Shown here piece after piece: positions 1 to 58,510 of a stretch of DNA of 58,510 nt; within the stretch, counting starts at the first letter, position 1, and every line of letters begins with the position of its first letter. The translations under genes and the position numbers were made by a program. Below the pieces are notes generated by a model, which saw nothing but the letters and a program-made list of their open reading frames with translations, did no database searches and had not been told where the DNA came from. Source of the DNA: a virus. Lineage: Duplodnaviria; Caudoviricetes. Where the stretch lies: the IMG/VR virus record IMGVR_UViG_3300049479_000276, positions 1-58,510 of that record, one strand, 5' to 3'.

Positions 1-511
1 CACCCTGCCTGCTTATGTGTATCGCGCTACCATCTCCGTTGCCTCTGGCTGGGGTGATGGCCGCGTTGCCTCCGGTGTGTATGCCGCAACTGGTAACGTC
101 ATCTCCTTTGGCCGCAGCAATGCCGGTAGCCCTACCGCTGCCTCCGGTATTGGCGAAGCTGTTATCCAGGCAAACCTGACCTCCACCGTGTCTGGTTCTC
201 AGGTTGGCGAAATCTTCTTCGCCGCTGGTTCCGCTGCTTACAGCGCTAACCCCTTCCTGATCGCCTCTGGTGCCGCTGGTGTGACCGCCGGTAACGTGTA
301 CTACTCCGCTACCGCTTCCACCACTCTGAAGGTGTTTGCGAAAGAAACTGCAAACAGCACCGCAACCTCTGGTGGTTTCTATATCTCCAGCGGTGATTCC
401 ACCGGTGGCCGCACTGGTTACCTCGTCGTCGAAGCCTGCTACATTCAACCTGATGAAGCCCCTGGCTACGAAGACATTGATGGTTACCTCCTGGGCCGCA
501 CCGTTAGCTGA
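1..511 (+). CDS. 5'-truncated Gly/Ala/Ser-rich putative virion structural protein
   Basis: Frame is open from the window edge (TLPAYVYRAT...); strongly biased codons (gct, ggt, tcc) suggest high expression. Confidence 0.6.
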   Translation, partial: TLPAYVYRATISVASGWGDGRVASGVYAATGNVISFGRSNAGSPTAASGIGEAVIQANLTSTVSGSQVGEIFFAAGSAAYSANPFLIASGAAGVTAGNVYYSATASTTLKVFAKETANSTATSGGFYISSGDSTGGRTGYLVVEACYIQPDEAPGYEDIDGYLLGRTVS

Positions 512-522
512 TTGAGTTAAAC

Positions 523-547
523 TAAGACCAGTTAATCACTGGTCTTA
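523..547 (+). promoter_or_regulatory. Start-codon-sequestering hairpin with adjacent -10-like box
   Basis: Perfect 10-bp stem taagaccagt/actggtctta ending on the A of ATG547; TAAACT at 518-523. Confidence 0.6.
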
Positions 548-975
548 TGTCAACCACGGCAGCAATGCTTTATCAGCACAAAAAAACTGGCGCTCGAGTC
601 AAAGTCATTAGCGAATGGGATCAAGGCGATTGGTTCATGGTCGAAGATCAGGATGGTCGCCTTTTTACCGTTTACAGAACTGAGATTGAGCCCGACGAAG
701 AGGCTACTAAAAAGGTAAAGACTCTTCAAGTAAAAGATAAGGCAGCGCAAGAAGAACCACGTACCTTTCCTCCGGACGCACGTTTAAACATCAATGGCGC
801 TACCGCTCAAATGATCGCTGATCATATTAAGGGTATCGGCTTGAAGACAGCGCGAGAGATTAAAGATCTTCAGATGTCCTTATCGGGTGAAAGGTTTAAC
901 AATCTCGAACAGCTAAAACAGATCAAAAGGGTTGATTGGGACGCGGTCTTTGCCGCTGACTTGATCCGTGTATAA
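547..975 (+). CDS. ComEA-like helix-hairpin-helix DNA-binding protein
   Basis: RLNINGATAQMIADHIKGIGLKTAREI...FNNLEQLKQIKRV matches the HhH_3 pattern. Confidence 0.75.
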   Translation: MSTTAAMLYQHKKTGARVKVISEWDQGDWFMVEDQDGRLFTVYRTEIEPDEEATKKVKTLQVKDKAAQEEPRTFPPDARLNINGATAQMIADHIKGIGLKTAREIKDLQMSLSGERFNNLEQLKQIKRVDWDAVFAADLIRV

Positions 976-996
976 CTAACTCCTTCTGTAGATACA

Positions 997-1024
997 CCCC
1001 TGGGAAACCGGGGGTTTTTATTTT
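997..1024 (+). terminator. Intrinsic terminator
   Basis: cccctgg-gaaa-ccggggg followed by a T run. Confidence 0.8.
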
Positions 1025-1029
1025 AGAAT
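1024..1029 (+). promoter_or_regulatory. -10-only promoter hexamer (representative of a genome-wide set)
   Basis: TAGAAT 23 nt before ATG1053. Similar TAnnnT boxes precede starts at 1730, 4087, 6807, 10223, 11222, 14400, 16239, 18223, 18580, 25397, 32351, 33391 and 43736. Confidence 0.6.
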
Positions 1030-1052
1030 GAAGGATAAAAGATCATCGTGAT

Positions 1053-1718
1053 ATGGCTGGCATTACGTTTAAAGGACGTGTTGGTTCCACTGGTAGATCA
1101 ACTGGGCCGCATTTGCATGTTGAAGTACAAGATCTTGCAACGGGCGCCTTTTTAAATCCTGAAACAATTCGTACCCCTTTAAGTGGATTACGCATTGGTG
1201 AGAAGAGGATTCCAGCATTAATTCAAACACCAGAAGGAAAATTTACATTTAATCCTGAAGCTGGTATTACCATTACGTCTAAATACGGCCCCCGTGGAGG
1301 AAGGCAACACAAAGGTGAGGACTGGGCTTTACCAGAGGGTACTCCAATCTTTTATGAAGGTGCCGGTAAGTACGTTCCTCTAGCCAACCAAGGAGCTTAT
1401 GGAAACCTTTCTACGTTCACTACAGGAGACAATAAATATCAAATTCGCTTAGGGCATATGCAATCCCTGGGAGAGGCGGCAGATCTTTCTCAAGGTTCAT
1501 CCACTGCTAATACCAGTGCATCAAATTCTTCTGATTTCCAGGGGATGCTATCTGGTTATCTCCTCGGTTCTTTACTGAGAGGCGAACCAAAAGAAGATCC
1601 AAAAACACAAATGATGCGAGGGTTTGTTAAAGAGCTGGTACAACCACAGCAAAATGATATGGCCGGTGCTTTGTTCCAGCAGTTATTATCATCATCCACT
1701 GGTGGACTGTTTGGTTAA
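1053..1718 (+). CDS. M23 family peptidase, apparently circularly permuted
   Basis: GSTGRSTGPHLHVEV (HxH) at the N-terminus; ITSKYGPRGGRQHKGED (HxxxD) and RLGHM downstream. Confidence 0.8.
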   Translation: MAGITFKGRVGSTGRSTGPHLHVEVQDLATGAFLNPETIRTPLSGLRIGEKRIPALIQTPEGKFTFNPEAGITITSKYGPRGGRQHKGEDWALPEGTPIFYEGAGKYVPLANQGAYGNLSTFTTGDNKYQIRLGHMQSLGEAADLSQGSSTANTSASNSSDFQGMLSGYLLGSLLRGEPKEDPKTQMMRGFVKELVQPQQNDMAGALFQQLLSSSTGGLFG

Positions 1719-1757
1719 TTCAGTTCATCTATAATTGAGAACATACGGAAGTAAGCT

Positions 1758-2219
1758 GTGCAGCTCAGCGATTTTGACAAGAGTAGGGTCCGGTATCACC
1801 TGGGCTACTTCACGGTTTCCGTGCCGGCGGGCGACTTCGCCCGACTTGAAGAAGCGATGAATACCGTTCCGGATTCATACTTCTACGACAAAATCGTTAT
1901 TCAGATTGGTCGTTGTGACACGGCCGAGAAGAAAACAGAAGTTGCTACATCGCCTTCCACTCGGTTAGAAAGCATCGTTGGTGATGTAGACCGTACAATT
2001 CGGTCTAGTAATGCCAAAGAAGCTCTCAAGGTTTGGGATGAGATTTATCTCTACGAGACCAACCGTTTAGCCGGCATCCTTTACGTACCTAACTACAAGG
2101 ATCCGTTCCAAGCTCGTTACCGTTACGAGCGTTCAGGCGCTGAATTTATTCAGGCGCTACCAGGCCCGGCTGATACGGCTGTGGGTTCACGCATTTATTT
2201 ACATGAGGTTTGGCGCTAA
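1758..2219 (+). CDS. Hypothetical protein, possibly head-tail connector
   Basis: 153-aa ORF in the structural block with a -10 box upstream. Confidence 0.55.
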   Translation: MQLSDFDKSRVRYHLGYFTVSVPAGDFARLEEAMNTVPDSYFYDKIVIQIGRCDTAEKKTEVATSPSTRLESIVGDVDRTIRSSNAKEALKVWDEIYLYETNRLAGILYVPNYKDPFQARYRYERSGAEFIQALPGPADTAVGSRIYLHEVWR

Positions 2220-3166
2220 TGTCTCTTCTTAATATCCTGAACGCGATTCCAGCGGCGGCAAGTCGCTTTGGTGGATCCGTCATTCAACAAGCACCAAAAG
2301 CCGCAGCGCGTGTACCACAGGCGGCTCGTGGTGTAGGCTTTGATCCCTTGAACCAAGTACCTGCATTCTTTAGTCGTTTTGGCGGCTCCGTTATCCAATC
2401 CCCTTCTGTGCGGAATGTACAGTCTTTGCGGGGAATTGTCCCTGCAGCGGGAGCCGGTATGGCGGGTTTTTCTGGCGCAGCCCTAGACCCCCTGCTGCGC
2501 GGCAGTCAATACGTGCAACAACAGCTTCAGGGTTTTGGTACAATTCCAAAACCGGGTCAAGCCAAGCCTAAACCTACTGAGGGATATAGCAGTTACGGAA
2601 CATATACCGTCGGGGGCATTGAGTATGACATTAATAGCGGTCGTCCTACATACATGCCCCCTGGCTCTGCGTACCCTTCTAGCTCTGTGGCTCCCTTCAC
2701 ACCCTTCAAAGAAGGTAGTAGTACTGCGGCCGAACGTGCGTATCAATCAGAAAAGGCAAGTGTAGCTCAACAAGCTGCGCAGAACCCTGAACTTCAGCGT
2801 TATGAGGCTGCTCGCCTGAAAGCCGTAGCACCTGGCGCAACAGCAGAACAAGTGCAATCTGCAGAAGATATTGGCATGCAGATGTGGGCAAAAGCAAATC
2901 CAACTCTTGCCGCCAAAGTCAAGCCTGGTCAATCCGGTTATGACGCCATTCAAGGAGCCATGGCAGGGCAAGCGGCTTCTCAAGGTCTTGGCTATCAGTT
3001 GCCACAGCAGATGATCTTTACGCCTCCTCCTGGCGTCAATACTCCTCAAGGTTTACCTGCCGTGGAATCCATTGGGCCTTCTGCTACCTATGGCGCTCAA
3101 GGCATTGATATTGATCCCGAAATGCGTAAGAAATTTCAAGCTTTACTTAATGAAGTAAAATCTTGA
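2219..3166 (+). CDS. Ala/Gln/Pro-rich putative internal virion protein
   Basis: ATG overlaps the upstream TAA (taatg); internal repeat SRFGGSVIQ x2. Confidence 0.55.
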   Translation: MSLLNILNAIPAAASRFGGSVIQQAPKAAARVPQAARGVGFDPLNQVPAFFSRFGGSVIQSPSVRNVQSLRGIVPAAGAGMAGFSGAALDPLLRGSQYVQQQLQGFGTIPKPGQAKPKPTEGYSSYGTYTVGGIEYDINSGRPTYMPPGSAYPSSSVAPFTPFKEGSSTAAERAYQSEKASVAQQAAQNPELQRYEAARLKAVAPGATAEQVQSAEDIGMQMWAKANPTLAAKVKPGQSGYDAIQGAMAGQAASQGLGYQLPQQMIFTPPPGVNTPQGLPAVESIGPSATYGAQGIDIDPEMRKKFQALLNEVKS

Positions 3167-3169
3167 TTC

Positions 3170-3198
3170 ATTGGCATTGCGCTGCATGTAAGCCCAAT
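3170..3198 (+). ncRNA. Leader motif family 2, divergent copy
   Basis: attgg-CA-t-tgc gct gca-t-GTAAGC-ccaat; same architecture as copies at 55943, 57043 and 58072. Confidence 0.45.
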
Positions 3199-3252
3199 CC
3201 AACTGGACACGAATCTTTGATTCACGGGGGCCAGTGTTGTTGCTTTAAAACA

Positions 3253-3369
3253 ATGATCCTTTGTCCCAATTTTGTTAAGCGCCTTGCCGCCAAACTAAGC
3301 CTGGTTGTTGCAGTACAAGCAGTCTTTATCCCCGGCCTCAAAGCACAATCAAATTGGGTAGGAGAATAG
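3253..3369 (+). CDS. Small hydrophobic, signal-peptide-like protein
   Basis: MILCPNFVKRLAAKLSLVVAVQAVFIPGLKAQSNWVGE; ends 4 nt before the lysozyme ATG. Confidence 0.4.
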   Translation: MILCPNFVKRLAAKLSLVVAVQAVFIPGLKAQSNWVGE

Positions 3370-3373
3370 TCCG

Positions 3374-4072
3374 ATGGCAGATCGTAAATTCTACGAACAA
3401 TTTAGACAGACGCCAGAAGGACAAGCCTTGCTGCGAACCATTCGTTTTGCAGAAGGCACAGAACGTGGTGGGCCAGATTCCTATCGAGTCATGTTTGGTG
3501 GTTCTTTAGCGCCAGATCTGAAACGCCACCCAGATGTCGTAATGAAAGGCCGTAGCACTGCTGCAGGAGCCTATCAATTCCTTACGCCAACCTGGAATGC
3601 CGCACAAAAGAGACTAGGCCTCACATCTTTTGGTCCTGTTGAGCAAGACATTGCAGCACTTGACCTGGCTCGTTCTCGCACAATGGGTCTTGGCGGTCTG
3701 TCTTATTTGCAGAAACAAGGATTAACACCTGAGTTTGTTTCTGCCCTGGCGCCAGAATGGGCATCATTGCCTACCAAAGAAGGTAAGAGTTATTACGGGC
3801 AGCCCGTTAAGCCGTACCAAAAATTACAAGAAGTCTATAGCCAGGGCTTAAAACCTCTTCAGACTACTGACCAAGCTTCGCAAGGTCAGCAACAAGACAT
3901 GTCTAGTAATGACTTCTTGAAAGGTTTTATGGCGGCAATGTCCGGCAGCAATACCAAAGAAGCGTCCATGAAAGATCTCTTGAAAGAAAGATTGGCAATG
4001 GAACTGTTTTCCCCTCAAACCATGGCAGGACCCCTTGATTTTTTGTCAAGCTACCTTAATCCGTACGCTTGA
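3374..4072 (+). CDS. Lambda-R-like (GH104) lysozyme/transglycosylase with C-terminal tail
   Basis: ALLRTIRFAEGT...STAAGAYQFLTPTW...FGPVEQD...LAPEWASLP...SYYGQP. Confidence 0.85.
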   Translation: MADRKFYEQFRQTPEGQALLRTIRFAEGTERGGPDSYRVMFGGSLAPDLKRHPDVVMKGRSTAAGAYQFLTPTWNAAQKRLGLTSFGPVEQDIAALDLARSRTMGLGGLSYLQKQGLTPEFVSALAPEWASLPTKEGKSYYGQPVKPYQKLQEVYSQGLKPLQTTDQASQGQQQDMSSNDFLKGFMAAMSGSNTKEASMKDLLKERLAMELFSPQTMAGPLDFLSSYLNPYA

Positions 4073-4115
4073 TTGAAAACAAGCTTTATAATGTAAACAA
4101 GTAGGAAGTAGAACA

Positions 4116-4898
4116 TTGTCGTCATCCGCAACGAACAAGCAGCCACTGTTAATCGATCGTCCGTTATTCGATTCAGTTCGAGTAACCACACAGACGGTTG
4201 GTAGCTCTACTGCTAACACACTCTTTGTTCAAGGTGGACAGGCACCGTCGATTCTGGTCGACATGGATGCTGCTATCCAGGAAGACAACAACAATGGTGG
4301 CGTTGTTGATTCAATTTCTATCAGTCGCAACGACTTCTATCGTTCACCTGACTACACCATCAATGCCTCTACGTCAGGCACTGTCATCTCTCTGGTCAGT
4401 GGGCAGATCGTACATGTAACAACCACAGGCGTCATCACTGCGACCACACCGGCAAGTGGCGTTGGCTACTACACATATACCGGTGCAACGACCTTGACGG
4501 GCGTCAATACTGCCCTGCACTACTCAGGCGGTACATCGAGCGGATTTACGTACAACGGTGTCGCTTACGGCTATCAGCCTGCTGTTACCTTTGTGTTTTA
4601 CCACACCCGTGGAACAACGGTACCTGTCCCTGCGTCAGGTGACTACCGTGTGTTGTTCGCAAAGACTCTGCCCGCCAACAGTGGCACAGTCGATTGCTCC
4701 GACCTGATGCCTCAACTGGCAGCTCCTGTGGCACAAGCAGGTAATACTACTGGTTTAGGATCTACAGCTCCACTGCGCAACAAGGGTATTTACCTGGAAC
4801 GAGGCGACCGTATTTACGTTGGTGTGTTCCCAGATGGCCCTAATATCTCTGGTTACACCCCTGGCGCACACATTGTCGCTCAAGGCGGTTTCTTCTAA
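4116..4898 (+). CDS. Putative virion structural protein
   Basis: Thr/Gly-rich 260-aa ORF with TATAAT upstream. Confidence 0.55.
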   Translation: MSSSATNKQPLLIDRPLFDSVRVTTQTVGSSTANTLFVQGGQAPSILVDMDAAIQEDNNNGGVVDSISISRNDFYRSPDYTINASTSGTVISLVSGQIVHVTTTGVITATTPASGVGYYTYTGATTLTGVNTALHYSGGTSSGFTYNGVAYGYQPAVTFVFYHTRGTTVPVPASGDYRVLFAKTLPANSGTVDCSDLMPQLAAPVAQAGNTTGLGSTAPLRNKGIYLERGDRIYVGVFPDGPNISGYTPGAHIVAQGGFF

Positions 4899-4900
4899 TC

Positions 4901-6430
4901 ATGGCCAAAAAGAGTGGAAGCTCTTTTGGTACTTTCACTCAGTCGACGGTCAGCGCTCCCAATGGGATAAAGCCGATCACGACTGAGTTTTCTCGTGGCT
5001 CAGTGCCGGACTCTATTTACGCAGCAAACAGGGAGTCAGCATGGTCCAGATGGCGCCGTGGATATGAGTTAGCAACAGCTACTTTCTACGACAACAGTTA
5101 CGAATATCCTTTTCAATACCAGATTCCTGTTCCATCGGGCACGCCAAGTTCTGTTGCAAATCCTGCGCCTATTATTTCGGGGACGTTTGTAGGATTTCCG
5201 ACCAAGAATAAAGAGATGGGAATGCACTGGGCTGGCTGGCGTTATGCCGGATCCATGCGTAGTGATCGCCTTGTCGATCCCGTCACCACAAGTGGTCTTT
5301 ACATTGAGTCTGTTACAGAAGATACTGAGAATTGGTATGTAAAGCTTGCGGGATCTTGGAGTGCAGCGAACCCGCTTCCTCCGCCTTTTTATGTTGCTGT
5401 TCCAGGAGTGCCAGGTGGTCTCACTCCGCTGAACAGTGAAATTATCGAAGATCGCGTCATTACTCCAGGTGGTCAAATTATTGACAAAGACACGATTGAC
5501 CCTACAACACAAAAGCGGTATGGATATGTACAGGCTATACTGACAGCCACAAATCCAACAACGGGCATCCTTACCTTACGCAAGGCTGGGTCCGTGCAGG
5601 TTACACCTGATCAAGAGTATTTAACTCCTTCCCCTATTGGCTTTACGCCTGGTCGATACATCATTACAGGCGCACGTTTTTGTTGTTCTTGCCAGGACTT
5701 TACGCACCGTGATTATGCATTTATGCGGGATATCACGAAGAGTATTAAGACGCGCTTCCCAAGAAGTGGCTTATCTTCTGTAAAGCCAGGACGTTTTGAA
5801 TTAACGAGAAGAGGTGGGGAGATTGATAACAGTGCCATGACACCTGGCAATGTCAATCGTCAAATGGAAGTTTATGCACCTTCTGGTTTCCAGCTTCCAT
5901 ACAATGTTGCTGACAGTGTCGTCAACAATAAAGCCACACGAGATAATCCAGGAATCTACGCTGATTTTGGCGCAACCTACATCAGGAGTACCGTGAACCC
6001 AGGCATTACAGGTGCCAGAGCAGAAGGCCTGCCCGGATACAATGATTACTCTGCTGAGCAAGGTGAGATTACCTCATTAACAGACAACTGGGAACCACTG
6101 CTTGATGAGATGCGTTACTGCAAGCATATCTATGCACTTAAGTTTGCAGATAATACTTTTCCGCCAGAGCCTTCTGATTTTCCTGTCGGAAGGGAAAGCA
6201 TGACAGCATGGGAGCAACGCCTTGTCGATCAAACCGAAAGTGAACAGCAGTCAATAAAATCATCTCTATTGAATAACTTTTCCCTGGCGCAGATGGATGT
6301 ACCTCCCTACAACTGTCAGTCCGTGATGATGATGCCGATGATGCAGAAGTTATTTAACGTTCCACCAGAGTTTATCTTGATGCAAGGCTTTACGATGTTT
6401 GATAAAGACGGTAGGCCATACAAGCCATAA
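4901..6430 (+). CDS. Large protein with split SWIM-like zinc finger
   Basis: FCCSCQDF ... MRYCKHIYAL. Confidence 0.55.
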   Translation: MAKKSGSSFGTFTQSTVSAPNGIKPITTEFSRGSVPDSIYAANRESAWSRWRRGYELATATFYDNSYEYPFQYQIPVPSGTPSSVANPAPIISGTFVGFPTKNKEMGMHWAGWRYAGSMRSDRLVDPVTTSGLYIESVTEDTENWYVKLAGSWSAANPLPPPFYVAVPGVPGGLTPLNSEIIEDRVITPGGQIIDKDTIDPTTQKRYGYVQAILTATNPTTGILTLRKAGSVQVTPDQEYLTPSPIGFTPGRYIITGARFCCSCQDFTHRDYAFMRDITKSIKTRFPRSGLSSVKPGRFELTRRGGEIDNSAMTPGNVNRQMEVYAPSGFQLPYNVADSVVNNKATRDNPGIYADFGATYIRSTVNPGITGARAEGLPGYNDYSAEQGEITSLTDNWEPLLDEMRYCKHIYALKFADNTFPPEPSDFPVGRESMTAWEQRLVDQTESEQQSIKSSLLNNFSLAQMDVPPYNCQSVMMMPMMQKLFNVPPEFILMQGFTMFDKDGRPYKP

Positions 6431-6480
6431 AAAACGGCCCCATCACTGACAGGACCGTTTCTGTATCCCCAGGCCGTCCC

Positions 6481-6699
6481 CTAGGCGGCCACTGGCATCA
6501 TACCAGCTTTTGTGAGTTGTTTACGTACTGCAGCCACATTCCAACGGTAACTATCCCTGGAACGAGTCTCCGGAAATGCTGCGTAGTGTGGACCGAGCTT
6601 TAGGGTTCCGTCGTCGCGGAATTTGAAGAGTGTCTTGCGGTCAATGCCAAGAAGTTCTTCGATCTTTTGGGCAGAGACCCAACCAGGATGCGAGGCCAT
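6481..6699 (-). CDS. Excisionase/HTH-like DNA-binding protein
   Basis: WVSAQKIEELLGIDRKTLFKFRDDGTLKLGPHY. Confidence 0.6.
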   Translation of the reverse strand: MASHPGWVSAQKIEELLGIDRKTLFKFRDDGTLKLGPHYAAFPETRSRDSYRWNVAAVRKQLTKAGMMPVAA

Positions 6700-6825
6700 G
6701 AAGGCAGTAGTAGCAACTCTCTTACCTTACATAAGATCCTTCTGAAGTCAAGGGTCTTAATTGAAATTTTATCTTTATGTTCAAAGCTGTAACAGTGTGG
6801 ACAACTTAAAATGAATTAACGGCAA

Positions 6826-7200
6826 TTGAAGAGCATGTTTTGCAACCAGCACGAGCCCCTTGCCCTGCTAGTTGAAATTACACCAAAACTTGCCAAAAAA
6901 CGTTTTAGAGAAAGTATTTATCAAGCCTGGGATAACAAATGCGCTTATTGCGGAGAAATAGCCACTAGCTTGGATCACATTGTCCCTAGATTTAAATCTG
7001 GTTGTTCTAATCGAAATAACCTGGTACCTGCCTGCTGTAAATGTAACTCAAATAAAGCTTCTTCCAAAATGGAAACGTGGTACAAACAGCAAAGTTATTT
7101 TAACGAACAAAGACTAGCTAAAATACAAGCCTGGACCGAGCTAAATGGTTCGAATTTGATACACTTGCAAGATTACACAGATAAAAATGAGCAACTCTAG
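6826..7200 (+). CDS. HNH endonuclease
   Basis: CAYCG...SLDHIVPRFKSG...NLVPACCKCNSNK. Confidence 0.9.
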   Translation: MKSMFCNQHEPLALLVEITPKLAKKRFRESIYQAWDNKCAYCGEIATSLDHIVPRFKSGCSNRNNLVPACCKCNSNKASSKMETWYKQQSYFNEQRLAKIQAWTELNGSNLIHLQDYTDKNEQL

Positions 7201-9094
7201 TTTTTCGCAGCGCTCCTCTTTAAAGCCTTTGTTTTCAGGAGAAAACGTAAATCCTCTTGAGACTGCTTATTTAGACACATCCGGATTGCCTCAGCAGCAA
7301 TTCCAAGGCCCTATTCAACCAAAAGAATTTACACCTTATACAGAGCAGACACGTCCCTTAACAGATAGAGAACATCAGATTTTACGGGAATCCTTGCTAG
7401 GAATTCCTGCGGGAGGTGGTGAATCGATTGTTAACCTTGCCTCGCAAAAGTACATTAATCTTGCAGGAGAACGTACTTTTGGAGCGCTAAGAACTGATGC
7501 CCTAAAACAAACGCTAAAGGAATATCAGAATGCACTGAAAAAAGAGCAGTCTTATACATTGCTTCAGGGCATGGGCTTGCCCAGTGCTACAAGCTTTAAA
7601 GAGGACATTAAAAACTCAATCCTTGGGGACATTGGAGCCGGAGGATTTCTTGCTTTTGGCAAAGGAGAAGAGGTAGAGAAAGGTTTATCTAAAGGTCTTG
7701 AAAAAGCTCTTGGCATTCAGTCATCCGTTCAATACAATTGGCAGAAATGGTTTGACGAAACCCTCTCTAAACGTTACGAAGAATTAAAAGAAGTTACCGA
7801 TCCCACGGATGCCAAGAATATTTATTCAGTCGAAAAAGAATTTGCTAAGAATTTCATAACAGATTACCTGGCTCCGCGTTTTGATGCGTCTAAGTCCATT
7901 GCTGAATTCATTAGCTATATGGACGTAGCTGCGGAAGATGAAAATATTCTGCAGACGCAAACCGTATCTAGTGCCCTTAAAGACTATGCGGCCAAGAAAG
8001 CTGAAGCCTATCTCAACGATCTCAAGACTAAAGGCGTTACAAAAGAATTTGATCCTGTCTTTTATCGCTCCCCTGATTTAATTTCAGGTACCGATAAAGC
8101 AGACAAAGCAGATCTTTACGCACAACAAAAAGACGCCATCCAAAAAGCCTGGGAAAACCGAAAGTCGGATGAAGCCGTAAAGGATGGAATGACATGGGCT
8201 TCCCTCGCTTATCAATATGGAGTTGACTTAGATAACGAAAATGATTTTGCCAGGTTGCATTATGAGGTCTTAGGTAAGGACAAGGGATATGATCCAGTTG
8301 CTGACACGTACACAAGTCGAGATCTTTCCAATTACATACAAACAGATTTAGCGGAAGCCCTGCAAGCGCAGAAAGCTCTGTACTCACCAGATGCTGTCTT
8401 TGTTGATTTTGTAAGCTCAGAACAAAAAGCAAATGAGTTTGTAGAAAAATTAAATATACAAGCATTACCAAGCGACTTGAAAAACCGCTTAAGAGGTCTT
8501 GGTTACAATGAAAAAACAGACCCGGAAGAAACAATTAAAGAAGCCTTGCTTGGCCTGCTGCGCACAGATCCAGCAATTGAAATCCGTGAGAGGATAAAAC
8601 AATTAAACGAAGAAGAGGTCAAACCAACACAAGAAATCCTAGGCTTTGGTTACATACAAAGAGATACAGACGAGGAAGTAAAGGCTCCAGAAGGGGGCAC
8701 AGCCCTGTTTAATCTGTTTAAAAAATCTGGTTACGCTGGCACTGAAAAAGAGTTTTACACCGATTTTTTTCCAGATGCAACAGATGAAGATAAAAATCTT
8801 TATGCCGCTAAGAGTACAACTAAAAAGCCAGGTAGCGCCGCAGAGATGCTTGGCTTCAACCTTCCAAACATGTCAGACCCCTTCTCTGCCATGGCGTCAA
8901 TTGATAGCCTGTTCCAGGACAGTAGTGCACAAAAAACAACTCTGCCCACAAAGTCGAGCTACTTCAATATTTTTACCAACGAAGAAGATGAAGGTGCGCC
9001 TTCCTACTTTAAAATGGGAACTAGCAAGACAACAGTTAGCAAATCTCCGTCTGCCCAAGATTTCCTTGGCAGCTTTGGCTCCTTCTTTGGTTGA
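7187..9094 (+). CDS. Large helical hypothetical protein (putative internal virion protein)
   Basis: 635-aa ORF with no recognised motif. Confidence 0.6.
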   Translation: MSNSSFSQRSSLKPLFSGENVNPLETAYLDTSGLPQQQFQGPIQPKEFTPYTEQTRPLTDREHQILRESLLGIPAGGGESIVNLASQKYINLAGERTFGALRTDALKQTLKEYQNALKKEQSYTLLQGMGLPSATSFKEDIKNSILGDIGAGGFLAFGKGEEVEKGLSKGLEKALGIQSSVQYNWQKWFDETLSKRYEELKEVTDPTDAKNIYSVEKEFAKNFITDYLAPRFDASKSIAEFISYMDVAAEDENILQTQTVSSALKDYAAKKAEAYLNDLKTKGVTKEFDPVFYRSPDLISGTDKADKADLYAQQKDAIQKAWENRKSDEAVKDGMTWASLAYQYGVDLDNENDFARLHYEVLGKDKGYDPVADTYTSRDLSNYIQTDLAEALQAQKALYSPDAVFVDFVSSEQKANEFVEKLNIQALPSDLKNRLRGLGYNEKTDPEETIKEALLGLLRTDPAIEIRERIKQLNEEEVKPTQEILGFGYIQRDTDEEVKAPEGGTALFNLFKKSGYAGTEKEFYTDFFPDATDEDKNLYAAKSTTKKPGSAAEMLGFNLPNMSDPFSAMASIDSLFQDSSAQKTTLPTKSSYFNIFTNEEDEGAPSYFKMGTSKTTVSKSPSAQDFLGSFGSFFG

Positions 9095-9099
9095 TAACA

Positions 9100-9372
9100 A
9101 TGTCAGATAAACGCAAAAAAGCAGCCAAGGCCGCAAAGATTGCTAAGGATTCAATGCCTTGCAACAAGCCCAGGCGGGACGTACAAGGCGGCAAAAAGTC
9201 TGTTGTGAAAGCTTGCGAAAACGGCCAGGAAAAAATTGTCCGTTTTGGTGATGCCAATATGGAAATCAAACGAGATAACCCAGAACGACGCAAGAACTTC
9301 CGCGCCCGTCATAATTGTGACGAACCTAAAAGCAAGCTTACGGCTGGGTACTGGTCCTGTAAAGCCTGGTAG
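9100..9372 (+). CDS. Basic conserved phage protein (DUF6321-like)
   Basis: KIVRFGDANMEIKRDNPERRKNFRARHNC...AGYWSCKAW. Confidence 0.65.
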   Translation: MSDKRKKAAKAAKIAKDSMPCNKPRRDVQGGKKSVVKACENGQEKIVRFGDANMEIKRDNPERRKNFRARHNCDEPKSKLTAGYWSCKAW

Positions 9373-9398
9373 GATCTATTTGCTGCTTCGTTACCAGC

Positions 9399-9524
9399 AT
9401 GGCAAAACCCAAGTCCAACACACTTCACATTGAAGGAAAGCCAAAGACCACTTCCATCGGTCAAGGTCAGAACAGTCGTCCTCAACGCCGAGGCAAGAAA
9501 AAACTAAGGGGCCAAGGTAAGTAA
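9399..9524 (+). CDS. Small basic protein (41 aa, not in ORF track)
   Basis: MAKPKSNTLHIEGKPKTTSIGQGQNSRPQRRGKKKLRGQGK fills the intergenic gap. Confidence 0.6.
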   Translation: MAKPKSNTLHIEGKPKTTSIGQGQNSRPQRRGKKKLRGQGK

Positions 9525-9537
9525 AATTTATGTATAT

Positions 9538-9560
9538 TAGGAGTACTTGTTGTACTCCTA
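9538..9560 (+). promoter_or_regulatory. Start-codon-sequestering hairpin with adjacent -10-like box
   Basis: Perfect 9-bp stem taggagtac/gtactccta ending on the A of ATG9560; TATATT at 9533-9538. Confidence 0.65.
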
Positions 9561-10219
9561 TGTCGGATCTTTCGCATGCGGTTAACTTAATCCGTAAATA
9601 CGAAGGGTATAGCGAAAGAGCATACCCAGATCCGGTAACAGGTGGAGATCCCTATACCATCGGGTTTGGAACTCAGTTCTATCCCGATGGTTCTCCCGTC
9701 AAGCGTGGCCAATGTTGCACGCGTGAGAAGGCACTGGAGTATCTCTTCCACGAGATCAATGTCATTGACAACCAGCTAGCCAAGCTCAACCTTGGCCTGG
9801 ACAACAGCATGCGCCAGGCCTTAATCTCATTCATCCATTCCGTTGGCTGGGATCCTTTTCTGTACAGCCACGTAATTGACCGCATCGAAGCTGAGGACTT
9901 CTGTGGTGCCACACAAGAGATAGGACACTGGATCTTTGATGAAGACCATAACGTCATCGGCGGCCTTCTGGACCGCCGCAGGGAAGAGATCAGCCTTTTC
10001 CTACAAGAGATTGATGCCAATCCTTGGTCGTCCACTGAAATTTTGTTGACTGCTTTCCGTAATTACAGCGCTGCTCCCCACGAAGTACGTGCGGTTCGTG
10101 AACTGGAAGAACGCATCAGTCCTTATATCCTGTCAGAGTTTGCCAACTCTTTTCGTGTTAACGAAAACAAGTGGGACGATTTCCTGGATCAGGAACTTGA
10201 CTTGCTATTCACTAGCTAG
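9560..10219 (+). CDS. GH24 phage lysozyme with C-terminal helical module
   Basis: LIRKYEGYSERAYPDPVTGGDPYTIGFG...GLLDRRREE. Confidence 0.85.
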   Translation: MSDLSHAVNLIRKYEGYSERAYPDPVTGGDPYTIGFGTQFYPDGSPVKRGQCCTREKALEYLFHEINVIDNQLAKLNLGLDNSMRQALISFIHSVGWDPFLYSHVIDRIEAEDFCGATQEIGHWIFDEDHNVIGGLLDRRREEISLFLQEIDANPWSSTEILLTAFRNYSAAPHEVRAVRELEERISPYILSEFANSFRVNENKWDDFLDQELDLLFTS

Positions 10220-10243
10220 GATTAGAATAATTGCAACGAGCAA

Positions 10244-10549
10244 ATGCAGAGCGGAATGGAGCGTTCAGTTGAGCCACGGGAATTTGAACTCCCCCTGGAA
10301 CTCCAGTTTTCCATGCGTAAAGCAGAGCTTCAATCTCAAGAGATGACTTGGGATGAACTGCGCTACGCTCTGCTTAGTCTTTATCACCAACGCATGATGG
10401 AATGGCACGCCATCAAAGACATCATGGCGTCTGAAAACATTGAGATCGACTGGGATCATCCCACTGATCTGGAATTAGCCGAACTCGCCGCCGCCTGTAT
10501 GGATGACGACGAGTACGACGATGATGAAGACGAGCTTCAGCCCTTCTGA
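10244..10549 (+). CDS. nblA: NblA-like phycobilisome degradation protein with acidic tail
   Basis: ELPLELQFSMRKAELQSQEMTWDELRYALLSLYHQRMM fits the NblA LxLEQQF..QxMs.e....L..Ly.Q.M pattern. Confidence 0.7.
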   Translation: MQSGMERSVEPREFELPLELQFSMRKAELQSQEMTWDELRYALLSLYHQRMMEWHAIKDIMASENIEIDWDHPTDLELAELAAACMDDDEYDDDEDELQPF

Positions 10550-10824
10550 GCCTCATCAAGTTGAATAAGGCGCTCCAGATACCAGAGTGCTTTCTTCAAG
10601 GACTCTGTACCGCCTTTATGGCGCTCCCGCCAGTTATATTTCATCACGTTACCCTTGCAGTAACCACGGAATTCTTCCAAGGTTAATCCGGCTTCAATAG
10701 CCTCAATACACTCAATTCCACCATCCGTGTAATGCGGAGGATGGTTTACCACATCTGGGAGGACGACAGGAGCCTCTTCCTTGACTGCCCAGGGTACCGG
10801 GCAAACACCATCCTTACATTCCAT
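10537..10824 (-). CDS. DUF3310 (SaV-like) protein; start uncertain
   Basis: DVVNHPPHYTDGGIECIEAI...YCKGNVMKYNWRERHKGGTESLKKALWYL. Confidence 0.85.
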   Translation of the reverse strand: MECKDGVCPVPWAVKEEAPVVLPDVVNHPPHYTDGGIECIEAIEAGLTLEEFRGYCKGNVMKYNWRERHKGGTESLKKALWYLERLIQLDEAQKG

Positions 10825-10853
10825 GGGCTGGGCTTCTGGTACAGAATCGGCTT

Positions 10854-11198
10854 TTATCGGATCAAACCACGACGTTTTGCCGACAGCAGTTGTTCCTCCT
10901 CGTCCGGTTCCTCCAGCTCCAGCACCAGAGCCTTGGGTTTCGGAGAGGCTCCCATTGTCAATCCCTGCTCCATCGAGGGGATATAACCCGTCATTCCAGG
11001 ACGTGCCCCCTCGAGATTCAACGGATTCCTTTCGAGACCCTGTTCGCATGCAACTAAACCGCGATTGTACATATCGTACAGCGGAACATCGTTCTCTGTG
11101 TTGTCTAGAGGTGCGCCAAATGTTTCTTCATCAAGACAACGACACTTGACTTCATCCTGCACAAATGCGTCAAGGAAGCTTGCGGCGGAATGCATCAC
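10854..11198 (-). CDS. Hypothetical protein
   Basis: Acidic 114-aa ORF. Confidence 0.5.
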   Translation of the reverse strand: MMHSAASFLDAFVQDEVKCRCLDEETFGAPLDNTENDVPLYDMYNRGLVACEQGLERNPLNLEGARPGMTGYIPSMEQGLTMGASPKPKALVLELEEPDEEEQLLSAKRRGLIR

Positions 11199-11233
11199 GG
11201 AATTAATTGATTCACTGCTTCTACAATGTTAAT

Positions 11234-11560
11234 ATGGCCAACAGATTTAGACCTACATACGACCCAGGGATCAACTCCGGTACCTCTGGAGCTGAAGTCT
11301 CAGACTTGCGTCCTGAACAGGCCTATGACACGGACTTGCGTCGAGTAGATGCAGGCGATAGGCGTTCAGCAGCATCTGTCAACAGCAATCAAAATCGAGT
11401 CGCCAAATTCATGCGGGCTGCCCGTAGTGCTGGCGAATACCAGAAACGTGCTTTAGTTCGCGAACCAACGAGCGCAACCGCAGGAGACTCAGGTGGGCGT
11501 GCCGGTTCCGTTGGCTACGCCCGTAAACCTAAAGAACAATTTGGCAAGGCCTTTGGTTAA
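11234..11560 (+). CDS. Hypothetical protein
   Basis: ATG downstream of TACAAT at 11222. Confidence 0.55.
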   Translation: MANRFRPTYDPGINSGTSGAEVSDLRPEQAYDTDLRRVDAGDRRSAASVNSNQNRVAKFMRAARSAGEYQKRALVREPTSATAGDSGGRAGSVGYARKPKEQFGKAFG

Positions 11561-12144
11561 ACCTGAGAAAAGACCACGTTGTTAGGCTGGTCTTGATACT
11601 TGCCTTTCCGGTCTTGGTACGTGGTATGGCAGGGGTTGCCACGGTAGAACAATAATTGCGTGATCCCTTCATTCGCATAGATGCGGTTGAAAAGTCCAGT
11701 GCAGTTACTGATCTCCAACGTCAGGTAACCCTCCCATCCACTTTCAGCAGGCGTAATGTTGACCAGGATTCCTGAACGTGCGTAGGTTGATTTACCTACA
11801 GCAACAACAGTGACATCCCTGGGAAGCTTTAGACGTTCTTGCGCAACACCAAGACAGTATCCGTACGGAGGAAGCAAGAAGTATTGGCCGCGTTCATCCT
11901 CCAGTAGATCAGCAGGCTTGAGGATATCAGGATCAAAGTCTTTTGGATCGCAATCGCCGGCTTGTACCTTACCAAAAATCAAGCACTGCTTGGGAGACAG
12001 CCGAATGTCATAGCCGTATGAGCTGAGACCATAGCTCAGGAGCTTGCGGCCATCTTCTTTGCTGACCAGGTGATCAACAAAAGGAGCGATCATCTCCTCT
12101 TCTTCAGCAAGTTTTTTGATTTCCCAATCGGCCAGGACGCTCAT
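11557..12144 (-). CDS. dcd: dCTP deaminase
   Basis: LSYGLSSYGYDIRL, GKSTYARSG, TPAESGWEGYLTLEISN, YQDRKGKYQDQ. Confidence 0.95.
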   Translation of the reverse strand: MSVLADWEIKKLAEEEEMIAPFVDHLVSKEDGRKLLSYGLSSYGYDIRLSPKQCLIFGKVQAGDCDPKDFDPDILKPADLLEDERGQYFLLPPYGYCLGVAQERLKLPRDVTVVAVGKSTYARSGILVNITPAESGWEGYLTLEISNCTGLFNRIYANEGITQLLFYRGNPCHTTYQDRKGKYQDQPNNVVFSQV

Positions 12145-12177
12145 AAATCCCTGTAATCGTCCTTCAGTATACAGAGA

Positions 12178-12774
12178 TCAGATAAGAATATGCCCACGTT
12201 CTTCATAGATGTTTTTGAAGCGCTGGGTAGCATCATCCGTTAAATCAGTGGGAGGCAGATAGACAACAAATGAAGTGCACGTCTGGCGACGCGAAAATTT
12301 CTTTCCGTCGTACTCCTGCAGCACTGGTCGTGTACGCAAGATGCACATCGGAAAACTAAAGATTTTAGGCTCGTAACGAATCATGTCAGGACAGTTGCTG
12401 AAATACAGGCCCTGCTCTATCTCACCTGAAATCCATGCATGGTACATACGCCGAAACCACACGGCATGGGAAGATGTCAATGACACCGCAGAAGCCCTTG
12501 TTTTTTTCCAGCGTCCATTCTTTTTATCCCAAAAGTACATGCCCGCAGGGGGAAACAAATAAGCCTTGCCGTACCACTGTTGTGCATTCAACCCATCATC
12601 CGTTGGTGTGTAAAAGTTTTCAGCTCCTACATACTCATTGGCAACCTTGGAGCTGGCAACATCCAACGTGATGCCACCCATCAACTCATTTGCAGCAATG
12701 ATCAGGTCTGAGCTTGTGATCAGCTCAATGCCCTCTCGGCGGTTGGATGTACGTTGAAGCCCTTCGTTGCTCAT
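12178..12774 (-). CDS. Phage N6-adenine DNA methyltransferase-like protein with altered catalytic motif
   Basis: ITLDVASS..ANEYVGAENFYTPTDDGLNAQQWYGKAYLFPPAG (FPPA in place of NPPY). Confidence 0.65.
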   Translation of the reverse strand: MSNEGLQRTSNRREGIELITSSDLIIAANELMGGITLDVASSKVANEYVGAENFYTPTDDGLNAQQWYGKAYLFPPAGMYFWDKKNGRWKKTRASAVSLTSSHAVWFRRMYHAWISGEIEQGLYFSNCPDMIRYEPKIFSFPMCILRTRPVLQEYDGKKFSRRQTCTSFVVYLPPTDLTDDATQRFKNIYEERGHILI

Positions 12775-13154
12775 TGATCAGATACTTTGTTGTAATCGAT
12801 TTCAAGAAAACGGATACCACCCGCATCGTTAATGAGATACCCAGCTTTTTCTGTTGGATCAATCTTTTGTGCTGCCGACAAGATGCGTCGGAACGTCTCA
12901 GCCAGATCACCGTTATTGTCACGCTCTTCCTGTTCTTGAGCAGCGTGAAGCTCTTTGAGTGTCAAATAGAACATTGTACGATCTGAGTCTGGCTGAAAGC
13001 ACATGACTCCCGGACCTTCTGACTCCCAGAACTTTACGTACAATCCGCCCATATCCCCGAGAATCAACTTCATCGTGGCATCGAGCATCTTTGCTTTTGT
13101 TTCGTCCAGCTCTGGCCCGATCACAGAAGCGATTAATTTTTCACGTCGGTTCAT
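12771..13154 (-). CDS. Hypothetical protein
   Basis: ATGA-coupled to neighbours. Confidence 0.6.
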   Translation of the reverse strand: MNRREKLIASVIGPELDETKAKMLDATMKLILGDMGGLYVKFWESEGPGVMCFQPDSDRTMFYLTLKELHAAQEQEERDNNGDLAETFRRILSAAQKIDPTEKAGYLINDAGGIRFLEIDYNKVSDQ

Positions 13155-13609
13155 TTCTCGAGTAACCCTTGTCGATTCAGTGATTCTAAGAGCTTTGGCG
13201 TCGGCTGGTACATCACCACCAACTTGCCAAGAACGCCGCGTTTTTTGACGAGCTTGCCAAAGTCATCCCTTACCTTATCAAATTCTCCGGAACGGATCAA
13301 ATACTCTGCGACGCAACGCAACCTCCGCTTAAGAGGCAATTCTGCTTGTGGGAATTTACCGCAGATAGTATCTGCTTGCAAATCACAGAAAGCAAGACGC
13401 AATCGATTGGCAAGTGTCATGCCAGAATTGGCGTCCTCTTCTTCATAATTTTTTAAGTTTTCCAAGTACCGACGCAAACATCCATCATCAAACGAGCCAC
13501 TGGGAGGCAAGAACATCTCCACCTGTCTCACCAAGGATTCAGGCAGCAGCTCCTCATGATTCTCAAGAGTCACTGCATCAATATCAATATCTTTAAAACG
13601 GTGCGCCAT
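13151..13609 (-). CDS. Hypothetical protein
   Basis: Coupled ORF in a - strand operon. Confidence 0.6.
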   Translation of the reverse strand: MAHRFKDIDIDAVTLENHEELLPESLVRQVEMFLPPSGSFDDGCLRRYLENLKNYEEEDANSGMTLANRLRLAFCDLQADTICGKFPQAELPLKRRLRCVAEYLIRSGEFDKVRDDFGKLVKKRGVLGKLVVMYQPTPKLLESLNRQGLLEK

Positions 13610-14030
13610 TCTCGGCCGGCTCCCATGTCTTTTGGTACATTGGCTTACGATCTTGGCGCTGAGGGTTCAGATCAACCGTCAGGACTTCAGGATTTTTGGC
13701 AAAAGATTGGATCAATTGGTTCCAGGGAATCCGCAAGACCGCTTTCTTTTTGGGATCTGGAGAAACATTGACATAATGAATGCCTTCCACCCAGCCCTTG
13801 CTAGGTTGTTTCCGACCAATTGACATCCAATTTCGGATAGTCTGATCAGAGACACCAAGACGTTTACCGCATTCCTCTGTCGAGATGTACTCATCGGCAA
13901 AAGCTTGGGGGCTCAAGACGTCTGTCTCTCCATTTGAATAGCGAGAGTGCCACATAGAGCCAAGGATATTCTTAATTCCTTTCAGTTCGTAAGCAATGTC
14001 TTCCAAACTTTTACGAAGTCCGTACTGCAT
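13593..14030 (-). CDS. HTH DNA-binding protein (excisionase-like)
   Basis: EYISTEECGKRLGVSDQTIRNW...WVEGIHY. Confidence 0.7.
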   Translation of the reverse strand: MQYGLRKSLEDIAYELKGIKNILGSMWHSRYSNGETDVLSPQAFADEYISTEECGKRLGVSDQTIRNWMSIGRKQPSKGWVEGIHYVNVSPDPKKKAVLRIPWNQLIQSFAKNPEVLTVDLNPQRQDRKPMYQKTWEPAENGAPF

Positions 14031-14082
14031 ACCTTCACACGCTTTGTTTAGATGCTAATCTGTGAGAAAACAATTTGCGACC

Positions 14083-14388
14083 ATGGAAGAACAAATTCCA
14101 GTCAGTCAACCTCCGATGTCAATGCCTCCACAATTGGAGAATCAAATCACGCCTGAGCAGTTGGCTGAAATGAAGGCTCGTGCCAGGGAGCTTGCAATTC
14201 AGCAAACCATTGCTCAGCAGGCTGCAATGCAACAGCAACAACCAAGAGTGATTTACTTACGTCGCAATTTGACTGTCGCTGAAGTTCTGTTGGTGCTTCT
14301 GCTCTCTTGCGGAATTGTAACAGGAATTCAGTGGTCTTGGAACGCATTATCCAATGTTTTGCCCCGTGTTGAGATTAAGGTGCGCTAA
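14083..14388 (+). CDS. Small membrane protein
   Basis: Gln-rich N-terminus and one TM helix (VLLVLLLSCGIVTGI). Confidence 0.6.
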   Translation: MEEQIPVSQPPMSMPPQLENQITPEQLAEMKARARELAIQQTIAQQAAMQQQQPRVIYLRRNLTVAEVLLVLLLSCGIVTGIQWSWNALSNVLPRVEIKVR

Positions 14389-14434
14389 ATAAGCCGCTCT
14401 ATAATTAGAACAAAGGCTTGCGCAGTAAAAGTAG

Positions 14435-16228
14435 GTGGCCAATCGTAGAATCAGCGAATTCCCTGCCATAAGCGGGGGTGATATTGACGAGCAGGATCTA
14501 CTTACCCTGGTCCACGTTTTTGAGGTGGATCCAACGCTGCGCAACAAAAAAATTACATTTACGCAGTTTCGTTCATACTTAGATCAGTACTACGCAAGTG
14601 TCACTGGTGAAACCATCACTGGCAACGTAATTATTGATGGCAATCTATCGGTATCGGGCTCCAGTTCTTTCAACACAATCACTGCGTCTGGAGCCAGTAC
14701 CTTTAGTGGAGTTGTTGTTCAGTACGATGCAACGGTCAGTGGAACCATTAGTGGTACCACTGTTACCGGTACGTATTTACAAGGCACAAACGTAAATGCA
14801 GTAACCGCAACAACCACGACATCCACTGGTACCTCCGCTTTATTTACCAGTGGTGTATATCAAGCATTAAGCGGTGCCACAATTACAGGCAATACCGTCT
14901 CGGCAACCAGTGGTACGTTCAACGCACTTAGCGGTACGACAATCACAGGTACAACAGTTGCCGCAACAACAGGAACCTTCCAGGCCCTTGGCACACCAAT
15001 CCTTAATGTCAGCGGAAATCTTTCCGTTGCAAGTGGACTGACCGTTACTGGTGCAGCTCAATTTTCCAACGGTGTTCAAGTCACTGGGACACTCTCTGGG
15101 ACTACCGTTACAGGCGCTACAGCTCAATTTACAACCGTAACAGGTGTATCTGGAGTCTATACAACCCAGCTTTCTGGCGCAACCATTACCGGGAACACTG
15201 GTCTTTTTTCAAACATAACTGGAGTTTCGGGTACTTTTACAACCAGGGTCTCTGGTGCAACCGTCACAGGTAATACGGGAGCTTTTGGTAGTGTCAGTGG
15301 TATTTCAGGTGTCTTTACGCAGGTTTTATCGGGTGCGTTAATTACAGGAGACACTGGTAGTTACACGGCAATCACCGGTGGCTCCGGTACATTTACTAAT
15401 CTTTCTGGTGCAACGGTCACTGGAAACACTGTTAACGCAACATTTGTTTCCGGGGTATCTGGTGTTTTTAGTAGTCGCGTTTCAGGTCTGACAATTACAG
15501 GCACATCGGGACTGTTCAGCATTGTCAATGGAGTAAGCGGTACATTTACAACTTCTTTAAGTGGAGCCACAGTAACAGGCACGACGGCAGCTTTTACTTC
15601 AATTACTGGTGTTACCGGCGTATTTACGACTTCTTTGTCCGGAGCTTCAATTACGGGTAATGCAGGCAGTTTTACAAACTTAACCGGCATTGCGGGCGTA
15701 TTCACAACAAGTATTTCTGGCGCAACAATCACTGGCAATACGATCCAGGGGACGTCAGGTGTTTATACAGCGCTTAGTGGTTCTACTTATACGGGTACGA
15801 CAATTAACGCAACGACAGGCGTTTTCCAAACCCTTGCTGCCGCCAACCTTGCCTTTACAAATACTGTTGTTTCTGGCAACTTTAGCGTCCTTGGCTCCAG
15901 TACGTTTACCTCAGGTGTTCAAGTCACTGGCACATTAAGTGGCACAACAATTACAGGAACAACTGTCCAAGCGACAACCGGAACATTTGTTTCTTTAACT
16001 GGAACAACGACGACAGGTGTTTCAGCCACCTTTACCTCCGGTGTTTTTACAACACGTGTTTCAGGGGCTTTAGTCACAGGTGATACCGGTACATTCACAT
16101 CGATTACTGGCAGTACACTTGCGGTCACAACTCCTTCTGGCGCAACACCTGCCATTGTGTGTTCTGGTGTTGTTTCTGGCGGCACAAGCGGATTTATTAT
16201 CCAAGGCCCACTGGTAATCTTGCCTTAA
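14435..16228 (+). CDS. Thr/Gly-rich repetitive fibre protein
   Basis: N-terminal RRISEFPA...DLL..V motif typical of phage fibres; many SGATITG/SGxFT repeats. Confidence 0.75.
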   Translation: MANRRISEFPAISGGDIDEQDLLTLVHVFEVDPTLRNKKITFTQFRSYLDQYYASVTGETITGNVIIDGNLSVSGSSSFNTITASGASTFSGVVVQYDATVSGTISGTTVTGTYLQGTNVNAVTATTTTSTGTSALFTSGVYQALSGATITGNTVSATSGTFNALSGTTITGTTVAATTGTFQALGTPILNVSGNLSVASGLTVTGAAQFSNGVQVTGTLSGTTVTGATAQFTTVTGVSGVYTTQLSGATITGNTGLFSNITGVSGTFTTRVSGATVTGNTGAFGSVSGISGVFTQVLSGALITGDTGSYTAITGGSGTFTNLSGATVTGNTVNATFVSGVSGVFSSRVSGLTITGTSGLFSIVNGVSGTFTTSLSGATVTGTTAAFTSITGVTGVFTTSLSGASITGNAGSFTNLTGIAGVFTTSISGATITGNTIQGTSGVYTALSGSTYTGTTINATTGVFQTLAAANLAFTNTVVSGNFSVLGSSTFTSGVQVTGTLSGTTITGTTVQATTGTFVSLTGTTTTGVSATFTSGVFTTRVSGALVTGDTGTFTSITGSTLAVTTPSGATPAIVCSGVVSGGTSGFIIQGPLVILP

Positions 16229-16264
16229 TTTTTTCAGTTAAAATAGACAAAAAGAGACAACAAA

Positions 16265-17917
16265 ATGGCGTACGGCACTATCAAGATTGATACAATCACC
16301 TTTACCGATGGTGGTATTGATAAGAGCGTTTCGATTTCTGGTTTAGTTCAGAATCCTACATTTACAGGAAACATTACTGTCACTGGTACAGTTTCTGGTA
16401 ATACTGTACGAGGTCAAACAATTTCAGGCGTCACAATCACTGGCACGACGGCTCAATTCACCAGTGGAACGTTTGTCTCGTTAACGGGCACTACCCTTCA
16501 GGGAACAACTGCAACTTATACGACTGGTAGTTTTACTTCGTTAACTGGAACAACGACATCTGGTACGACTGCTAACTTTGTATCTGGTGTTTTCAGTACA
16601 CAAATCTCAGGTGTTACTGTCACCGGCACAACTGCGAATTTTACTAGCGGTAACTTTACCAATATCAGTGGCGGTACTCACACCATTACATCGGGTGTAT
16701 TTGCGGCGGGCACTGCTGCAAACCCATCAATCAGTTTTACATCAGACCCCAACACCGGCATTTACTCCCCCGGCGCAGATCAAGTAGCCATCTCGACTAA
16801 TGGCACTGGCCGGTTGTTTGTTGGTTCTACAGGTAACGTTGGCGTTGGCACCGCTTCTCCTGGTGGAAAGCTAGTTATTTCAGATGGATCGACAACATTC
16901 CAATTTGATCCAGTTGGTGGCACCGGAAATATCCTTCGTTCATTGACTAGCGGTGGCTCGCGGGATGCTTTGTTATTTGATGCTTCTCAATATGTTTACT
17001 CTAATGGTGCTACTGAGTACGCCCGCATCGACAGTTCGGGACGCCTTTTAGTTGGCACGTCTACTGCGCGTAGCAATTTCTTTAACACAACACTTACCGC
17101 CGGGCTACAGGTAGAAGGCACAGGTGGCAGTACAGCGCGAGGCGCTCTCAGTATTGTAAATAATGATTCATCTGATAATCCGACGTTACTGATTCTTGGC
17201 CGCTCAGGTGCTGCAACTCTTGGTTCTAATTCCGTTTTATCTAACAACAGTTGGATCGGCACACTCAGCTTCCAGGGAGCTGATGGAACTGAATTAGTTG
17301 AAGCCGCAAACATCACCGCCTATGTAGACGGCACCCCCGGCGCTAACGACATGCCGGGCAGGTTAGTGTTCTCCACTACCGCCGACGGAGCGAGCACCCC
17401 GACGGAGCGGATGAGGATTGGAAGTAGTGGTCAGATTGATATTGGCAATACAACGAACGGGGCATATACGGTTACTCGCAATACAGGAGTTACTGCATAC
17501 TTTGATAGGCGAGGCTCTGACGGAACAACAATTCAGTTTGAACGGGATGGTTCAGGTGTTGGCACAATCTCTGTAACTACGACAGCTACTGCTTATAACA
17601 CATCCTCCGACTATCGCCTTAAGGAAAGCGTCGTCCCGCTGACCGGCGCCATTGATCGCGTTAACCAACTTCAGGTTCATCGCTTCAACTTCATCGCAGA
17701 CCCTGACAAAACCGTTGATGGTTTTATTGCTCACGAAGCACAAGCTGTCGTTCCTGAGTGCGTCACTGGCACCAAGGATGAAGTAGATGCTGAGGGTAAT
17801 CCTGTCTACCAGGGCATCGACCAATCCAAGCTGGTGCCGCTGCTGACCGCTGCGCTGCAGGAAGCACTGCAGAAGATCGAAGATCTGGAAGGTCGCTTAA
17901 CTGCGGCAGGGCTCTAA
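16265..17917 (+). CDS. Tail fibre with C-terminal peptidase S74 intramolecular chaperone
   Basis: YNTSSDYRLKE...GFIAHEAQAVVPECVTG...YQGIDQSKLVPLLTAALQE. Confidence 0.9.
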   Translation: MAYGTIKIDTITFTDGGIDKSVSISGLVQNPTFTGNITVTGTVSGNTVRGQTISGVTITGTTAQFTSGTFVSLTGTTLQGTTATYTTGSFTSLTGTTTSGTTANFVSGVFSTQISGVTVTGTTANFTSGNFTNISGGTHTITSGVFAAGTAANPSISFTSDPNTGIYSPGADQVAISTNGTGRLFVGSTGNVGVGTASPGGKLVISDGSTTFQFDPVGGTGNILRSLTSGGSRDALLFDASQYVYSNGATEYARIDSSGRLLVGTSTARSNFFNTTLTAGLQVEGTGGSTARGALSIVNNDSSDNPTLLILGRSGAATLGSNSVLSNNSWIGTLSFQGADGTELVEAANITAYVDGTPGANDMPGRLVFSTTADGASTPTERMRIGSSGQIDIGNTTNGAYTVTRNTGVTAYFDRRGSDGTTIQFERDGSGVGTISVTTTATAYNTSSDYRLKESVVPLTGAIDRVNQLQVHRFNFIADPDKTVDGFIAHEAQAVVPECVTGTKDEVDAEGNPVYQGIDQSKLVPLLTAALQEALQKIEDLEGRLTAAGL

Positions 17918-17950
17918 GACCTACTCTCTACTCACCTACCCGATACCACC

Positions 17951-18199
17951 ATGACTGATCGACCCTACAAACTCAAAGGTTTCACTCACCACACGCCTTG
18001 GGTTGAAGACGGCAAAGTCTTCCTCTGCAACGACGAAGATGGTGAGTATCTCGAAGAGTTCAGCACTCGGGAAGAGCTTGAAGCCTTTATTGAGAAGCTG
18101 CGGTCCAAAGCTGATGAAGCCTGGGATGAATACTGCGAAGCCAGCCTTGACTTGAGCGATCAGGAGGATGTTGGCGAAGAGCAAGACGAAGCCCAGTAG
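17951..18199 (+). CDS. Acidic hypothetical protein
   Basis: 82-aa ORF. Confidence 0.5.
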   Translation: MTDRPYKLKGFTHHTPWVEDGKVFLCNDEDGEYLEEFSTREELEAFIEKLRSKADEAWDEYCEASLDLSDQEDVGEEQDEAQ

Positions 18200-18248
18200 T
18201 CACCTTCACTGATCACCCCTGGTAAAATAAAAGAAAATATCATTAACT

Positions 18249-18572
18249 ATGGCTAACACTGTTTGGGATATTGCTAACCTTGAACGTCATCTTCCTGATG
18301 GTGACACCTGTCCTGATGGTGCTGTATACACTGTCCATTGGACTGCATCCTTGGAAGAAGATGGTGAAACTGCCGGTTGCTACGGCAGCATTGGTCTTGG
18401 TGAGCCCAACCCCGATAATTTCACTCCTTTCAGTGAACTAACCAAAGAAGAAGTGGTGAACTGGACGCTGGCAGCACTTGGCGTGGATCAAGTTGTTTCC
18501 ATCGAAGAAGCATTGCATAATCAAATCCAAGCCAAACTTCATCCAACTTCTGAAGCTGGCGTCCCCTGGTGA
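18249..18572 (+). CDS. Tail-fibre-associated protein
   Basis: WDIANLER...VYTVHW...FTPFSELTKEEVVNW...GVPW, a common fibre-adjacent family. Confidence 0.7.
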   Translation: MANTVWDIANLERHLPDGDTCPDGAVYTVHWTASLEEDGETAGCYGSIGLGEPNPDNFTPFSELTKEEVVNWTLAALGVDQVVSIEEALHNQIQAKLHPTSEAGVPW

Positions 18573-18606
18573 TTTTTGTTATACTTTTTGAAGTTATTGC
18601 TTCGTT

Positions 18607-18792
18607 ATGGCTTGCACTAAAGCTGAGCTAATCTCCGCTATCAATTCTTTTGGCGCTGCACGTGCTACTGGCGATGGCAACCTTGTTGCTTTCGCTGGTA
18701 ACCTCATCGGCCAACTGATCGAAACTCTTGAGTTTGCTCCAGAGAATCAAGAAGAGGAAGCTGTTGTTGCAGAAACTGAAGTTGTGGAATAA
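18607..18792 (+). CDS. Hypothetical protein
   Basis: TATACT upstream; biased codons. Confidence 0.55.
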   Translation: MACTKAELISAINSFGAARATGDGNLVAFAGNLIGQLIETLEFAPENQEEEAVVAETEVVE

Positions 18793-18795
18793 TCC

Positions 18796-19179
18796 ATGGC
18801 GATAACAAAGTGGGGGATTAAAAATCTAGAGAGAAAGCTTCCTGATAGCTTGTCTTATCCTGGTGGAGAAGTCACAGCTATTCATTGGGTTGCTTACCAA
18901 ACAGAAGGTAAGCACACCGTTAGTGAATCAGGAATCGTAGAGCTTTCCCCTGCCAAACCAGATTCCTGGCTACCTTATCAATATATTGACAAGGAAACAG
19001 CTAGGGGCTGGTGCCAAGATGCCCTGGGTACGGATGTTGTTAAGCACATCGAAGCTGAATTAACAGCTCAAATGCAAGAGCTTTTGTATCCGACGCGCGA
19101 ACTTGGTCTCCCCTGGAAAGTGCCCGACCCTCTTCCCCCACTCCCCTATAGCATTGGCTACGTAACGCCAAAGAATTAA
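18796..19179 (+). CDS. Paralog of 18249..18572
   Basis: WGIKNLER...VTAIHW...WLPYQYIDKETARGW...GLPW. Confidence 0.7.
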   Translation: MAITKWGIKNLERKLPDSLSYPGGEVTAIHWVAYQTEGKHTVSESGIVELSPAKPDSWLPYQYIDKETARGWCQDALGTDVVKHIEAELTAQMQELLYPTRELGLPWKVPDPLPPLPYSIGYVTPKN

Positions 19180-19228
19180 ATTGACATGACCTAGAGTTAG
19201 TACAACGCTCTAGGTCGATATGTCAATT
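19179..19228 (+). promoter_or_regulatory. 18-bp bulged hairpin burying the endolysin ATG
   Basis: aattgacat-gacctagag ... ctctaggtc-(gat)-ATGtcaatt. Confidence 0.7.
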
Positions 19229-20233
19229 AAACTCACTGATGCTGCTAAGTTTTTTAACGACGAATCGCATCAAATTGAAGCCTGGAATTGGCTCCAGGGG
19301 ACTCTTACGCCAGAGACCCTGGAGGCTTTTGCGCTCAAGTATCGCACTAAACCAAAGCCTGTTGTTGTAGATGACAACACATGGGATGGTGTTCATACCG
19401 CGGCAAAACAAGCTGGAGCTAAATTCCCAGAATGTGTTTGTGCACAGTGGGCACTTGAATCAGGCTGGGGTAAACATACGTCTGGTAAAAATAATTACTT
19501 TGGTTTGAAAGGATCTGGCTCTACGGTCAGTACCCAAGAATTTATCAACGGTCAATGGATCACAATTAAGGCTGGCTTCCTTGATTTCCCTGATCTTGCA
19601 ACCTGTGTTACCTACCTTGTTGATCGTTGGTACAAAGACTTTGGTCGTTTTAAAGGTGTTAACCGTGCGCAGTCACGTAACGAATGTGTGCAACTTCTAG
19701 TAAAGGAAGGGTACGCAACTGATCCTGACTACGCTACCAAGTTGATCCAGATCATGGATCGTCAACTACAGAACAGCGGTAACAAACAAGATCCGGACGA
19801 TCCTCACAGCAATAACTTCAACCCTTGGAGCCCGTTCAATTACAAGATCACACCCAACATCACGTACGGTGAACTGACGCTTAACCAAGAAAAACGGCGG
19901 TTTACCAAGCAATATCAATGCGACACGGCAAAAGAACTTTGTCTATTCCTGGAAAAAGTCCGCAAACAATTCGGTAACAAGCCTTTGATCATTACCAGTG
20001 CTTCTCGTCCAGAGCCTATCAATACACAAGTGGGTGGTGCAAAGAATAGTGAACACACTTACGATGCTCCGTCCAAAGGTGCCGTTGACTTTTACATCGA
20101 AGGCGCTGGGATCTATGCTGTGCAAGAATGGTGTGACAGAAATTGGCCGTTTTCATTAGGCTATGGAGCGCCAAAAGGATTTATCCACCTTGGAATCCGA
20201 CCAGGGAAACCTCGCGTGCGGTGGGATTATTGA
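19220..20233 (+). CDS. Modular endolysin: GH73 glucosaminidase plus peptidase M15
   Basis: AQWALESGWG...NNYFGLKG...GYATDPDY; ITSASRPEPINTQVGGAKNSEH...AVD...GFIHLGIR. Confidence 0.9.
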   Translation: MSIKLTDAAKFFNDESHQIEAWNWLQGTLTPETLEAFALKYRTKPKPVVVDDNTWDGVHTAAKQAGAKFPECVCAQWALESGWGKHTSGKNNYFGLKGSGSTVSTQEFINGQWITIKAGFLDFPDLATCVTYLVDRWYKDFGRFKGVNRAQSRNECVQLLVKEGYATDPDYATKLIQIMDRQLQNSGNKQDPDDPHSNNFNPWSPFNYKITPNITYGELTLNQEKRRFTKQYQCDTAKELCLFLEKVRKQFGNKPLIITSASRPEPINTQVGGAKNSEHTYDAPSKGAVDFYIEGAGIYAVQEWCDRNWPFSLGYGAPKGFIHLGIRPGKPRVRWDY

Positions 20234-20234
20234 T

Positions 20235-20396
20235 GTGAAGAAACACAAAGACAAGCCGACACGCATCAACATGTGCTGGCAGTTAGGTGACGAAAAAAAA
20301 TGCGTGACTCTACCAAGAGAACACGCATATGAAACAAGAGATTGGGTGGAAGAGCAGGGGGGCGTCGTGTTTTGGACGCAAGTGCTGCCCAATTGA
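20235..20396 (+). CDS. Small hypothetical protein
   Basis: GTG start just after the endolysin stop. Confidence 0.45.
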   Translation: MKKHKDKPTRINMCWQLGDEKKCVTLPREHAYETRDWVEEQGGVVFWTQVLPN

Positions 20397-21101
20397 TCAA
20401 CTGTTTTCTTTTAAATATAAAATTGCATTTTCCAGGTTAGTTACATCATCAAAAAATAAACCAAGACCCGTATTACATTTTGAACAAAGCAGGCCACGTA
20501 CTTTGCTTGTTAAATGATCATGATCCACGCAAAGTACCCCAACTTTTGAAGAGCCTGCGCCAGGAGCGTTTTCGGCGTCAATACCACATATTTTACATTT
20601 ATTGTTTTGTTTTTCTAAAAGTTTTTCATAGCTATCCTGATCAAGTCCGTACTTTTTTAAATTTGAGTTTCTTATTCTATTTTGATATGTTGTACGTTTG
20701 TGCTTATTCTCGCATTCTTTACACCAGCCCGAAACACCTGAGTGACGACTCGGGCTACTAGAAAACATGATTAAAGATTTCTTTTGGTTACATGAACCAC
20801 ATATTTTGTTTCCTGCTTTTAATGCGGCTGCATGTTCGGGATATCTTTTACGCATTCTTTCTTTTGCGGCACACGTTAAGCAACCTTTGCCTGCAAGATG
20901 ATTAGTTGCTAACTGTTTAAATGGACCGCATTGTTTACATATAATCGTTACAAGTGCTTGTTGTTTTGTGAAAGTATTTTTTACAGAGGAATAATCATAA
21001 ACATTGCCATGAATAATCTTGGCACGTTTAATAAAATAATCGGCTCGTTGCTCTCGCGTGGCGTTGCGCGAGATTTCCTGTTTATACTTGGGCATGGCCA
21101 C
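20397..21101 (-). CDS. Endonuclease VII-family homing endonuclease with N-terminal Zn-ribbon (DUF723-like)
   Basis: HGNVYDYS..VTIICKQCG..HLAGKGC; CKICG...LCVDHDH..VRGLLCSKCNTGLG; AT-rich. Confidence 0.85.
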   Translation of the reverse strand: MAMPKYKQEISRNATREQRADYFIKRAKIIHGNVYDYSSVKNTFTKQQALVTIICKQCGPFKQLATNHLAGKGCLTCAAKERMRKRYPEHAAALKAGNKICGSCNQKKSLIMFSSSPSRHSGVSGWCKECENKHKRTTYQNRIRNSNLKKYGLDQDSYEKLLEKQNNKCKICGIDAENAPGAGSSKVGVLCVDHDHLTSKVRGLLCSKCNTGLGLFFDDVTNLENAILYLKENS

Positions 21102-21121
21102 ACCTATACTGTGGTTGTTTT

Positions 21122-21155
21122 GCAGTGATGCGGGAACATCACTGCTTTTTATTTT
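21122..21155 (+). terminator. Intrinsic terminator, possibly bidirectional
   Basis: gcagtgatg-cgggaa-catcactgc followed by tttttatttt. Confidence 0.6.
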
Positions 21156-21161
21156 AAGCCC

Positions 21162-21326
21162 TTAGCGCTCTTTGGCGCGGCCAATGACGAGACCGGCAAT
21201 CTCTATCAATCTGTAAAATTTACCAACAAGGCGATCGTCTGAGGGTGTCTTTGTTAGGGCGCAGATAGCAGAAGCCGCTGCATGAATAGCAAGAGCAACT
21301 TCTAAATACTGGTTAAGATGTGCCAT
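21162..21326 (-). CDS. Small membrane protein, holin candidate (54 aa, not in ORF track)
   Basis: MAHLNQYLEVALAIHAAASAICALTKTPSDDRLVGKFYRLIEIAGLVIGRAKER; close to the endolysin. Confidence 0.55.
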   Translation of the reverse strand: MAHLNQYLEVALAIHAAASAICALTKTPSDDRLVGKFYRLIEIAGLVIGRAKER

Positions 21327-21361
21327 GGTTATATTCCATTTCTTTTATTCTAGATACCCTA

Positions 21362-21493
21362 TTACCGATCAAAGATATTGTCTTCTTGCACACTAAAGAA
21401 ATCATCCCAGTCTTTTTGAGTTGCCTCAGTGATTCTGGGATTGTTTTTTAAATCTTTAGATTTTTTTTCGTTTTCTTTTTCGTCAGACGTCAT
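21362..21493 (-). CDS. Small hypothetical protein (43 aa)
   Basis: MTSDEKENEKK...DWDDFFSVQEDNIFDR. Confidence 0.4.
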   Translation of the reverse strand: MTSDEKENEKKSKDLKNNPRITEATQKDWDDFFSVQEDNIFDR

Positions 21494-21605
21494 AGTAACG
21501 GCAGTCAAGGGCGCTGGGATTTTTAATACAATACTGCGCCCAAGCCAGTGTAGGTGAGTGTTTTGCTACAGGTTTTTTAAAAAACTTTAACAAGAAGTTA
21601 ATCAT
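21483..21605 (-). CDS. cp12: Minimal CP12-like protein (40 aa, not in ORF track)
   Basis: Ends YCIKNPSALDCRYYDV, the CP12 C-terminal C-x8-C motif; ATG overlaps the upstream stop. Confidence 0.7.
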   Translation of the reverse strand: MINFLLKFFKKPVAKHSPTLAWAQYCIKNPSALDCRYYDV

Positions 21606-22552
21606 GGCCTGTTGGTTAACGGGACAAATAACTCAGGGAAGCGATCAGTGTCCTGGTGCTCCCTGTTCCATGCATTCTGCCATTCAGACAGAGAGTGGTC
21701 GTGGATTGTGTCGTAATAAGCATCATCTCCTACTTCAAGAATAATTTTGAAATCATCAAATAAGCTACTGGGGATACGCTGACCAATGTACCAAGTGGAT
21801 CCATCTGATACAGTCACAGTCACGCCTGCATTAACTGTACAACTATCTTCTGTAAAAGCATTAGCGCCTAGGGGAATAAGCGTATCAACTGTAACAGGAC
21901 TATCAATATTTGGTGCATCAATATCAGTCTCTTGCAGGCAAACACTTCCATCGTCATCTTCTAGTTCAAAATACGCTTCATCAACGGGAAACTCAATGAC
22001 AACACCAAGGTTGTACTCAAGTGGTTCATTGCGAGTCGATGAGACACAGATGAGATAGCTGCCCGTGTTCAAAGGATAATAACGATCATCTCCGCGATCT
22101 AGCCTTAAACGATCAAAGCTGTTATAAAGATCTGACTGAGAACTCATTACCGTATCCAAGTACGGGATATAGACTTCTCCGTTGCTGACTGCTGTTACAG
22201 AATCCGCCTCAAAAATAGGATTCCCTTGGATGGGGGTTTTATTGAGATCGTATGCAGAAACCTGGATGTAATTAGGACGCGGCGGTCCTTTTGTCAAAAT
22301 AATCCAGCCAGGTTCGGCAAGTGTTACCTGGAACCAATGGTTGTATGTACCGCCGCCAATGCCGCCATTCGATATCTGACTTGTATCCGCGCGTCCAATA
22401 GGTTTGTATTGGGCGCCAAGTGTTCCTTTCAGATAGCGCAACGCGGTCTGATTAAAAGTGCCAAGCGATAATGGATTGTTTTGCGTCCGTTGCGGCTGAC
22501 TAACCGAACTCCTCGACATATGGGCCGTAACATATTGTCTTATCCTCATCAT
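21602..22552 (-). CDS. Hypothetical beta-rich protein (start possibly 22519)
   Basis: 316-aa ORF. Confidence 0.6.
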   Translation of the reverse strand: MMRIRQYVTAHMSRSSVSQPQRTQNNPLSLGTFNQTALRYLKGTLGAQYKPIGRADTSQISNGGIGGGTYNHWFQVTLAEPGWIILTKGPPRPNYIQVSAYDLNKTPIQGNPIFEADSVTAVSNGEVYIPYLDTVMSSQSDLYNSFDRLRLDRGDDRYYPLNTGSYLICVSSTRNEPLEYNLGVVIEFPVDEAYFELEDDDGSVCLQETDIDAPNIDSPVTVDTLIPLGANAFTEDSCTVNAGVTVTVSDGSTWYIGQRIPSSLFDDFKIILEVGDDAYYDTIHDHSLSEWQNAWNREHQDTDRFPELFVPLTNRP

Positions 22553-23246
22553 AATCGGGAGTATTTTTGTTCACTAGCGGATGTTGTATCGTGTTTTTGT
22601 ACTCTCGTTCAAGGATTTGAGCAGAGTCGCCTACTCTTTCAAGTTTTTTTGCATACATCAATTTTTCTGGATTGAATTCGTAGTCAAACGGATGAATGGA
22701 CTCCGGTGGAAACGTGCGGTTCCAACTTGAGACCAAATGCAGAGGATTGAGACACGCCTTGTTTTTACACAGCCGTGTGACGAACATTTTGCCGACATCT
22801 CCCCAGGTGCATTGGTAAATCACCTTATGCGCTGAGGTGTTATCGGTAATCTGCTTGTCCCCCATGGATCGATAGGAGGGGAAACGAATGCGTGTTTTGG
22901 TAAGAGACGGTGCTTCCCAGCAGTCTTCAAAGTGACCGACAGGGATTTGACGCCAAACCATCAGCAAACGTGTCTTGTATGCAGCATGTGCATAGTTCAA
23001 ATCAAAAGCGCAATTGTTGCTTTGGATCTTACGCACGCATTCGTAGCACCAGTGTTGGTTTCCATCACGAATAGTGTGACCATAAACGCATGGAAATCCC
23101 TGGTAGTAACCATGAGATAGCAGTTCTTTTGGCGACAGTTTTTCAATGCCTGGTACATGACGGAAACCAGCCCGTGAAGAAGCAATGTCAAGCATTCGAT
23201 CAAGGTTGTTAGCCATGTCAGCGCTCGATCCTGATACCTTGTTCAC
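22500..23246 (-). CDS. His-Me finger/HNH-like endonuclease
   Basis: SAHKVIYQ...VTRLCKNKACLNPLHL; N-terminal C-x2-GH...CYEC. Confidence 0.6.
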   Translation of the reverse strand: MNKVSGSSADMANNLDRMLDIASSRAGFRHVPGIEKLSPKELLSHGYYQGFPCVYGHTIRDGNQHWCYECVRKIQSNNCAFDLNYAHAAYKTRLLMVWRQIPVGHFEDCWEAPSLTKTRIRFPSYRSMGDKQITDNTSAHKVIYQCTWGDVGKMFVTRLCKNKACLNPLHLVSSWNRTFPPESIHPFDYEFNPEKLMYAKKLERVGDSAQILEREYKNTIQHPLVNKNTPDYDEDKTICYGPYVEEFG

Positions 23247-23658
23247 GCTCTAGCTGCTGAATGGATATCCCATCCATTGCTTCATCGCGATAGACAAGGA
23301 GCCCTTCTGCGTTTCTAACACGTCGACGCCATCTGGGCATACGAGAAGGCTTGCGTTGATAGAGGGTTAACTCCATGCGGTTGTCTCGTTGTGGGTTGTC
23401 TGATCCATGGACGACATCTGCGTTACCGGGATCCTCGCCAGTACGCATGAAATACACAACGCGATGAGCGAGGTATCTCTCGTTAAGCAAACCAACGTAG
23501 TAGTGACGACCGTGCTTCCGCGCTCTACCCGCCATCTCGCCAGCCTTGTGATAGGGGCCTTCTTGTTTCCACGCCAGACCGGAAGGGTATTGGTCAGATA
23601 GCTCCAACTGCTCTTCCAAGTACCAGAGCGGCGGCAACTGCTGGTAAGCACGGGCCAT
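23218..23658 (-). CDS. Degenerate HNH_3-type endonuclease
   Basis: YPSGLAWK...YLAHRVVYFMRTGEDPG..DVVH...DNR; resembles 54723..55265. Confidence 0.6.
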   Translation of the reverse strand: MARAYQQLPPLWYLEEQLELSDQYPSGLAWKQEGPYHKAGEMAGRARKHGRHYYVGLLNERYLAHRVVYFMRTGEDPGNADVVHGSDNPQRDNRMELTLYQRKPSRMPRWRRRVRNAEGLLVYRDEAMDGISIQQLEREQGIRIER

Positions 23659-23770
23659 TAGTGCCAGGGAATGGATGGACTTCAATATAGCAAGGGTTGT
23701 CCCGCCTTGCAGGGCGGAAATCATGTTTTTTGAGCAGGGACAATGCCCTTAATCTCTTTATATAAGGTTT

Positions 23771-23876
23771 TGCGACACTTTTTTAAAAAGGTCTCATTAA
23801 GCTTGTTGTCTCATTCTAGTCATTCTCACTTCCTTCTTAACTTGATACACTGCGACACTTTTGAAAAAGTGTCTCA
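23771..23876. repeat. Two imperfect 26-bp direct repeats 80 bp apart in an AT-rich non-coding gap
   Basis: tgcgacacttttttaaaaaggtctca (23771) and tgcgacacttttgaaaaagtgtctca (23851). Confidence 0.7.
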
Positions 23877-24068
23877 GCTCTTATATAGGGTATATACAAG
23901 CCTGTTGTATCCCCCATTTCCTGCTCAATAAGCATAGTTGTCCCGGATCAGCCACCTCTTTTTGCCCTCACTCAACTCATCCGTCTCACCCTGGACCTAG
24001 CTTTGACACCTTTTGGAGCACAAAAAAGCCCCCACTAACGTGGAGGCAAGGGGGTTGTGACAATCTCA

Positions 24069-25349
24069 TCAAACAAGCGAACTGGCTAATTCTCGTTTGG
24101 GACTCTTGCGACGCTTTGGTTTCCGCTTCGGCTGCTCACTGATCTCATCTGAGACTGAGTGATCGACTTCCTTCATGACGTCCTCGAAGATGCCGCCAAA
24201 CTGCGACGCAACTGTGCCCCATGAGAACTGAGGATCTGTCACCCGTTGGTAGCAGGCATCCCCTACTTGCCGCCTACGCTCCGGATCGTGGTACAGGGCA
24301 TTGAGGATTTCTGTGAGGTGATCAGCAGATGGGCAGGGCATCTCTCGTGCGTAGTTGGTATCCACGTCAACGTGGTCGCAACGGATCAGCTCCCCACATC
24401 CCTCAAAGATCTCTTTGCATGACGTATGGTCAGGCACCACTTGCGCCACACCACAGGCTGCGTGCTCAAAGTTGACGAGGCCCCAGCCCTCGCCCTTACA
24501 GGTGTTGACGCCCACATCGACAGCGTTATAGATGGTGTTCAGCATGTCCACCGATACGTTTGGCGGCCCTTCCGTCTGCGTGGTCATGATGATGCGTCCG
24601 TTGGGATCCAGCCCCACCCTTGACATTTCTCGTGCAAAGACACCCATCACATCCCAGCCCTGGTCCTTCATCCCCATGTGGAGGTAGAGACGGGTCTCAG
24701 GGCGTCCAACCGCAAACTCAGCAAATGCCTTAATAGTGATGTCGATACGTTTGCGGAACTGGTTTCGGTTCCCGTTGAACACAATAAACAAGTCCTCATC
24801 CAAACCAAGCTTCCGCCGTGCCTCCTTCTTGTCCATGGGATAGAACTGCCCTGGCGTCACGCCGTGGGGAATGACAGCGATGGGCTTCTGGATGCCACCA
24901 CGCACAAATTCGTACGCCCCAAACTCTGTGTACGAAATGACAGCATCCCAATCATTGGCGGTATCAGCGAGGCAGCCAATCCACCCATACGAATCCATGG
25001 GAGCGTAACCCACAAACTTGAATTTACCTTGCTTATGTAGGTCTTGAATTTGTCGGTATTGTTCATTGATGATCCACATGTCATTGATAGTGAACACAAT
25101 GTCAGGTTGTTCACGTTCAACGATCTCGCGTATGCGTTGCTCACCGAAGGGTGCGGTTTGAAATCGATTGGATGACGGATAAATTTTGAAGTCCTTTTGT
25201 TGCTCACACGGATCCCCCCACCAGTTGTGACCAAGGACTACAATTTCAAAATCATCTTTAAGTCTATTGATGACATTTTCAGTGACACGGGCAAAGCCGG
25301 TCATTGCAACGATGTCACCACACCAAAGTACTTTTGTTTTTTTAGTCAA
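24069..25349 (-). CDS. GT4 family glycosyltransferase
   Basis: TGFARVT, IPHGV, NRNQFRKRID, YNAVDVGVNTCKGEGWGLVNFEHAACG. Confidence 0.9.
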   Translation of the reverse strand: MTKKTKVLWCGDIVAMTGFARVTENVINRLKDDFEIVVLGHNWWGDPCEQQKDFKIYPSSNRFQTAPFGEQRIREIVEREQPDIVFTINDMWIINEQYRQIQDLHKQGKFKFVGYAPMDSYGWIGCLADTANDWDAVISYTEFGAYEFVRGGIQKPIAVIPHGVTPGQFYPMDKKEARRKLGLDEDLFIVFNGNRNQFRKRIDITIKAFAEFAVGRPETRLYLHMGMKDQGWDVMGVFAREMSRVGLDPNGRIIMTTQTEGPPNVSVDMLNTIYNAVDVGVNTCKGEGWGLVNFEHAACGVAQVVPDHTSCKEIFEGCGELIRCDHVDVDTNYAREMPCPSADHLTEILNALYHDPERRRQVGDACYQRVTDPQFSWGTVASQFGGIFEDVMKEVDHSVSDEISEQPKRKPKRRKSPKRELASSLV

Positions 25350-25418
25350 GGCATTTGAAAGTAACTCGATTTACTATACCGAAAATTAAAAGAACGTAGA
25401 CTAGAAAAAAACCATATT

Positions 25419-26312
25419 ATGAATCAAGCTGCGCTTGCCGGGAAGTTCCTACAGTTACAACAAAATGATTTATTTCAAGAAGCTGTAGAAGGAACGCTGC
25501 TTGGCGGAACAGCAGGGCTTACTCAACTTGGCACTGACACGCCGCCAGCTCAGGTTGCGATTCAAACTTTGGCGGGAATTGCAGGCGGCGTTGGCATTGG
25601 TTTATTAGGAAAATCTATTGGAGCACGTATAGGTAAAGCAATTAATCCCAATGCTTTAAAAAATCAAGAAGGCGTCTTAGCAACTATAGGCCGAACAACA
25701 GGACAAAAAACTTTAGCCAAAGGCGCAGCCGAACAAGCTCGTTACGCAAAAGGACAGCTTAAACAAGAGATAAAAGAGCAGACTTCCGCTCAACTTTTAA
25801 ACGAAGCTTTGCAAAACCCACAGGCATTTGCTGGTAAATATGGAGTTAATCCTGAAACTTTTAAAAAATATCATACAACCGTAGGGGCGGCTGGCCAGGT
25901 ACGTGCTGGGCTGGAGACATTAGAAAATCTTTCTCCAGAACAACGCAAGCAGCTAGGCGGAGCTGCTCAACAAGTAATGGAACAAGGATTTAATCAGGTT
26001 GAGAACTTAATTAATACTCAAGCCGCAGCGCATTTAGACAACAATCTTATGAAAATGGCAATGCTCAATAAGAACAAAACCATTCCCGGAACGGACGTGA
26101 ATATTGGATCTGCGTTCGAAGCTCTTTTAAAAGACGCAAAACCAATTACAGGCGAACATTTGGGACGCGCAGCGGGCCGTTTTATTGGTGATGAAGTAGG
26201 CGTTGCTCTTGGGATGGGGCTTGGCGGCACCTTATCAGGAGCACTTGGTATTAAATCAGAAAAAGATAAAAAAATTGAAGAGTTAGAACGCCAGCTAGGC
26301 CGGAGTTACTGA
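25419..26312 (+). CDS. Gly/Ala-rich hypothetical protein with glycine-zipper-like hydrophobic segments
   Basis: AGIAGGVGIGLLG and GVALGMGLGGTLSG; own TAGACT box. Confidence 0.6.
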   Translation: MNQAALAGKFLQLQQNDLFQEAVEGTLLGGTAGLTQLGTDTPPAQVAIQTLAGIAGGVGIGLLGKSIGARIGKAINPNALKNQEGVLATIGRTTGQKTLAKGAAEQARYAKGQLKQEIKEQTSAQLLNEALQNPQAFAGKYGVNPETFKKYHTTVGAAGQVRAGLETLENLSPEQRKQLGGAAQQVMEQGFNQVENLINTQAAAHLDNNLMKMAMLNKNKTIPGTDVNIGSAFEALLKDAKPITGEHLGRAAGRFIGDEVGVALGMGLGGTLSGALGIKSEKDKKIEELERQLGRSY

Positions 26313-26645
26313 CCGCTTTATTTCTTTTTGTTCTACAGTATCCGCCTTTAATTTTTCCGACAAAAACTTTGCAGCCTTGTGCGTTTGCGTGGTGTCACCA
26401 CAGGTGTAAAGATCGATTGCGCAATAACCAATCTCTGGCCACGTATGGATAGAGGCATGTGATTCTGCCAGCAATGCAAGCAGGGTTACCCCTTGCGGCT
26501 GGAACTTTTCCCCAAAGATCCGAAGAATAGTAGCTTTTGCCATCACAAGAGAAGCTTCAAGCAATCGTTGAAGTTCCTCATAATCATCAAGGATCTGCTT
26601 ATCGCAGTCATACAGATCCAAAATAAGGTGACGGCCGTCGTTCAC
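26295..26645 (-). CDS. speD: S-adenosylmethionine decarboxylase proenzyme
   Basis: GRHLILDLY...FQPQGVT...LAESHASIHTWPE...DLYTCG. Confidence 0.95.
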   Translation of the reverse strand: MNDGRHLILDLYDCDKQILDDYEELQRLLEASLVMAKATILRIFGEKFQPQGVTLLALLAESHASIHTWPEIGYCAIDLYTCGDTTQTHKAAKFLSEKLKADTVEQKEIKRSVTPA

Positions 26646-29275
26646 GATACTTCTACAAGTTCCTCCATTCTCTCATGGTTATCCATTGTTGGATCAACAC
26701 CGTACATAGAGGCATACTTTTCAGGATTTGCGGCCACTTCTACCACCGATGGGTAGTGCTCGTATTTCGTTGGATTTGACTCCCTGATTGCCACATTAAA
26801 TACCAGCAAGCCTTTAGTGGTCTTCTTGGAGAAGACATTGATTTTGAGCTGATGTTTACAGATGTCAAAGAAAAGAACTTCAAAACGACCACGCCCAACG
26901 GAACCGATGTTGGTGCCACGGCAGAACTCAGCGTAGCTGGGATACAACCATTGATTCCAGTTGTTGTAGTAGTTACTTGTTCCTTGTGCAGCTTTACAAA
27001 TACCAAGAACCGACTTTATACCTGGATCAAAGACCAGATGTTTATCCATCCAATCCAGCACCGGGTTGGAACGCAGACTCTGCTCCTTCTCATACCGCTG
27101 GAAGAAATCAACATGCTTGGCGGTTTCCATCAGATAGGAACGCATGTCTTCTTCCGACATGTCCAGGAGCCAGTTCACAAGCCCTGGCAGAAGAGGAGCA
27201 AAGATACCCTGGGGGTTGCCTTTGTGATCAAACTTAATTAATTCACGTTGTTCCGATTGTCCGCCCGTAAACGGACGATCGAAAGGAATGGTGAGACGAC
27301 GACGGGCAAGACCAGATGTGTAGTCAGTGGACTGAATAGCTTCATTGGCGGTAATGATGACCATCCCGTGATACTGGAAAGGATCTAGCGTTTCCCCCTG
27401 GTATTTACGCTCGGAGCGAATCCAGTCGCCACCTGTGATTGCTTTCAGCCTGGAAACAGAGCCACCCCAACGATCTGCATCCTGGAACAGCAGTAGCTTT
27501 TTACCCATATATGCCGCTGCTTCAAAGCGGTTTTTCTCCATATTCTCAAAGTCTGTGGAGTAGGTGTTGCTCTTGCCGACCAGTGCTACCGCCAAGTTTG
27601 CGTAGGTTGATTTGCCCGACTTACCCGGTCCAACAATCTCAACAAACTTCTGGATTTCATAGCAACCAAGCAGTGTTGCTCGCAGCCATGCCCTAAGCAC
27701 CTGGGTACGATTCCAGGAATTGTGCTGGGTGTGCTTCAGCCATTTAATGATGTCTTCACAAGTAGCCGATGGGTCGTACTCATACGGCATCTGTTGCGTC
27801 ATATAAAAATCACGACGGAATGGATGCAGCTCCCTAGTGGCAACCTCTAATACACCATTGGTGAAAAGAAGGTATTCGGCTCCGTCATACCACTCATCAA
27901 ACGGGATCATCGACTGGAGTTGCTTGTAGATGTCCTCCAACAAGTTCTGGGTAAAACCATTAGGCAACCAATCGGTACGACAGAGATGCTGCATTTTTTC
28001 CCGCATGGAACCCATCATTTCAACCTTTGTCATACGCTCCCATAATCCTTTGCGCTTGTCGTATAAAAAGAACTGATTATGAGGTTGACTAAACCGCAGG
28101 TTCCCGTTGAACATGGCGAAGACCTGATCTGCAATAACATTTGATGGCAGCCTCTTCACATCTTTATCTTTTGTCCCTTTTGAGCTACTGGAACCCTGCG
28201 CCTGCTGCTCCGGTTTCTTTTGTTGATCACGTGTGGCGGGGAGCGCCAATTCAACGAGAGCTTCCATGTGGGCTTCAATGTCCTGTTCGAGTTGAGGCAG
28301 AATTTCCGATACTGCAGTTAGAGTCTCATCATCAACGTTTTGAACACGGTGATCCTCAGACGGAGTCCAACCATGCTCCTTTGCAACATGAATTAGAGAA
28401 CCAATTCCACGACCACCATTCCGGCTAAAGGAAAGCCAACGCTTATGGCATTCACCTTCTTTGTACTTATCGGATTGCTTGGACCATTCATCCCATACGT
28501 CCAGCAACGATTCATCCAACGAATGAAGCGTTTGACCGACCATGATCCAGATGTCGTAGTCGTCGGTAGCCTCTGGAGGCATGCCCCAAGTTGCTTCCGT
28601 CGCAAGCTTGATGTCGCGGTCGAGACCAACAACGGATTGAATAGCAAACGTGGGACCAATAACCCGTGATGTTTCCTGGGATGGTTTCCCTAGCTTGGCG
28701 TTTTTAGTAATAACGCCATTCAGAATCCAATCCGGCAGCTCAGGCAAATTCTTGGCCCATTCAAAACCAAGGTTTTCTCCTGTGTAGTATCCATCCGTTT
28801 GTGGATGCACACCCATTAGCACCCCTTGGTGACGCTTCCAAAGGATTTCAAGTTTTTCTTTATCTTTTTCTGCGTGCCAGACGTATTTGTTACGGAGGAA
28901 ATGCTTGTGTTTTTCCCGATCTAATTTGTAGAGCTTCCGTTCGCGGCCGATTTTACCGCTGAAGACGGTAAGGGTGGCAGGCAACGCGTCTTGTAGGGGA
29001 AGTCCACTGATTTCTTCGACGAGTTGGTAAACGCTTGGACCATCCACATCCACCCAAACAAGGCCATAGGGGTGATTGTAAACAGGACCACCAAGGACGC
29101 CGATAGCTTTGCAGTCACCTGTTGCCAGCTCCTGTTCAATTTCTTTGACACTAAATGGTTTGTTCTGCCATCCCTGGATGTAGGGATCTTTGTTACCACC
29201 GAGCGGAGTGAGAGGCCAATCCAGCGGGATGAGATCGAGGCGAATTTCACCTGGTTTAACGGATTGGTTTGTCAT
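26642..29275 (-). CDS. Prim-Pol/PriCT-2 primase fused to D5-type SF3 helicase
   Basis: WPLTPL..KDPY..GWQ, WVDVDG, YDIWIMVGQTLH..WDEWSKQSDKY, Walker A GPGKSGKST, RLKAITGGD. Confidence 0.9.
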   Translation of the reverse strand: MTNQSVKPGEIRLDLIPLDWPLTPLGGNKDPYIQGWQNKPFSVKEIEQELATGDCKAIGVLGGPVYNHPYGLVWVDVDGPSVYQLVEEISGLPLQDALPATLTVFSGKIGRERKLYKLDREKHKHFLRNKYVWHAEKDKEKLEILWKRHQGVLMGVHPQTDGYYTGENLGFEWAKNLPELPDWILNGVITKNAKLGKPSQETSRVIGPTFAIQSVVGLDRDIKLATEATWGMPPEATDDYDIWIMVGQTLHSLDESLLDVWDEWSKQSDKYKEGECHKRWLSFSRNGGRGIGSLIHVAKEHGWTPSEDHRVQNVDDETLTAVSEILPQLEQDIEAHMEALVELALPATRDQQKKPEQQAQGSSSSKGTKDKDVKRLPSNVIADQVFAMFNGNLRFSQPHNQFFLYDKRKGLWERMTKVEMMGSMREKMQHLCRTDWLPNGFTQNLLEDIYKQLQSMIPFDEWYDGAEYLLFTNGVLEVATRELHPFRRDFYMTQQMPYEYDPSATCEDIIKWLKHTQHNSWNRTQVLRAWLRATLLGCYEIQKFVEIVGPGKSGKSTYANLAVALVGKSNTYSTDFENMEKNRFEAAAYMGKKLLLFQDADRWGGSVSRLKAITGGDWIRSERKYQGETLDPFQYHGMVIITANEAIQSTDYTSGLARRRLTIPFDRPFTGGQSEQRELIKFDHKGNPQGIFAPLLPGLVNWLLDMSEEDMRSYLMETAKHVDFFQRYEKEQSLRSNPVLDWMDKHLVFDPGIKSVLGICKAAQGTSNYYNNWNQWLYPSYAEFCRGTNIGSVGRGRFEVLFFDICKHQLKINVFSKKTTKGLLVFNVAIRESNPTKYEHYPSVVEVAANPEKYASMYGVDPTMDNHERMEELVEVS

Positions 29276-29457
29276 GCGTCCAGTGGATTCTTGATTTCTA
29301 CTTTAAAGGTTCTATCTGGGAAAAAGTCCTCCTTCATGATGTTGTAGGCATGGAGATGCATAAGTGTGGGTAGATAAAAAACGTCCCCATCCATCGCATT
29401 CATCATGCGACTCATGAGACTATTCATCCACTCACCCATGCCGATGTTGATGTCCAT
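29272..29457 (-). CDS. Hypothetical protein
   Basis: ATGA-coupled to the primase. Confidence 0.5.
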   Translation of the reverse strand: MDINIGMGEWMNSLMSRMMNAMDGDVFYLPTLMHLHAYNIMKEDFFPDRTFKVEIKNPLDA

Positions 29458-29533
29458 CGTGGGGAGGGCCTGGTTGTTTGTCTCTTTATCCTACGGCTCC
29501 CAACTCATGGGGCCCATCAAGCAAAGATTAAAA

Positions 29534-29719
29534 TTACTGAGTCTTATTAGACTCACGCTCTTTGTATTGCGTGCGCTTATCAATTGATTCAAACTCTTTC
29601 ATCATCTTGTTATATAACGTAATCGCATCTTCTTTTGTTACGACTGCTCTTTCACAGGCGATCGTCCATGCCAGGCGCTTCCTGCACTCCATCTTGCCGT
29701 TCGGGTTGTATGGGGTCAT
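29534..29719 (-). CDS. Hypothetical protein
   Basis: Short ORF in operon. Confidence 0.4.
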   Translation of the reverse strand: MTPYNPNGKMECRKRLAWTIACERAVVTKEDAITLYNKMMKEFESIDKRTQYKERESNKTQ

Positions 29720-29981
29720 TGTACCAAGGTGCACGTAGTTCCATGGCTCCGCCCAGTTTCCTGGACTCGCCCGTCTGGAGTTCCGGATCTATTTCATGTT
29801 CAATATAGATTGGTTTGTTTTGCTTTTTGAGTTCACGCTCAGCTTCCCATTGGCTCTCCCATTCGATCATGGTGAGCCGCGCTTTGAGCTTGGCTTCAAA
29901 CCACGTCTTCTTCCACCACTTGATAATGGCTTGAATGATGTCGTTAAATAAGGTCGGGATCATAGACATTACAGTTTTCAA
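29652..29981 (-). CDS. Hypothetical protein
   Basis: ORF in operon; start uncertain. Confidence 0.45.
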   Translation of the reverse strand: MKTVMSMIPTLFNDIIQAIIKWWKKTWFEAKLKARLTMIEWESQWEAERELKKQNKPIYIEHEIDPELQTGESRKLGGAMELRAPWYNDPIQPERQDGVQEAPGMDDRL

Positions 29982-30798
29982 TCTGGGTGTAGTACTCTTC
30001 TACAATTTTGTACCAATCATCCCGCAGCGAATCCAAAAACCTACGAGAGATCTTAAACACTTGGGTGCGGATAGGAGTTGATACCAAGATTGCAGCCTGC
30101 TGGACCTTCATGCCCAGGGTTTGCTCAATGGCAATATCGTAGGCTGCCAACTGTTTGCAGGTCTTTTTAAATTTCATGTGACCGCCAAGCAGATCCCTCC
30201 ATTCTTGGGAGCCCTTCTCCAAGTCTTTAGGCCACTTGCGGCTGTAGGGTTTGACGCTGGTTTTTAGGTCGGCAAGCGTCAGCTTGTTACCGGCAACAGC
30301 AATAATATCAGGAGCGCCAGCCCAAGCACGGCCTTCGGGATCGCAACCCCAGACGCGAGCCACATCGTCAGCACCAACAGTAAAATCAAATTTGTCCAGC
30401 ACGGGAGATTCAGCCCAGAGAACTTCCTGAAACTGATCAAGAATCGCTGGCATACCAGCCCAAAAGTCTTTGTAATCCTCTGGTATGTCTGGATTCTTGT
30501 TCCCTTTGAGGTAGCATTCCATGCCGTAGTGGATGGCGGTACCTCTTTCGGCAGCAGCTTCTTTGACACCTGGATTGTTTTTAGACCACATTTCGAGCTT
30601 CCGTTTATTTGCTTCGGAAGCTGTCTCACTGATGATAGTAGTTACAGACGGCGCAGGTCCAGTGGGTAACGGCGTTGTGTAGTGTCTCTTACCGTTAAGC
30701 GTAATTCTGGCTGCGGTCTTGTTAATCGACCGCATAACTTCTGGTTGCTCGTCCTTGGCTTTGATCCAAGGATCGGATGTATTTATTTTAGCAACCAT
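29944..30798 (-). CDS. PD-(D/E)XK exonuclease
   Basis: RHYTTP...PSVTTII...RGTAIH...AGAPDII...LADLKTS...QLAAY. Confidence 0.85.
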   Translation of the reverse strand: MVAKINTSDPWIKAKDEQPEVMRSINKTAARITLNGKRHYTTPLPTGPAPSVTTIISETASEANKRKLEMWSKNNPGVKEAAAERGTAIHYGMECYLKGNKNPDIPEDYKDFWAGMPAILDQFQEVLWAESPVLDKFDFTVGADDVARVWGCDPEGRAWAGAPDIIAVAGNKLTLADLKTSVKPYSRKWPKDLEKGSQEWRDLLGGHMKFKKTCKQLAAYDIAIEQTLGMKVQQAAILVSTPIRTQVFKISRRFLDSLRDDWYKIVEEYYTQIENCNVYDPDLI

Positions 30799-30849
30799 CG
30801 ACGGTTTTGTATATTGCTGCTAGCTTAACAGATGAATTACCAAAGTGGT

Positions 30850-30954
30850 ATGGACGGATTCAACTACGCAATTGCCTCAATCCTTGGTGCCATGCTCGTT
30901 GTGATTAGCATGGATGCCTACCTCTTCTTCACAGAAGTGTTGTCACGGCAATGA
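30850..30954 (+). CDS. Small single-TM protein (34 aa)
   Basis: MDGFNYAIASILGAMLVVISMDAYLFFTEVLSRQ; ATGA-coupled to hli. Confidence 0.45.
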   Translation: MDGFNYAIASILGAMLVVISMDAYLFFTEVLSRQ

Positions 30955-31193
30955 ACAAGTTCTGGCTTGGTTTTCAAGGGTATTTCTCCTGCGTCTCCTG
31001 GATCCCTGGAGCGCTGCTCAAATTCATGTGGGAAGAATGCCCTGACCTAAAGTTTTGGAAACGACACACAAACCTTGACGATCACATCTGGTATGCCGAA
31101 CGTGTCAATGGTCGCATTGCCATGCTGGCCCTTACTTTCCTCTTGATCTGGTGCATCACCCATGACATCAAACTTAACGAGATTTTATTTTGA
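30951..31193 (+). CDS. hli: High-light-inducible protein-like
   Basis: AERVNGRIAML chlorophyll-binding motif followed by a TM helix. Confidence 0.8.
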   Translation: MNKFWLGFQGYFSCVSWIPGALLKFMWEECPDLKFWKRHTNLDDHIWYAERVNGRIAMLALTFLLIWCITHDIKLNEILF

Positions 31194-31323
31194 GTTTGAC
31201 GAGGACTGCCGCACGGGCTGCCTAGAAGGGCTTTCTTTTTTAGACGTAGAAACTATTGAGGCAGATCAGTACGAAAACGAGTTACAATCACAAGACATAT
31301 CGTACACACGCATTGATCTCTAA
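31162..31323 (+). CDS. Small acidic hypothetical protein
   Basis: MTSNLTRFYFEFDEDC...; TAATG-coupled to the next gene. Confidence 0.45.
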   Translation: MTSNLTRFYFEFDEDCRTGCLEGLSFLDVETIEADQYENELQSQDISYTRIDL

Positions 31324-31922
31324 TGTCTACTTCTTGGGATCGTTACTTTAGAGATGTTTATCCCAAGCTGGGAGCCCGTGGCAACACCTTCAAACAAATC
31401 TTTAATTATCTAGACGAATTTAAAAATCCCCACATTATTGAAACTGGTACGTACCGCGAAGAAAACAACTACACAGGTGATGGTTGCTCGACGCTTTTAT
31501 TTGACAACTACGTTGCTTGCCGTGGTGCTGGCACTGCCTGTTCAATTGATATTGATCCTAAGGCTTGCAAGCTAGCCAAGGACAATACGACAGAAACCGC
31601 TGTGCTTGAAGGAGATTCTGTTGAAGTTCTTGGCGGCATGTCCGACGCCGTCAAGGTCAATCTCCTTTATCTTGATTCCTACAACATCACAGATTGGAAC
31701 AATGACTGGGCACCGGCCGCCCATCACCTTAAGGAGTTGTTTGCCGCAAAGAACCTAATAGTCCCTGGGACTTTGATCGTTGTTGATGACAACATCAAGA
31801 CACCAGATGGCAAACGCCTGGGCAAAGGACGTTTAATTTACGAGCTGATGGAAGCTCTTGGCATCGAACCTTTGTTTGATGAATACCAGATCGGTTGGAT
31901 TTGGTCGGAAGAATACGAGTAA
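31323..31922 (+). CDS. Class I SAM-dependent methyltransferase
   Basis: IIETGT, SIDID, GDSVE, LLYLDS, LIVVDD. Confidence 0.8.
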   Translation: MSTSWDRYFRDVYPKLGARGNTFKQIFNYLDEFKNPHIIETGTYREENNYTGDGCSTLLFDNYVACRGAGTACSIDIDPKACKLAKDNTTETAVLEGDSVEVLGGMSDAVKVNLLYLDSYNITDWNNDWAPAAHHLKELFAAKNLIVPGTLIVVDDNIKTPDGKRLGKGRLIYELMEALGIEPLFDEYQIGWIWSEEYE

Positions 31923-32044
31923 ACCACATGCCTTGGTAGTAGTATTACACCAAGGCTTTTGTTTTTATCGTGCAACAATACATTAGTTGCTACGATATTG
32001 ACATGATCATTGTTCCTGTACTTCGTAAACCCAAGGAATCTGAA

Positions 32045-32251
32045 ATGGCTCTTTCCACTCAAGTCAAAGAAGCAGTCGATCAAGCTTCCAACTGCTTGCG
32101 CGACGCCCTTGCCTTTGCTGCACGCACCGAGCATCCGCTGACTGTTAACACGATTTCTGATCTGCTGTGCCGTCTCGAATCCCTGGAGCAGGTGGACGAA
32201 TTGATGCAGCATTTCTCCAGCAAGAACGATGCTCAGTCCCCAAAGCGATGA
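32045..32251 (+). CDS. Hypothetical cyanophage protein
   Basis: MALSTQVKEAVDQASNCLRDALAFAARTEHP. Confidence 0.55.
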   Translation: MALSTQVKEAVDQASNCLRDALAFAARTEHPLTVNTISDLLCRLESLEQVDELMQHFSSKNDAQSPKR

Positions 32252-32382
32252 AGAGCGTCTAGCTAAATACTTTGCTCAACTAGAGCGAGAGTTTCCGTAC
32301 ATTACCAAGCGTGACGTTGACGATGCTTTATTGCGTCCATGTAGGTATCGTAAAATAATAGAAGAGAAAAAGAATAATCCTG

Positions 32383-32667
32383 ATGCCTCAGGATGATAGC
32401 AAGTATTCAAAACCTGAGTTACGCGAACGAATTAAAGATCGCGTGATGGCAGGTTCTAAAGGTGGTAAGCCTGGGCAGTGGTCTGCGCGTAAAGCCCAGC
32501 TTGTCGCACAGGAGTACAAGGAAGCCGGTGGTGGTTACAAAGGTGGTAAGGGAGAAAAACAAAAGTCCCTGGAGAAATGGGGCAAAGAAAAGTGGATGAC
32601 TAAAGACGAATATGAAAAGCGTGGTAAAGCTAAAGCTGCAGCTAAAAAGTACAAAGAGAGTAAGTGA
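32383..32667 (+). CDS. DUF5872-like protein, N-terminal half
   Basis: YSKPELRERIK...GGKPGQWSARKAQLVAQEYKEAGGGY. Confidence 0.75.
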   Translation: MPQDDSKYSKPELRERIKDRVMAGSKGGKPGQWSARKAQLVAQEYKEAGGGYKGGKGEKQKSLEKWGKEKWMTKDEYEKRGKAKAAAKKYKESK

Positions 32668-32699
32668 TGGTATAGAATGGCAGCTTAAGCAATTCAACC

Positions 32700-33185
32700 A
32701 TGGAAACGTTACCTTTAGATTTTAATTTTTTAAACGCACGCTTTGTGATTGACAGCTCCTCTCCTAGCGGTTTAAAAACTAAAGCAGGCAAAAATGTAGG
32801 TTATAAAAATAAACAAGGTTACTGGAAGACAAACATAAATAAAAAACAATACTCTGTACATCGAATTATTTATGTGTTAAAAACAGGAAAAGATCCCAAG
32901 AATTTGGAGGTGCATCATGTTGATTTTTTAGACAATTCTGGAGAGCTTGTAGCAACGACAACAAGCAATAATCGATTGGCTAGACGAAGTCATCGAGGAT
33001 CTAGTAAGTATAAAGGTGTCCATTGGTTTAAACCTAGGAATCGATGGAAATCGCAACTTCGCATTAATGGAAGAATTATTCATTCGCGTACATTTAAAAC
33101 AGAAAGAGAAGCAGCTTTGGATTACAATGAAGCTTGCAAAAAATATATAGAACAAGAGTATTGGGTTTTAAACGATGTCGAGTGA
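32700..33185 (+). mobile_element. HNH-AP2 homing endonuclease gene
   Basis: YSVHRIIY...EVHHVD...SSKYKGVHW...RWKSQL...EAALDYN; AT-rich. Confidence 0.8.
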
Positions 33186-33384
33186 CAAAGCAATTCAAAA
33201 GGGTTACACCAAGCGTTACCTACCAGAGTCTGCTTGGGCATCACTGTCTAAAGAAGAGCGTCAAGAGACAGATCAAAAGAAAAGAGCTGGCAGCCGCGAG
33301 GGTAAACAATTTGTACCTAACACAGAAACCGCAAAGAAAGCAGGACGTGCTGCGCGTGTAGCAAAACGCTACAGGGATAAGTAG
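33175..33384 (+). CDS. DUF5872-like protein, C-terminal half
   Basis: TKRYLPESAWASLSKEERQETDQKKRAGSREGKQFVPNT. Confidence 0.7.
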   Translation: MSSDKAIQKGYTKRYLPESAWASLSKEERQETDQKKRAGSREGKQFVPNTETAKKAGRAARVAKRYRDK

Positions 33385-33417
33385 TCCCTTTATACTTAAC
33401 AAAGATTCCTTTTTACC

Positions 33418-33567
33418 ATGGAAAAAAAGAAACCCGTGCCTCCCAAGAAAGGTGCTGTGCCCCCTAAGGGTAAAGGTGGTGCATCTGCTAAGCAGACCGA
33501 AGCACGTGACAAGTTTAAAGAAATGATTGCGAAGAAAAAAGAAGCGGCAGCCAAAAAGAAAAAGTGA
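33418..33567 (+). CDS. Lys-rich small basic protein (49 aa, not in ORF track)
   Basis: MEKKKPVPPKKGAVPPKGKGG...AAAKKKK; TATACT at 33391. Confidence 0.6.
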   Translation: MEKKKPVPPKKGAVPPKGKGGASAKQTEARDKFKEMIAKKKEAAAKKKK

Positions 33568-33593
33568 CGCCCCGTGTTGTGATATCCTGACAC

Positions 33594-33707
33594 GTGGAGC
33601 AATTCAGCTCTAGGGGTAATAGTCGAAACCCCTTCCACGTTACGAACGTGGTGCTCAGTAAAGCGTAGAAGGAAGCTATGATCCCGGTATAACAACCGGG
33701 ATTTTTT
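33594..33707 (+). ncRNA. Candidate ~115-nt structured sRNA or attenuator
   Basis: TGnTATCCT at 33580; three consecutive hairpins; terminator atcccggt/accgggat plus T run. Confidence 0.55.
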
Positions 33708-34364
33708 GTGGCATATCTCAACCACAACCTACCGACCTTCACTTGCTATATACGCAACGAGTTTTTGTACAACCACAAGCAGGGTCATGGCGAGGTAACA
33801 CTTTGCGACGTCCATTCTGTTGCCTCCCTGGAGAAACGCGTCCCATTGTTTGAGGTGTTCTTAGAGAATGGCGTCAACTGGACCCGCCGGCCGATCCATG
33901 CGTTGTGCTGGAAGCCAGATGCTCCAGTCCCCGCTTTGAACGAGTGTATGTGGTGGGATTGCTTCTCCCCCTACATTGATGTACAGGTGCGCTCACGTCT
34001 TGCCAACTTACGCGCAGAGCTAATTAACTATCGCGGAGAAAAAAATCAAGGCGTCTACATGTTTACTTTGGATTGGTCTTGGGAATCCAAGTCAACTCTC
34101 AACACTAACTTCAGTGAAACACCTGAGCACAAGTGTGCACATTTCTTTCGCATGGACAATGGAAATTTTTATGCGTATCCCAATAACAAAATTATTTGGT
34201 ACGATGACGCCTGGCTACGCAACCGGATTGATAAAAACCCTGGCTACGAGATTGACCTGAATGAGTACAGTGTTGAAAACTCACGGATGATTGAGACGTC
34301 AGATCGTTTCATGTATGACATACTTTTAAAGTACCGTGATGTAAGTTGTGTGTATAATATGTGA
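33708..34364 (+). CDS. Conserved phage hypothetical protein
   Basis: YLNHNLP...YIRNEFLY...PIHAL..WWDCFS...EHKCAH...FYAYPNN. Confidence 0.7.
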   Translation: MAYLNHNLPTFTCYIRNEFLYNHKQGHGEVTLCDVHSVASLEKRVPLFEVFLENGVNWTRRPIHALCWKPDAPVPALNECMWWDCFSPYIDVQVRSRLANLRAELINYRGEKNQGVYMFTLDWSWESKSTLNTNFSETPEHKCAHFFRMDNGNFYAYPNNKIIWYDDAWLRNRIDKNPGYEIDLNEYSVENSRMIETSDRFMYDILLKYRDVSCVYNM

Positions 34365-34785
34365 GTTCCCCCTCTCTTTTCGATGGGGCTCAGTTGGCCG
34401 CTGATGCGCCGGGGACCGATTCGGCAAGCGCGAAGGCTGGGCGACTCGTTAGGCAGATAGCCTAGAAGGAGAGCCCAAGATAGAGGTGCAGTCCCTGCTT
34501 GGATACGCCTGGTTAACTCACAGCCCGATTGTCGGTACGCCAGTCACACTGCATCCATCTAATTAAGGGTCCAAGCATGGTGCATGCTTTGGTGTAAAAG
34601 ACTGACGCCTCCGGCTTCGGACAGCCAACCGTAAGGTTTAGGTCAGCGCCCTAATTTAAAGGGTACAACAAGGAACGTTGTATTAAACGAAGGATCCCCT
34701 CGGCCGCATCGTAGATTCACCGTTAAGTTTGTGGTAACACAGCCCTAGCGATGGTCGGTGAACGTAGGCGGACATCCTCGCCCTA
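34363..34785 (+). ncRNA. Large (~420 nt) highly structured ncRNA candidate upstream of tRNA-Pro
   Basis: No ORF >=60 aa; TATAAT at 34353; more than 10 helices including a long-range closing helix, two GUAA tetraloops and potential pseudoknots. Confidence 0.75.
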
Positions 34786-34789
34786 ATAC

Positions 34790-34861
34790 CGAGATGTAGC
34801 GCAGCGGTAGCGCATCTGCTTTGGGAGCAGAGGGTCACAGGTTCGATCCCTGTCATCTCGA
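34790..34861 (+). tRNA. tRNA-Pro(UGG)
   Basis: Acceptor CGAGATG/CATCTCG; anticodon arm tctgc-tt-TGG-ga-gcaga; GGTTCGATCC; CCA not encoded. Confidence 0.95.
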
Positions 34862-34914
34862 TATAACAAACATCAATAAACGCCTTATATTAATTACACG
34901 AATAAAATTTATGA

Positions 34915-35169
34915 ATGGCTTGGGCTGACGCCAAGAAACGTATTGATAAGAATAGAAAGAAGCTGCTGGAGTACAAGCAGACTTTGCAGTGCGAGAAGTG
35001 TGGGCTGGATGATCATCGTGTCCTTGAGTTCCACCACGTTGGAGACAAGGATAACAATGTCTCCAGCATGGTAAACCATGGTTATGCCTGGAGCAGGGTA
35101 GAGGATGAGATTAGTAAGTGTATTCCACTATGTTGCAACTGCCATAGGCTTGAGCACTGGGTTAGTTAA
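34915..35169 (+). CDS. Small HNH endonuclease
   Basis: CEKCG...VLEFHH...EISKCIPLCCNCHRLEH. Confidence 0.8.
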   Translation: MAWADAKKRIDKNRKKLLEYKQTLQCEKCGLDDHRVLEFHHVGDKDNNVSSMVNHGYAWSRVEDEISKCIPLCCNCHRLEHWVS

Positions 35170-36632
35170 CGACCAAACATTCCTAAAGCACCAAGCCGTT
35201 TTTTCCAGGTATTTATTGCATTACCTAAAACAGCTTGTGCTTGTGTTGCAAAGTTACCTTCACCAGCCACAGAGCCTCGCGGTACAATTACAGGTTTACC
35301 ATTTTTATATGCAATACCTTGATTTGTATACCGTCCTTGTGGATTAAGAACTGTATTGCTTCTTGTATCAACAAATTCCCCCCTGGGACCAAGGCGTTCG
35401 ATTGCTGCTGTAGGAGCACCACCTAAGTTTTCCGCGCTAATTGGATCAGTAACAGCCGTTACAACAGCTTCTTGAGGTGATGCGCCTAATGCATAATTAA
35501 TTCCAGCATCTAATAGCAATGCTTTAGATGCTGGTTTAACAGAGGAAACTGCAACTTGTGGGGCAGCACGCACAACTCTTACTGGAGCACCAAGTGATCC
35601 GCGTCCTGCTAATACATTACGACCAATTAAATAATTTCTTGTGCCAATAGCTTTTTGGAAAGGAGTAAAGTCTTCGGCTGGTTTTGTAGCAAGTGCGCTT
35701 GCTGGTGTTGGGTCAAGTTGATAAAATTCCGTATATGGTTGAAGAGGAAGTAACCGTTCTGAACCAGTAGTAAAACGTTGAACACCTTTTGATTCAAATC
35801 CATAGCCAGTGTTATATCCTTGATTGCTTAAAGGTCCCGCTAAACCTTCTGTTTGATAAAGATCTGCCCGCCAGTTAGGATTTCTTGCGTTTTTTTCTGG
35901 TACAGGTGTAAGCGTAGACACACCACCAAAAGGACCTTGCGTTTCAAAAATTTTATTTTTGAAATTTTCTAGTACTTCTTGTTTAAAGTTTGCAGGTTTA
36001 TCCGTAATGTAGCCGCGTTCTTGCCATGTTCTTGGTGTTTGAGGGTTACCACTATAATCTCCGATATAGTCAGATTGATTTTGTATTTTATCTAATTTTT
36101 CTTGTAGTCTTTCCGGTTGTTTTCCATAGTAAGGATCGTTTCTGATTTCATAGTTTGTTTCGTAATTAATACGATCTTGTATATTAGGTCCTGTTGCGAA
36201 ACTATAATCATTTCCTGCGTTTTTTGGAACCCTAAAATCAAGAAGAAATTGTCTTGCAGCAGGCGTTAAACTACCAGATCCAAAGTCTTTGGGTAAAACA
36301 CCAAAAGTCATTTGCCAAGGTTGTCCTGTGGCAGGGTTAATAACACCCGGCATGTTTGTTGTTTTATAGTCATATCCTATTGATTGATCAATACCACCAA
36401 CAGCAAAATTAGGACGATCAAGCAATGGCCTTAAAGAAGACGTTGTAAGTTTATTTGCAGCTTCGACAGCATCTAATAATTCTTTGTCATTTGCAGGAAT
36501 TCCTTTGCGCCCAACAACGTTCCCTTCACCGTAAAAATCAAGAATCTCTTGATCAGTTGTTGTCTTGCGAAGATAATTTGTTAAAAAGTTATCTAGTTTT
36601 TGTTGGAGATTTTTAACTGGTTCAGACATCAA
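35166..36632 (-). CDS. Hypothetical protein
   Basis: 488-aa AT-rich ORF with no recognised motif. Confidence 0.6.
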   Translation of the reverse strand: MMSEPVKNLQQKLDNFLTNYLRKTTTDQEILDFYGEGNVVGRKGIPANDKELLDAVEAANKLTTSSLRPLLDRPNFAVGGIDQSIGYDYKTTNMPGVINPATGQPWQMTFGVLPKDFGSGSLTPAARQFLLDFRVPKNAGNDYSFATGPNIQDRINYETNYEIRNDPYYGKQPERLQEKLDKIQNQSDYIGDYSGNPQTPRTWQERGYITDKPANFKQEVLENFKNKIFETQGPFGGVSTLTPVPEKNARNPNWRADLYQTEGLAGPLSNQGYNTGYGFESKGVQRFTTGSERLLPLQPYTEFYQLDPTPASALATKPAEDFTPFQKAIGTRNYLIGRNVLAGRGSLGAPVRVVRAAPQVAVSSVKPASKALLLDAGINYALGASPQEAVVTAVTDPISAENLGGAPTAAIERLGPRGEFVDTRSNTVLNPQGRYTNQGIAYKNGKPVIVPRGSVAGEGNFATQAQAVLGNAINTWKKRLGALGMFGR

Positions 36633-37192
36633 CCATTCCGCAACGTAGCTTTAATTTGCCAAGCAGCCTTGAAGGCTTGACCACAGAGTTCAGCCATGTA
36701 GTTCTGAATATCAATAGCACCCACCTTGGCAGCAATCGGCTCCAGCTTCTTGGTCTTCATGCCTAGTTCTTCAAGGTTTTTATAGTACACTGCAAGCATC
36801 TCTGTTCCTTTGTAGCTGGCACAATGATTAAACTGCATACCAGCTTCAGCTAAACCACGACTACAAGTAGGGAGCAAGTAGTCCATGCTGCGAATGAATT
36901 CACCTAACGTATCAAACTGTTCCAGATGAGCTTCGTATTGGTCTTTAAGGAATGCATGCACCCCGAGGAAGTTAGGCCCCTCGTAGTTCAGGTGAATGAG
37001 ATGGGATTGTGTTTGAAGTTCCTTGAGATAGGAGCAGAGGGAAATACACTGCTGGATGAAGGCCCCGACATCACCATTCTTTGATTTACCGGGAGCCTTG
37101 GGTTTTGCTTGAGGCTCTGGAGCCACCCCAGTATTGAGTGGTTCCACCCCCATCTGGGGTGGTTGTTGCGTTTGAGGACCAGGGGTATACAT
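36629..37192 (-). CDS. dps: Dps/ferritin-like protein
   Basis: SHLIHLNYEGPNFLGVHAFLKDQYE...DTLGEFIR...KAAWQI. Confidence 0.8.
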   Translation of the reverse strand: MYTPGPQTQQPPQMGVEPLNTGVAPEPQAKPKAPGKSKNGDVGAFIQQCISLCSYLKELQTQSHLIHLNYEGPNFLGVHAFLKDQYEAHLEQFDTLGEFIRSMDYLLPTCSRGLAEAGMQFNHCASYKGTEMLAVYYKNLEELGMKTKKLEPIAAKVGAIDIQNYMAELCGQAFKAAWQIKATLRNG

Positions 37193-37218
37193 AGCTTTTA
37201 ATCAATAGTTCTAGTTTA

Positions 37219-38538
37219 TCAGCGGCTAATTTCTTCCCAGTCCATGGAAGAAAGAACATCAGAACCAGCCTGGGCACTGCTACATACTAATGTCAATTCT
37301 GTGGCAGTACTGGTAAGACCATTGCGTTCTAACTGAAAAGAAAACAAAGCTTCTTTCAGAATGTCAACAACGGTTGAACCTTGGTTAGAACCAGTGGCAA
37401 AACCGCTTGCTAACACACGCCCTGTTCCCATGGCAAAGGACGTACCAGTGATGTTGTATTCCACCGAAGAAGTTGCTCCAGTAGTATCCCATGACCCACC
37501 TGTGGTTGTACCACCGGTAATTACTTTCCAGTTGTAATTCGCATTGTTAGTAATACCCATGATTGATAAGGCGGTCAAGATAACAATTGCATCAAGACGA
37601 GTTGATTTAAGACGGATAGAAATAACAGGGTACTCCGTGGAGATATCTGTTAGATCACGTGGTGATGCAATCGGAGTACCAATGGCAGACTGTGCTCCAC
37701 GCAGTTCGTACCCACCTTCCGATAGGACTGTCGAACAAACTTGCTTTAATGTACTGCTGCTTGCCGTAGTACCTACATTAGTAATTTCATAACGCAACGG
37801 CAAAGATGCCGTTGTTATATAAGTGGATGCAATTAGGTTGGCGTGATGGAATGAATGGCAGTGAATGAATGCACCATTGATTACAAACCCTGCACGTACG
37901 GTACCAAGGCCAAGCCATTCAATATCAAACCAAAGGATTTGAGCCTTGGTAAGATCAAGCGTAAAACCTGAGGGTCCATTACCATCTAGTTTGTCAATGT
38001 TCCAGTTGGTTTGCAGTACACGTGTCTCAGTAACACTTCCGGTTACAGAACTACGTTCAACAAGAGCAGGTCCCGTGGTACCACTAACCTCTAGATACAA
38101 ACCATTAGAAGCACCATAGTAACCAACACGTTGCCGCAGGTTAGCCTTTGGAGCATTCATTACAAAGGTTGACATAAACAACAAGGATTTACCTGGTTGA
38201 TATGAACAGACCTTGGTAGTTTCCCTGATGATTTCAGAACCAGATGTAGTGGTTACATTGAGATCAACAAGACCTTGGTTTGCGTTGAATGCAAACGTAC
38301 CACCAGCACCACTAGAGGTTGCCCATAAACCATTGTCGTTATAACGATGACTCGAATCAAATAGAGTCAGAGGTGCTGATACACGTGTCCTTCCAAAGGC
38401 ATCACCAGCCATTCCTGCAGGTTGAACATAAACAGTACTACCACTTGCAGTAGTTACCTCAAGGGGTTGACCACTGCAAGTCTGTACTTTTACAACTTCA
38501 TACAGAGTAGAAGCACCTGATTCTCTATAGACCGGCAT
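37219..38538 (-). CDS. Putative virion protein (lectin-like beta-sandwich)
   Basis: DAFGRTRVS.P.TLFD...YQPGKS...DIEWLGLGTVRAGF; common phage family. Confidence 0.65.
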   Translation of the reverse strand: MPVYRESGASTLYEVVKVQTCSGQPLEVTTASGSTVYVQPAGMAGDAFGRTRVSAPLTLFDSSHRYNDNGLWATSSGAGGTFAFNANQGLVDLNVTTTSGSEIIRETTKVCSYQPGKSLLFMSTFVMNAPKANLRQRVGYYGASNGLYLEVSGTTGPALVERSSVTGSVTETRVLQTNWNIDKLDGNGPSGFTLDLTKAQILWFDIEWLGLGTVRAGFVINGAFIHCHSFHHANLIASTYITTASLPLRYEITNVGTTASSSTLKQVCSTVLSEGGYELRGAQSAIGTPIASPRDLTDISTEYPVISIRLKSTRLDAIVILTALSIMGITNNANYNWKVITGGTTTGGSWDTTGATSSVEYNITGTSFAMGTGRVLASGFATGSNQGSTVVDILKEALFSFQLERNGLTSTATELTLVCSSAQAGSDVLSSMDWEEISR

Positions 38539-38800
38539 CAGACTTAGGCTTACGTCTCTTTATTATCGCAGCCCTCCATTCACCAGTTAGATGGCCATAG
38601 TCTCTTGGCTCAGTGACAGGTATGTTTTCTGCCCCACAAACACCACAAGTCCCCTGGTGATAAGTGGCATAGTAATGCGGAGGTCCGATGTAAGAACCTT
38701 TTTTGTACCAGGTGCCATAGTCTTGGCCACAAGTGTCACATACCCAAGTCGGGTAGTCGGGATCTTTAAGGCGCGACATTGTTGTAACGCAGCATGTCAA
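38525..38800 (-). CDS. Zn-finger hypothetical protein
   Basis: WVCDTCG...TYHQGTCGVCG...VTEPRDYG. Confidence 0.55.
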   Translation of the reverse strand: MTCCVTTMSRLKDPDYPTWVCDTCGQDYGTWYKKGSYIGPPHYYATYHQGTCGVCGAENIPVTEPRDYGHLTGEWRAAIIKRRKPKSDAGL

Positions 38801-39143
38801 CGAGTTGTTTAGCTTTGTTGTACTCTTTTTCTACGCAATCCATATTGTCCATGGCAGCGGCATAGAAAGCTTTGTAGAGTTCTTTGCCGGACAGCTCATT
38901 GGTAAATTCAGCAATAGTATCAGCAAAATACTCTTTTGCTTTTTGGAAAGACATGGCTGTACAGTAGTCAGTTAGTAGATTGTTGCTGCCTTCCAAGGTA
39001 GTTGTCGCATTGCTTGTGTCATGCAGTTGCTCCTTGGAATCTTTGGTAGCCATAGGCGCATCAATTTCAGCGATTACGCGGTGACTGCGATACCACTCTT
39101 GCCATTTTGATATGGCTTCAATAGGTTCTTGTGTACTGTCCAT
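38766..39143 (-). CDS. Hypothetical protein
   Basis: 125-aa ORF. Confidence 0.5.
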   Translation of the reverse strand: MDSTQEPIEAISKWQEWYRSHRVIAEIDAPMATKDSKEQLHDTSNATTTLEGSNNLLTDYCTAMSFQKAKEYFADTIAEFTNELSGKELYKAFYAAAMDNMDCVEKEYNKAKQLVDMLRYNNVAP

Positions 39144-39205
39144 AAGTAAAAGGGACGCACCACTATGGTGGCACGCCCTAACAACAAGTCAGTTCATTGT
39201 AAACC

Positions 39206-39484
39206 TTAAGAAACAGGTTCGAGCAGTCCTTCTTCATAAAGGCGGACGGCCTCTACCATTTCAAAGTACCGCTCACGCATGATAGGACCGGCCTCACGGA
39301 TGCAAAAGTTTTGCCACAGACCAGTATAAAGACCATTGGTGCGGCCTGAACACTTGTACATGTGCTCCATGAAGTCAGCTTTCTTTTGTTCAGCAGTTAC
39401 GTCCCAGCTACGTAGCTGCTCTTTAAGCCAGGGCGTATCGAATGCACCAGCAGTTCTAAGCCTGATAGCAAGGTCGTCAGTCAT
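39206..39484 (-). CDS. Hypothetical protein
   Basis: KADFMEHMYKCSGRTNGLYTGLWQ. Confidence 0.5.
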   Translation of the reverse strand: MTDDLAIRLRTAGAFDTPWLKEQLRSWDVTAEQKKADFMEHMYKCSGRTNGLYTGLWQNFCIREAGPIMRERYFEMVEAVRLYEEGLLEPVS

Positions 39485-39671
39485 TGAATTCGATGGAGGT
39501 ACAGGAGGTGCAGACACCGGTCACGTGACCGAGTTCAAATAATAGATCATCCAGGTCGTCTTGGATGGCCTCTGCAATTTCATCTGCAGTTTTGCCACCA
39601 AAGGAATTGTATTCCACCTCGAGATCAACCGCAAAAGATACGGTGAGCTTTGGTACGTAAACGGGTTCCAT
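39477..39671 (-). CDS. Hypothetical protein
   Basis: Acidic 64-aa ORF. Confidence 0.45.
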   Translation of the reverse strand: MEPVYVPKLTVSFAVDLEVEYNSFGGKTADEIAEAIQDDLDDLLFELGHVTGVCTSCTSIEFND

Positions 39672-39706
39672 TCCTTGCTGTAAGGGTGCAATTACTGTAG
39701 CAGTAA

Positions 39707-39970
39707 TTAGCTACCTAACAAACGCTCAAGAGAATGTGCCTGATGCTCTTGGTAATATCCAAGACGTTTTTGAATCAAGTTGTAATAATTGATTGCAGCA
39801 TCTACCATTTCTTCTGCATCCATAGATGATGCAAGATTTTCATTGGCAAGCATGGCTGCTGTCAAGATGACAACACCATGCTCCATCTTGGAACCAATAG
39901 TTGCTGATAAAGGAGTCCCATCTTGGGTGAACCCAGCAATTAATTTGTTTAAAACGGGATCACCGCCCAT
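39707..39970 (-). CDS. Hypothetical protein
   Basis: 87-aa ORF. Confidence 0.5.
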   Translation of the reverse strand: MGGDPVLNKLIAGFTQDGTPLSATIGSKMEHGVVILTAAMLANENLASSMDAEEMVDAAINYYNLIQKRLGYYQEHQAHSLERLLGS

Positions 39971-40004
39971 GAGACTCCTACTGCTTTACTTATTGTATTG
40001 CAGT

Positions 40005-40229
40005 TTATTTACCAGTTTTTTCCCGTTGCGTCCAATACCAATAGGCATTAGCTGCATTCTGGTGAAACCGTTTGCCGACTAGAAGCTTGAGTTTCTTTTG
40101 TTCAAGGTCCTCATACTCACTCATGTGATAGTCCAGTACCTTACCGTCTTCCATGAGCATTTCCATTTGCAAACCATTCATCTCCAGTTGGAGATCAAAG
40201 TCTTTAATGGCATGGTCATGACAGCTCAT
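40005..40229 (-). CDS. Hypothetical protein (start uncertain)
   Basis: Non-overlapping 3' part of ORF 40005..40664. Confidence 0.4.
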   Translation of the reverse strand: MSCHDHAIKDFDLQLEMNGLQMEMLMEDGKVLDYHMSEYEDLEQKKLKLLVGKRFHQNAANAYWYWTQREKTGK

Positions 40230-40251
40230 TTTGATACGAGCGTCTTCACCA

Positions 40252-40965
40252 TCAGTCGGCGCTGGAATCTTCTGGTAAAAACTCTCCTGGATACTCGGAT
40301 GATACCAAGTCCAGTTTTGGTTCTGAGAAGATTCGCTTGGAACGGACGGAGTATTCCTGGAGGACTTTGACTCCGCTTGGGAGTTGTTGACCTTCTTGAT
40401 AGGCGCTGCGTATGGCATCGAGGTTAGGGAGGACTTTAGTGGTTGTTTTGGGTTCAATCCTTTCGTCAAGGATATCTCCTGACATTGAACGTAACACAAC
40501 TCGTTTGGTTGTGGTGACTTCTTCTGTAACGCAATAAAGTTCTCTTTCTTTAGAGTGCCAAAACTCCGGGTCCGTGGAGACTTCGACGGTGAGTTCTTTC
40601 TTTTTAACAAGGGTGAACTGGTAATTGCGGCCGGTGATTTTGTTCGTGTCTTGTGGAAGGACACGACGCAAATAATTTAGCAAACCTTTGAGCGACCGCA
40701 GTTGGGATTCGTGGTGACGCTTGGCCTGCGTAATGAGATCACCTTCTTTCTTGATGCGTTCAAGGGCGTCTTCATGCGCCGCCATGGCGTAATAGATACG
40801 ATCAATTTTTTCTGACCGTAAGTCGGCGCAAGATTCAAGCTCTGCTTTAGCCAGTTCTTGGGACTCAGGAGTGAGAAGAGGCAGAGACTTTTCGAGAGCA
40901 GCATAATGCTCGTAGAGTTTGATAACAGATAAGTCTTTGAGTTTAGCCTGGGTAATTTGGGACAT
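40252..40965 (-). CDS. Siphovirus Gp157-like protein
   Basis: EKIDRIY...coiled coil...LKGLLNYL...PNLDAIRSAY...LPSGVK. Confidence 0.65.
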   Translation of the reverse strand: MSQITQAKLKDLSVIKLYEHYAALEKSLPLLTPESQELAKAELESCADLRSEKIDRIYYAMAAHEDALERIKKEGDLITQAKRHHESQLRSLKGLLNYLRRVLPQDTNKITGRNYQFTLVKKKELTVEVSTDPEFWHSKERELYCVTEEVTTTKRVVLRSMSGDILDERIEPKTTTKVLPNLDAIRSAYQEGQQLPSGVKVLQEYSVRSKRIFSEPKLDLVSSEYPGEFLPEDSSAD

Positions 40966-40968
40966 GAC

Positions 40969-41082
40969 TCAGTTGAATTGAGATTGGAATTTGTTGAGTG
41001 CATAGGTCAGCAGCGCTCCGGCCGCTGCCCACAAAATGTCTTTTAACACCGGCAGTACGGCGGCAAACAAAGATTCAAACAT
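40969..41082 (-). CDS. Small TM protein (37 aa, not in ORF track)
   Basis: MFESLFAAVLPVLKDILWAAAGALLTYALNKFQSQFN. Confidence 0.5.
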   Translation of the reverse strand: MFESLFAAVLPVLKDILWAAAGALLTYALNKFQSQFN

Positions 41083-41103
41083 GACTGAGCTGAGTTGGTG
41101 TGG

Positions 41104-41130
41104 GGTCAGTTTTACGTCATGACCAGGACG
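41104..41130 (-). ncRNA. Leader pseudoknot family 1, copy 1
   Basis: cgtc-ct-ggtca-t-gacg-taaaac-tgacc. Confidence 0.75.
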
Positions 41131-41155
41131 GCGACCCTGCAGGGTTTGTGCCCGC

Positions 41156-41593
41156 TCAGTCTACCTTGTCATCGAGGGTAGTGGCAATCCCCTCGAGGCC
41201 TGCCGTGGTAACCGTAACCAGATTACTGACATAGTCGGTCAGCGCTTGGAGCTTGGCATCAAGAGCTTCGGTGTATTTCATCAAGGTTTCAACAGCCTCG
41301 ATGATTTCTTGGTGAGAAGGAACAATGCCATAGACATCATTCTCTTTCAAGACTTCAGGGTTGTTGTTCTTTTGATACCGCCGACAATCATCGTTAGCGG
41401 CATACATAGCTTCTTGATACAGATCCAAGACAGTCTTGAAGTCTGCATTACCGACCCCTTCGCTGCTCATGATGTTACAAGTATCAAGATAAAGCTTGGC
41501 AGCAAGCCGAAGATTCTTCTGAAAGAATTCGGTGTACTGTTCAGTACTGAGACCGTAGGTGTCAATTGCCATGATCGGATAAAACAGATTCAC
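41156..41593 (-). CDS. Hypothetical protein
   Basis: 145-aa ORF. Confidence 0.55.
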   Translation of the reverse strand: MNLFYPIMAIDTYGLSTEQYTEFFQKNLRLAAKLYLDTCNIMSSEGVGNADFKTVLDLYQEAMYAANDDCRRYQKNNNPEVLKENDVYGIVPSHQEIIEAVETLMKYTEALDAKLQALTDYVSNLVTVTTAGLEGIATTLDDKVD

Positions 41594-41987
41594 AAGCTGA
41601 GCGTAGCGCAGTCAAGATAAAGTTTTCTTGACCTTTCTGACCAAGGTTGGTCCAGTATTGAAGATCAGGATCTTTTTCATCCCATTCAATGTGAATGGTC
41701 ATAGTTCCATTTTCTTCTTCAATACATTCCAAATTCAATTTGGATATCCAACTTGGATCATTGAATGCCTTGGCTGTAATGCGTCTGCTGATTGCATCTT
41801 CTGCATGCATCTTAAGAACTTCTTCTGCATAGACTTCGTAGTCCATCTTAAGTTCAGCGCCAAGCTTGACTAATTCCCAATGTAAATCATTGGGAATATC
41901 AAGATGATAACTGTAATGTTCGGGAGGTTTCATGGGTTGATTTGCAACAAGTTGACGTGCGTACTCAAGAATGTCATCGGTCATCAA
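41562..41987 (-). CDS. Hypothetical protein
   Basis: 141-aa ORF. Confidence 0.5.
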   Translation of the reverse strand: MMTDDILEYARQLVANQPMKPPEHYSYHLDIPNDLHWELVKLGAELKMDYEVYAEEVLKMHAEDAISRRITAKAFNDPSWISKLNLECIEEENGTMTIHIEWDEKDPDLQYWTNLGQKGQENFILTALRSACESVLSDHGN

Positions 41988-42156
41988 GCTGCTCCTCTAC
42001 AAGCGGCAGTGATGGGCCAAGGGTTTCAAGCCAACACAACATGCACCAATTGCCTTCGTGGCCTTCGATGTCGCTGCTGATGTAGTGCTTGTGCGTGCCG
42101 TGCTTGGGGCAGACGACCTGCTTTTGAGAAATCTTGAGATTTAGAAAGTCAGTCAT
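41974..42156 (-). CDS. Small Zn-ribbon protein
   Basis: VCPKHG...WCMLCW. Confidence 0.5.
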   Translation of the reverse strand: MTDFLNLKISQKQVVCPKHGTHKHYISSDIEGHEGNWCMLCWLETLGPSLPLVEEQLDDR

Positions 42157-42520
42157 TGAGCTGCTCAAGTGCGCGATGGATGATGTCGATGTCTTCAGGC
42201 TCAAGCTCCATGTGTCCGTCCAATGTAAAGCCGGCTTTGAGAAGCACTTGCATAGCCTGCTCTTTTAAGCTCGGCGGTTTGGGACGGCGGGCGGCGCGGA
42301 GTTTGTAGGTGTCCACATTCAGATCAGGATCCTGTAACCACTCACAGCACGCCTCCAGCTCCTGGTCGGCGCCCCAGCGGGCGCCTTGGGTAGCAATGTC
42401 CTGTAGCTTGGTAGTAGTGACAGTGACTATTACACACGGAGATAGCGCGGAAAACTCGGGCGCTTCTCGCCACTCTTGCACTAGCTCCGGCGGTGGGGTG
42501 ATGAGATGTTGTTGTGTCAT
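42149..42520 (-). CDS. Hypothetical cyanophage protein
   Basis: ITPPPELVQEW...WGADQELEACCEWL...RRPKPPSLKEQA. Confidence 0.6.
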   Translation of the reverse strand: MTQQHLITPPPELVQEWREAPEFSALSPCVIVTVTTTKLQDIATQGARWGADQELEACCEWLQDPDLNVDTYKLRAARRPKPPSLKEQAMQVLLKAGFTLDGHMELEPEDIDIIHRALEQLND

Positions 42521-43461
42521 TTTTTGATTGCAGCTTTAAGCTGAGGCAAAGCAATGCCAGGGAACGGAACATAGGACGCATCCATCATATTGAAGAACAA
42601 GTCCCATGCATGGTGCTGCGTGAACACTTCGTTAGGTTTGTAGTTCCGCCAATGACTTAGCGGAGCTTGTGCTCCTTGATTGGTATACAACAAAACAAAG
42701 CGTCCATCGCTAATTGCATCCTTGGGTGGTGCATAGAACCATGCCACACACTTCTCAGGTGTGCCACTGGGGCTGGCGTTACGTGCATCTGTGCGCTTGC
42801 AGAGGAGTTCACGATACTTGTTGAACCAGCTCAGGTGGATGCACCATGGTCTAAATCCCTCGATTTCTTCTTGGAAAAAAGATAGGTTACTGAGCTGACG
42901 TTGAAACGACCCACATGAGCACGTAGGCTTGCCAAACATTGCGTCTTGTTTGGCGCCACTGTCCAGCTCAGAGTCCATATCAATCGGCCGATCCGCAAGC
43001 CGCATCCCGTCCGGCGCAACCAAATAGCCAATGTCCGTTTGGTCAGATTGAAGGATGGCGGTGAGCTTACCGGAGTCTGATACGTGTATAAATTTGTCTG
43101 CCCAGTGAGCTTGTAGTTTTGCATTGGAAGTCAGGTGTCCGAGTGCGTGTGTGTAGTTCCAGCCCTTAAACATAATGTAAGCATTGTTGTGCCATACACT
43201 AGGGCCACGATAATTAGGACCAAGGTAAGAAAAGAAATCTTTGAGACGGTTGGTGTAGTTAGTAAAGGCTAGCTTAATCAGCTCCCGTGGGTAAGTCTGC
43301 TCAGTACCATCACGACGCACCACGAGACAATTGTCATCTCGCAGATAAATGCCAGCAATTTCGGTGTCATCAAAATCCTGGAACGCACGACCGATGTTAG
43401 TCCGTGTGTAGATCAGAGACTGAGCAGCATTAAGTTCTTGTTGTTGAAGTTGAGTTGTCAT
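42517..43461 (-). CDS. SWIM zinc-finger protein
   Basis: PTCSCGSF...RPWCIHL. Confidence 0.65.
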   Translation of the reverse strand: MTTQLQQQELNAAQSLIYTRTNIGRAFQDFDDTEIAGIYLRDDNCLVVRRDGTEQTYPRELIKLAFTNYTNRLKDFFSYLGPNYRGPSVWHNNAYIMFKGWNYTHALGHLTSNAKLQAHWADKFIHVSDSGKLTAILQSDQTDIGYLVAPDGMRLADRPIDMDSELDSGAKQDAMFGKPTCSCGSFQRQLSNLSFFQEEIEGFRPWCIHLSWFNKYRELLCKRTDARNASPSGTPEKCVAWFYAPPKDAISDGRFVLLYTNQGAQAPLSHWRNYKPNEVFTQHHAWDLFFNMMDASYVPFPGIALPQLKAAIKK

Positions 43462-43479
43462 GATTGGAATGGTGCGATG

Positions 43480-43683
43480 TTAGATGCAGTGATCCTGATC
43501 AGTTGATCGGTACCGCTTGGCTTGCCGCTCGATCTCTCGATCCCTGGCCTGCTTGCCCATCTTATACGATCCCCAGAGCACTGCACCCCAGGCAGCGGGG
43601 TTTGGTATGCAAAACGCAATAGTGCCAACGACAAGAGCAGTGGCAGCACCGACTTTAAGCGCAGCTTTGTCTTCAGGTTTCAT
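43480..43683 (-). CDS. Small membrane protein
   Basis: Hydrophobic VGAATALVVGTIAFCI. Confidence 0.45.
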   Translation of the reverse strand: MKPEDKAALKVGAATALVVGTIAFCIPNPAAWGAVLWGSYKMGKQARDREIERQAKRYRSTDQDHCI

Positions 43684-43762
43684 TTTGTAATCCTTAACAC
43701 ATTCAGTGGAATCAAGTCAAGTTTAAATGGAGACGTAGAATAAATTCAGTCAATTAAATAAC

Positions 43763-43981
43763 ATGTTGAAATTTGAAATGTCGCCAGAGGATATGTTCTG
43801 GCAAGAAAAGATGATACGTAGCATCAATGACTGCAGTTCTATGAGTGAGCTAAAGGAAATGGCAACCTTGTTAACCAAGATTGCCACGCAACGTCAAATT
43901 GCAATCAAAGGATTAGTAGCTGATGCTATGGAGCTTATGCAAGAGAATTACTCACACAAGCTCCCAGCTATCAAAGACTAA
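43763..43981 (+). CDS. Second NblA-like helical protein
   Basis: EMSPEDMFWQEKMIRSINDCSSMSELKEMATLLTK...RQ; own TAGAAT box; opposite strand to neighbours. Confidence 0.5.
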   Translation: MLKFEMSPEDMFWQEKMIRSINDCSSMSELKEMATLLTKIATQRQIAIKGLVADAMELMQENYSHKLPAIKD

Positions 43982-44998
43982 TCAGAGGCTGTCATCCTCA
44001 CCAGTCAGGGGATCACGGGCAGGCAATGCCTTCACATCAACTGTGTCCATGGTCCGAGAGACAGGAAGGATCTCAACTCCTTCTTTGATTCCGTATGCAC
44101 CGCCAAGCTTTTGTGCATCTTGACGTGCATGTTGATTGATGTAATCACTGAACATGTCCTGGTACTTCCAGGTTGATTCACGATCCTCATCAGGGATGCT
44201 GAGGCGATTAAGCGAAGTAATCGCTTCATCTTGAGAACTGTAATCAGGAATCTCAAACGATTCGATTGCACAGATCTCTACGTTGTTGGCGCCACGCATT
44301 TCGTTGGCAAGCACGGGTACAAACACCGTAGTAGCATAAAACTTCTCGTTAAATGCCAAGGGTACTTCGGAGTCCAGTGCTTTGCTCAGGCACTTAGACA
44401 TTTCTTTTTCGTACAGCTTGACTTTGTCGCTGACGTCAGTGCCGTTAAGACCCTTGAGTGTAAGCACCATGGGGATCTTGTGAGCACGCTTGTTGTCTTC
44501 GGTCAAGACATAGACAAGATACTTGGTGCGTACGCTGTACTTACGCTTGTACATCTCGCCTTTACTGTTGGCAAGATCAGCGGCCAGCTTGTCGTTATCA
44601 AAAGCGGCCTTGACATCTGGATCCTCAAAGGTTCCAATCGTCTGCCTCATCCCTGTGGTTTCCTCAACCATGAGGGGAGAACGTAAAAGGATTTGCAAGC
44701 GAGGCTCAGTGAAATTGAGTCCTTCTTCAATTGAAGTGTTGGGAGCCATACCAAAAGTTTGCTTGTAGTTCCAGATAACTGAACCCTTAGCAAATTGATC
44801 TTCAGTGGCGTTCCATCCACAAGTGTCAAGGTCTGACTTCCGCACGAACCAACCTCGGATCTTGGACTTGTTGAGAGGTTGAATTGTGACGAGATTCTGG
44901 TATCCGGACACAAACTTTTTATCTTGAAAAAGTTTGAAAGAATCCAGCCCACGTGTTGCAAGTGCAGAGGTTTTCTTAGTAGCCATTGAGGCAGTCAT
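43982..44998 (-). CDS. Cyanobacterial/phage protein (DUF5895-like)
   Basis: PRLQILLRSPL...RTKYLVYVL.EDNKRAHKIPMVLTLKG; adjacent to ssb. Confidence 0.55.
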   Translation of the reverse strand: MTASMATKKTSALATRGLDSFKLFQDKKFVSGYQNLVTIQPLNKSKIRGWFVRKSDLDTCGWNATEDQFAKGSVIWNYKQTFGMAPNTSIEEGLNFTEPRLQILLRSPLMVEETTGMRQTIGTFEDPDVKAAFDNDKLAADLANSKGEMYKRKYSVRTKYLVYVLTEDNKRAHKIPMVLTLKGLNGTDVSDKVKLYEKEMSKCLSKALDSEVPLAFNEKFYATTVFVPVLANEMRGANNVEICAIESFEIPDYSSQDEAITSLNRLSIPDEDRESTWKYQDMFSDYINQHARQDAQKLGGAYGIKEGVEILPVSRTMDTVDVKALPARDPLTGEDDSL

Positions 44999-45019
44999 GG
45001 TTGTTTCGTAGTCAAGGAC

Positions 45020-45047
45020 AGGCAGTTTAACGTCGTACCAGAGGACG
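45020..45047 (-). ncRNA. Leader pseudoknot family 1, copy 2
   Basis: cgtc-ctct-ggta-c-gacg-ttaaac-tgcct. Confidence 0.7.
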
Positions 45048-45052
45048 GGAAG

Positions 45053-45307
45053 TTACGCTACTTCCGCAAGGTCATCTTGCTGGAGAGGCAACTGAATAGC
45101 TGGCTCCCCCTGATACAAAGCAAGATACTGCTTTGAGATTTCGTACATTCGCTCAATGATGTTCAGCTCAAGATGACCAACACCACGCATGAAATTAATG
45201 AACTCATCAACAATTTCATCAGTGCCAATGCACTGGAACTCATGCAGCACCTTTCGTTTACCATCCTCATAGAGAAGAGTAAACTGATCTTCGGGTTGAG
45301 TTGACAT
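45053..45307 (-). CDS. Hypothetical protein
   Basis: HEF...DEIVDEFINFMRGVG. Confidence 0.55.
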   Translation of the reverse strand: MSTQPEDQFTLLYEDGKRKVLHEFQCIGTDEIVDEFINFMRGVGHLELNIIERMYEISKQYLALYQGEPAIQLPLQQDDLAEVA

Positions 45308-46122
45308 CAGAATGGAACTTCGTCGTTGAATTCAGGCGCGTTGCCGTATTGACCGGGGAGATCAGGCAGACCAGTATTGGGGCCTGCATTCCAGGGATCG
45401 CTGGACTCCTCAACGGTCTTGCCACCCCATAGGCTAGCAACATTCTCTGTGGATGCCACAGTTGTTTGGGATGTCACTTGTTTTGCTTGAGACTCACTCG
45501 TTTTGGGAGCCAGTGTCATCTGCACAAGCTGGAGCTTGGTGACGCTACGGCGCTGGTTGGTTTCTTTATCTGTCCAGGCATCCGTCACAATCCTGGCACG
45601 AATAGTAAGACCAGTGCCTTTACGAGTCATGTTCACAAGAAGCTCAGCTTGATTGAACTTATCTTGTGCCGTGTTAATTGCGTAGAAGTTAAAGAGATCA
45701 GCTTGGTTGCGCCCAGTGTTTACCGAGAGTGTTTGATTGGCAATCATCAAACCATCTGCAGTTGTCTTAAAGGCGCGTGCATCTGTTTGATCAATGTCTT
45801 TGATGCAACGACCCGTCAAGATGACGTCGTTGAAGACAGGGAATGCTTCAGTAACTTGAGCAACAACTCCTCCATTGAGCGAGTACGTCTTTGATTCGAG
45901 ATCAAACCGTAGCTTGGAGCCGTGAATGTAGATGCGGTTTCCTTTGCTGAGGGATCGGAAAGCATCTCCGGTTTTCCCGTAAACATTGAGGACAAGAACT
46001 GTGGGAGCTTTGTTGCCAACCGGCGGAAGAGTTACTTCAGCGCAGTAGTTAAATGTGGTTGAGCTGGTGTATACCTGACGAGGGTTCTCGTTCAGGATTG
46101 CGCAAACATCAACGTAATTCAT
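45307..46122 (-). CDS. ssb: Single-stranded DNA-binding protein with tandem OB folds
   Basis: NDVILTGR...RKGTGLTIRARIVTDAWTDKETNQRRS; acidic tail FNDEVPF. Confidence 0.85.
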   Translation of the reverse strand: MNYVDVCAILNENPRQVYTSSTTFNYCAEVTLPPVGNKAPTVLVLNVYGKTGDAFRSLSKGNRIYIHGSKLRFDLESKTYSLNGGVVAQVTEAFPVFNDVILTGRCIKDIDQTDARAFKTTADGLMIANQTLSVNTGRNQADLFNFYAINTAQDKFNQAELLVNMTRKGTGLTIRARIVTDAWTDKETNQRRSVTKLQLVQMTLAPKTSESQAKQVTSQTTVASTENVASLWGGKTVEESSDPWNAGPNTGLPDLPGQYGNAPEFNDEVPF

Positions 46123-46143
46123 TGGATCAAAAGGATTGTGTTA

Positions 46144-46170
46144 AAGCAGTTTAACGTCATGCTTAGGACG
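46144..46170 (-). ncRNA. Leader pseudoknot family 1, copy 3
   Basis: cgtc-ct-aagca-t-gacg-ttaaac-tgctt. Confidence 0.75.
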
Positions 46171-46214
46171 AACTCCTAATCATCTCCTAATTTTTTCCAA
46201 ATTAGGAGATGGAT

Positions 46215-46544
46215 TCACTCAACCAAAAAACAAACTTCTGCTTGTTTTCCGCTGCGTGTAGGACGGCGATAGTTTTTTGCTGTAACAGGATCAATACGTG
46301 TTTCTAATACTCCCTTAAGAAATAGTTCCCTAACACGTGCTGAGCTTGTTGTATGTGGCATACCAGTGATTACTTCTATTTCATCACGAGTTAAACCATT
46401 AGGAGCTTCACGTAAAACATTGATAATTCGTTTTTGTAGATTATTGATTTTTGGAGCAATGCTCTCGGCTGCCTCTTGGGACGTGCTGCTTTCTCGCACA
46501 TGAGGCGGCGTACCGCCAAACAAATCGTATTGAAAAGAATCCAT
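46215..46544 (-). CDS. Winged-HTH protein
   Basis: TSQEAAESI...GLTRDEIE..TGM.HTTSSARVREL...RPTRSGKQA. Confidence 0.7.
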   Translation of the reverse strand: MDSFQYDLFGGTPPHVRESSTSQEAAESIAPKINNLQKRIINVLREAPNGLTRDEIEVITGMPHTTSSARVRELFLKGVLETRIDPVTAKNYRRPTRSGKQAEVCFLVE

Positions 46545-46549
46545 GGTGT

Positions 46550-48412
46550 TTAGTGGGTTTCAGCCCATGAGGATCCTACACGAGAGTCGCCTTCAATTTC
46601 GCATTGAAATCCAAAGAATTTCTGAGCTTGCGGGAAAGCTGCCATGGCTTGATCGCGGATGCGTTCTGTGTATCGAGGATTACAGACAAGCTGTACTTCA
46701 TCGTGCACCATCAAGACCTGCTCCCAGTCTTTGCCGTGGGTCAAGCCAAGGTTTTGTTCAATGTTGTTATGAATGTTAATAACCACTTGCTTCATCAGGA
46801 TTGCACCTGCTGATTGCAACAGGACATTCAGTCCTTTGAACGCTGAGCGACAATATAAAATACGACGATCAAGACCAATGAGATAACCCCTGGATCCAAT
46901 GTTTTCATCAATCTTTTCCTTGAGAGATTTAAGGGCTGGCACCCCATTCATGAATGAATTAATTGCAGTTCTTCCTAGTTTACGCAGAACTTCTTCATCT
47001 TTTTCATTCGGGCTGATAATGCTACCAGCCTTTAAATGACCAGCGCCATATAGTACAGCATAAAGCAAACGCTTGCTAATGTCCCGTGTTGCCACACCAA
47101 ACCTTTCTTGGTTGTAGACATGAATATCAATCTCAGGATTCGTAACCACACGTGCATATTCCCCTTGGTCCCAATAGGCAAGATATCCCGCAAGACAACG
47201 CAACTCCAATGCTTTGGCATCAATACCAATCATGTCCCATCCTTGTGGCGCATGAAATAATTGACGACATTCTTTACCGTATGGCGAATAACCTGCCGGC
47301 ACTTGACCCATATTTGGGTACCTGTGAGAACAGCGACCAGTGATGCAGCCGTTAGTAACAACGTCACCGTGCATGCGACCGCTGTCATGATTAACCAACT
47401 TAAGCCAAGCGTTGTTTCCATTAGTGATCTGACCAAGACGTTTCTTGACAAGCATGTATTCTGCTAAAGCTTTTGCCTCTGGATAAGGCAACTGCTCTAG
47501 CACTTCATCATCAACGACTGGATTTCCTTTCGCAGTAAATTTTTCTGGTTGCCATCCATACTTGCTCTTGAGTCGATCAGCAATTTGGTCACGAGATCCA
47601 GGATTGAATTCTTCGTATCGTACTTTTTCAAACGGAACTCCTTTGACGTAACCACGTTTGGCGTTATTGACCTTGGGCGTAAACCATGTGCTGTGCTTGA
47701 TTGGTGGAAAGATTTCCTTTAGCTGTGGCTCAAGTTCTGCTTCTTTTGCTCGGAGATCATCCACAAGATCAAGAGCTGCATCCACATCAAAAGGAACACC
47801 TGCTCTAATTTGTCTGTTAATCGCCAAAGCAAACTCATGTTCAAGCTTGAGTGCTGGCTCTGGATAGTTCTGCCTGGCGATATGTTCCCAGAGTTTCGTT
47901 GTGACCGCAACGTCCTGGATGCAGTAGTCCAACATCTCCTGAGAATATTCGGAGAAGTCTTTGAAGTCGATCTTATGATCGGCCAATCTCCATCCCCAGG
48001 TCTTAAGTGATGCGGCACCTCGCTGGTTCGCTGGAACCTGCGGATATTGTTCCGTGTCAAGTTCATAGAGTTTTTCCTTAGGCCAAATCAATCGTGTGCA
48101 AATGAGTGTGTCAATGATGCGTGATTTGCAATCAAATGAATGCAGCTTTTGTAAAACAGGTAGGTCATAGAAAAGAATGTTGTGGCCTATTAAAACATCA
48201 GCGGTTGCCAGATGATCAATAGCAGCAGCAATGCGATCAGGCCCATAACTAAAAGTCTGTTGGCCGGTGATGTCATAGATAACAATGCAGTGAATCTTAG
48301 TAACCTTGTCATAGAGACCATCGGACTCCAAGTCAAAGACATAAAACTTTTCACTTACGGAATTGGGCTTCATCTGAAACTTGGAGTTCTTTACAGGCAA
48401 GGTCTTCGTCAT
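46550..48412 (-). CDS. polA: DNA polymerase A (T7-like) with 3'-5' exonuclease
   Basis: FDLESDG, GHNILFYD, YCIQDV; GIDAKALELR, KRLLYAVLYG, VHDEVQ. Confidence 0.95.
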   Translation of the reverse strand: MTKTLPVKNSKFQMKPNSVSEKFYVFDLESDGLYDKVTKIHCIVIYDITGQQTFSYGPDRIAAAIDHLATADVLIGHNILFYDLPVLQKLHSFDCKSRIIDTLICTRLIWPKEKLYELDTEQYPQVPANQRGAASLKTWGWRLADHKIDFKDFSEYSQEMLDYCIQDVAVTTKLWEHIARQNYPEPALKLEHEFALAINRQIRAGVPFDVDAALDLVDDLRAKEAELEPQLKEIFPPIKHSTWFTPKVNNAKRGYVKGVPFEKVRYEEFNPGSRDQIADRLKSKYGWQPEKFTAKGNPVVDDEVLEQLPYPEAKALAEYMLVKKRLGQITNGNNAWLKLVNHDSGRMHGDVVTNGCITGRCSHRYPNMGQVPAGYSPYGKECRQLFHAPQGWDMIGIDAKALELRCLAGYLAYWDQGEYARVVTNPEIDIHVYNQERFGVATRDISKRLLYAVLYGAGHLKAGSIISPNEKDEEVLRKLGRTAINSFMNGVPALKSLKEKIDENIGSRGYLIGLDRRILYCRSAFKGLNVLLQSAGAILMKQVVINIHNNIEQNLGLTHGKDWEQVLMVHDEVQLVCNPRYTERIRDQAMAAFPQAQKFFGFQCEIEGDSRVGSSWAETH

Positions 48413-48584
48413 TACTGTTGATCCACGTCAAGATCTGCTGTGCTCCTGCCCTGTAGGGATGAGAGAAGATCTTGTTTAAAGCTACTTCAGAGTCTAGTGG
48501 AATCAACTCAAACTTATTGGATTCTTTGTTGGCTGTAATGGCGTGTGGTACACCCCACCGCATACAAGCAATGACGTAAGACAT
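48351..48584 (-). CDS. Hypothetical protein
   Basis: 77-aa ORF. Confidence 0.45.
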   Translation of the reverse strand: MSYVIACMRWGVPHAITANKESNKFELIPLDSEVALNKIFSHPYRAGAQQILTWINSNDEDLACKELQVSDEAQFRK

Positions 48585-48646
48585 GGATCAGATGAAAGAC
48601 AGATCGATGATATCTGATTTCACCTGATCCGCAAGTACCTACGGAA

Positions 48647-49411
48647 TCATTTCTGATTCTTCTTGCTATACCCTACAAACTTGCCTTCTTTCTTGCGTTG
48701 TGTGATAGCAGCCATGGCATCGGACCCAGCACGTTGGGATCCATGGACTAGGAGTGCAAACGGTTTGTCTCCCAAACAATGGCTGTCGTCATGGTCAATG
48801 GATAGCCCACGATCTGCTGCTTCCTCTTCTGTGTATACCACATGAGCAACCCGCCGGTACACCTCAGGATACTTGTCGATCAAGTAGTCAAGCGTACCAC
48901 CGTGCGATGCAGTGAGATAAAAGTTGCCAGGAATCATGTCGCGCAAGTTGTACCACATACCAAGAGACTTGGTATAGGCATAGAACTTTTGTTGCGGCCG
49001 ACCTTGGGCAACCATGATCCAAGCCTTCATGTAGTTCTCGGTCCAGAAATCACCAGACTCATGGATGCGAATCAGATCTTTGGCAGGCTGCATCAAGAGC
49101 GATAGGTCAATCAGATCACGCAATAGCATAGCCTGGTTCCCATTCATGTGAATGGTTTCACGTAGTAGATCCCAGTTGTGCCAGCGTGCTTCCCGTACGG
49201 TGGGACGTGTCTCCGCCATGGCAGCAAAGCAACGGTAGTCCTGTGTTGCCGTCACGCCTGTGTACTGAGGCAAGTCAGTGATCTGACCTGTGGTGCGGTC
49301 AGCAAAAGTCTTGCATACACCAGCATGAGGGCATGCGTACCCAGCAGGCAGATTGAAGATAAGGCGGTTCTTGAGCTTGCCGTTGCCGGTGGAAAACTTG
49401 AGGAGTTTCAT
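48647..49411 (-). CDS. Gene product 88-like (radical-SAM-like fold) protein
   Basis: GNGKL..FNLPAGYACP..C...CFA; RIHESGDF; FYAYTK. Confidence 0.75.
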   Translation of the reverse strand: MKLLKFSTGNGKLKNRLIFNLPAGYACPHAGVCKTFADRTTGQITDLPQYTGVTATQDYRCFAAMAETRPTVREARWHNWDLLRETIHMNGNQAMLLRDLIDLSLLMQPAKDLIRIHESGDFWTENYMKAWIMVAQGRPQQKFYAYTKSLGMWYNLRDMIPGNFYLTASHGGTLDYLIDKYPEVYRRVAHVVYTEEEAADRGLSIDHDDSHCLGDKPFALLVHGSQRAGSDAMAAITQRKKEGKFVGYSKKNQK

Positions 49412-49447
49412 GGTGTTGAGTTGAGCTGAATAATAAGAAAAACTAAT

Positions 49448-49474
49448 GAGTAGTTTAAGGACGTGCTCAGGTCC
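49448..49474 (-). ncRNA. Leader pseudoknot family 1, copy 4
   Basis: ggac-ct-gagca-c-gtcc-ttaaac-tactc (stem 1 covaried; one mismatch in stem 2). Confidence 0.65.
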
Positions 49475-49490
49475 ATCTTCCCGATCGGGA

Positions 49491-49826
49491 TTACTCTACT
49501 TGAGCAGAGCCCTTGAACTTTTCTCTGGATAAACGCAAAACAATTTGGTCACCAGAGTCTGGGGTATCATCTGGTCCTTGGTGGACCAGGATCTCCCATA
49601 TGTTTTGGTTGATCTTCATGATTGAATTACAATAACGAATCATCAAGAGTTCTTTGTCTTGCCCTGGCCTATAAGACAAGACTTTTTTGTGAATGCCAAG
49701 CGGTTCGTCTTCATTGTCTTTGGTGTAGGAGGCAACCCAATAGGAAGCTGTCTTTGTTTGTTGTTGAGTTAAACTAAATCCTTTCATTTCAGATGATAGA
49801 CAAACACCCGTTTTGATCAAGTCCAA
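49491..49826 (-). CDS. Hypothetical protein
   Basis: ORF in operon; start uncertain. Confidence 0.45.
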   Translation of the reverse strand: MDLIKTGVCLSSEMKGFSLTQQQTKTASYWVASYTKDNEDEPLGIHKKVLSYRPGQDKELLMIRYCNSIMKINQNIWEILVHQGPDDTPDSGDQIVLRLSREKFKGSAQVE

Positions 49827-50052
49827 CAGTTACATACTCAATCCATTCAGTAGATACGTTCCTGCTAGCGTTTTTAAACTCTTGCGTTTCTTTTTCAGGA
49901 TGCTTTGGAAGATATTCCATGGTTTCTAGATCTAAGTAATTACACTCAGCTTCGCCGAGGTAATAAGTATTGATTGCTTTTCGAGCTTCTTGTTGTTGTT
50001 CAAAGCTTAAACAAAAAGTCACAGGGATTTTAAAAGAGGCAAGCATGTTCAT
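49789..50052 (-). CDS. Hypothetical protein
   Basis: 87-aa ORF. Confidence 0.45.
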   Translation of the reverse strand: MNMLASFKIPVTFCLSFEQQQEARKAINTYYLGEAECNYLDLETMEYLPKHPEKETQEFKNASRNVSTEWIEYVTVGLDQNGCLSII

Positions 50053-50128
50053 GGTGTTGTGTTACATGGTGAACGACATCATATACATCAATCGTCATAT
50101 ACTTTCCGTATCAATAGATACAGAACTC

Positions 50129-50281
50129 ATGACGTTAACGTATCGTGGTTGCAAATACAACCAAGAGGATCAGGCCAAAAAGGACAGAGCATGGTGGAAC
50201 TTAGCACACCGTCCATGGCTTTGCCTGACCTACCGTAACATTTGCTACTTTCCTTACGTCACTGGAGGACAAATCAAATGA
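50129..50281 (+). CDS. DUF4278-like small protein
   Basis: MTLTYRGCKY...CLTYRNICY (two LTYR(G)xxY motifs). Confidence 0.6.
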   Translation: MTLTYRGCKYNQEDQAKKDRAWWNLAHRPWLCLTYRNICYFPYVTGGQIK

Positions 50282-50413
50282 ACAAGGCACTGATCGTCTA
50301 CCTGGTGGACAAACGGAAAAAGCTGGCACGCAAGGATGTGGAGTCCAAGCATGCCACCACTGAATTAAAAAAACAAAGCGCCGCGACCTTCTGATCGCCA
50401 CTTATTTAATTCA

Positions 50414-51064
50414 TCAGTTTTCTGCAAAGGCTGCTTCTCCGATGATGGGGAATTCTTTGCAGAAGATTCTTTTGATTGCTTCTGCAATTTCTCTGTGTTC
50501 GAGTTGGGTACTTGGGTCACAACGAACTTGTAGGTAATGGATGAATGAACGCAAGGTTCCGTTCATGTAAAGACGGGTGGGTGCAGCAAGAGGCAACACA
50601 AAACGCGCTGACTCTTTTGCAATGCCCTCGCTGATCATCTCTTGGTACAGATGCTTGGAATCTTCCAAGATTGTAGACATCCGTCTGTAGTAGTGAGCAA
50701 GCTTCTCACCGCCCAAGCGTTCTTTTAAATCATCGTTGGAGTTCTGTCTGTTCTTGTAGTCTTGACTACGCAGATGCGGCAGAGTAATGCTGCCTACATC
50801 AGAGACATCAGCATAACGCTGACTGAATTCCTGGAACGAGAAGGAGCGATGCCTAAGGATCTGTGGTGAGATTGCACGTGTTGTGTTGATTTCAACACAC
50901 ATGTTGGCCATCTCGTACGGCGACCAGTGCTGATGCTTAATCAGATAACGCAACAACTTGGGCGCAGTGTCCATGTTGTCTTGGTTCTTTGGTGCAGAGA
51001 CGCGTGCCATGCGCGTGATCATCTCCTCTGCATTGGGCGTTGCCCAAACAAGTTGTACATTCAT
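50414..51064 (-). CDS. thyX: Flavin-dependent thymidylate synthase
   Basis: HWSPYE, QILRHRSFSFQEFSQRY, KESARFVLP, TQLEHR. Confidence 0.95.
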   Translation of the reverse strand: MNVQLVWATPNAEEMITRMARVSAPKNQDNMDTAPKLLRYLIKHQHWSPYEMANMCVEINTTRAISPQILRHRSFSFQEFSQRYADVSDVGSITLPHLRSQDYKNRQNSNDDLKERLGGEKLAHYYRRMSTILEDSKHLYQEMISEGIAKESARFVLPLAAPTRLYMNGTLRSFIHYLQVRCDPSTQLEHREIAEAIKRIFCKEFPIIGEAAFAEN

Positions 51065-51260
51065 GAGCACTTAAAAAGGTAATGCCAACGTTGTGTTGTG
51101 TCAGTGTATCTGATCACATCACAGTTTTCATACTTGTCAACCACTTGAAACTTAGGTTGAGGTTTTGAGTCTTCTGTCATAAAGATTCCAAAAAACAATA
51201 GTGTAAATATTGATGCAATTAGCAGTGATGCTATAAAGTACTGCGAACGTTCCAATGGCG
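51061..51260 (-). CDS. Small membrane protein; start approximate
   Basis: TM helix then KFQVVDKYENCDVIRY. Confidence 0.45.
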
Positions 51261-51560
51261 TCATTCTCCTGGTACCAAGGTGTTCATTGATAGCTTATCA
51301 AGTTCTGATATAGGGCAGATACGCATCTTGGCATGTTCAGTAGGTGTCTTGAGATTATCCCACTGGATCACAAGAACTTTCATCTTGCGATTACTGTTGA
51401 GTAGCTTGGTCTTGATGTCAACTACTGTGCCATACCGCTGCTTGCGGTATTGAGCTATACGTTGACGAACATCAGCATGCCGCGTGTAGATGCCATGGGT
51501 CTTAGGACGTTCTGCTACGCGATCACCAATGGCGTAACGGTATTGAGGCTTGTTTGTCAT
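51261..51560 (-). CDS. Hypothetical (SH3-like) protein
   Basis: YAIGDRVAE...YGTVVD...LVIQWD. Confidence 0.5.
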   Translation of the reverse strand: MTNKPQYRYAIGDRVAERPKTHGIYTRHADVRQRIAQYRKQRYGTVVDIKTKLLNSNRKMKVLVIQWDNLKTPTEHAKMRICPISELDKLSMNTLVPGE

Positions 51561-51895
51561 TTGATGTTGCAGTAGGTTTTGTAATTGATGATCCTTGAGA
51601 TAGTACTACGATTCTGTTTGAACCGTATTGCTAGTTGTCCATTGCTTAATCCATCTTGATGTAACCGACGAATCGTTAAGACATCATTAACAGTCAGTGT
51701 TGAGTTGGGGCTTTCACATCCACGTAGTGGAGTGAAGTCCAAAGGCATGACTGGTTTTGATACCTCGTACCGTTCAACAGTACGAAACTTGCAGCCACAA
51801 TCAAGACATCTGCAATAGCGTTTGATTACATCATTAGCACGTTGATCTGTTGAAGTGACGCGTGTGTTCTTGCTGTTGCATGAACGACATTTCAT
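51557..51895 (-). CDS. NrdR-like Zn-ribbon plus HTH protein
   Basis: MKCRSCNSKNTRVTST...RYCRCLDCGCKFRTVE; C-terminal HTH. Confidence 0.65.
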   Translation of the reverse strand: MKCRSCNSKNTRVTSTDQRANDVIKRYCRCLDCGCKFRTVERYEVSKPVMPLDFTPLRGCESPNSTLTVNDVLTIRRLHQDGLSNGQLAIRFKQNRSTISRIINYKTYCNIK

Positions 51896-52200
51896 TCTTC
51901 AATAAAACGTTGAAGTTCTGCTGAGTTAAGTAGTTCAAGACAATTGATTGCACCCATAATTTTGAATGCATCAATGATCAATTCATGTTGTTTGTCAGGG
52001 AGTTGGTAGAAATCAAATAGACATTGCTCTGCTTGATCGAAGTCATCATAGCTACCCGTCAGCCGCTCGATTACAGAGCCAGGCATGTTATCAACTAAAG
52101 CTGTAACAATCACCTGTCTCACATGAGTCCAAGCTTGTTCTGGTATGAGTGCAATGGTTTTGTCAACAAGATCAAGATCAATGGATTGAGTTTCTGTCAT
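51892..52200 (-). CDS. Hypothetical protein
   Basis: 102-aa ORF. Confidence 0.5.
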   Translation of the reverse strand: MTETQSIDLDLVDKTIALIPEQAWTHVRQVIVTALVDNMPGSVIERLTGSYDDFDQAEQCLFDFYQLPDKQHELIIDAFKIMGAINCLELLNSAELQRFIEE

Positions 52201-52247
52201 AGAGAAAGACCCCTGCTTGCGCAGGGGCCGAACATTCCGCTAGCAGT

Positions 52248-52613
52248 TTAGGCTGCTTGGGCTTCAGTGTCTACCACCTGGTCCAACAGGCCGGACTCCT
52301 TGAGGCGATCCAGCATGTTGACCATAAGCGTGGCATGAGCTTGTGTCTGTTCCATAAATGCCCTGGCACGATCAGCACTCATGGTGTGTACCCGACCACA
52401 AGGCTCGATGTACTGCCATGACCCATCGGGTTGCGGCTGACCTTGTTCGATGGCAAGCTTCTCGGAGTTGTACTGATAACGCAGCTCAATGTTATGGTAA
52501 TCCCTGAGACCATTCTTATCAGTCCATGTAGCACCAAGGTTGTAGCGTTGATCTTCATCGCTAAATGCATGCAGTTCAGGGATGAGATGTTTGAAGGCAG
52601 CAAAGATTTGCAT
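52248..52613 (-). CDS. Hypothetical protein
   Basis: 121-aa ORF directly downstream of tRNA-Leu. Confidence 0.55.
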   Translation of the reverse strand: MQIFAAFKHLIPELHAFSDEDQRYNLGATWTDKNGLRDYHNIELRYQYNSEKLAIEQGQPQPDGSWQYIEPCGRVHTMSADRARAFMEQTQAHATLMVNMLDRLKESGLLDQVVDTEAQAA

Positions 52614-52633
52614 AGTGTTGTTTAAGGTTGGGT

Positions 52634-52719
52634 TGGTACAGACAGAGAGACTTGAACTCTCACGGCCAATGGCCTACGGATTTTAAGTCCGTTGCGTCTA
52701 CCTATTCCGCCATGTCTGC
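52634..52719 (-). tRNA. tRNA-Leu(UAA), intronless
   Basis: GCAGACA/TGTCTGT-A-CCA; anticodon arm acgga-ct-TAA-aa-tccgt; long variable arm; gagag-TTCAAGT-ctctc. Confidence 0.95.
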
Positions 52720-52929
52720 ATCACTTGGACTTACGCTTACGTCAATTGACGCATGCTGCCAAGTGTGGTCTTGAGGTAGGACTTCCATTCCGTAAGTCCA
52801 GCTATCATAGTCATCCTCATTACGAGGATCTTCTTCAATCAAGATGTACTGCGGTGAGTTGTCATGAATGTACTCACCAATGTTGGCCATGGCCATGGCA
52901 AGTAGTTGGTCATCGGTGTAGTCAGTCAT
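52702..52929 (-). CDS. Acidic hypothetical protein overlapping the tRNA 5' end
   Basis: 75-aa ORF. Confidence 0.45.
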   Translation of the reverse strand: MTDYTDDQLLAMAMANIGEYIHDNSPQYILIEEDPRNEDDYDSWTYGMEVLPQDHTWQHASIDVSVSPSDADMAE

Positions 52930-52980
52930 GGGTAGAAACCAGCCCTAGTATCGAGGCTAAGGCTGGTAAGCCGTGCGGAC

Positions 52981-54720
52981 TCAGCTACATGCTAGCTGTT
53001 TCTCGCGTTGTTGCAAGACCTCACGGAAAGCTTCTGTGTAAGCTTCACGTTGCTCTTCAGTGAGCCGCTGGTTAGCGACACCAGCGATCTGCTTGACAGA
53101 CATCAGGCCCATGTCAACCACCAGTTGAATGGTGAATGTGGGCTTACCATCAATCATGCATAGCACGATGAAGTGCTTACGCTTCTTGATGTCATCGGCA
53201 TAGTGTGATGCGGAGCCGACGCAGTTGCGTACGGCCTGACCCCACATAGCCAACTGATGTGTGTCAACAGGCTGGAAGAATGACCAGGTCTCACCATTGC
53301 GTGTAACCCTGATGGGTTCAGGGAATAAATCTTGACGCAATGATTCGTTGGGATTCTGGATCTTCCAGGACTCAGCTTGTACATAGTCGTGGAACTCATT
53401 GATGCGCCAACGCTTGGGAGGTGTTAGTTCTCCTTTGTGCTTGAGGATACGGATTGCCATGGAGAATGTGTCATTCAAATGAGGGAATGAATAACGCGCA
53501 TAGCCAACATCAGAATCTGTCCATATGCGCAAGCGGTCTGCCGTATCGTTTTCTTCAACATGTTTACGCATCATTTTGAAGAGTGATGCAACAGGCATAT
53601 GCTCACGCAACCAACTAATCAATATATCTTCGTTAGCATCAATACTGCGCACACGAACTTGATGAAGCTTAATAAAAAGAAGTTCGTTGTAATAAGTCTG
53701 GTAATAATCAAGCGGGCAATCAGGCCAGATGTTGTTAATCCAATCGATAGCATTAATAACCTGGAGGAAAGTATTCCAAGCTTGCTTAATTGGTTTCTGG
53801 TGATGGTTATTTGGATCGTTGTATTTTGTTATGCATTGATCAAGATTTGCTTGCAGAAGCTTCTTGATTGCAGGCTTGGCAATGATGTGAGCGATAGATG
53901 TCAATGTGCAGTAAATACTAGATGTCATTGTTGATCTGACATTAAACTCTTCTGCTGCTGCAACAAGTGCATCTACAGTAAAGCCATGCTTGGGATCAAT
54001 GAACTCAGACATCTGCCTTGGTAGTTCAATTACATCAAAGATATTTTTGCAACGAATGCGATCGAATAATCCACGGGAATCTTCCCACGTAGGAATGTTT
54101 TCACGTAGGCTTTTCTCAAATGCTTCTACAGCATTGTCTCTGATTTGATAACCTTTCTGGCAATAAAGATTTGATGCACGCCACTGGTAGCTACGGAACC
54201 CATATTCATCTTTAGTCTTGATATCTTCTTCTGTGATGTTCATGGAATAAGTAAAGATTTGGACACCACGCGTACCTTCGTGCTCGATGCACTTATCTTT
54301 GCTGGTCCAGATATGATGCGGTGCAGTCTTAGCAGCAGCCGCTGTGTTCTTGAATGCGTAGGCATGGCCATACACATACTCATTTGCTTGCTGCTTAGGA
54401 GGCAGCCATGCTGCGTACCACACCTGTTCGTAATGGTAGAGTATGGCAATAACTTTGAGACGAGCCTGCGGAGTTGCTACATCCACAGGCGTAGTAAACA
54501 CACGGTAACGATCAGGTGCTTTTTGCTGGTTGATGTGATCAATCGCAGCTTGCTGGTCTGACTCACGCACCACGTTGTGTGGGATGAGATGAGGGATGTC
54601 ACCCAGTGGATACTTAGACTTCTTAGTAGTTGTGGGCTTAGCTTTTTGAGCCAGCACTTTCAGTGTTGGATCGTAGGCAAGCAGTTCGGTTTGAAGGTTG
54701 GAAGGTAAAGCAAATTGCAT
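52981..54720 (-). CDS. PcfJ-like protein
   Basis: EFHDYV...QLAMWGQAVRNCVGS..YADDI...FTIQL...QIAGVAN. Confidence 0.8.
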   Translation of the reverse strand: MQFALPSNLQTELLAYDPTLKVLAQKAKPTTTKKSKYPLGDIPHLIPHNVVRESDQQAAIDHINQQKAPDRYRVFTTPVDVATPQARLKVIAILYHYEQVWYAAWLPPKQQANEYVYGHAYAFKNTAAAAKTAPHHIWTSKDKCIEHEGTRGVQIFTYSMNITEEDIKTKDEYGFRSYQWRASNLYCQKGYQIRDNAVEAFEKSLRENIPTWEDSRGLFDRIRCKNIFDVIELPRQMSEFIDPKHGFTVDALVAAAEEFNVRSTMTSSIYCTLTSIAHIIAKPAIKKLLQANLDQCITKYNDPNNHHQKPIKQAWNTFLQVINAIDWINNIWPDCPLDYYQTYYNELLFIKLHQVRVRSIDANEDILISWLREHMPVASLFKMMRKHVEENDTADRLRIWTDSDVGYARYSFPHLNDTFSMAIRILKHKGELTPPKRWRINEFHDYVQAESWKIQNPNESLRQDLFPEPIRVTRNGETWSFFQPVDTHQLAMWGQAVRNCVGSASHYADDIKKRKHFIVLCMIDGKPTFTIQLVVDMGLMSVKQIAGVANQRLTEEQREAYTEAFREVLQQREKQLACS

Positions 54721-54722
54721 GA

Positions 54723-55265
54723 TTAGTCTTGGGTTAAATTGATTTGATTGAGGCGAGCAAACTCACCAAAGTGTAACAAAGCAGCTTGGTTATAAGCCAA
54801 GGCTGCTTCTTCTTGTGTTGCGTACACACCAATGTGTTTGAATTGTTTATCAACACGAATGGATGCACGCCATCGACCAGTCGCTTTAATTAAACAGACA
54901 CCTTTGTAAATGCTGCTTGTGTTTTTGCGACCGTTACGATTATGTGAGTTTTGTAATTTAGTAGCCAATCGCAATGGTTTGTTGTTGTCTTTGTCATTGT
55001 GTATATGATCTACAAACATATCCCCTGGATCGGAGCCATGTTGTAGTGCATACACAATTCGATGAGCCATGTAATCCACCGCTTTACCTTGATACTTCCA
55101 GCGAACACGCCAGTAATGATCTTTAGTACGTTGAACACCTGCAACAGAGTTAGCTTTGGTCCAAGCACTTGGCGCTTTAAGCCAACGTAAACCACTAGGA
55201 GATGTTGTATCTAGATAAAACATTTGTTGCAAGTAGTCAACAGGTGGAAGTGGCCTAGGTTTCAT
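54723..55265 (-). mobile_element. HNH-AP2 homing endonuclease gene
   Basis: YMAHRIVY...VDHIHNDKDNN..LRLAT..QN..N...SSIYKGV...RWRASI...EEAALAYN. Confidence 0.9.
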
Positions 55266-55291
55266 TGCATGGTGTTGTGTGGTAGTTGGAA

Positions 55292-55318
55292 AGGCAGTTT
55301 AACGTCATGCCCAGGACG
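55292..55318 (-). ncRNA. Leader pseudoknot family 1, copy 5
   Basis: cgtc-ct-gggca-t-gacg-ttaaac-tgcct. Confidence 0.75.
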
Positions 55319-55323
55319 ATTGG

Positions 55324-55476
55324 TTAGTACAGTTCTTCGTACTGTTCGATGGTATATGTACCGGTCGGTGTCATAACTGGCATGCGTTTAGCAAAGCCAG
55401 TTGCCAAGTACACTCGACCCTTAGGACCACGTAGTACAAAGTACCAACGCTTGAACTCAATTGAAAAACCAATCAT
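55324..55476 (-). CDS. Small hypothetical protein (50 aa)
   Basis: MIGFSIEFKRWYFVLRGPKGRVYLATG...; ATGA-coupled. Confidence 0.45.
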   Translation of the reverse strand: MIGFSIEFKRWYFVLRGPKGRVYLATGFAKRMPVMTPTGTYTIEQYEELY

Positions 55477-55733
55477 GAGTCTAAATCGTAGTCAGAGGTG
55501 TCAACGAGTTGCCAGTGAGGATCGAGGTCATCAAGATAGCTACAGAAGCCATCTTCGTCAAGAGGAATCGGTTCCTCTGGATCCAGTTCAATAGTTGCCT
55601 GACACAATGCAGGAGCCCATTCTTCAGGGTCAAAGCGAGTTGCCCGATAGAGCAGGCGCATGTCGTCAACAACTGCTGTAACTGTGACATGAGTGTCAGT
55701 GAATAATGTATGTTCGATTGCAAGTACTGTCAT
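55473..55733 (-). CDS. Hypothetical protein
   Basis: VTAVVDDM...DPEEWAPALC. Confidence 0.55.
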   Translation of the reverse strand: MTVLAIEHTLFTDTHVTVTAVVDDMRLLYRATRFDPEEWAPALCQATIELDPEEPIPLDEDGFCSYLDDLDPHWQLVDTSDYDLDS

Positions 55734-55918
55734 CAGTCTTCGTCGATGTAGGAATAAGTGGAATACTTGACAAGGCGGTACTTCATCCACAGACGTGCTG
55801 TGTCGTACTCGCCTTCAAATCGTGTTGAATCCAACACATTTGCTGCTGCTCTGCGTCGTGCGCAGGCAGCAAGGTTAATGCGATCAAACAAGTTGATGTT
55901 TTCGGTAATAGCAGACAT
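55733..55918 (-). CDS. Hypothetical protein
   Basis: 61-aa ORF behind a family-2 motif. Confidence 0.5.
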   Translation of the reverse strand: MSAITENINLFDRINLAACARRRAAANVLDSTRFEGEYDTARLWMKYRLVKYSTYSYIDED

Positions 55919-55942
55919 GAGTTGAGTTGAGGTAGTGGACAG

Positions 55943-56004
55943 GATCTGGGACTTACACCTACGGCTTGGTCCTGGACGCGGCGTTGCTTTCAGATGCCCA
56001 GATC
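55943..56004 (-). ncRNA. Leader motif family 2
   Basis: gatctggg-CA-t...gt-GTAAGT-cccagatc. Confidence 0.65.
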
Positions 56005-56176
56005 TTTAATTACTCCAGAGATCAATCTCTTCTTCTAATTCTTCTTCGGTGAGAAGACAAACAACTATATTGAGGAAACCTTCAATACATCCTGGATCTT
56101 TGTGAACAGCATTCATTATTTTTAGAATAAGGTTCTGTTCTTTTTCGTAACGCTCAAGATTAATCGTCATGATTCT

Positions 56177-56371
56177 TTAGATTAGCTTAATGTTTGGTAG
56201 GCTTACGCCTGTGCCGGGGATACCAATAGTACCACGAACGCCAGACGCACGTGCGTTGAGTGTTACTTGGAATAGACCAAGCTTAATTGATTTACTGTAC
56301 GAGCGCACACCGCGCTCGGTAATGTTAAATCCTCCGATAGTTTTGTCAAAACTTACGTGTGATTTCTTCAT
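56177..56371 (-). CDS. DUF4236-like protein
   Basis: YSKSIKLGLFQVTLNA..GVRGTIGIPGTGVS. Confidence 0.6.
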   Translation of the reverse strand: MKKSHVSFDKTIGGFNITERGVRSYSKSIKLGLFQVTLNARASGVRGTIGIPGTGVSLPNIKLI

Positions 56372-56373
56372 GA

Positions 56374-56583
56374 TTACTTAAGATCCTCTGGCATTAATGC
56401 ATTGATGTCATTGTCGTCTGTCATGTTGGTCATGACAAACTTCTCTCCGTTAGGTGAAATGAATCCACCAATGAATCCAATGCCATGTCTCTCAGCAGAT
56501 TCCTTCATCTTGGCAACAAGTTGCATAGCTTGAAGTCTTTGCATATCCACAGAGTCTGGTATGCGAGGAGTGTTGTCAGTCAT
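56374..56583 (-). CDS. Hypothetical protein
   Basis: 69-aa ORF. Confidence 0.5.
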   Translation of the reverse strand: MTDNTPRIPDSVDMQRLQAMQLVAKMKESAERHGIGFIGGFISPNGEKFVMTNMTDDNDINALMPEDLK

Positions 56584-56735
56584 GGGTTGAGATGAGTTGA
56601 TTAACGATGTAAGTCTACCAGGTGATGCAAGGACTGGGACATAAGTATGTCCTATATAAATCCAAGGATTCCCTGGTTCTCCACCGGGGGAGTGTGAGGG
56701 GGAAGTACTTGTGTACTAATCCCCCTAGCTGGTTG

Positions 56736-57011
56736 TTACCGATGCATCTCCTGGTGTTCTTTCCATGCAGCACTGTGCATTTCATTCATCGTCATGGGTG
56801 GTTCACCAGGTTCGTTGGGTGTTGGATCGTAGTCAATGATCTCTTCAAGCAAGCCGATTGCTTCTTGAACAACATCATTGTCCCCTGGGACTAAATGTTC
56901 ATCCATTTGATGACGCTTTGATTCACGCTCAATGACAGCTTTGAGTATGTCCAAAGCTTCTTGCAGTTGTTGATACTCGTTCTTCTTCCAGTTGATTTCA
57001 GGGTAGGACAT
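56736..57011 (-). CDS. Hypothetical protein
   Basis: YDPTP..GEPPMTMNEMHSAAWKEH. Confidence 0.55.
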   Translation of the reverse strand: MSYPEINWKKNEYQQLQEALDILKAVIERESKRHQMDEHLVPGDNDVVQEAIGLLEEIIDYDPTPNEPGEPPMTMNEMHSAAWKEHQEMHR

Positions 57012-57042
57012 GGTTGATCTGGAGTTGAGGTTGATGTAAAAC

Positions 57043-57081
57043 CTGGGACTTACGCACCGTACTTACGTAGGTGCTGCCCAG
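57043..57081 (-). ncRNA. Leader motif family 2
   Basis: ctggg-CA-gcacc...ggtgc-GTAAGT-cccag. Confidence 0.65.
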
Positions 57082-57159
57082 AATTGAGGCTATGACTGAA
57101 GTATTGGCATGTATTCGCTATTTGCGAATAACAAACAATATTAAGTATAAATACTTACG

Positions 57160-57402
57160 TCACGCTTCCTTAGGTGCAAGCATGATCCATCCAGTGTAGT
57201 TATCACTGGTTCTGTCTACACGTATCAATCCGTACTCTTCTAGTCTCACCAATGCTTGGAGATATTGCTCAAGCCTGGAGCTTTGCGCCGCAAGCTTAGG
57301 TACAAAGCATGGTGTGTTCCCATACTTCTTCTTGTGATTCAAGAAGTATGCATAAAGATTGCGTTGGTTGATACTAAGTGATGGCGTTGCAGTTGCTTGC
57401 AT
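57160..57402 (-). CDS. Small winged-helix-like protein
   Basis: LSINQRNLY...QALVRLEEYGLIRVDR. Confidence 0.5.
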   Translation of the reverse strand: MQATATPSLSINQRNLYAYFLNHKKKYGNTPCFVPKLAAQSSRLEQYLQALVRLEEYGLIRVDRTSDNYTGWIMLAPKEA

Positions 57403-57405
57403 TGA

Positions 57406-57774
57406 TCAGCAGTAGTACGGACGGGATTCAGGGTAAGCCTTAGCTAGTTTGTTGGAGAAACAAATGTCGATATTGGATCGAGTTGTTGTATCTCCAAGAG
57501 ACGGCTGCCCTTCGATCTCGTACTCTTCGAAGTACTTGACGTAGGTTTGGATCGCTTGCCTCTTGGAGAAGATGCAGTGGCTAACAAGAGGTTCCCCTTG
57601 GGTGTAGTACCAACCTCCTTCTTCTGGTCCGCCGTACCTGAGGCAGGTTTCGTGGACCGTGACGACCGTTGGGTCTTCGTGTTCGAAATACTTGTGCGTG
57701 TTGTAAGCGTTGATTGCGAAGCGGGCTTTGTAAGACTTGGGGTAGAACTTCTTGAGTTCTGAGATGTAAGACAT
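57406..57774 (-). CDS. Hypothetical protein
   Basis: RYGGPEEGGWYY...RPYYC; recurrent phage motif. Confidence 0.6.
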   Translation of the reverse strand: MSYISELKKFYPKSYKARFAINAYNTHKYFEHEDPTVVTVHETCLRYGGPEEGGWYYTQGEPLVSHCIFSKRQAIQTYVKYFEEYEIEGQPSLGDTTTRSNIDICFSNKLAKAYPESRPYYC

Positions 57775-57861
57775 GATGCAAACTCCGTGATGATGATTGA
57801 AATGATCGCAATCAGGATGACGATGATGTCACCGTCATCCCATGCTTGACGTAGTGTGTAC

Positions 57862-58044
57862 TTAGGCTTGGTCATCGTACTCCTCAGTGTTATGTACACT
57901 AAAGCCAATAAAATTGCCATGGTCATCTTCGATGAGTGACCATTGTGATTGCATTGATTCACGCATGGCTTCTTGTTCTTCTTCGAACTGATCAGCCATT
58001 GCATCAAGCAAGTCAGCGTTGTAGTTGGGATCGAGTTCAGTCAT
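57862..58044 (-). CDS. Acidic hypothetical protein
   Basis: 60-aa ORF behind a family-2 motif. Confidence 0.5.
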   Translation of the reverse strand: MTELDPNYNADLLDAMADQFEEEQEAMRESMQSQWSLIEDDHGNFIGFSVHNTEEYDDQA

Positions 58045-58071
58045 TGTTTGGATTGAATAGATGAACAGTAA

Positions 58072-58129
58072 AACCTGGGACTTACACCACTGTTATTGAG
58101 AAGCGTTCTCAATTGTGGATGCCCAGGTT
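58072..58129 (-). ncRNA. Leader motif family 2
   Basis: aacctggg-CA-t-ccac...gtgg-t-GTAAGT-cccaggtt. Confidence 0.65.
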
Positions 58130-58136
58130 ATTGGAG

Positions 58137-58484
58137 TTACTTCATGTAAAGATATGATCCGGCCCAGTCGGCATTGTGTAGGCAGGTCTCAAATGATACG
58201 TCATCAAGCAAGTTGTAACGTACATGCTTGGCCGGTGCCTTCCACGATGCTGGTTTAAATACAGCACCTGATTGTCTGTGGACAAAGGCATGAACACTGC
58301 CTTCGTAACTACCAAGACTGTTACGTCTGATGTTACGTTGGATGATCTTGTAATACTTGTTGCCACGTACGAGGTCAAACTCGATGCCAAGTTCTCCGTA
58401 CTGTTTGTGGTACTTTTCAAGCAGCTTATCAATCAAAGCATTGATACGTGCTTCGAGAACTTGAGTGTGTTCAGCGAGCTTCAT
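58137..58484 (-). CDS. Conserved cyanophage early protein
   Basis: KYYKI...SVHAFV...GAVFKPASWKAPAKHVRYNLL...ADWAGSYLY. Confidence 0.7.
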   Translation of the reverse strand: MKLAEHTQVLEARINALIDKLLEKYHKQYGELGIEFDLVRGNKYYKIIQRNIRRNSLGSYEGSVHAFVHRQSGAVFKPASWKAPAKHVRYNLLDDVSFETCLHNADWAGSYLYMK

Positions 58485-58510
58485 TAGTTTTCTCCTGGGT
58501 AGGTTGAGGA

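Follow-up and report, generated by a model that had tools for sequence, protein, structure and literature searches.

The window analysed here, the whole 58,510-nucleotide stretch of a tailed-phage record from IMG/VR (IMGVR_UViG_3300049479_000276), contains a tRNA-linked locus in which a −10-like box, a 5' hairpin, modules Z, X, Y, B and C, and a tRNA-Pro gene follow one another on the plus strand. The −10-like hexamer, TATAAT (34353–34358), lies inside the last codons of an upstream ORF (33708–34364) that stops just past it, so the non-coding stretch does begin after this box, as an earlier note on the DNA had proposed. The 5' hairpin, GAGUUCCCCCUCUCUUUUCGAUGGGGCUC, with the pyrimidine-rich loop CUCUCUUUU, occupies 34363–34391 and is present as a single copy in the window. 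It is followed by module Z (GCUGAUGCGCCGGGGACCGAUUCGGCAAGCGCGAAGGC; 34392–34437), for which a local hairpin is predicted, and by hairpin X (34438–34478), in which outer stems enclose the inner stem UUAGG/CCUAG and the loop CAGAUAG. Module Y (34478–34561) runs through AGAUAGAG, an 8-bp stem, UCCCUG, a variable insert, ACAC, the stem and CCAUC(UA); module B (34566–34653) is a closed multi-hairpin domain, AGGGU...GCGCCCU; and module C (34659–34783) is a three-way junction with an insertion at the tip of its helix P4. The tRNA-Pro gene (anticodon UGG, CCA not encoded) was confirmed at 34790–34861 by ARAGORN and by the Rfam tRNA model (70.4 bits). Between the upstream ORF and the tRNA, at 34365–34789, there is no ORF of at least 60 amino acids, the overlapping frames being only 34, 33 and 57 amino acids long, and a scan of the same interval found no terminator-like site on the plus strand. 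The reported GC enrichment was also evident, with values of 0.50–0.555 across 34300–34899 compared with 0.395–0.445 just upstream and 0.41–0.475 downstream. HNH endonuclease genes lie on both sides of the locus (32700–33185 and 34915–35169).

Searches for known RNA families returned little beyond the tRNA genes. Scanning the whole window with cmscan and Rfam 15 at gathering scores identified two tRNAs and nothing else, while the region 34200–35000 (801 nt, lax filters, E ≤ 10) yielded the tRNA and one chance match to snoR35 that lies outside the stretch. Neither Rfam nor ARAGORN gave a match to RNase P RNA, tmRNA, group I introns or self-cleaving ribozymes, and in Rfam there was no match to the HDV-like, hammerhead, twister, pistol and hatchet ribozymes, nor to manA or wcaG in the window. 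The abiF motif (RF03085) went unmatched in the record at a cutoff of E ≤ 1, a weak test given that 14 control genomes were blank as well, and a regular expression built from its two halves, CCCCYUAUGC ... GAUGCANAAACCNGRGGG, matched relatives of the locus but not the window. We did not find the modules described in the literature, although the supplementary tables of PMC10690425 and PMC9964418 may list them. The former catalogues 8,495 structured-RNA candidates from IMG/VR, some of them tRNA-like; it shares with the present modules both its source and the use of covariation in viral intergenic regions as evidence, whereas the accessible part of its text describes neither spacer modules of tRNA arrays nor a tRNA-Pro leader.

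The 5' end of the locus was compared across 80 sequences carrying its 16-mer (79 fetched stretches and the window), in 47 of which the full hairpin is present. In 45 of these 47 loci a hexamer of the TAnAnT type precedes the hairpin by 5–8 nt, despite differing upstream genes. A consensus promoter scan did not list TATAAT at 34353–34358, and a good −35 element is missing. The hairpin gagttcc/ggggctc, put forward from the sequence of the window, is supported by a stem pair that is C-G in 32 loci and G-C in the other 15; its folding energy is weakly low (z −1.95). A tRNA-Pro gene lies downstream of the promoter box and hairpin in 25 of the 47 loci, at +81 to +485, and the 81–485 nt between hairpin and tRNA consist of interchangeable modules. 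The shortest arrangements are 5' hairpin-Y-tRNA-Pro (L147/L160) and 5' hairpin-C-tRNA-Pro (L142/L144). Among the 22 loci without tRNA-Pro, six have less than 450 nt of sequence beyond the hairpin, and the 16 with at least 816 nt gave no tRNA-Pro call within that length. The tRNA-Pro gene is the commonest context of the 5' hairpin, and other contexts exist. In the window a promoter-like box and the tRNA share a strand with no terminator between them, a layout in which the intervening sequence would constitute the 5' leader of a tRNA precursor.

Compensatory substitutions seen in contigs of related phages bear out most of the local hairpins that the earlier note had proposed. Hairpin X corresponds to its pairing of tgggc/gccca around taggc/gccta, with 95% of cells paired and double changes at six of the eight outer pairs in an alignment of 29 sequences (A3; slid controls 24–52% paired), from which four of the 33 distinct 41-mers, those of L069, L074, L079 and L081, were omitted on account of their tRNA-like context. 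While the outer stems covary the inner stem is invariant in this alignment; in a variant from L187, changes in the inner stem are compensated and the loop is unchanged. X is the sole module with a clearly low folding energy (z −4.5), and its 20-mer is present in 66 viral stretches. A tRNA ends 9–10 nt upstream of X in 32 of 68 extracted copies; elsewhere X is nested inside the loop of Y (L087, L094 and L071). Module Z is 94–100% identical across 18 loci and offers no informative variation for its predicted hairpin (folding energy z +0.75). It is missing from L033, L061, L080 and L107, although the 5' hairpin, X and Y are kept there, and a 29-nt piece of Z occurs alone in L044.

The helix ggtgcagt/actgcatc likewise proved to be the stem of module Y, with 98.5% of cells paired and double changes at five of eight pairs across 17 sequences of 39–82 nt (A2); four of the 21 pattern matches (68, 98, 108 and 145 nt) lack the stem and core and were omitted. 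Y lies immediately 5' of tRNA-Pro in L064, L147/L160 and L138/L143. Module B is far rarer: its 20-mer had no exact match among viral contigs, it is missing from the close relatives L009 and L050, and its one homologue lies at 1257–1341 of L187 (87% identity over 85 nt). Comparison with that single homologue reveals two compensatory pairs in the first hairpin of B, ccaagcatg/catgctttgg, in agreement with the earlier proposal.

Module C is present in about 86 of the fetched public viral and MAG contigs. It comprises P1 (GGG/CCC), P1a with the loop AAGGAAC, and an arm P2-P3-P4 interrupted by a CGUAG/CGUAG internal loop. The module is typically about 82 nt long, and reaches 125 nt in the window because of a hairpin insertion of about 45 nt at the tip of P4 (approximately 34716–34762). 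The window copy has the helices P1a, P2, P3 and P4 and the loops AAGGAAC, UUAAA, UCCCCU and CGUAG/CGUAG that define the module; our covariance model R1 aligns to it over all 82 model positions (95.1 bits, E 1.5e-20) and finds no other copy in the record. In an alignment of 29 sequences (A1), from which L044 and L049 were omitted because their end pattern was unmatched, 99.7% of cells are paired and six pairs show double changes; the proposed helix tacaac/gttgta is P1a of this structure. A larger alignment (A4), assembled from 51 sources to give one representative per distinct sequence group and most of the model matches, L044 included, contains 47 distinct sequences, in which 99.3% of cells are paired and 11 of 21 pairs carry double changes, figures that are favoured by the fitting of A4 to model R1 and by the close relatedness of many contigs, which makes cell counts exceed the number of independent events. 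None of 500 shuffles was as good, and slid controls reached 38–48%. A4 omits L102, L107, L077, L084 and L103, whose scores and lengths are the same as those of included rows, together with the partial L093 and L117. P1 is invariant and so carries no covariation information. The helix ttcaccg/cggtgaa is real in that it extends the P4 tip of C, but it is lineage-specific, with other insertions at the same point elsewhere, and the postulated 3' hairpin ggcg/cgcc falls, as it clashes with the covarying P3/P2 and the invariant P1 strand.

The contexts of module C tie it to tRNA genes. Among 58 sequences from the first scan a tRNA begins within about 10 nt 3' of the module in 36, the next tRNA lying 3–9 nt past the module end. 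In 25 of the 58 a tRNA ends 9–15 nt ahead of the 20-mer used for the search, which itself starts 7 nt into the module. Searching 34340–34800 with blastn in its distant mode against 50,697 isolated-phage records recovered only a 58–60-nt piece of module C, in two records; the cultured phages S-CREM1 and DSL-LC03 carry the module. Our searches found no host homologue, partner or target, and the 20-mer of C (with one Y) occurred in only two species-representative MAG contigs, L187, a 24-tRNA array, and L186, in which four tRNA genes lie beside the module. Both contigs look phage-like.

In Synechococcus phages of estuaries and fresh water, and in related uncultured phages, the same modules fill the spacers of tRNA arrays, where they keep company with described RNA motifs. 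Rfam-scored copies of manA (RF01745), wcaG (RF01761) and abiF (RF03085) were found in the related arrays L010, L020, L082, L088, L092, L097 and L116, and the annotation of the S-CREM1 array places motifs of these three types between tRNAs. In cyanophage arrays manA, wcaG and abiF occupy the same inter-tRNA slots as the modules, whereas the sequences and folds of C, X, Y, B and Z are unlike theirs, and none of the three is present in the window. Leaders of relatives also contain an abiF-like RNA that keeps the two conserved halves and has a loop insertion of 20–55 nt, located either after C or between Y and C, the latter being where the window has module B; these elements are named from the shared halves, being unscored by Rfam at E ≤ 0.1. 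The close relatives illustrate the exchange. In L009 the counterpart of 34351–34566 is 91–93% identical and abuts C, and the tRNA-Pro gene plus 6 nt is precisely missing, so that no tRNA follows, both flanks being otherwise colinear. In L050 the same part is equally similar, and an abiF-like element and tRNA-Cys lie between it and C.

Contigs from four metatranscriptome runs belonging to four studies cover the modules. One of 347 nt (X23 record 7) extends from the start of X to the end of C (34439–34782), with another element of 66 nt replacing B; a second (X22 record 4) spans module B, and a third (X23 record 6) continues for 23 nt on the upstream side of the hairpin and includes the −10 box. 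It should be emphasized that contigs in RNA libraries may derive from DNA and cannot show transcript ends. The modules and the tRNA are covered by separate contigs, none of the pieces listed bridging 34783–34806. In the four runs there was no contig on 33700–34362 or 34873–34974 and one low-depth contig on 34993–35171, gaps to which we attach no weight.

We propose that 34353–34861 is one phage transcription unit, in which a conserved −10 box and a conserved 5'-terminal hairpin are followed by an expandable leader and then by tRNA-Pro(UGG). Transcription would start from the TATAAT box, a placement suggested by sequence, and cleavage by RNase P at 34790 would release the leader; modules that lie between two tRNAs may also be released in part by 3' maturation of the tRNA that precedes them. 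Once freed, the modules would serve as small, stable RNAs acting in trans. That the region is a tRNA-Pro leader composed of independently folding, interchangeable modules we regard as highly likely. The complete reading, in which this expandable leader delivers small trans-acting RNAs freed by tRNA processing, we favour with moderate confidence. The likeliest role of such RNAs would be that of decoys or binding partners for host factors, RNA-targeting defence proteins included. This role is proposed because the same cassette slots in relatives hold an abiF-type RNA, an RNA antitoxin motif; PMC12373285 reports that RCd22, an RNA with two abiF motifs, neutralises an AbiF toxin by direct binding. 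A counter-defence or decoy function is nevertheless a tentative suggestion, more likely wrong than right.

It could be argued that the modules serve the tRNA precursor only and are functionless once cut off, acting in cis to insulate tRNAs from misfolding, to provide entry or stop sites for RNases, to stabilise the 5' end or to tune the level of tRNA-Pro. Such a role would fit the fixed short spacings to tRNA ends (9–15 nt upstream, measured to the 20-mer, and 3–9 nt downstream), the presence of Y immediately ahead of tRNA-Pro in arrays of several unrelated types, and the 5'-terminal hairpin, a classical feature that stabilises RNA. It sits less well with the unpaired segments AAGGAAC, UUAAA, UCCCCU and CGUAG/CGUAG of C and CAGAUAG of X, which are nearly invariant while the stems around them covary, a pattern that indicates specific recognition rather than generic spacing. 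Modules also exist without a nearby tRNA, in L009, in L033 and in the L070 group, which has the order 5' hairpin-Z-X-Y-C and no tRNA-Pro within 816 nt beyond the hairpin. We therefore consider a purely cis-acting leader unlikely.

The possibility favoured by the earlier note was a single ornate RNA of about 420 nt, either a compact relative of GOLLD and ROOL or a new class. These families (which we take to be RF01998 and RF03087, respectively) are phage-borne, ORF-free, structured RNAs that lie beside tRNA genes, and in each of these respects the present stretch resembles them. GOLLD and ROOL are, however, about 500–800 nt long with one multi-domain fold that is conserved in its entirety, whereas the stretch, at 425 nt, has about half their size or less and consists of independent parts with no common closing architecture; no covariance model of GOLLD, ROOL or another family matched at E ≤ 10, and relatives carry the parts singly, in a different order or one inside another. 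What stands of that proposal is a structured, tRNA-linked non-coding RNA that matches no described family; the kinship with GOLLD and ROOL and the single fold do not. An RNA of about 425 nt that folds as a whole into a GOLLD- or ROOL-like particle, closed by pairing of Z with the P3 strand of C and by a pseudoknot between the Y loop and B, would account for the occurrence of all modules on a single strand uninterrupted by terminator-like sites, and for the RNA-library contig that bridges X to C. Moreover, Z is complementary to UCCCCUCGGCCGCAUC in C over 13 pairs and a bulge, and a matching CCGC variant in C is found in eight of the nine extracts showing Z and the C strand (ten extracts when L009 is counted). 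The 3' partner of this closure (34403–15 with 34695–710) is, however, a covarying local P3 strand of module C, and in L009 a G-to-A change in C (CCAC/GGUGG) is compensated within C while Z is unchanged. Z and C also often occur apart: five of the 17 5'-hairpin extracts that contain Z are without C, and C is found without Z in most of its approximately 86 loci. The Z:C closure was rejected as a candidate, its duplex energy being reached by 207 of 500 dinucleotide shuffles. The pseudoknot tgcttgga/tccaagca was likewise rejected as not exceeding chance, as 59 of 500 shuffles equal its duplex energy and B, which supplies one strand, is absent from relatives that keep Y and everything else. In L050 and L102 the array is split by a tRNA. 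The folding energy of the whole stretch (z −0.56) is no better than chance overall and thus provides no evidence here. As covariation supports the local structures of modules only, and the stretch is a chain of separable units, we judge a single fold to be improbable.

That the mosaic is evolutionary debris or a set of selfish mini-elements without a phage function, its hairpins being tRNA remnants or mobile palindromes left by recombination or homing-endonuclease traffic, is very improbable: HNH genes flank the locus, a GIY-YIG endonuclease gene lies in the S-CREM1 array, modules seem to have been inserted, nested and precisely deleted, and in L069, L074 and L079 the 20-mer of X forms the anticodon arm of a tRNA-like gene, but endonuclease traffic explains shuffling and not conservation, and the compensatory double changes in C, X, Y and the 5' hairpin, with invariant loops, seen both in T4-like cyanomyoviruses and in phage contigs of much smaller size, point to purifying selection on RNA structure and sequence.

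The proposed modular leader has partial precedents. The stable RNAs of the T4 tRNA cluster, whose role the accessible text of PMC3014915 gives as unknown, include RNAC and RNAD, small non-coding RNAs which, like the modules, lie among phage tRNA genes and are presumably matured with the tRNAs, a comparison that extends to placement only. The modules are shorter, more numerous and shuffled between phages, and in the window they ride on a dedicated promoter-5' hairpin-tRNA-Pro unit in a record of about 58 kb, which is not T4-like in size. Theta ribozymes, minimal HDV-like RNAs described in the accessible part of PMC10879173, are likewise small and structured, lie immediately next to tRNA genes of viruses and are linked to the maturation of tRNAs; they differ in that module C is a three-way junction, in which no nested double pseudoknot was found.

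Phage tRNA clusters are usually read as supplies of tRNAs only, serving codon usage or anti-defence. At least four RNA structures outside Rfam 15, the 5' hairpin, X, Y and C, are supported here by covariation, with a fifth, B, supported via a single homologue; the module boundaries and the separate occurrence of the modules are seen directly in the relatives, and several modules look like new RNA families. These structures are common to T4-like cyanomyoviruses and much smaller phages, where they occur alongside manA, wcaG and abiF, a pattern suggesting that in phages manA and wcaG, which have been described as cis-regulators, may act as free RNAs too. A broader and rather doubtful extension is that the tRNA operons and tRNA-Pro leaders in phages of freshwater and estuarine picocyanobacteria and their neighbours are RNA cassette arrays, which would use RNase P and 3' tRNA processing to release a shuffled repertoire of decoys, comprising C, the anticodon-arm-like X, Y and B together with manA, wcaG and abiF, against RNA-targeting host defences, for instance anticodon nucleases or toxins of the AbiF type. 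As S-CREM1 and DSL-LC03 carry module C, the idea is directly testable. These findings also suggest that phages exploit tRNA processing to set free a group of small RNAs, and, if the broader proposal is true, such arrays would be the RNA counterpart of anti-defence gene islands.

Between an ORF of an auxiliary family labelled 'ferredoxin' (phrog_3704, 33708-34364) and tRNA-Pro(UGG) at 34790-34861, itself followed 3' by a small HNH endonuclease gene (34915-35169), lie 425 nt that contain no ORF of at least 60 aa and have a G+C of 0.50-0.555, above both flanks; the earlier note had described this stretch as ORF-free and GC-richer. Taken as a whole, it folds with an unremarkable minimum free energy (z -0.56), and thus the case for structure must rest on comparison with relatives. 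A relationship to GOLLD or ROOL had been proposed; however, Rfam 15 matched nothing here but the tRNA gene itself, both at gathering scores and at E<=10 with lax filters, and thus GOLLD, ROOL, RNase P RNA, tmRNA, group I introns and known small ribozymes are excluded as far as the Rfam 15 models see. The window is an entire IMG/VR virus record, linear, 58,510 nt in length and ~74% complete by CheckV estimate. One of its virion proteins is closest to proteins of both Puniceispirillum phage HMO-2011 and Synechococcus myoviruses.

When isolated phages were searched with blastn only a 58-60-nt piece was matched (34658-34717), present in the Synechococcus myoviruses S-CREM1 and DSL-LC03, where it sits within tRNA arrays, just 5' of a tRNA. 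A 20-mer from this piece recovered 55 IMG/VR stretches. In the set of 58 formed by these, the two phages and the window, ARAGORN placed a tRNA 3' end 9-15 nt upstream of the 20-mer, which begins 7 nt inside the module, in 25 cases, and a tRNA start at most about 10 nt downstream in 36 (a hand count). The unit, designated module C, measures ~82 nt; a ~45-nt hairpin insertion at the tip of its last helix brings the window copy (34659-34783) to 125 nt. Among 47 distinct copies, this tip holds a different insertion of 18-48 nt in 15 and is 5 nt long in 27. A covariance model of C, R1, found 30 additional copies in the other loci.

In relatives, C and the two thirds of the stretch that lie 5' of it are independent of each other. 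Window 34351-34566 shares 91-93% identity with the related contigs L009 and L050; its equivalent adjoins C directly in L009, with no tRNA after C, and is separated from C by an abiF-like element and tRNA-Cys in L050, and 34562-34652 is absent from both. Between L009 (~700-710) and the window (34784-34866) the flanks are colinear and tRNA-Pro plus 6 nt are precisely extra in the window, which would reflect either a precise insertion there or a precise deletion in L009; tRNA-Pro itself acts like a cassette. Scans with an X 20-mer (66 stretches) and a 5' hairpin 16-mer (79 stretches) resolved five further units: the 5' hairpin (34363-34391), Z (34392-34437), X (34438-34478), Y (34478-34561) and B (34566-34653). 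X is solitary, 9-10 nt downstream of a tRNA 3' end, in 32 of 68 copies, and is nested within the Y loop in L087, L094 and L071; in several types of array Y directly precedes tRNA-Pro; Z is missing from L033, L061, L080 and L107, all of which retain the 5' hairpin, X and Y. The one homologue of B is in the 24-tRNA array of L187, 1.5 kb from that contig's own C. L187, a MAG contig labelled Microbacteriaceae, holds its 24 tRNA genes in 4 kb (247-4103), with long, structured spacers that include the B homologue, an X variant and C, and resembles a phage tRNA array that was assigned to a bacterial MAG. The second tRNA gene of the window, tRNA-Leu(UAA) at 52634-52719 on the minus strand, has no copy of C, the 5' hairpin or X nearby.

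Besides the window, 79 stretches hold the 16-mer; in 47 of these 80 sequences the 5' hairpin is complete, and the remaining 33 appear to match by chance. A TAnAnT-type hexamer, represented in the window by TATAAT at 34353-34358, lies 5-8 nt 5' of the hairpin in 45 of the 47, despite differing upstream genes. tRNA-Pro is found downstream in 25, at +81 to +485; among the 22 lacking it, six sequences end <450 nt past the hairpin, and the other 16 extend for 816 nt with no tRNA-Pro. The hairpin is separated from tRNA-Pro by Y (+81), by C (+115), by Z-X-Y (+172), by Z-X-Y-B-C in the window (+425) and by Z-X-Y-abiF-like-tRNA-Cys-C (+452). In view of this series, with its -10 box, hairpin and tRNA-Pro, the most fitting description of the stretch is that of an expandable leader in a phage tRNA-Pro unit, an architecture of which our literature searches found no description. 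Since loci without a tRNA exist, the modules are more than a tRNA appendage. A terminator-like hairpin with a T run is present at 33680-33703, just 5' of the phrog_3704 ORF, and in L005 and L023 comparable CCCCGG...CCGGGG-T hairpins lie upstream of both promoter and 5' hairpin.

Alignment of 29 distinct C sequences (A1) gave 99.7% of 609 cells paired, with both-side changes in six pairs; sliding the 3' partners by 1-3 columns reduced pairing to 38-53%. Across 47 distinct copies (A4), in an alignment fitted to R1 and hence biased towards its structure, 99.3% of cells were paired and double changes occurred in 11 of 21 pairs (107 cells), values matched by none of 500 shuffles. Helix P1 (GGG/CCC) is invariant and so shows no covariation. 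The consensus is modelled as a three-way junction whose unpaired segments hardly vary: AAGGAAC in the hairpin loop, UUAAA in the junction, UCCCCU in an asymmetric loop and CGUAG/CGUAG in a symmetric internal loop. The helix ggtgcagt/actgcatc, already recognized in the earlier note, is the 8-bp stem of Y (98.5% paired, double changes in five of eight pairs; 17 sequences of 39-82 nt, A2). In X (29 sequences, A3) 95% of cells are paired and six of eight outer pairs show double changes; the inner stem and loop CAGAUAG are invariant in this alignment, but the L187 variant compensates its inner-stem changes with the loop unchanged. Among 47 loci, the stem pair of the 5' hairpin is C-G in 32 and G-C in the other 15, the first hairpin of B has two compensatory pairs from its single homologue, and Z is too invariant for a covariation test.

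It had been argued that the stretch folds as a single ~420-nt RNA, whose parts, however, occur as separate mosaic units in relatives. Its long-range closure with Z is unsupported: the C strand assigned to it forms the covarying local helix P3; L009 alters this strand and compensates within C, leaving Z unchanged; Z occurs without C in five of 17 Z-bearing 5'-hairpin extracts, and C mostly without Z; and the duplex energy was equalled by 207 of 500 shuffles. The pseudoknot is also unsupported, as it needs B, absent from Y-retaining relatives, and is equalled by 59 of 500 shuffles, and the 3' hairpin ggcg/cgcc clashes with P3, P2 and P1 of C. A single-particle role for the whole stretch is possible.

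Metatranscriptomes of four studies, one run each, contain contigs of 102-413 nt that lie on the modules. One of these contigs starts at the first base of X (34439) and ends at the last of C (34782), and another 66-nt element takes the place of B; a second covers B, with the end of Y before it and the 5' half of C after it; and a third comprises the -10 box and 5' hairpin, 248 other letters, an insertion-free C and an abiF-like start; one contig extends across the -10 box. These contigs repeat the mosaic in independent samples, although such contigs cannot prove transcription, ends or abundance.

The modules have no entry in Rfam 15 and are not described in the accessible parts of the S-CREM1 paper, Weinberg 2010 or the IMG/VR csRNA catalogue, whose supplements may list them unnamed. 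We file them as candidate structured RNAs of phage tRNA regions, an already known kind of which these members are new. Corresponding slots in related arrays hold the Rfam families manA, wcaG and abiF; in close relatives of this leader, B is replaced, or C followed, by an abiF-like RNA that keeps the two conserved halves and has 20-55 nt inserted in its loop. An RNA with two abiF motifs neutralises an AbiF toxin by binding it directly, in the manner of a type III antitoxin (PMC12373285). Similarly, the T4 tRNA region is reported to transcribe two small RNAs of unknown role (PMC3014915), resembling this leader in the placement of small RNAs in a phage tRNA region.

Described as cis-regulatory 5'-UTR motifs, manA and wcaG lie between tRNA genes, without a downstream ORF, in S-CREM1 (L001, 2202-3024), L010, L088, L092 and L116, with an abiF motif directly 5' of a tRNA, a context more in keeping with free RNAs than with mRNA leaders. 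A recurrent tRNA-like gene, GGUAGUCUAUUGGUAAGGAC...GGUUCGAUUCC, adjoins C in many arrays (L010 9896-9967; L088 559-630; L001 ~2422-2493; L050, called tRNA-Cys); it scores only 32.6 bits with the Rfam tRNA model, and its ARAGORN identity varies by locus (His, Leu or Cys), which suggests a non-canonical anticodon arm. The exact X 20-mer also occurs in contigs that are not tRNA arrays (L069 4133-4173, L074 559-599, L079 5557-5597, L081 12042-12082), as the anticodon arm of a tRNA-like gene (tRNA-Ile to ARAGORN in L069 and L074) with loop CAGAUAG and no U33; X may have arisen from an anticodon stem-loop or may imitate one.

HNH genes (window 32700-33185 and 34915-35169, one with an AP2 domain) and a GIY-YIG gene (L001 873-1304) flank or sit inside tRNA/ncRNA regions; they may be homing endonucleases driving cassette-like shuffling, and as neighbours of the arrays such genes could explain how modules are exchanged.

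RNase P would release the modules and, between tRNAs, 3' tRNA processing would contribute too. None of the tRNAs examined has an encoded CCA, and cyanobacteria use RNase Z on CCA-less tRNA precursors. It is possible that the modules act purely in cis, on the folding or processing of the precursor. Taken together, the abiF, manA and wcaG slots, the AbiF antitoxin and T4 parallels, the likeness of X to an anticodon arm and the invariant loops make trans-acting small RNAs the most economical reading of the modules, which, once freed, may serve as decoys for host factors.

Follow-up and report, generated by a model that had tools for sequence, protein, structure and literature searches.

A conserved pseudoknot between phage genes as a putative natural Watson-Crick-type branch of the coremin class

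Five H-type pseudoknots on the minus strand of a freshwater cyanophage represent, as judged from sequence and pairing, a naturally occurring branch of the viral coremin RNAs that is of the Watson-Crick type. Coremin RNAs are small viral elements at which the 5'->3' exonuclease Xrn1 stalls; they also hold up scanning ribosomes and promote frameshifting. By analogy, the knot may act as a transcribed, sense-strand mechanical roadblock just 5' of selected cistrons, directed against decay by RNase J or against incoming ribosomes, a reading to which we give an even chance.

Results

The window, i.e. the whole stretch of 58,510 nucleotides that was analysed, was read directly, which confirmed five intergenic pseudoknots, all located within its replication-gene block. 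Their common form is S1(4)-CU-S2(5)-N-S1'(4)-U(U/A)AAAC-S2'(5). A preliminary description of this DNA had reported five minus-strand elements of this form, all of which were recovered both by direct reading and by a covariance model. The flipped stem 1 that it mentioned for one copy was also found, at 49448. Stem 2 of that copy contains a mismatch, and the 45020 copy has an extra loop base and a shorter helix. Likewise, the reported distances of 21 nt to an ATG in four copies and 36 nt in the fifth are correct, but the ATG at 55270 opens only a mini-ORF, and the long ORF starts 26 nt from the knot. The five leaders between knot and ATG are C/A-rich as previously stated (C+A 67%), poor in G (8 G in 120 nt) and unstructured, with predicted folding energies of 0 to -0.4 kcal/mol.

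Table 1 Pseudoknots, leaders and downstream genes in the window.
Feature	Position	Strand	Description	Upstream stop	Downstream start	Covariance-model score
Pseudoknot copy 1	41104..41130	-	S1 CGUC/GACG, L1 CU, S2 GGUCA/UGACC, junction U, linker UAAAAC	25 nt (ORF 41156-41572)	ATG 41082, 21 nt	38.3 bits, E 6.1e-8
Pseudoknot copy 2	45020..45047	-	Extra loop base (n=1); S2 GGUA/UGCC, 4 bp including one G.U	5 nt (ORF 45053-45307)	ATG 44998, 21 nt	23.5 bits, E 4.4e-4
Pseudoknot copy 3	46144..46170	-	S2 AAGCA/UGCUU	44 nt (ORF 46215-46544)	ssb ATG 46122, 21 nt	43.7 bits, E 2.3e-9
Pseudoknot copy 4	49448..49474	-	S1 flipped, GGAC/GUCC; S2 GAGCA/UACUC with one C.A mismatch	16 nt (ORF 49491-49787)	ATG 49411, 36 nt	30.4 bits, E 6.8e-6
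Pseudoknot copy 5	55292..55318	-	S2 GGGCA/UGCCU with one G.U pair	5 nt (ORF 55324-55476)	Mini-ORF ATG 55270, 21 nt; real start 55265, 26 nt	44.4 bits, E 1.5e-9
Leader, copy 1	41083..41103	-				
Leader, copy 2	44999-45019	-				
Leader, copy 3	46123-46143	-				
Leader, copy 4	49412-49447	-				
Leader, copy 5	55271-55291	-				
37-aa ORF (MFES...)	40969..41082	-	Downstream of copy 1; conserved; PHROG search without match			
DUF5895 gene	43982..44998	-	Downstream of copy 2; Pfam PF19247, E 1.8e-12			
ssb (single-strand DNA-binding protein)	45307..46122	-	Downstream of copy 3; Pfam SSB, E 3.3e-9			
GP88-family gene	48647..49411	-	Downstream of copy 4; Pfam PF17338, E 1.3e-39; phrog_1392			
Mini-ORF, 2 codons	55262-55270	-	Downstream of copy 5; ATG, then CAA TGA			
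HNH+AP2 endonuclease gene	54723-55265	-	Downstream of copy 5; start overlapped by mini-ORF			
PcfJ-like gene	52981-54720	-	After HNH+AP2 gene; begins ATGCAATTT			

The covariance model and the Rfam comparison suggested in the preliminary description were both carried out. Built from 124 instances and run over both strands of the window with filters off, the model returned exactly the five copies (44.4-23.5 bits, E 1.5e-9 to 4.4e-4), with the next-best match at E 0.31. The comparison with Rfam yielded no matching family. By itself, a permissive 12-mer scan did not reach significance (7 matches, shuffle mean 4.7), and the support beyond chance therefore comes from the full element.

In 125 distinct instances picked on S1 and linker sequence only, 95.6% of cells pair, which none of 500 shuffles reached. 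In a separate count, S2 pairs in 540 of 555 cells compared to 176-215 of 555 with shifted partners. Double-sided compensatory changes were observed at all 9 pairs of both stems in a second set, which was chosen for pairing, so that only its pair types count as evidence. G.U pairs occur on the sense strand only and are frequent at four S2 pairs (34, 20, 8 and 4 sequences). A relaxed scan with S1 unconstrained yielded CGUC/GACG (135), GGAC/GUCC (11), AGUC/GACU (6), UGUC/GACA (4), AGAC/GUCU (3), UGUG/CACA (3) and further types; the flipped S1 of copy 4 thus recurs elsewhere in 11 distinct instances. Within the linker, the first base is U, A or C and the second U or A, followed by an invariant AAACU, and bases 5' of stem 1 are unconserved. 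Because both stems show compensatory changes, G.U pairs are confined to the sense strand and the knot is also present in RdRp-encoding RNA-virus contigs, between the polymerase and coat genes, the sequence data support RNA-level structures.

The same H-type pseudoknot was found in more than 116 viral-contig stretches as well as in unrelated phages and many bacterial MAG/prophage contigs from many phyla; S-EIV1, which infects Synechococcus, is among the phages with the element. Such a distribution supports the earlier suggestion that the knots form a widespread module, which in the clade of this phage travels with the downstream gene (see below).

The closest likeness is to coremin (xrRNA_C), which is known from beny-, cucumo- and many other RNA viruses (available parts of Dilweg et al. 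2019, PMC6546385; Dilweg et al. 2023, PMC10520033). Its first hairpin stem is 4 bp long and identical to that of the knot (CGUC/GACG), as is the linker UUAAACU, and the coremin 20-mer (PMC10520033) and the knot have GUC..GACGUUAAACU in common. According to the available part of PMC6546385, coremin tolerates mutation of U13U14, with U14A being a natural variant, while A15-A17 and C18U19 are essential; these tolerant and essential positions match the variable (U/A/C, then U/A) and invariant (AAACU) positions of the knot. Both elements occur in tandem copies and are sited in 3' UTRs, in intergenic regions or just past ORFs. They differ in the loop, which has 8 nt in the knot (CU, five pairing bases and one further base) but reads YGAD or YGNNAD in coremin, the second base of the knot's loop being U. 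Unlike in coremin, five loop bases of the knot pair with the bases just past the linker in a Watson-Crick helix that covaries, and no second hairpin follows, although this hairpin (hp2) is strictly required for Xrn1 resistance in published coremin, as stated in the available text. The hosts also differ, namely DNA phages of bacteria for the knot and eukaryotic RNA viruses for coremin; the terms 'phage', 'bacteri' and 'RNase J' are absent from the available text of the coremin papers (PMC6546385, PMC10520033, PMC10321173).

A Watson-Crick-type coremin (xrRNA_WCC), in which a helix connects loop and linker, was obtained by selection (available part of Dilweg et al. 2023, PMC10321173). The same part states that the authors' survey for natural counterparts 'did not yield much' and describes a single one, from Sanxia picorna-like virus 5, which is separated by 8 nt from the preceding ORF, whereas the knot instances found here number hundreds. 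As far as described there, xrRNA_WCC and the knot are both H-type pseudoknots in which the loop of hairpin 1 pairs antiparallel with the 3' end of the linker and the A-rich linker is proposed to lie in the minor groove of stem 1. The second hairpin, absent from the knot, is dispensable in xrRNA_WCC for ribosome stalling in a frameshift assay. By the same source, S2 comprises 3 bp in xrRNA_WCC (loop bases 6-8 with linker bases 18-20) compared to 5 bp in the knot, where it begins one base later, past the linker C, and L1 is a single obligatory G instead of CU.

Coremin and knot also occupy equivalent sites. In one relative (L337), whose DNA polymerase is 64% identical to that of the window and whose SSB is homologous (E 7e-29), a canonical hexaloop coremin motif (loop CGAAAU) occupies the orthologous pol-ssb gap, 4 nt past the stop and 28 nt before the ATG. 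Head-scaffold genes in phages are preceded by either form, i.e. by the knot in L007, L043, L241, L184 and L163 and by canonical coremin in five of ten loci tested (L287, L296, L305, L314 and L353). Three mechanisms had been offered at the outset, ribosome recruitment or standby, a binding site for a regulator and a block to 5'->3' decay; the last gains most, since stem 1 and linker are those of coremin and coremin replaces the knot before ssb in the relative.

Two other classes of viral RNA show partial likeness. Flavivirus and tombus-/solemovirus xrRNAs, some of which are intergenic and ahead of coat-protein genes (summarized in PMC10520033), are also compact pseudoknotted viral RNAs, and they protect the RNA 3' of them by stopping a 5'->3' exonuclease; they are, however, larger (~45-70 nt) and form a ring around the 5' end, and no sequence likeness to the knot was found. 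Luteovirus-type frameshift pseudoknots (BWYV) resemble the knot in that S1 is short, L1 has 1-2 nt and begins with C, the junction is one base, and a loop of 6-7 nt, rich in A, crosses S1. The available part of PMC10321173 shows that the coremin authors themselves point to the likeness between coremin and these pseudoknots, which do not stall Xrn1. In contrast to them, the knot has no slippery site or overlapping frame and sits after stop codons.

Placement of the knot follows both neighbouring codons. The distance from stop to knot is below 5 nt in only 2 of 116 context clusters, exactly 5 nt in 24 and 6-10 nt in 36. From knot to ATG, it measures 19-26 nt in this phage clade and 27-51 nt in some lineages, and 48-81 nt was measured ahead of head-scaffold genes; 20-23 nt was found in 80 of 218 instances and 20-24 nt in 28 of the 116 clusters, and no frame rule was detected. 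The knot sits as close to both codons as ribosome footprints permit, no less than 5 nt past the stop and ~20 nt ahead of the start. A tally of these distances thus bears out a cluster at 20-24 nt but not a fixed 21 nt. The preliminary description had overlooked the lower limit of ~5 nt past the upstream stop, which is equally sharp, and the published coremin family.

In this clade, the knot stays with its downstream gene, be it ssb, GP88-like, PcfJ-like, DUF5895 or the 37-aa ORF. Homologs of ssb are preceded by the knot in 14 of 15 cases, behind 10 different upstream gene families, and the DNA polymerase gene has a knot after it only when ssb is next (4/12), losing it when another gene is inserted before ssb. 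The knot also precedes 14 of 17 GP88 homologs, lies directly upstream of the PcfJ-like gene in 11 of 15 relatives and precedes 9 of 13 homologs of the 37-aa ORF (automatic count, in which some misses are gene-start artefacts).

Such co-movement, together with the clustered distances and the G-poor, unstructured leaders, could also be explained by a translation-initiation module, the idea placed first in the preliminary description. The knot would then be a standby site or enhancer that docks on or attracts the 30S subunit or protein S1, always equally far upstream of a start lacking a Shine-Dalgarno (SD) sequence. In its favour, the distance is 19-21 nt in 14 ssb relatives even though their leaders differ, and in SD-led genes the knot abuts the SD, 10-14 nt from the ATG (7 clusters; e.g. 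L044 and L086). However, the spacing varies outside the clade and within it (20-51 nt for GP88 homologs, 22-81 nt for head-scaffold genes), and 51 of 116 clusters lack an ATG in the 60 nt past the knot. With the range in the clade and the short distances near the SD, this also leaves the earlier rule of exactly 21 nt for positioning the ribosome unsupported. Moreover, knots directly precede hammerhead and lariat-capping-like ribozymes as well as terminator-like hairpins, other 'first' genes of the window have CA-rich leaders but no knot, and coremin, as published, hinders the passage of ribosomes instead of helping it. The sharp lower bound of ~20 nt is equally expected if the knot only avoids the initiating ribosome. 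We therefore consider an initiation module unlikely.

We judge it just as unlikely that the knot is a 3'-end protector or boundary of the upstream RNA, blocking 3'->5' exonucleases after termination or after cuts by a ribozyme or a leader endonuclease. The contexts that fit such a role better are the hammerhead, terminators, U-runs and nearby stops. One contig (L265) carries, in four copies, a unit made up of an ORF, the knot, a type III hammerhead and a terminator, in which cleavage ~7 nt 3' of the knot would leave the knot plus ~7 nt as the 3' end of the product; the knot would then remain on the upstream RNA and could not protect the downstream one. Elsewhere, U-runs are found directly 3' of the knot in 24 of 259 instances and terminator-like hairpins in 8 (e.g. 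L078, L085 and L092). The knot lies 5-10 nt past a stop in 60 of 116 clusters, in 32 of them without a nearby ATG, and the natural Watson-Crick coremin, in the available part of its description, sits past the last ORF. On the other hand, the knot tracks the downstream and not the upstream gene family in the window's clade, three of the five window copies are 16, 25 and 44 nt from the stop, and the demonstrated polarity of coremin is against a 5'->3' enzyme.

An operator for a phage-encoded RNA-binding regulator is very improbable. In the translational operator of T4 gene 32, a pseudoknot and then an unstructured leader precede the SSB gene, and copy 3 shares this arrangement. The T4 pseudoknot is mentioned in PMC10690425. 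The ssb leader is unusually conserved among relatives, and loop and linker bases of the knot are strongly conserved, although these are the bases that coremin mutagenesis, in its available description, ties to the fold itself. In contrast to T4, a single type of knot stands before five or more unrelated genes here, and it occurs in very different viruses, including RNA-virus contigs that encode only polymerase and coat protein. Such scattered occurrence makes a shared virus-encoded partner implausible, and the SSB autoregulation suggested earlier is not upheld. Least probable of all is a DNA-level middle-gene promoter with the invariant (T/A)AAACT as -10-like element and the fixed spacing as a short leader: AAACT is consistent with the consensus TAnnnT, the element marks the start of particular genes and all copies lie in the replication-gene block, but the double-sided compensation and the one-strand G.U pairs have no place in it, the occurrence in RNA viruses and the unconserved bases upstream of stem 1 speak against it, and the promoter behaviour once named as a possible refutation found no backing in a sequence scan, with no two-hexamer match at any copy and fewer regional matches (13) than expected by chance (27.9).

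Discussion

A roadblock at the 5' border of the downstream cistron would thus be the reading that best joins coremin likeness and downstream-gene linkage. The folded knot would form a mechanical barrier that halts 5'->3' exonucleolytic decay begun upstream; RNase J is a cyanobacterial enzyme of this polarity. Ribosomes arriving from the upstream gene may be halted as well. RNA downstream of the knot would then persist longer than RNA upstream of it, and the downstream cistron would be translated on its own from the G-poor leader, which has no predicted structure. While the sequence data establish the fold, its likeness to coremin, the rules of placement and the link to downstream genes, we infer both an effect on expression and resistance to exonucleases in bacteria. 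Against the roadblock, the knot lacks two defining features of coremin, the loop consensus and the second hairpin. The L265 units, and the knots elsewhere that are flanked by terminator-like hairpins or U-runs or lie near a stop with no ATG close by, also speak against it, and none of the sequencing runs listed contains this DNA as RNA. Furthermore, coremin in a eukaryotic 5' UTR lowers translation, and it is therefore an assumption that the downstream gene gains on balance. Taken together, a coremin-like element is found here in a host domain that the coremin literature, in its available text, does not report, which suggests that phages may use the same roadblock as plant and fungal RNA viruses.

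Five compact pseudoknots in the replication-gene block

The window represents an entire IMG/VR virus record, a linear DNA of 58,510 bases with an estimated completeness of 74% (CheckV). Among named phages, only Synechococcus phage S-EIV1 is related at the DNA level, with 81.6% identity over 877 bases. Five intergenic elements, hereafter knots or copies 1-5 by rising coordinate, were read from the sequence of the replication-gene block. They precede a 37-aa MFES ORF, a DUF5895 gene, ssb, a GP88-family gene and an HNH+AP2 endonuclease gene with a PcfJ-like gene next to it. Each forms an H-type pseudoknot of 27-28 nt, in which the first strand of stem 1 (S1, 4 nt) is followed by CU, the first strand of the second helix (S2, 5 nt), one base, the stem 1 partner (S1', 4 nt), the linker U(U/A)AAAC and the S2 partner (S2', 5 nt). 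S1 is CGUC/GACG in four copies and GGAC/GUCC in one. The preliminary description had given this general layout correctly, but copy 2 departs from it through an extra loop base and an S2 of only 4 bp; similarly, the described flip of S1 in copy 4 is real, while the S2 of this copy contains a C.A mismatch. The leaders between the knots and their ATGs contain 8 G in their 120 nt overall and have no predicted structure. For copy 5, the ATG at 55270 had been taken as a gene start; it opens just ATG-CAA-TGA, with the start of the HNH+AP2 gene at 55265.

Several further features surround these elements. The HNH+AP2 endonuclease gene is apparently inserted right at the start of the PcfJ-like gene (54720-55270, minus strand). 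The string ATGCAAT occurs twice, at 55270, where the mini-ORF overlaps the endonuclease start, and at 54720, where the PcfJ-like protein begins (MQF...); in relatives, the knot lies immediately before the MQF gene. The 'first' minus-strand genes after a gap (e.g. at 57011, 56583, 55918, 49411 and 41082) have C/A-rich leaders with CAACUC repeats up to the ATG and without a Shine-Dalgarno sequence, and operon-internal genes overlap by ATGA. A second recurrent motif consists of CUGGGCA, ~35 nt including an inner hairpin, and GUAAGUCCCAG(G/A)U, and ends ~25-35 nt before ATGs; for two copies, an outer stem CUGGG/CCCAG is predicted. In the related contig L133, similar (A/G)(G/U)CCCAGG strings lie ahead of ATGs (L-numbers denote other contig stretches carrying the knot or canonical coremin, see below).

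Positions of the pseudoknots and of neighbouring features in the window and in other contigs
Feature	Sequence	Positions	Strand	Remark
Five knots	window	41104-41130, 45020-45047, 46144-46170, 49448-49474, 55292-55318	minus	sequence read, replication-gene block
tRNA gene	window	34790-34861	+	Rfam 70.4 bits
tRNA gene	window	52637-52719	-	Rfam 61.7 bits; similar to tRNA-Leu of Synechococcus phages B3 and B23
Second recurrent intergenic motif	window	~57012-57085, 55919-56005, 58070-58090, 56620-56650	-	early-gene block
Four knots	L265	2332, 2883, 4843, 5825	-	reverse-strand positions
Three tandem knots	L092	4620-4795	+	~75 nt apart
GIR1-like match	L011	2417-2614	+	small RNA-virus-like contig
GIR1-like match	L093	712-442	-	small RNA-virus-like contig
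GIR1-like match	L119	624-353	-	small RNA-virus-like contig
GIR1-like match	L020	901-1063	+	small RNA-virus-like contig

Both helices covary as RNA

A covariance model built from 124 instances and run over both strands of the window with filters off recovered exactly the five known sites (E 1.5e-9 to 4.4e-4), the next match having an E-value of 0.31. Exact-pattern scans in which only S1 and the linker were constrained returned at least 116 stretches from viral contigs and at least 120 from bacterial contigs (one genome per species). Although the viral scan left S2 unconstrained, 540 of 555 S2 cells are paired among the matches listed, and shifting the partner by 1-3 bases leaves only 176-215 of the 555 paired. 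All five S2 pairs are formed in 100 of 111 instances among these matches and in none of the shifted controls. Among the bacterial matches listed, S2 is fully paired in 58 of 129; the remaining 71, judged by look, are mostly chance-like and lie inside coding sequence. Once 125 distinct instances are aligned, 95.6% of the cells are paired, a value reached by 0 of 500 shuffles, and GC, AU, UA, CG and GU all occur at the three free S2 pairs; such instance counts are not phylogenetically independent, and clusters of similar context serve as a rough correction.

With S1 unconstrained, we next asked for no more than a paired S2 beside N(U/A)AAAC. CGUC/GACG still accounts for 135 of the 175 fully paired sequences, followed by GGAC/GUCC (11), AGUC/GACU (6), UGUC/GACA (4), UGUC/GACG (4), AGAC/GUCU (3), UGUG/CACA (3), GGUC/GACC (2), ACAC/GUGU (2) and several singles. 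A second alignment contains double-sided changes at all nine pairs; as it was chosen for pairing, only its pair types are evidence. On the sense strand, G.U is a frequent pair, found at four positions in 34, 20, 8 and 4 sequences; the opposite strand would carry an A.C mismatch there. Moreover, the element is present in contigs that encode RNA-dependent RNA polymerases. Thus, the compensation in both stems, the sense-strand G.U pairs and the occurrence in RNA viruses identify the knot as an RNA structure on the coding strand, in line with the covariation first noticed in the five copies. A possible extra pair, U12-A36, forms in only 88 of 125 sequences, and inspection of the L1 bases (the CU loop) against the S2 pairs by eye, rather than by count, gave no covariation pattern indicative of major-groove triples.

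Known RNA families were searched as well. In the window, only the two tRNAs pass the Rfam gathering threshold, and at E ≤ 10 two loci with three of the knots (L002 and L004) gave no match on a knot. No Rfam 15 family matches the knots, including preQ1, SAM-II and the xrRNA families. A preQ1-I-like riboswitch was rejected on this ground and by the variable junction base (U 140, A 19, C 15 and G 1 of 175), which differs even among the window copies. Recoding by -1 frameshifting or by readthrough was rejected too. Frameshifting would call for a slippery heptamer 5-9 nt upstream and for a protein extended in an overlapping -1 frame, and the flanks have no slippery pattern. Knots come after any of the three stop codons, their distances to the ATG obey no reading-frame rule, and in L091 and L084 the following frame opens only past the knot.

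The knot keeps a distance from stop and start codons

Placement was determined on 218 distinct instances, which were then grouped into 116 clusters of similar flanks. The distances to the stop codon and to the ATG both have a sharp lower limit. The knot starts at least 5 nt past the stop codon of the preceding ORF, with a shorter distance in only 2 of 116 clusters; the distance is exactly 5 nt in 24 clusters, and 6, 7, 8, 9 and 10 nt in 10, 8, 6, 8 and 4 clusters, respectively. On the other side, the next ATG follows at 20-24 nt in 28 of 116 clusters and at 10-14 nt in 7, where a Shine-Dalgarno sequence lies directly 3' of the knot; 51 clusters have no ATG within 60 nt. In the clade of the window, the knot-to-ATG distance is 19-21 nt for ssb homologs, 20-51 nt for GP88 homologs and 23-30 nt for PcfJ-like genes. 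The spacing of exactly 21 nt that had been proposed from the window is no fixed ruler but the common value of a bounded distribution. An RNA structure first encounters the entry channel of the ribosome five bases past the A-site codon, and the initiating subunit reaches upstream to ~20 bases before the start codon. In our reading, the knot is packed as tightly as terminating and initiating ribosomes permit.

In the clade of the window, the knot travels with the downstream gene

Genes were called on the knot-bearing strands of the window, of S-EIV1 and of 40 stretches of relatives, yielding 961 ORFs in 442 families; the calling is crude (longest ATG ORFs). A knot lies ahead of 14 of 15 SSB, 14 of 17 GP88-like, 11 of 15 PcfJ-like and 6 of 15 DUF5895 homologs, and of 9 of 13 copies of the 37-aa MFES ORF, several of the cases without a knot being artefacts in which the ORF was begun at an ATG within the knot. 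In S-EIV1, ssb and the DUF5895 homolog each have a knot in front of them. The upstream neighbour of ssb belongs to 10 different families across the 14 knot-bearing cases, and of 12 DNA polymerase genes only the 4 with ssb directly next have a knot behind them. In this clade, the knot and its leader thus form part of the unit of the downstream gene. In other phages, the gene for a head-scaffolding protein comes next after the knot (five contigs, L007, L043, L241, L184 and L163; two PHROG families), and tombus-like RNA-virus contigs show the order polymerase, knot, coat protein. The recurring theme is a boundary ahead of genes for proteins required in quantity.

Degenerate or variant knots, such as CGUCCUGGGAUGACGUUAAAAGCAUCC, which is without the junction base and has a longer linker, occupy the orthologous sites upstream of the DUF5895 homologs in L154 and L159 and of the PcfJ-like gene in S-EIV1 (L121), the latter with a UUAAAG linker.

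The knot resembles coremin

To our knowledge, the structure of coremin, a 20-nt viral RNA, is unsolved, and its pseudoknot has so far only been hypothesised, from mutagenesis and one natural Watson-Crick example. We arrived at this published Xrn1-resistant RNA of eukaryotic RNA viruses (xrRNA_C) by a full-text literature search with 10-mers of the motif itself; passages of PMC10520033 print a coremin sequence that contains GUC-CGAA-GAC-G-UUAAACUAC. As described in passages of PMC6546385 and PMC10520033, coremin begins with a hairpin of 3-4 bp (hp1) whose loop reads YGAD or YGNNAD; a conserved spacer leads to another hairpin (hp2), which counts only as structure, comprises at least 2 bp and is needed for Xrn1 resistance. 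The same passages report that coremin halts Xrn1 at the base preceding hp1, is a block to scanning ribosomes and is found in tandem. Loops of 7-8 nt are tolerated (passages of PMC10520033), and coremin stimulates -1 frameshifting (passages of PMC10321173). Within the spacer U13 U14 A15 A16 A17 C18 U19 A20 C21, the bases A15-A17, C18U19 and A20 are essential, while U13U14 are tolerant and a natural U14A is known (passages of PMC6546385). Selection yielded a Watson-Crick form, xrRNA_WCC, whose loop bases pair with the spacer end; one natural example lies 8 nt past the final ORF in a picorna-like virus, and nature otherwise 'did not yield much' (passages of PMC10321173).

S1 of the knot matches hp1 of coremin, a GUC/GAC stem with a pyrimidine-purine closing pair. 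The loops differ: that of the knot has 8 nt and starts with CU, whereas that of coremin starts with YG. Accordingly, the window loops (CUGGUCAU, CUCUGGUAC, CUAAGCAU, CUGAGCAC and CUGGGCAU) carry U instead of G at the second base; they keep the first Y and the penultimate A, and their final base is C in two of five. Spacer positions 13-19 of all five copies fit coremin (U[U/A]AAACU), whereas position 20, an essential A in coremin, is G in four copies, where it is paired in S2, and A in one. No change of AAACU occurs among 125 instances, and the two preceding positions vary (U/A/C at the first, U/A at the second). The mutational map of coremin thus appears to fit the phage knot closely. Unlike coremin, the knot is not followed by hp2, as the predicted folding energy of the 21-36 nt 3' of S2' is 0 to -0.4 kcal/mol and the bases where hp2 would begin instead pair back into the loop of hp1. 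This pairing corresponds to the antiparallel Watson-Crick helix of xrRNA_WCC between the hp1 loop and the 3' part of the spacer, with GC/AU/UA/CG/GU exchanges; S2 of the knot has 5 bp and its register lies one base further 3' than the published helix 6-8/18-20. Since the knot deviates in two defining features, loop and hp2, we file it as a variant and not as a plain member. Judged from sequence, the window elements are a natural and abundant form of the Watson-Crick coremin idea, not identical to it.

Phages also carry canonical coremin at comparable sites

A scan of viral contigs for canonical coremin (GUCCG, loop, GACGUUAAACU) returned at least 114 stretches. Among the matches listed, 31 of 80 stretches lie on contigs of at least 20 kb, some with identifiers that begin with digits we take to be those of IMG for isolate genomes, and their loops agree with those in print (CGAAAU 23, CGCAAU 19 and CGAA 14 of 113). 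The best hairpin in the hp2 position of canonical copies has a median energy of -2.0 kcal/mol on phage-size contigs (n=30) vs -3.4 kcal/mol on small contigs (n=45), and energies of -4 kcal/mol or below occur in 37% vs 44%.

A head-scaffolding protein is encoded by the next gene in 5 of the 10 phage-size canonical loci tested, the same niche as that of the knot. L337, a relative of the window (DNA polymerase 64% identical, SSB homologous at E 7e-29), has in its pol-ssb gap a canonical hexaloop coremin with the loop CGAAAU, 4 nt past the stop codon and 28 nt before the ATG. This loop was found to be Xrn1-resistant in a beet-virus context (passages of PMC10520033). The L337 site speaks most directly for knot and canonical coremin being interchangeable, as far as sequence can indicate. 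Furthermore, L111, a 73.7-kb viral contig, carries on its minus strand a knot followed 10 nt on by a canonical hexaloop with the loop CGAAAU, and this pair is present twice.

A proposed mechanical barrier and its alternatives

Taking structure, family likeness, placement rules and downstream linkage as established, we infer, at about even chances, that the knot mechanically bars the 5' edge of the downstream cistron. Exonucleolytic 5'->3' decay arriving from upstream would be stopped there, and ribosomes coming from the upstream gene may be halted as well. RNase J is present in cyanobacteria and Firmicutes, and other xrRNAs are able to block it. The 24 sequencing runs found for window positions 40900-49600 include no RNA runs. 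A weakness of the barrier reading is that the knot is without hp2, which the coremin papers find necessary for Xrn1 resistance. That the knot recruits ribosomes or serves as their standby site is a reading that we consider improbable.

That the knot caps or protects the 3' end of the upstream RNA was our former leading idea. It is favoured by L265, an 8-kb minus-strand locus from a bacterial genome collection with four ORFs and a knot 6-12 nt past each. A type III hammerhead ribozyme directly follows each knot, and a terminator-like hairpin with a U-run comes after it. Two of the hammerheads exceed the Rfam gathering score (50.7 and 49.7 bits), and the core is seen in three. Cleavage would occur ~7 nt after the knot, so that the knot remains on the upstream RNA. 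Terminator-like hairpins also follow the knot in three further contigs (L078, L085 and L092), a U-run follows directly in 24 of 259 instances, and in 32 of 116 clusters the knot is stop-proximal without a nearby ATG. The synteny test, which ties the knot to the downstream gene in the clade of the window, demoted this idea, and we now hold it to be unlikely. The hammerhead and terminator contexts nevertheless count against a purely 5' barrier; they keep a 3'-end role alive or suggest a barrier in both directions.

By analogy with T4 gene 32, the knot had also been proposed as an operator for a protein such as SSB; as it stands before five different genes in the window and also occurs in viruses without an SSB gene, this is very unlikely. 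A DNA promoter is more improbable still, since none of the 13 sigma-70-type matches (-35/-10 hexamers 16-18 bp apart; shuffle mean 27.9) within 40500-58510 lies at a knot.

The ribozyme and terminator neighbourhoods hold further observations. One L265 unit has a CCGAUGAG core variant. In L092, labelled as a giant-virus MAG, a CCCC...GGGG hairpin and a U-run follow two of three tandem knots, divergent ORFs flank the array and a 736-aa ORF lies downstream. Small RNA-virus-like contigs show the order polymerase, knot, GIR1-like match, jelly-roll coat protein (RdRP_3 E 1.9e-80 in L020; Viral_coat E 2.6e-19 and 3.7e-21). Rfam GIR1 is the lariat-capping branching ribozyme; the matches score 27.8-37.8 bits, below the gathering threshold of 100, and are full-length (model positions 1-201, E 7e-6 to 3e-3) with conserved core strings, and L035 probably has another after ~1290. 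A lariat-capping-like ribozyme before a viral coat gene would be remarkable, and we found none described in the papers searched, PMC13725137 among them.

Implications for phage gene expression

The motif class is already published, which removes the reading of the knot as an unknown family. Against the literature covered, what appears new is that the Watson-Crick form is widespread in nature and covaries openly in both helices, that DNA bacteriophages and prophage-like contigs from many bacterial phyla contain coremin-type elements of either form, and that these recur before ssb and head-scaffold genes. We found no description of the element in phages in the literature on phage pseudoknots, exoribonuclease-resistant RNAs, hammerhead and lariat-capping ribozymes and coremin; the supplements of PMC10690425, with ~10,000 candidate viral RNAs, may list the motif unnamed, which would limit this novelty.

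Tentatively, we see a possible cross-kingdom device of the coremin class, in which canonical and Watson-Crick knots of phages stall RNase J and thereby carve out stable, highly expressed messages. Its users would be S-EIV1-like cyanophages and siphophage-like phages of Firmicutes, Saccharibacteria and others, and the messages carved from polycistronic transcripts would be those for ssb, head scaffold and capsid. If true, these would be the first prokaryotic xrRNAs. Hundreds of natural sequences with loop-to-linker covariation give direct comparative support for the coremin fold and would then settle the long-debated pseudoknot. A 27-nt insulator or stabiliser working across domains would also be of use in synthetic biology. 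As the isolate S-EIV1 carries the element, the proposal is testable at the bench. If RNase J or ribosomes are blocked, the knot would explain how expression of single cistrons is raised in long operons without promoters or Shine-Dalgarno sequences.
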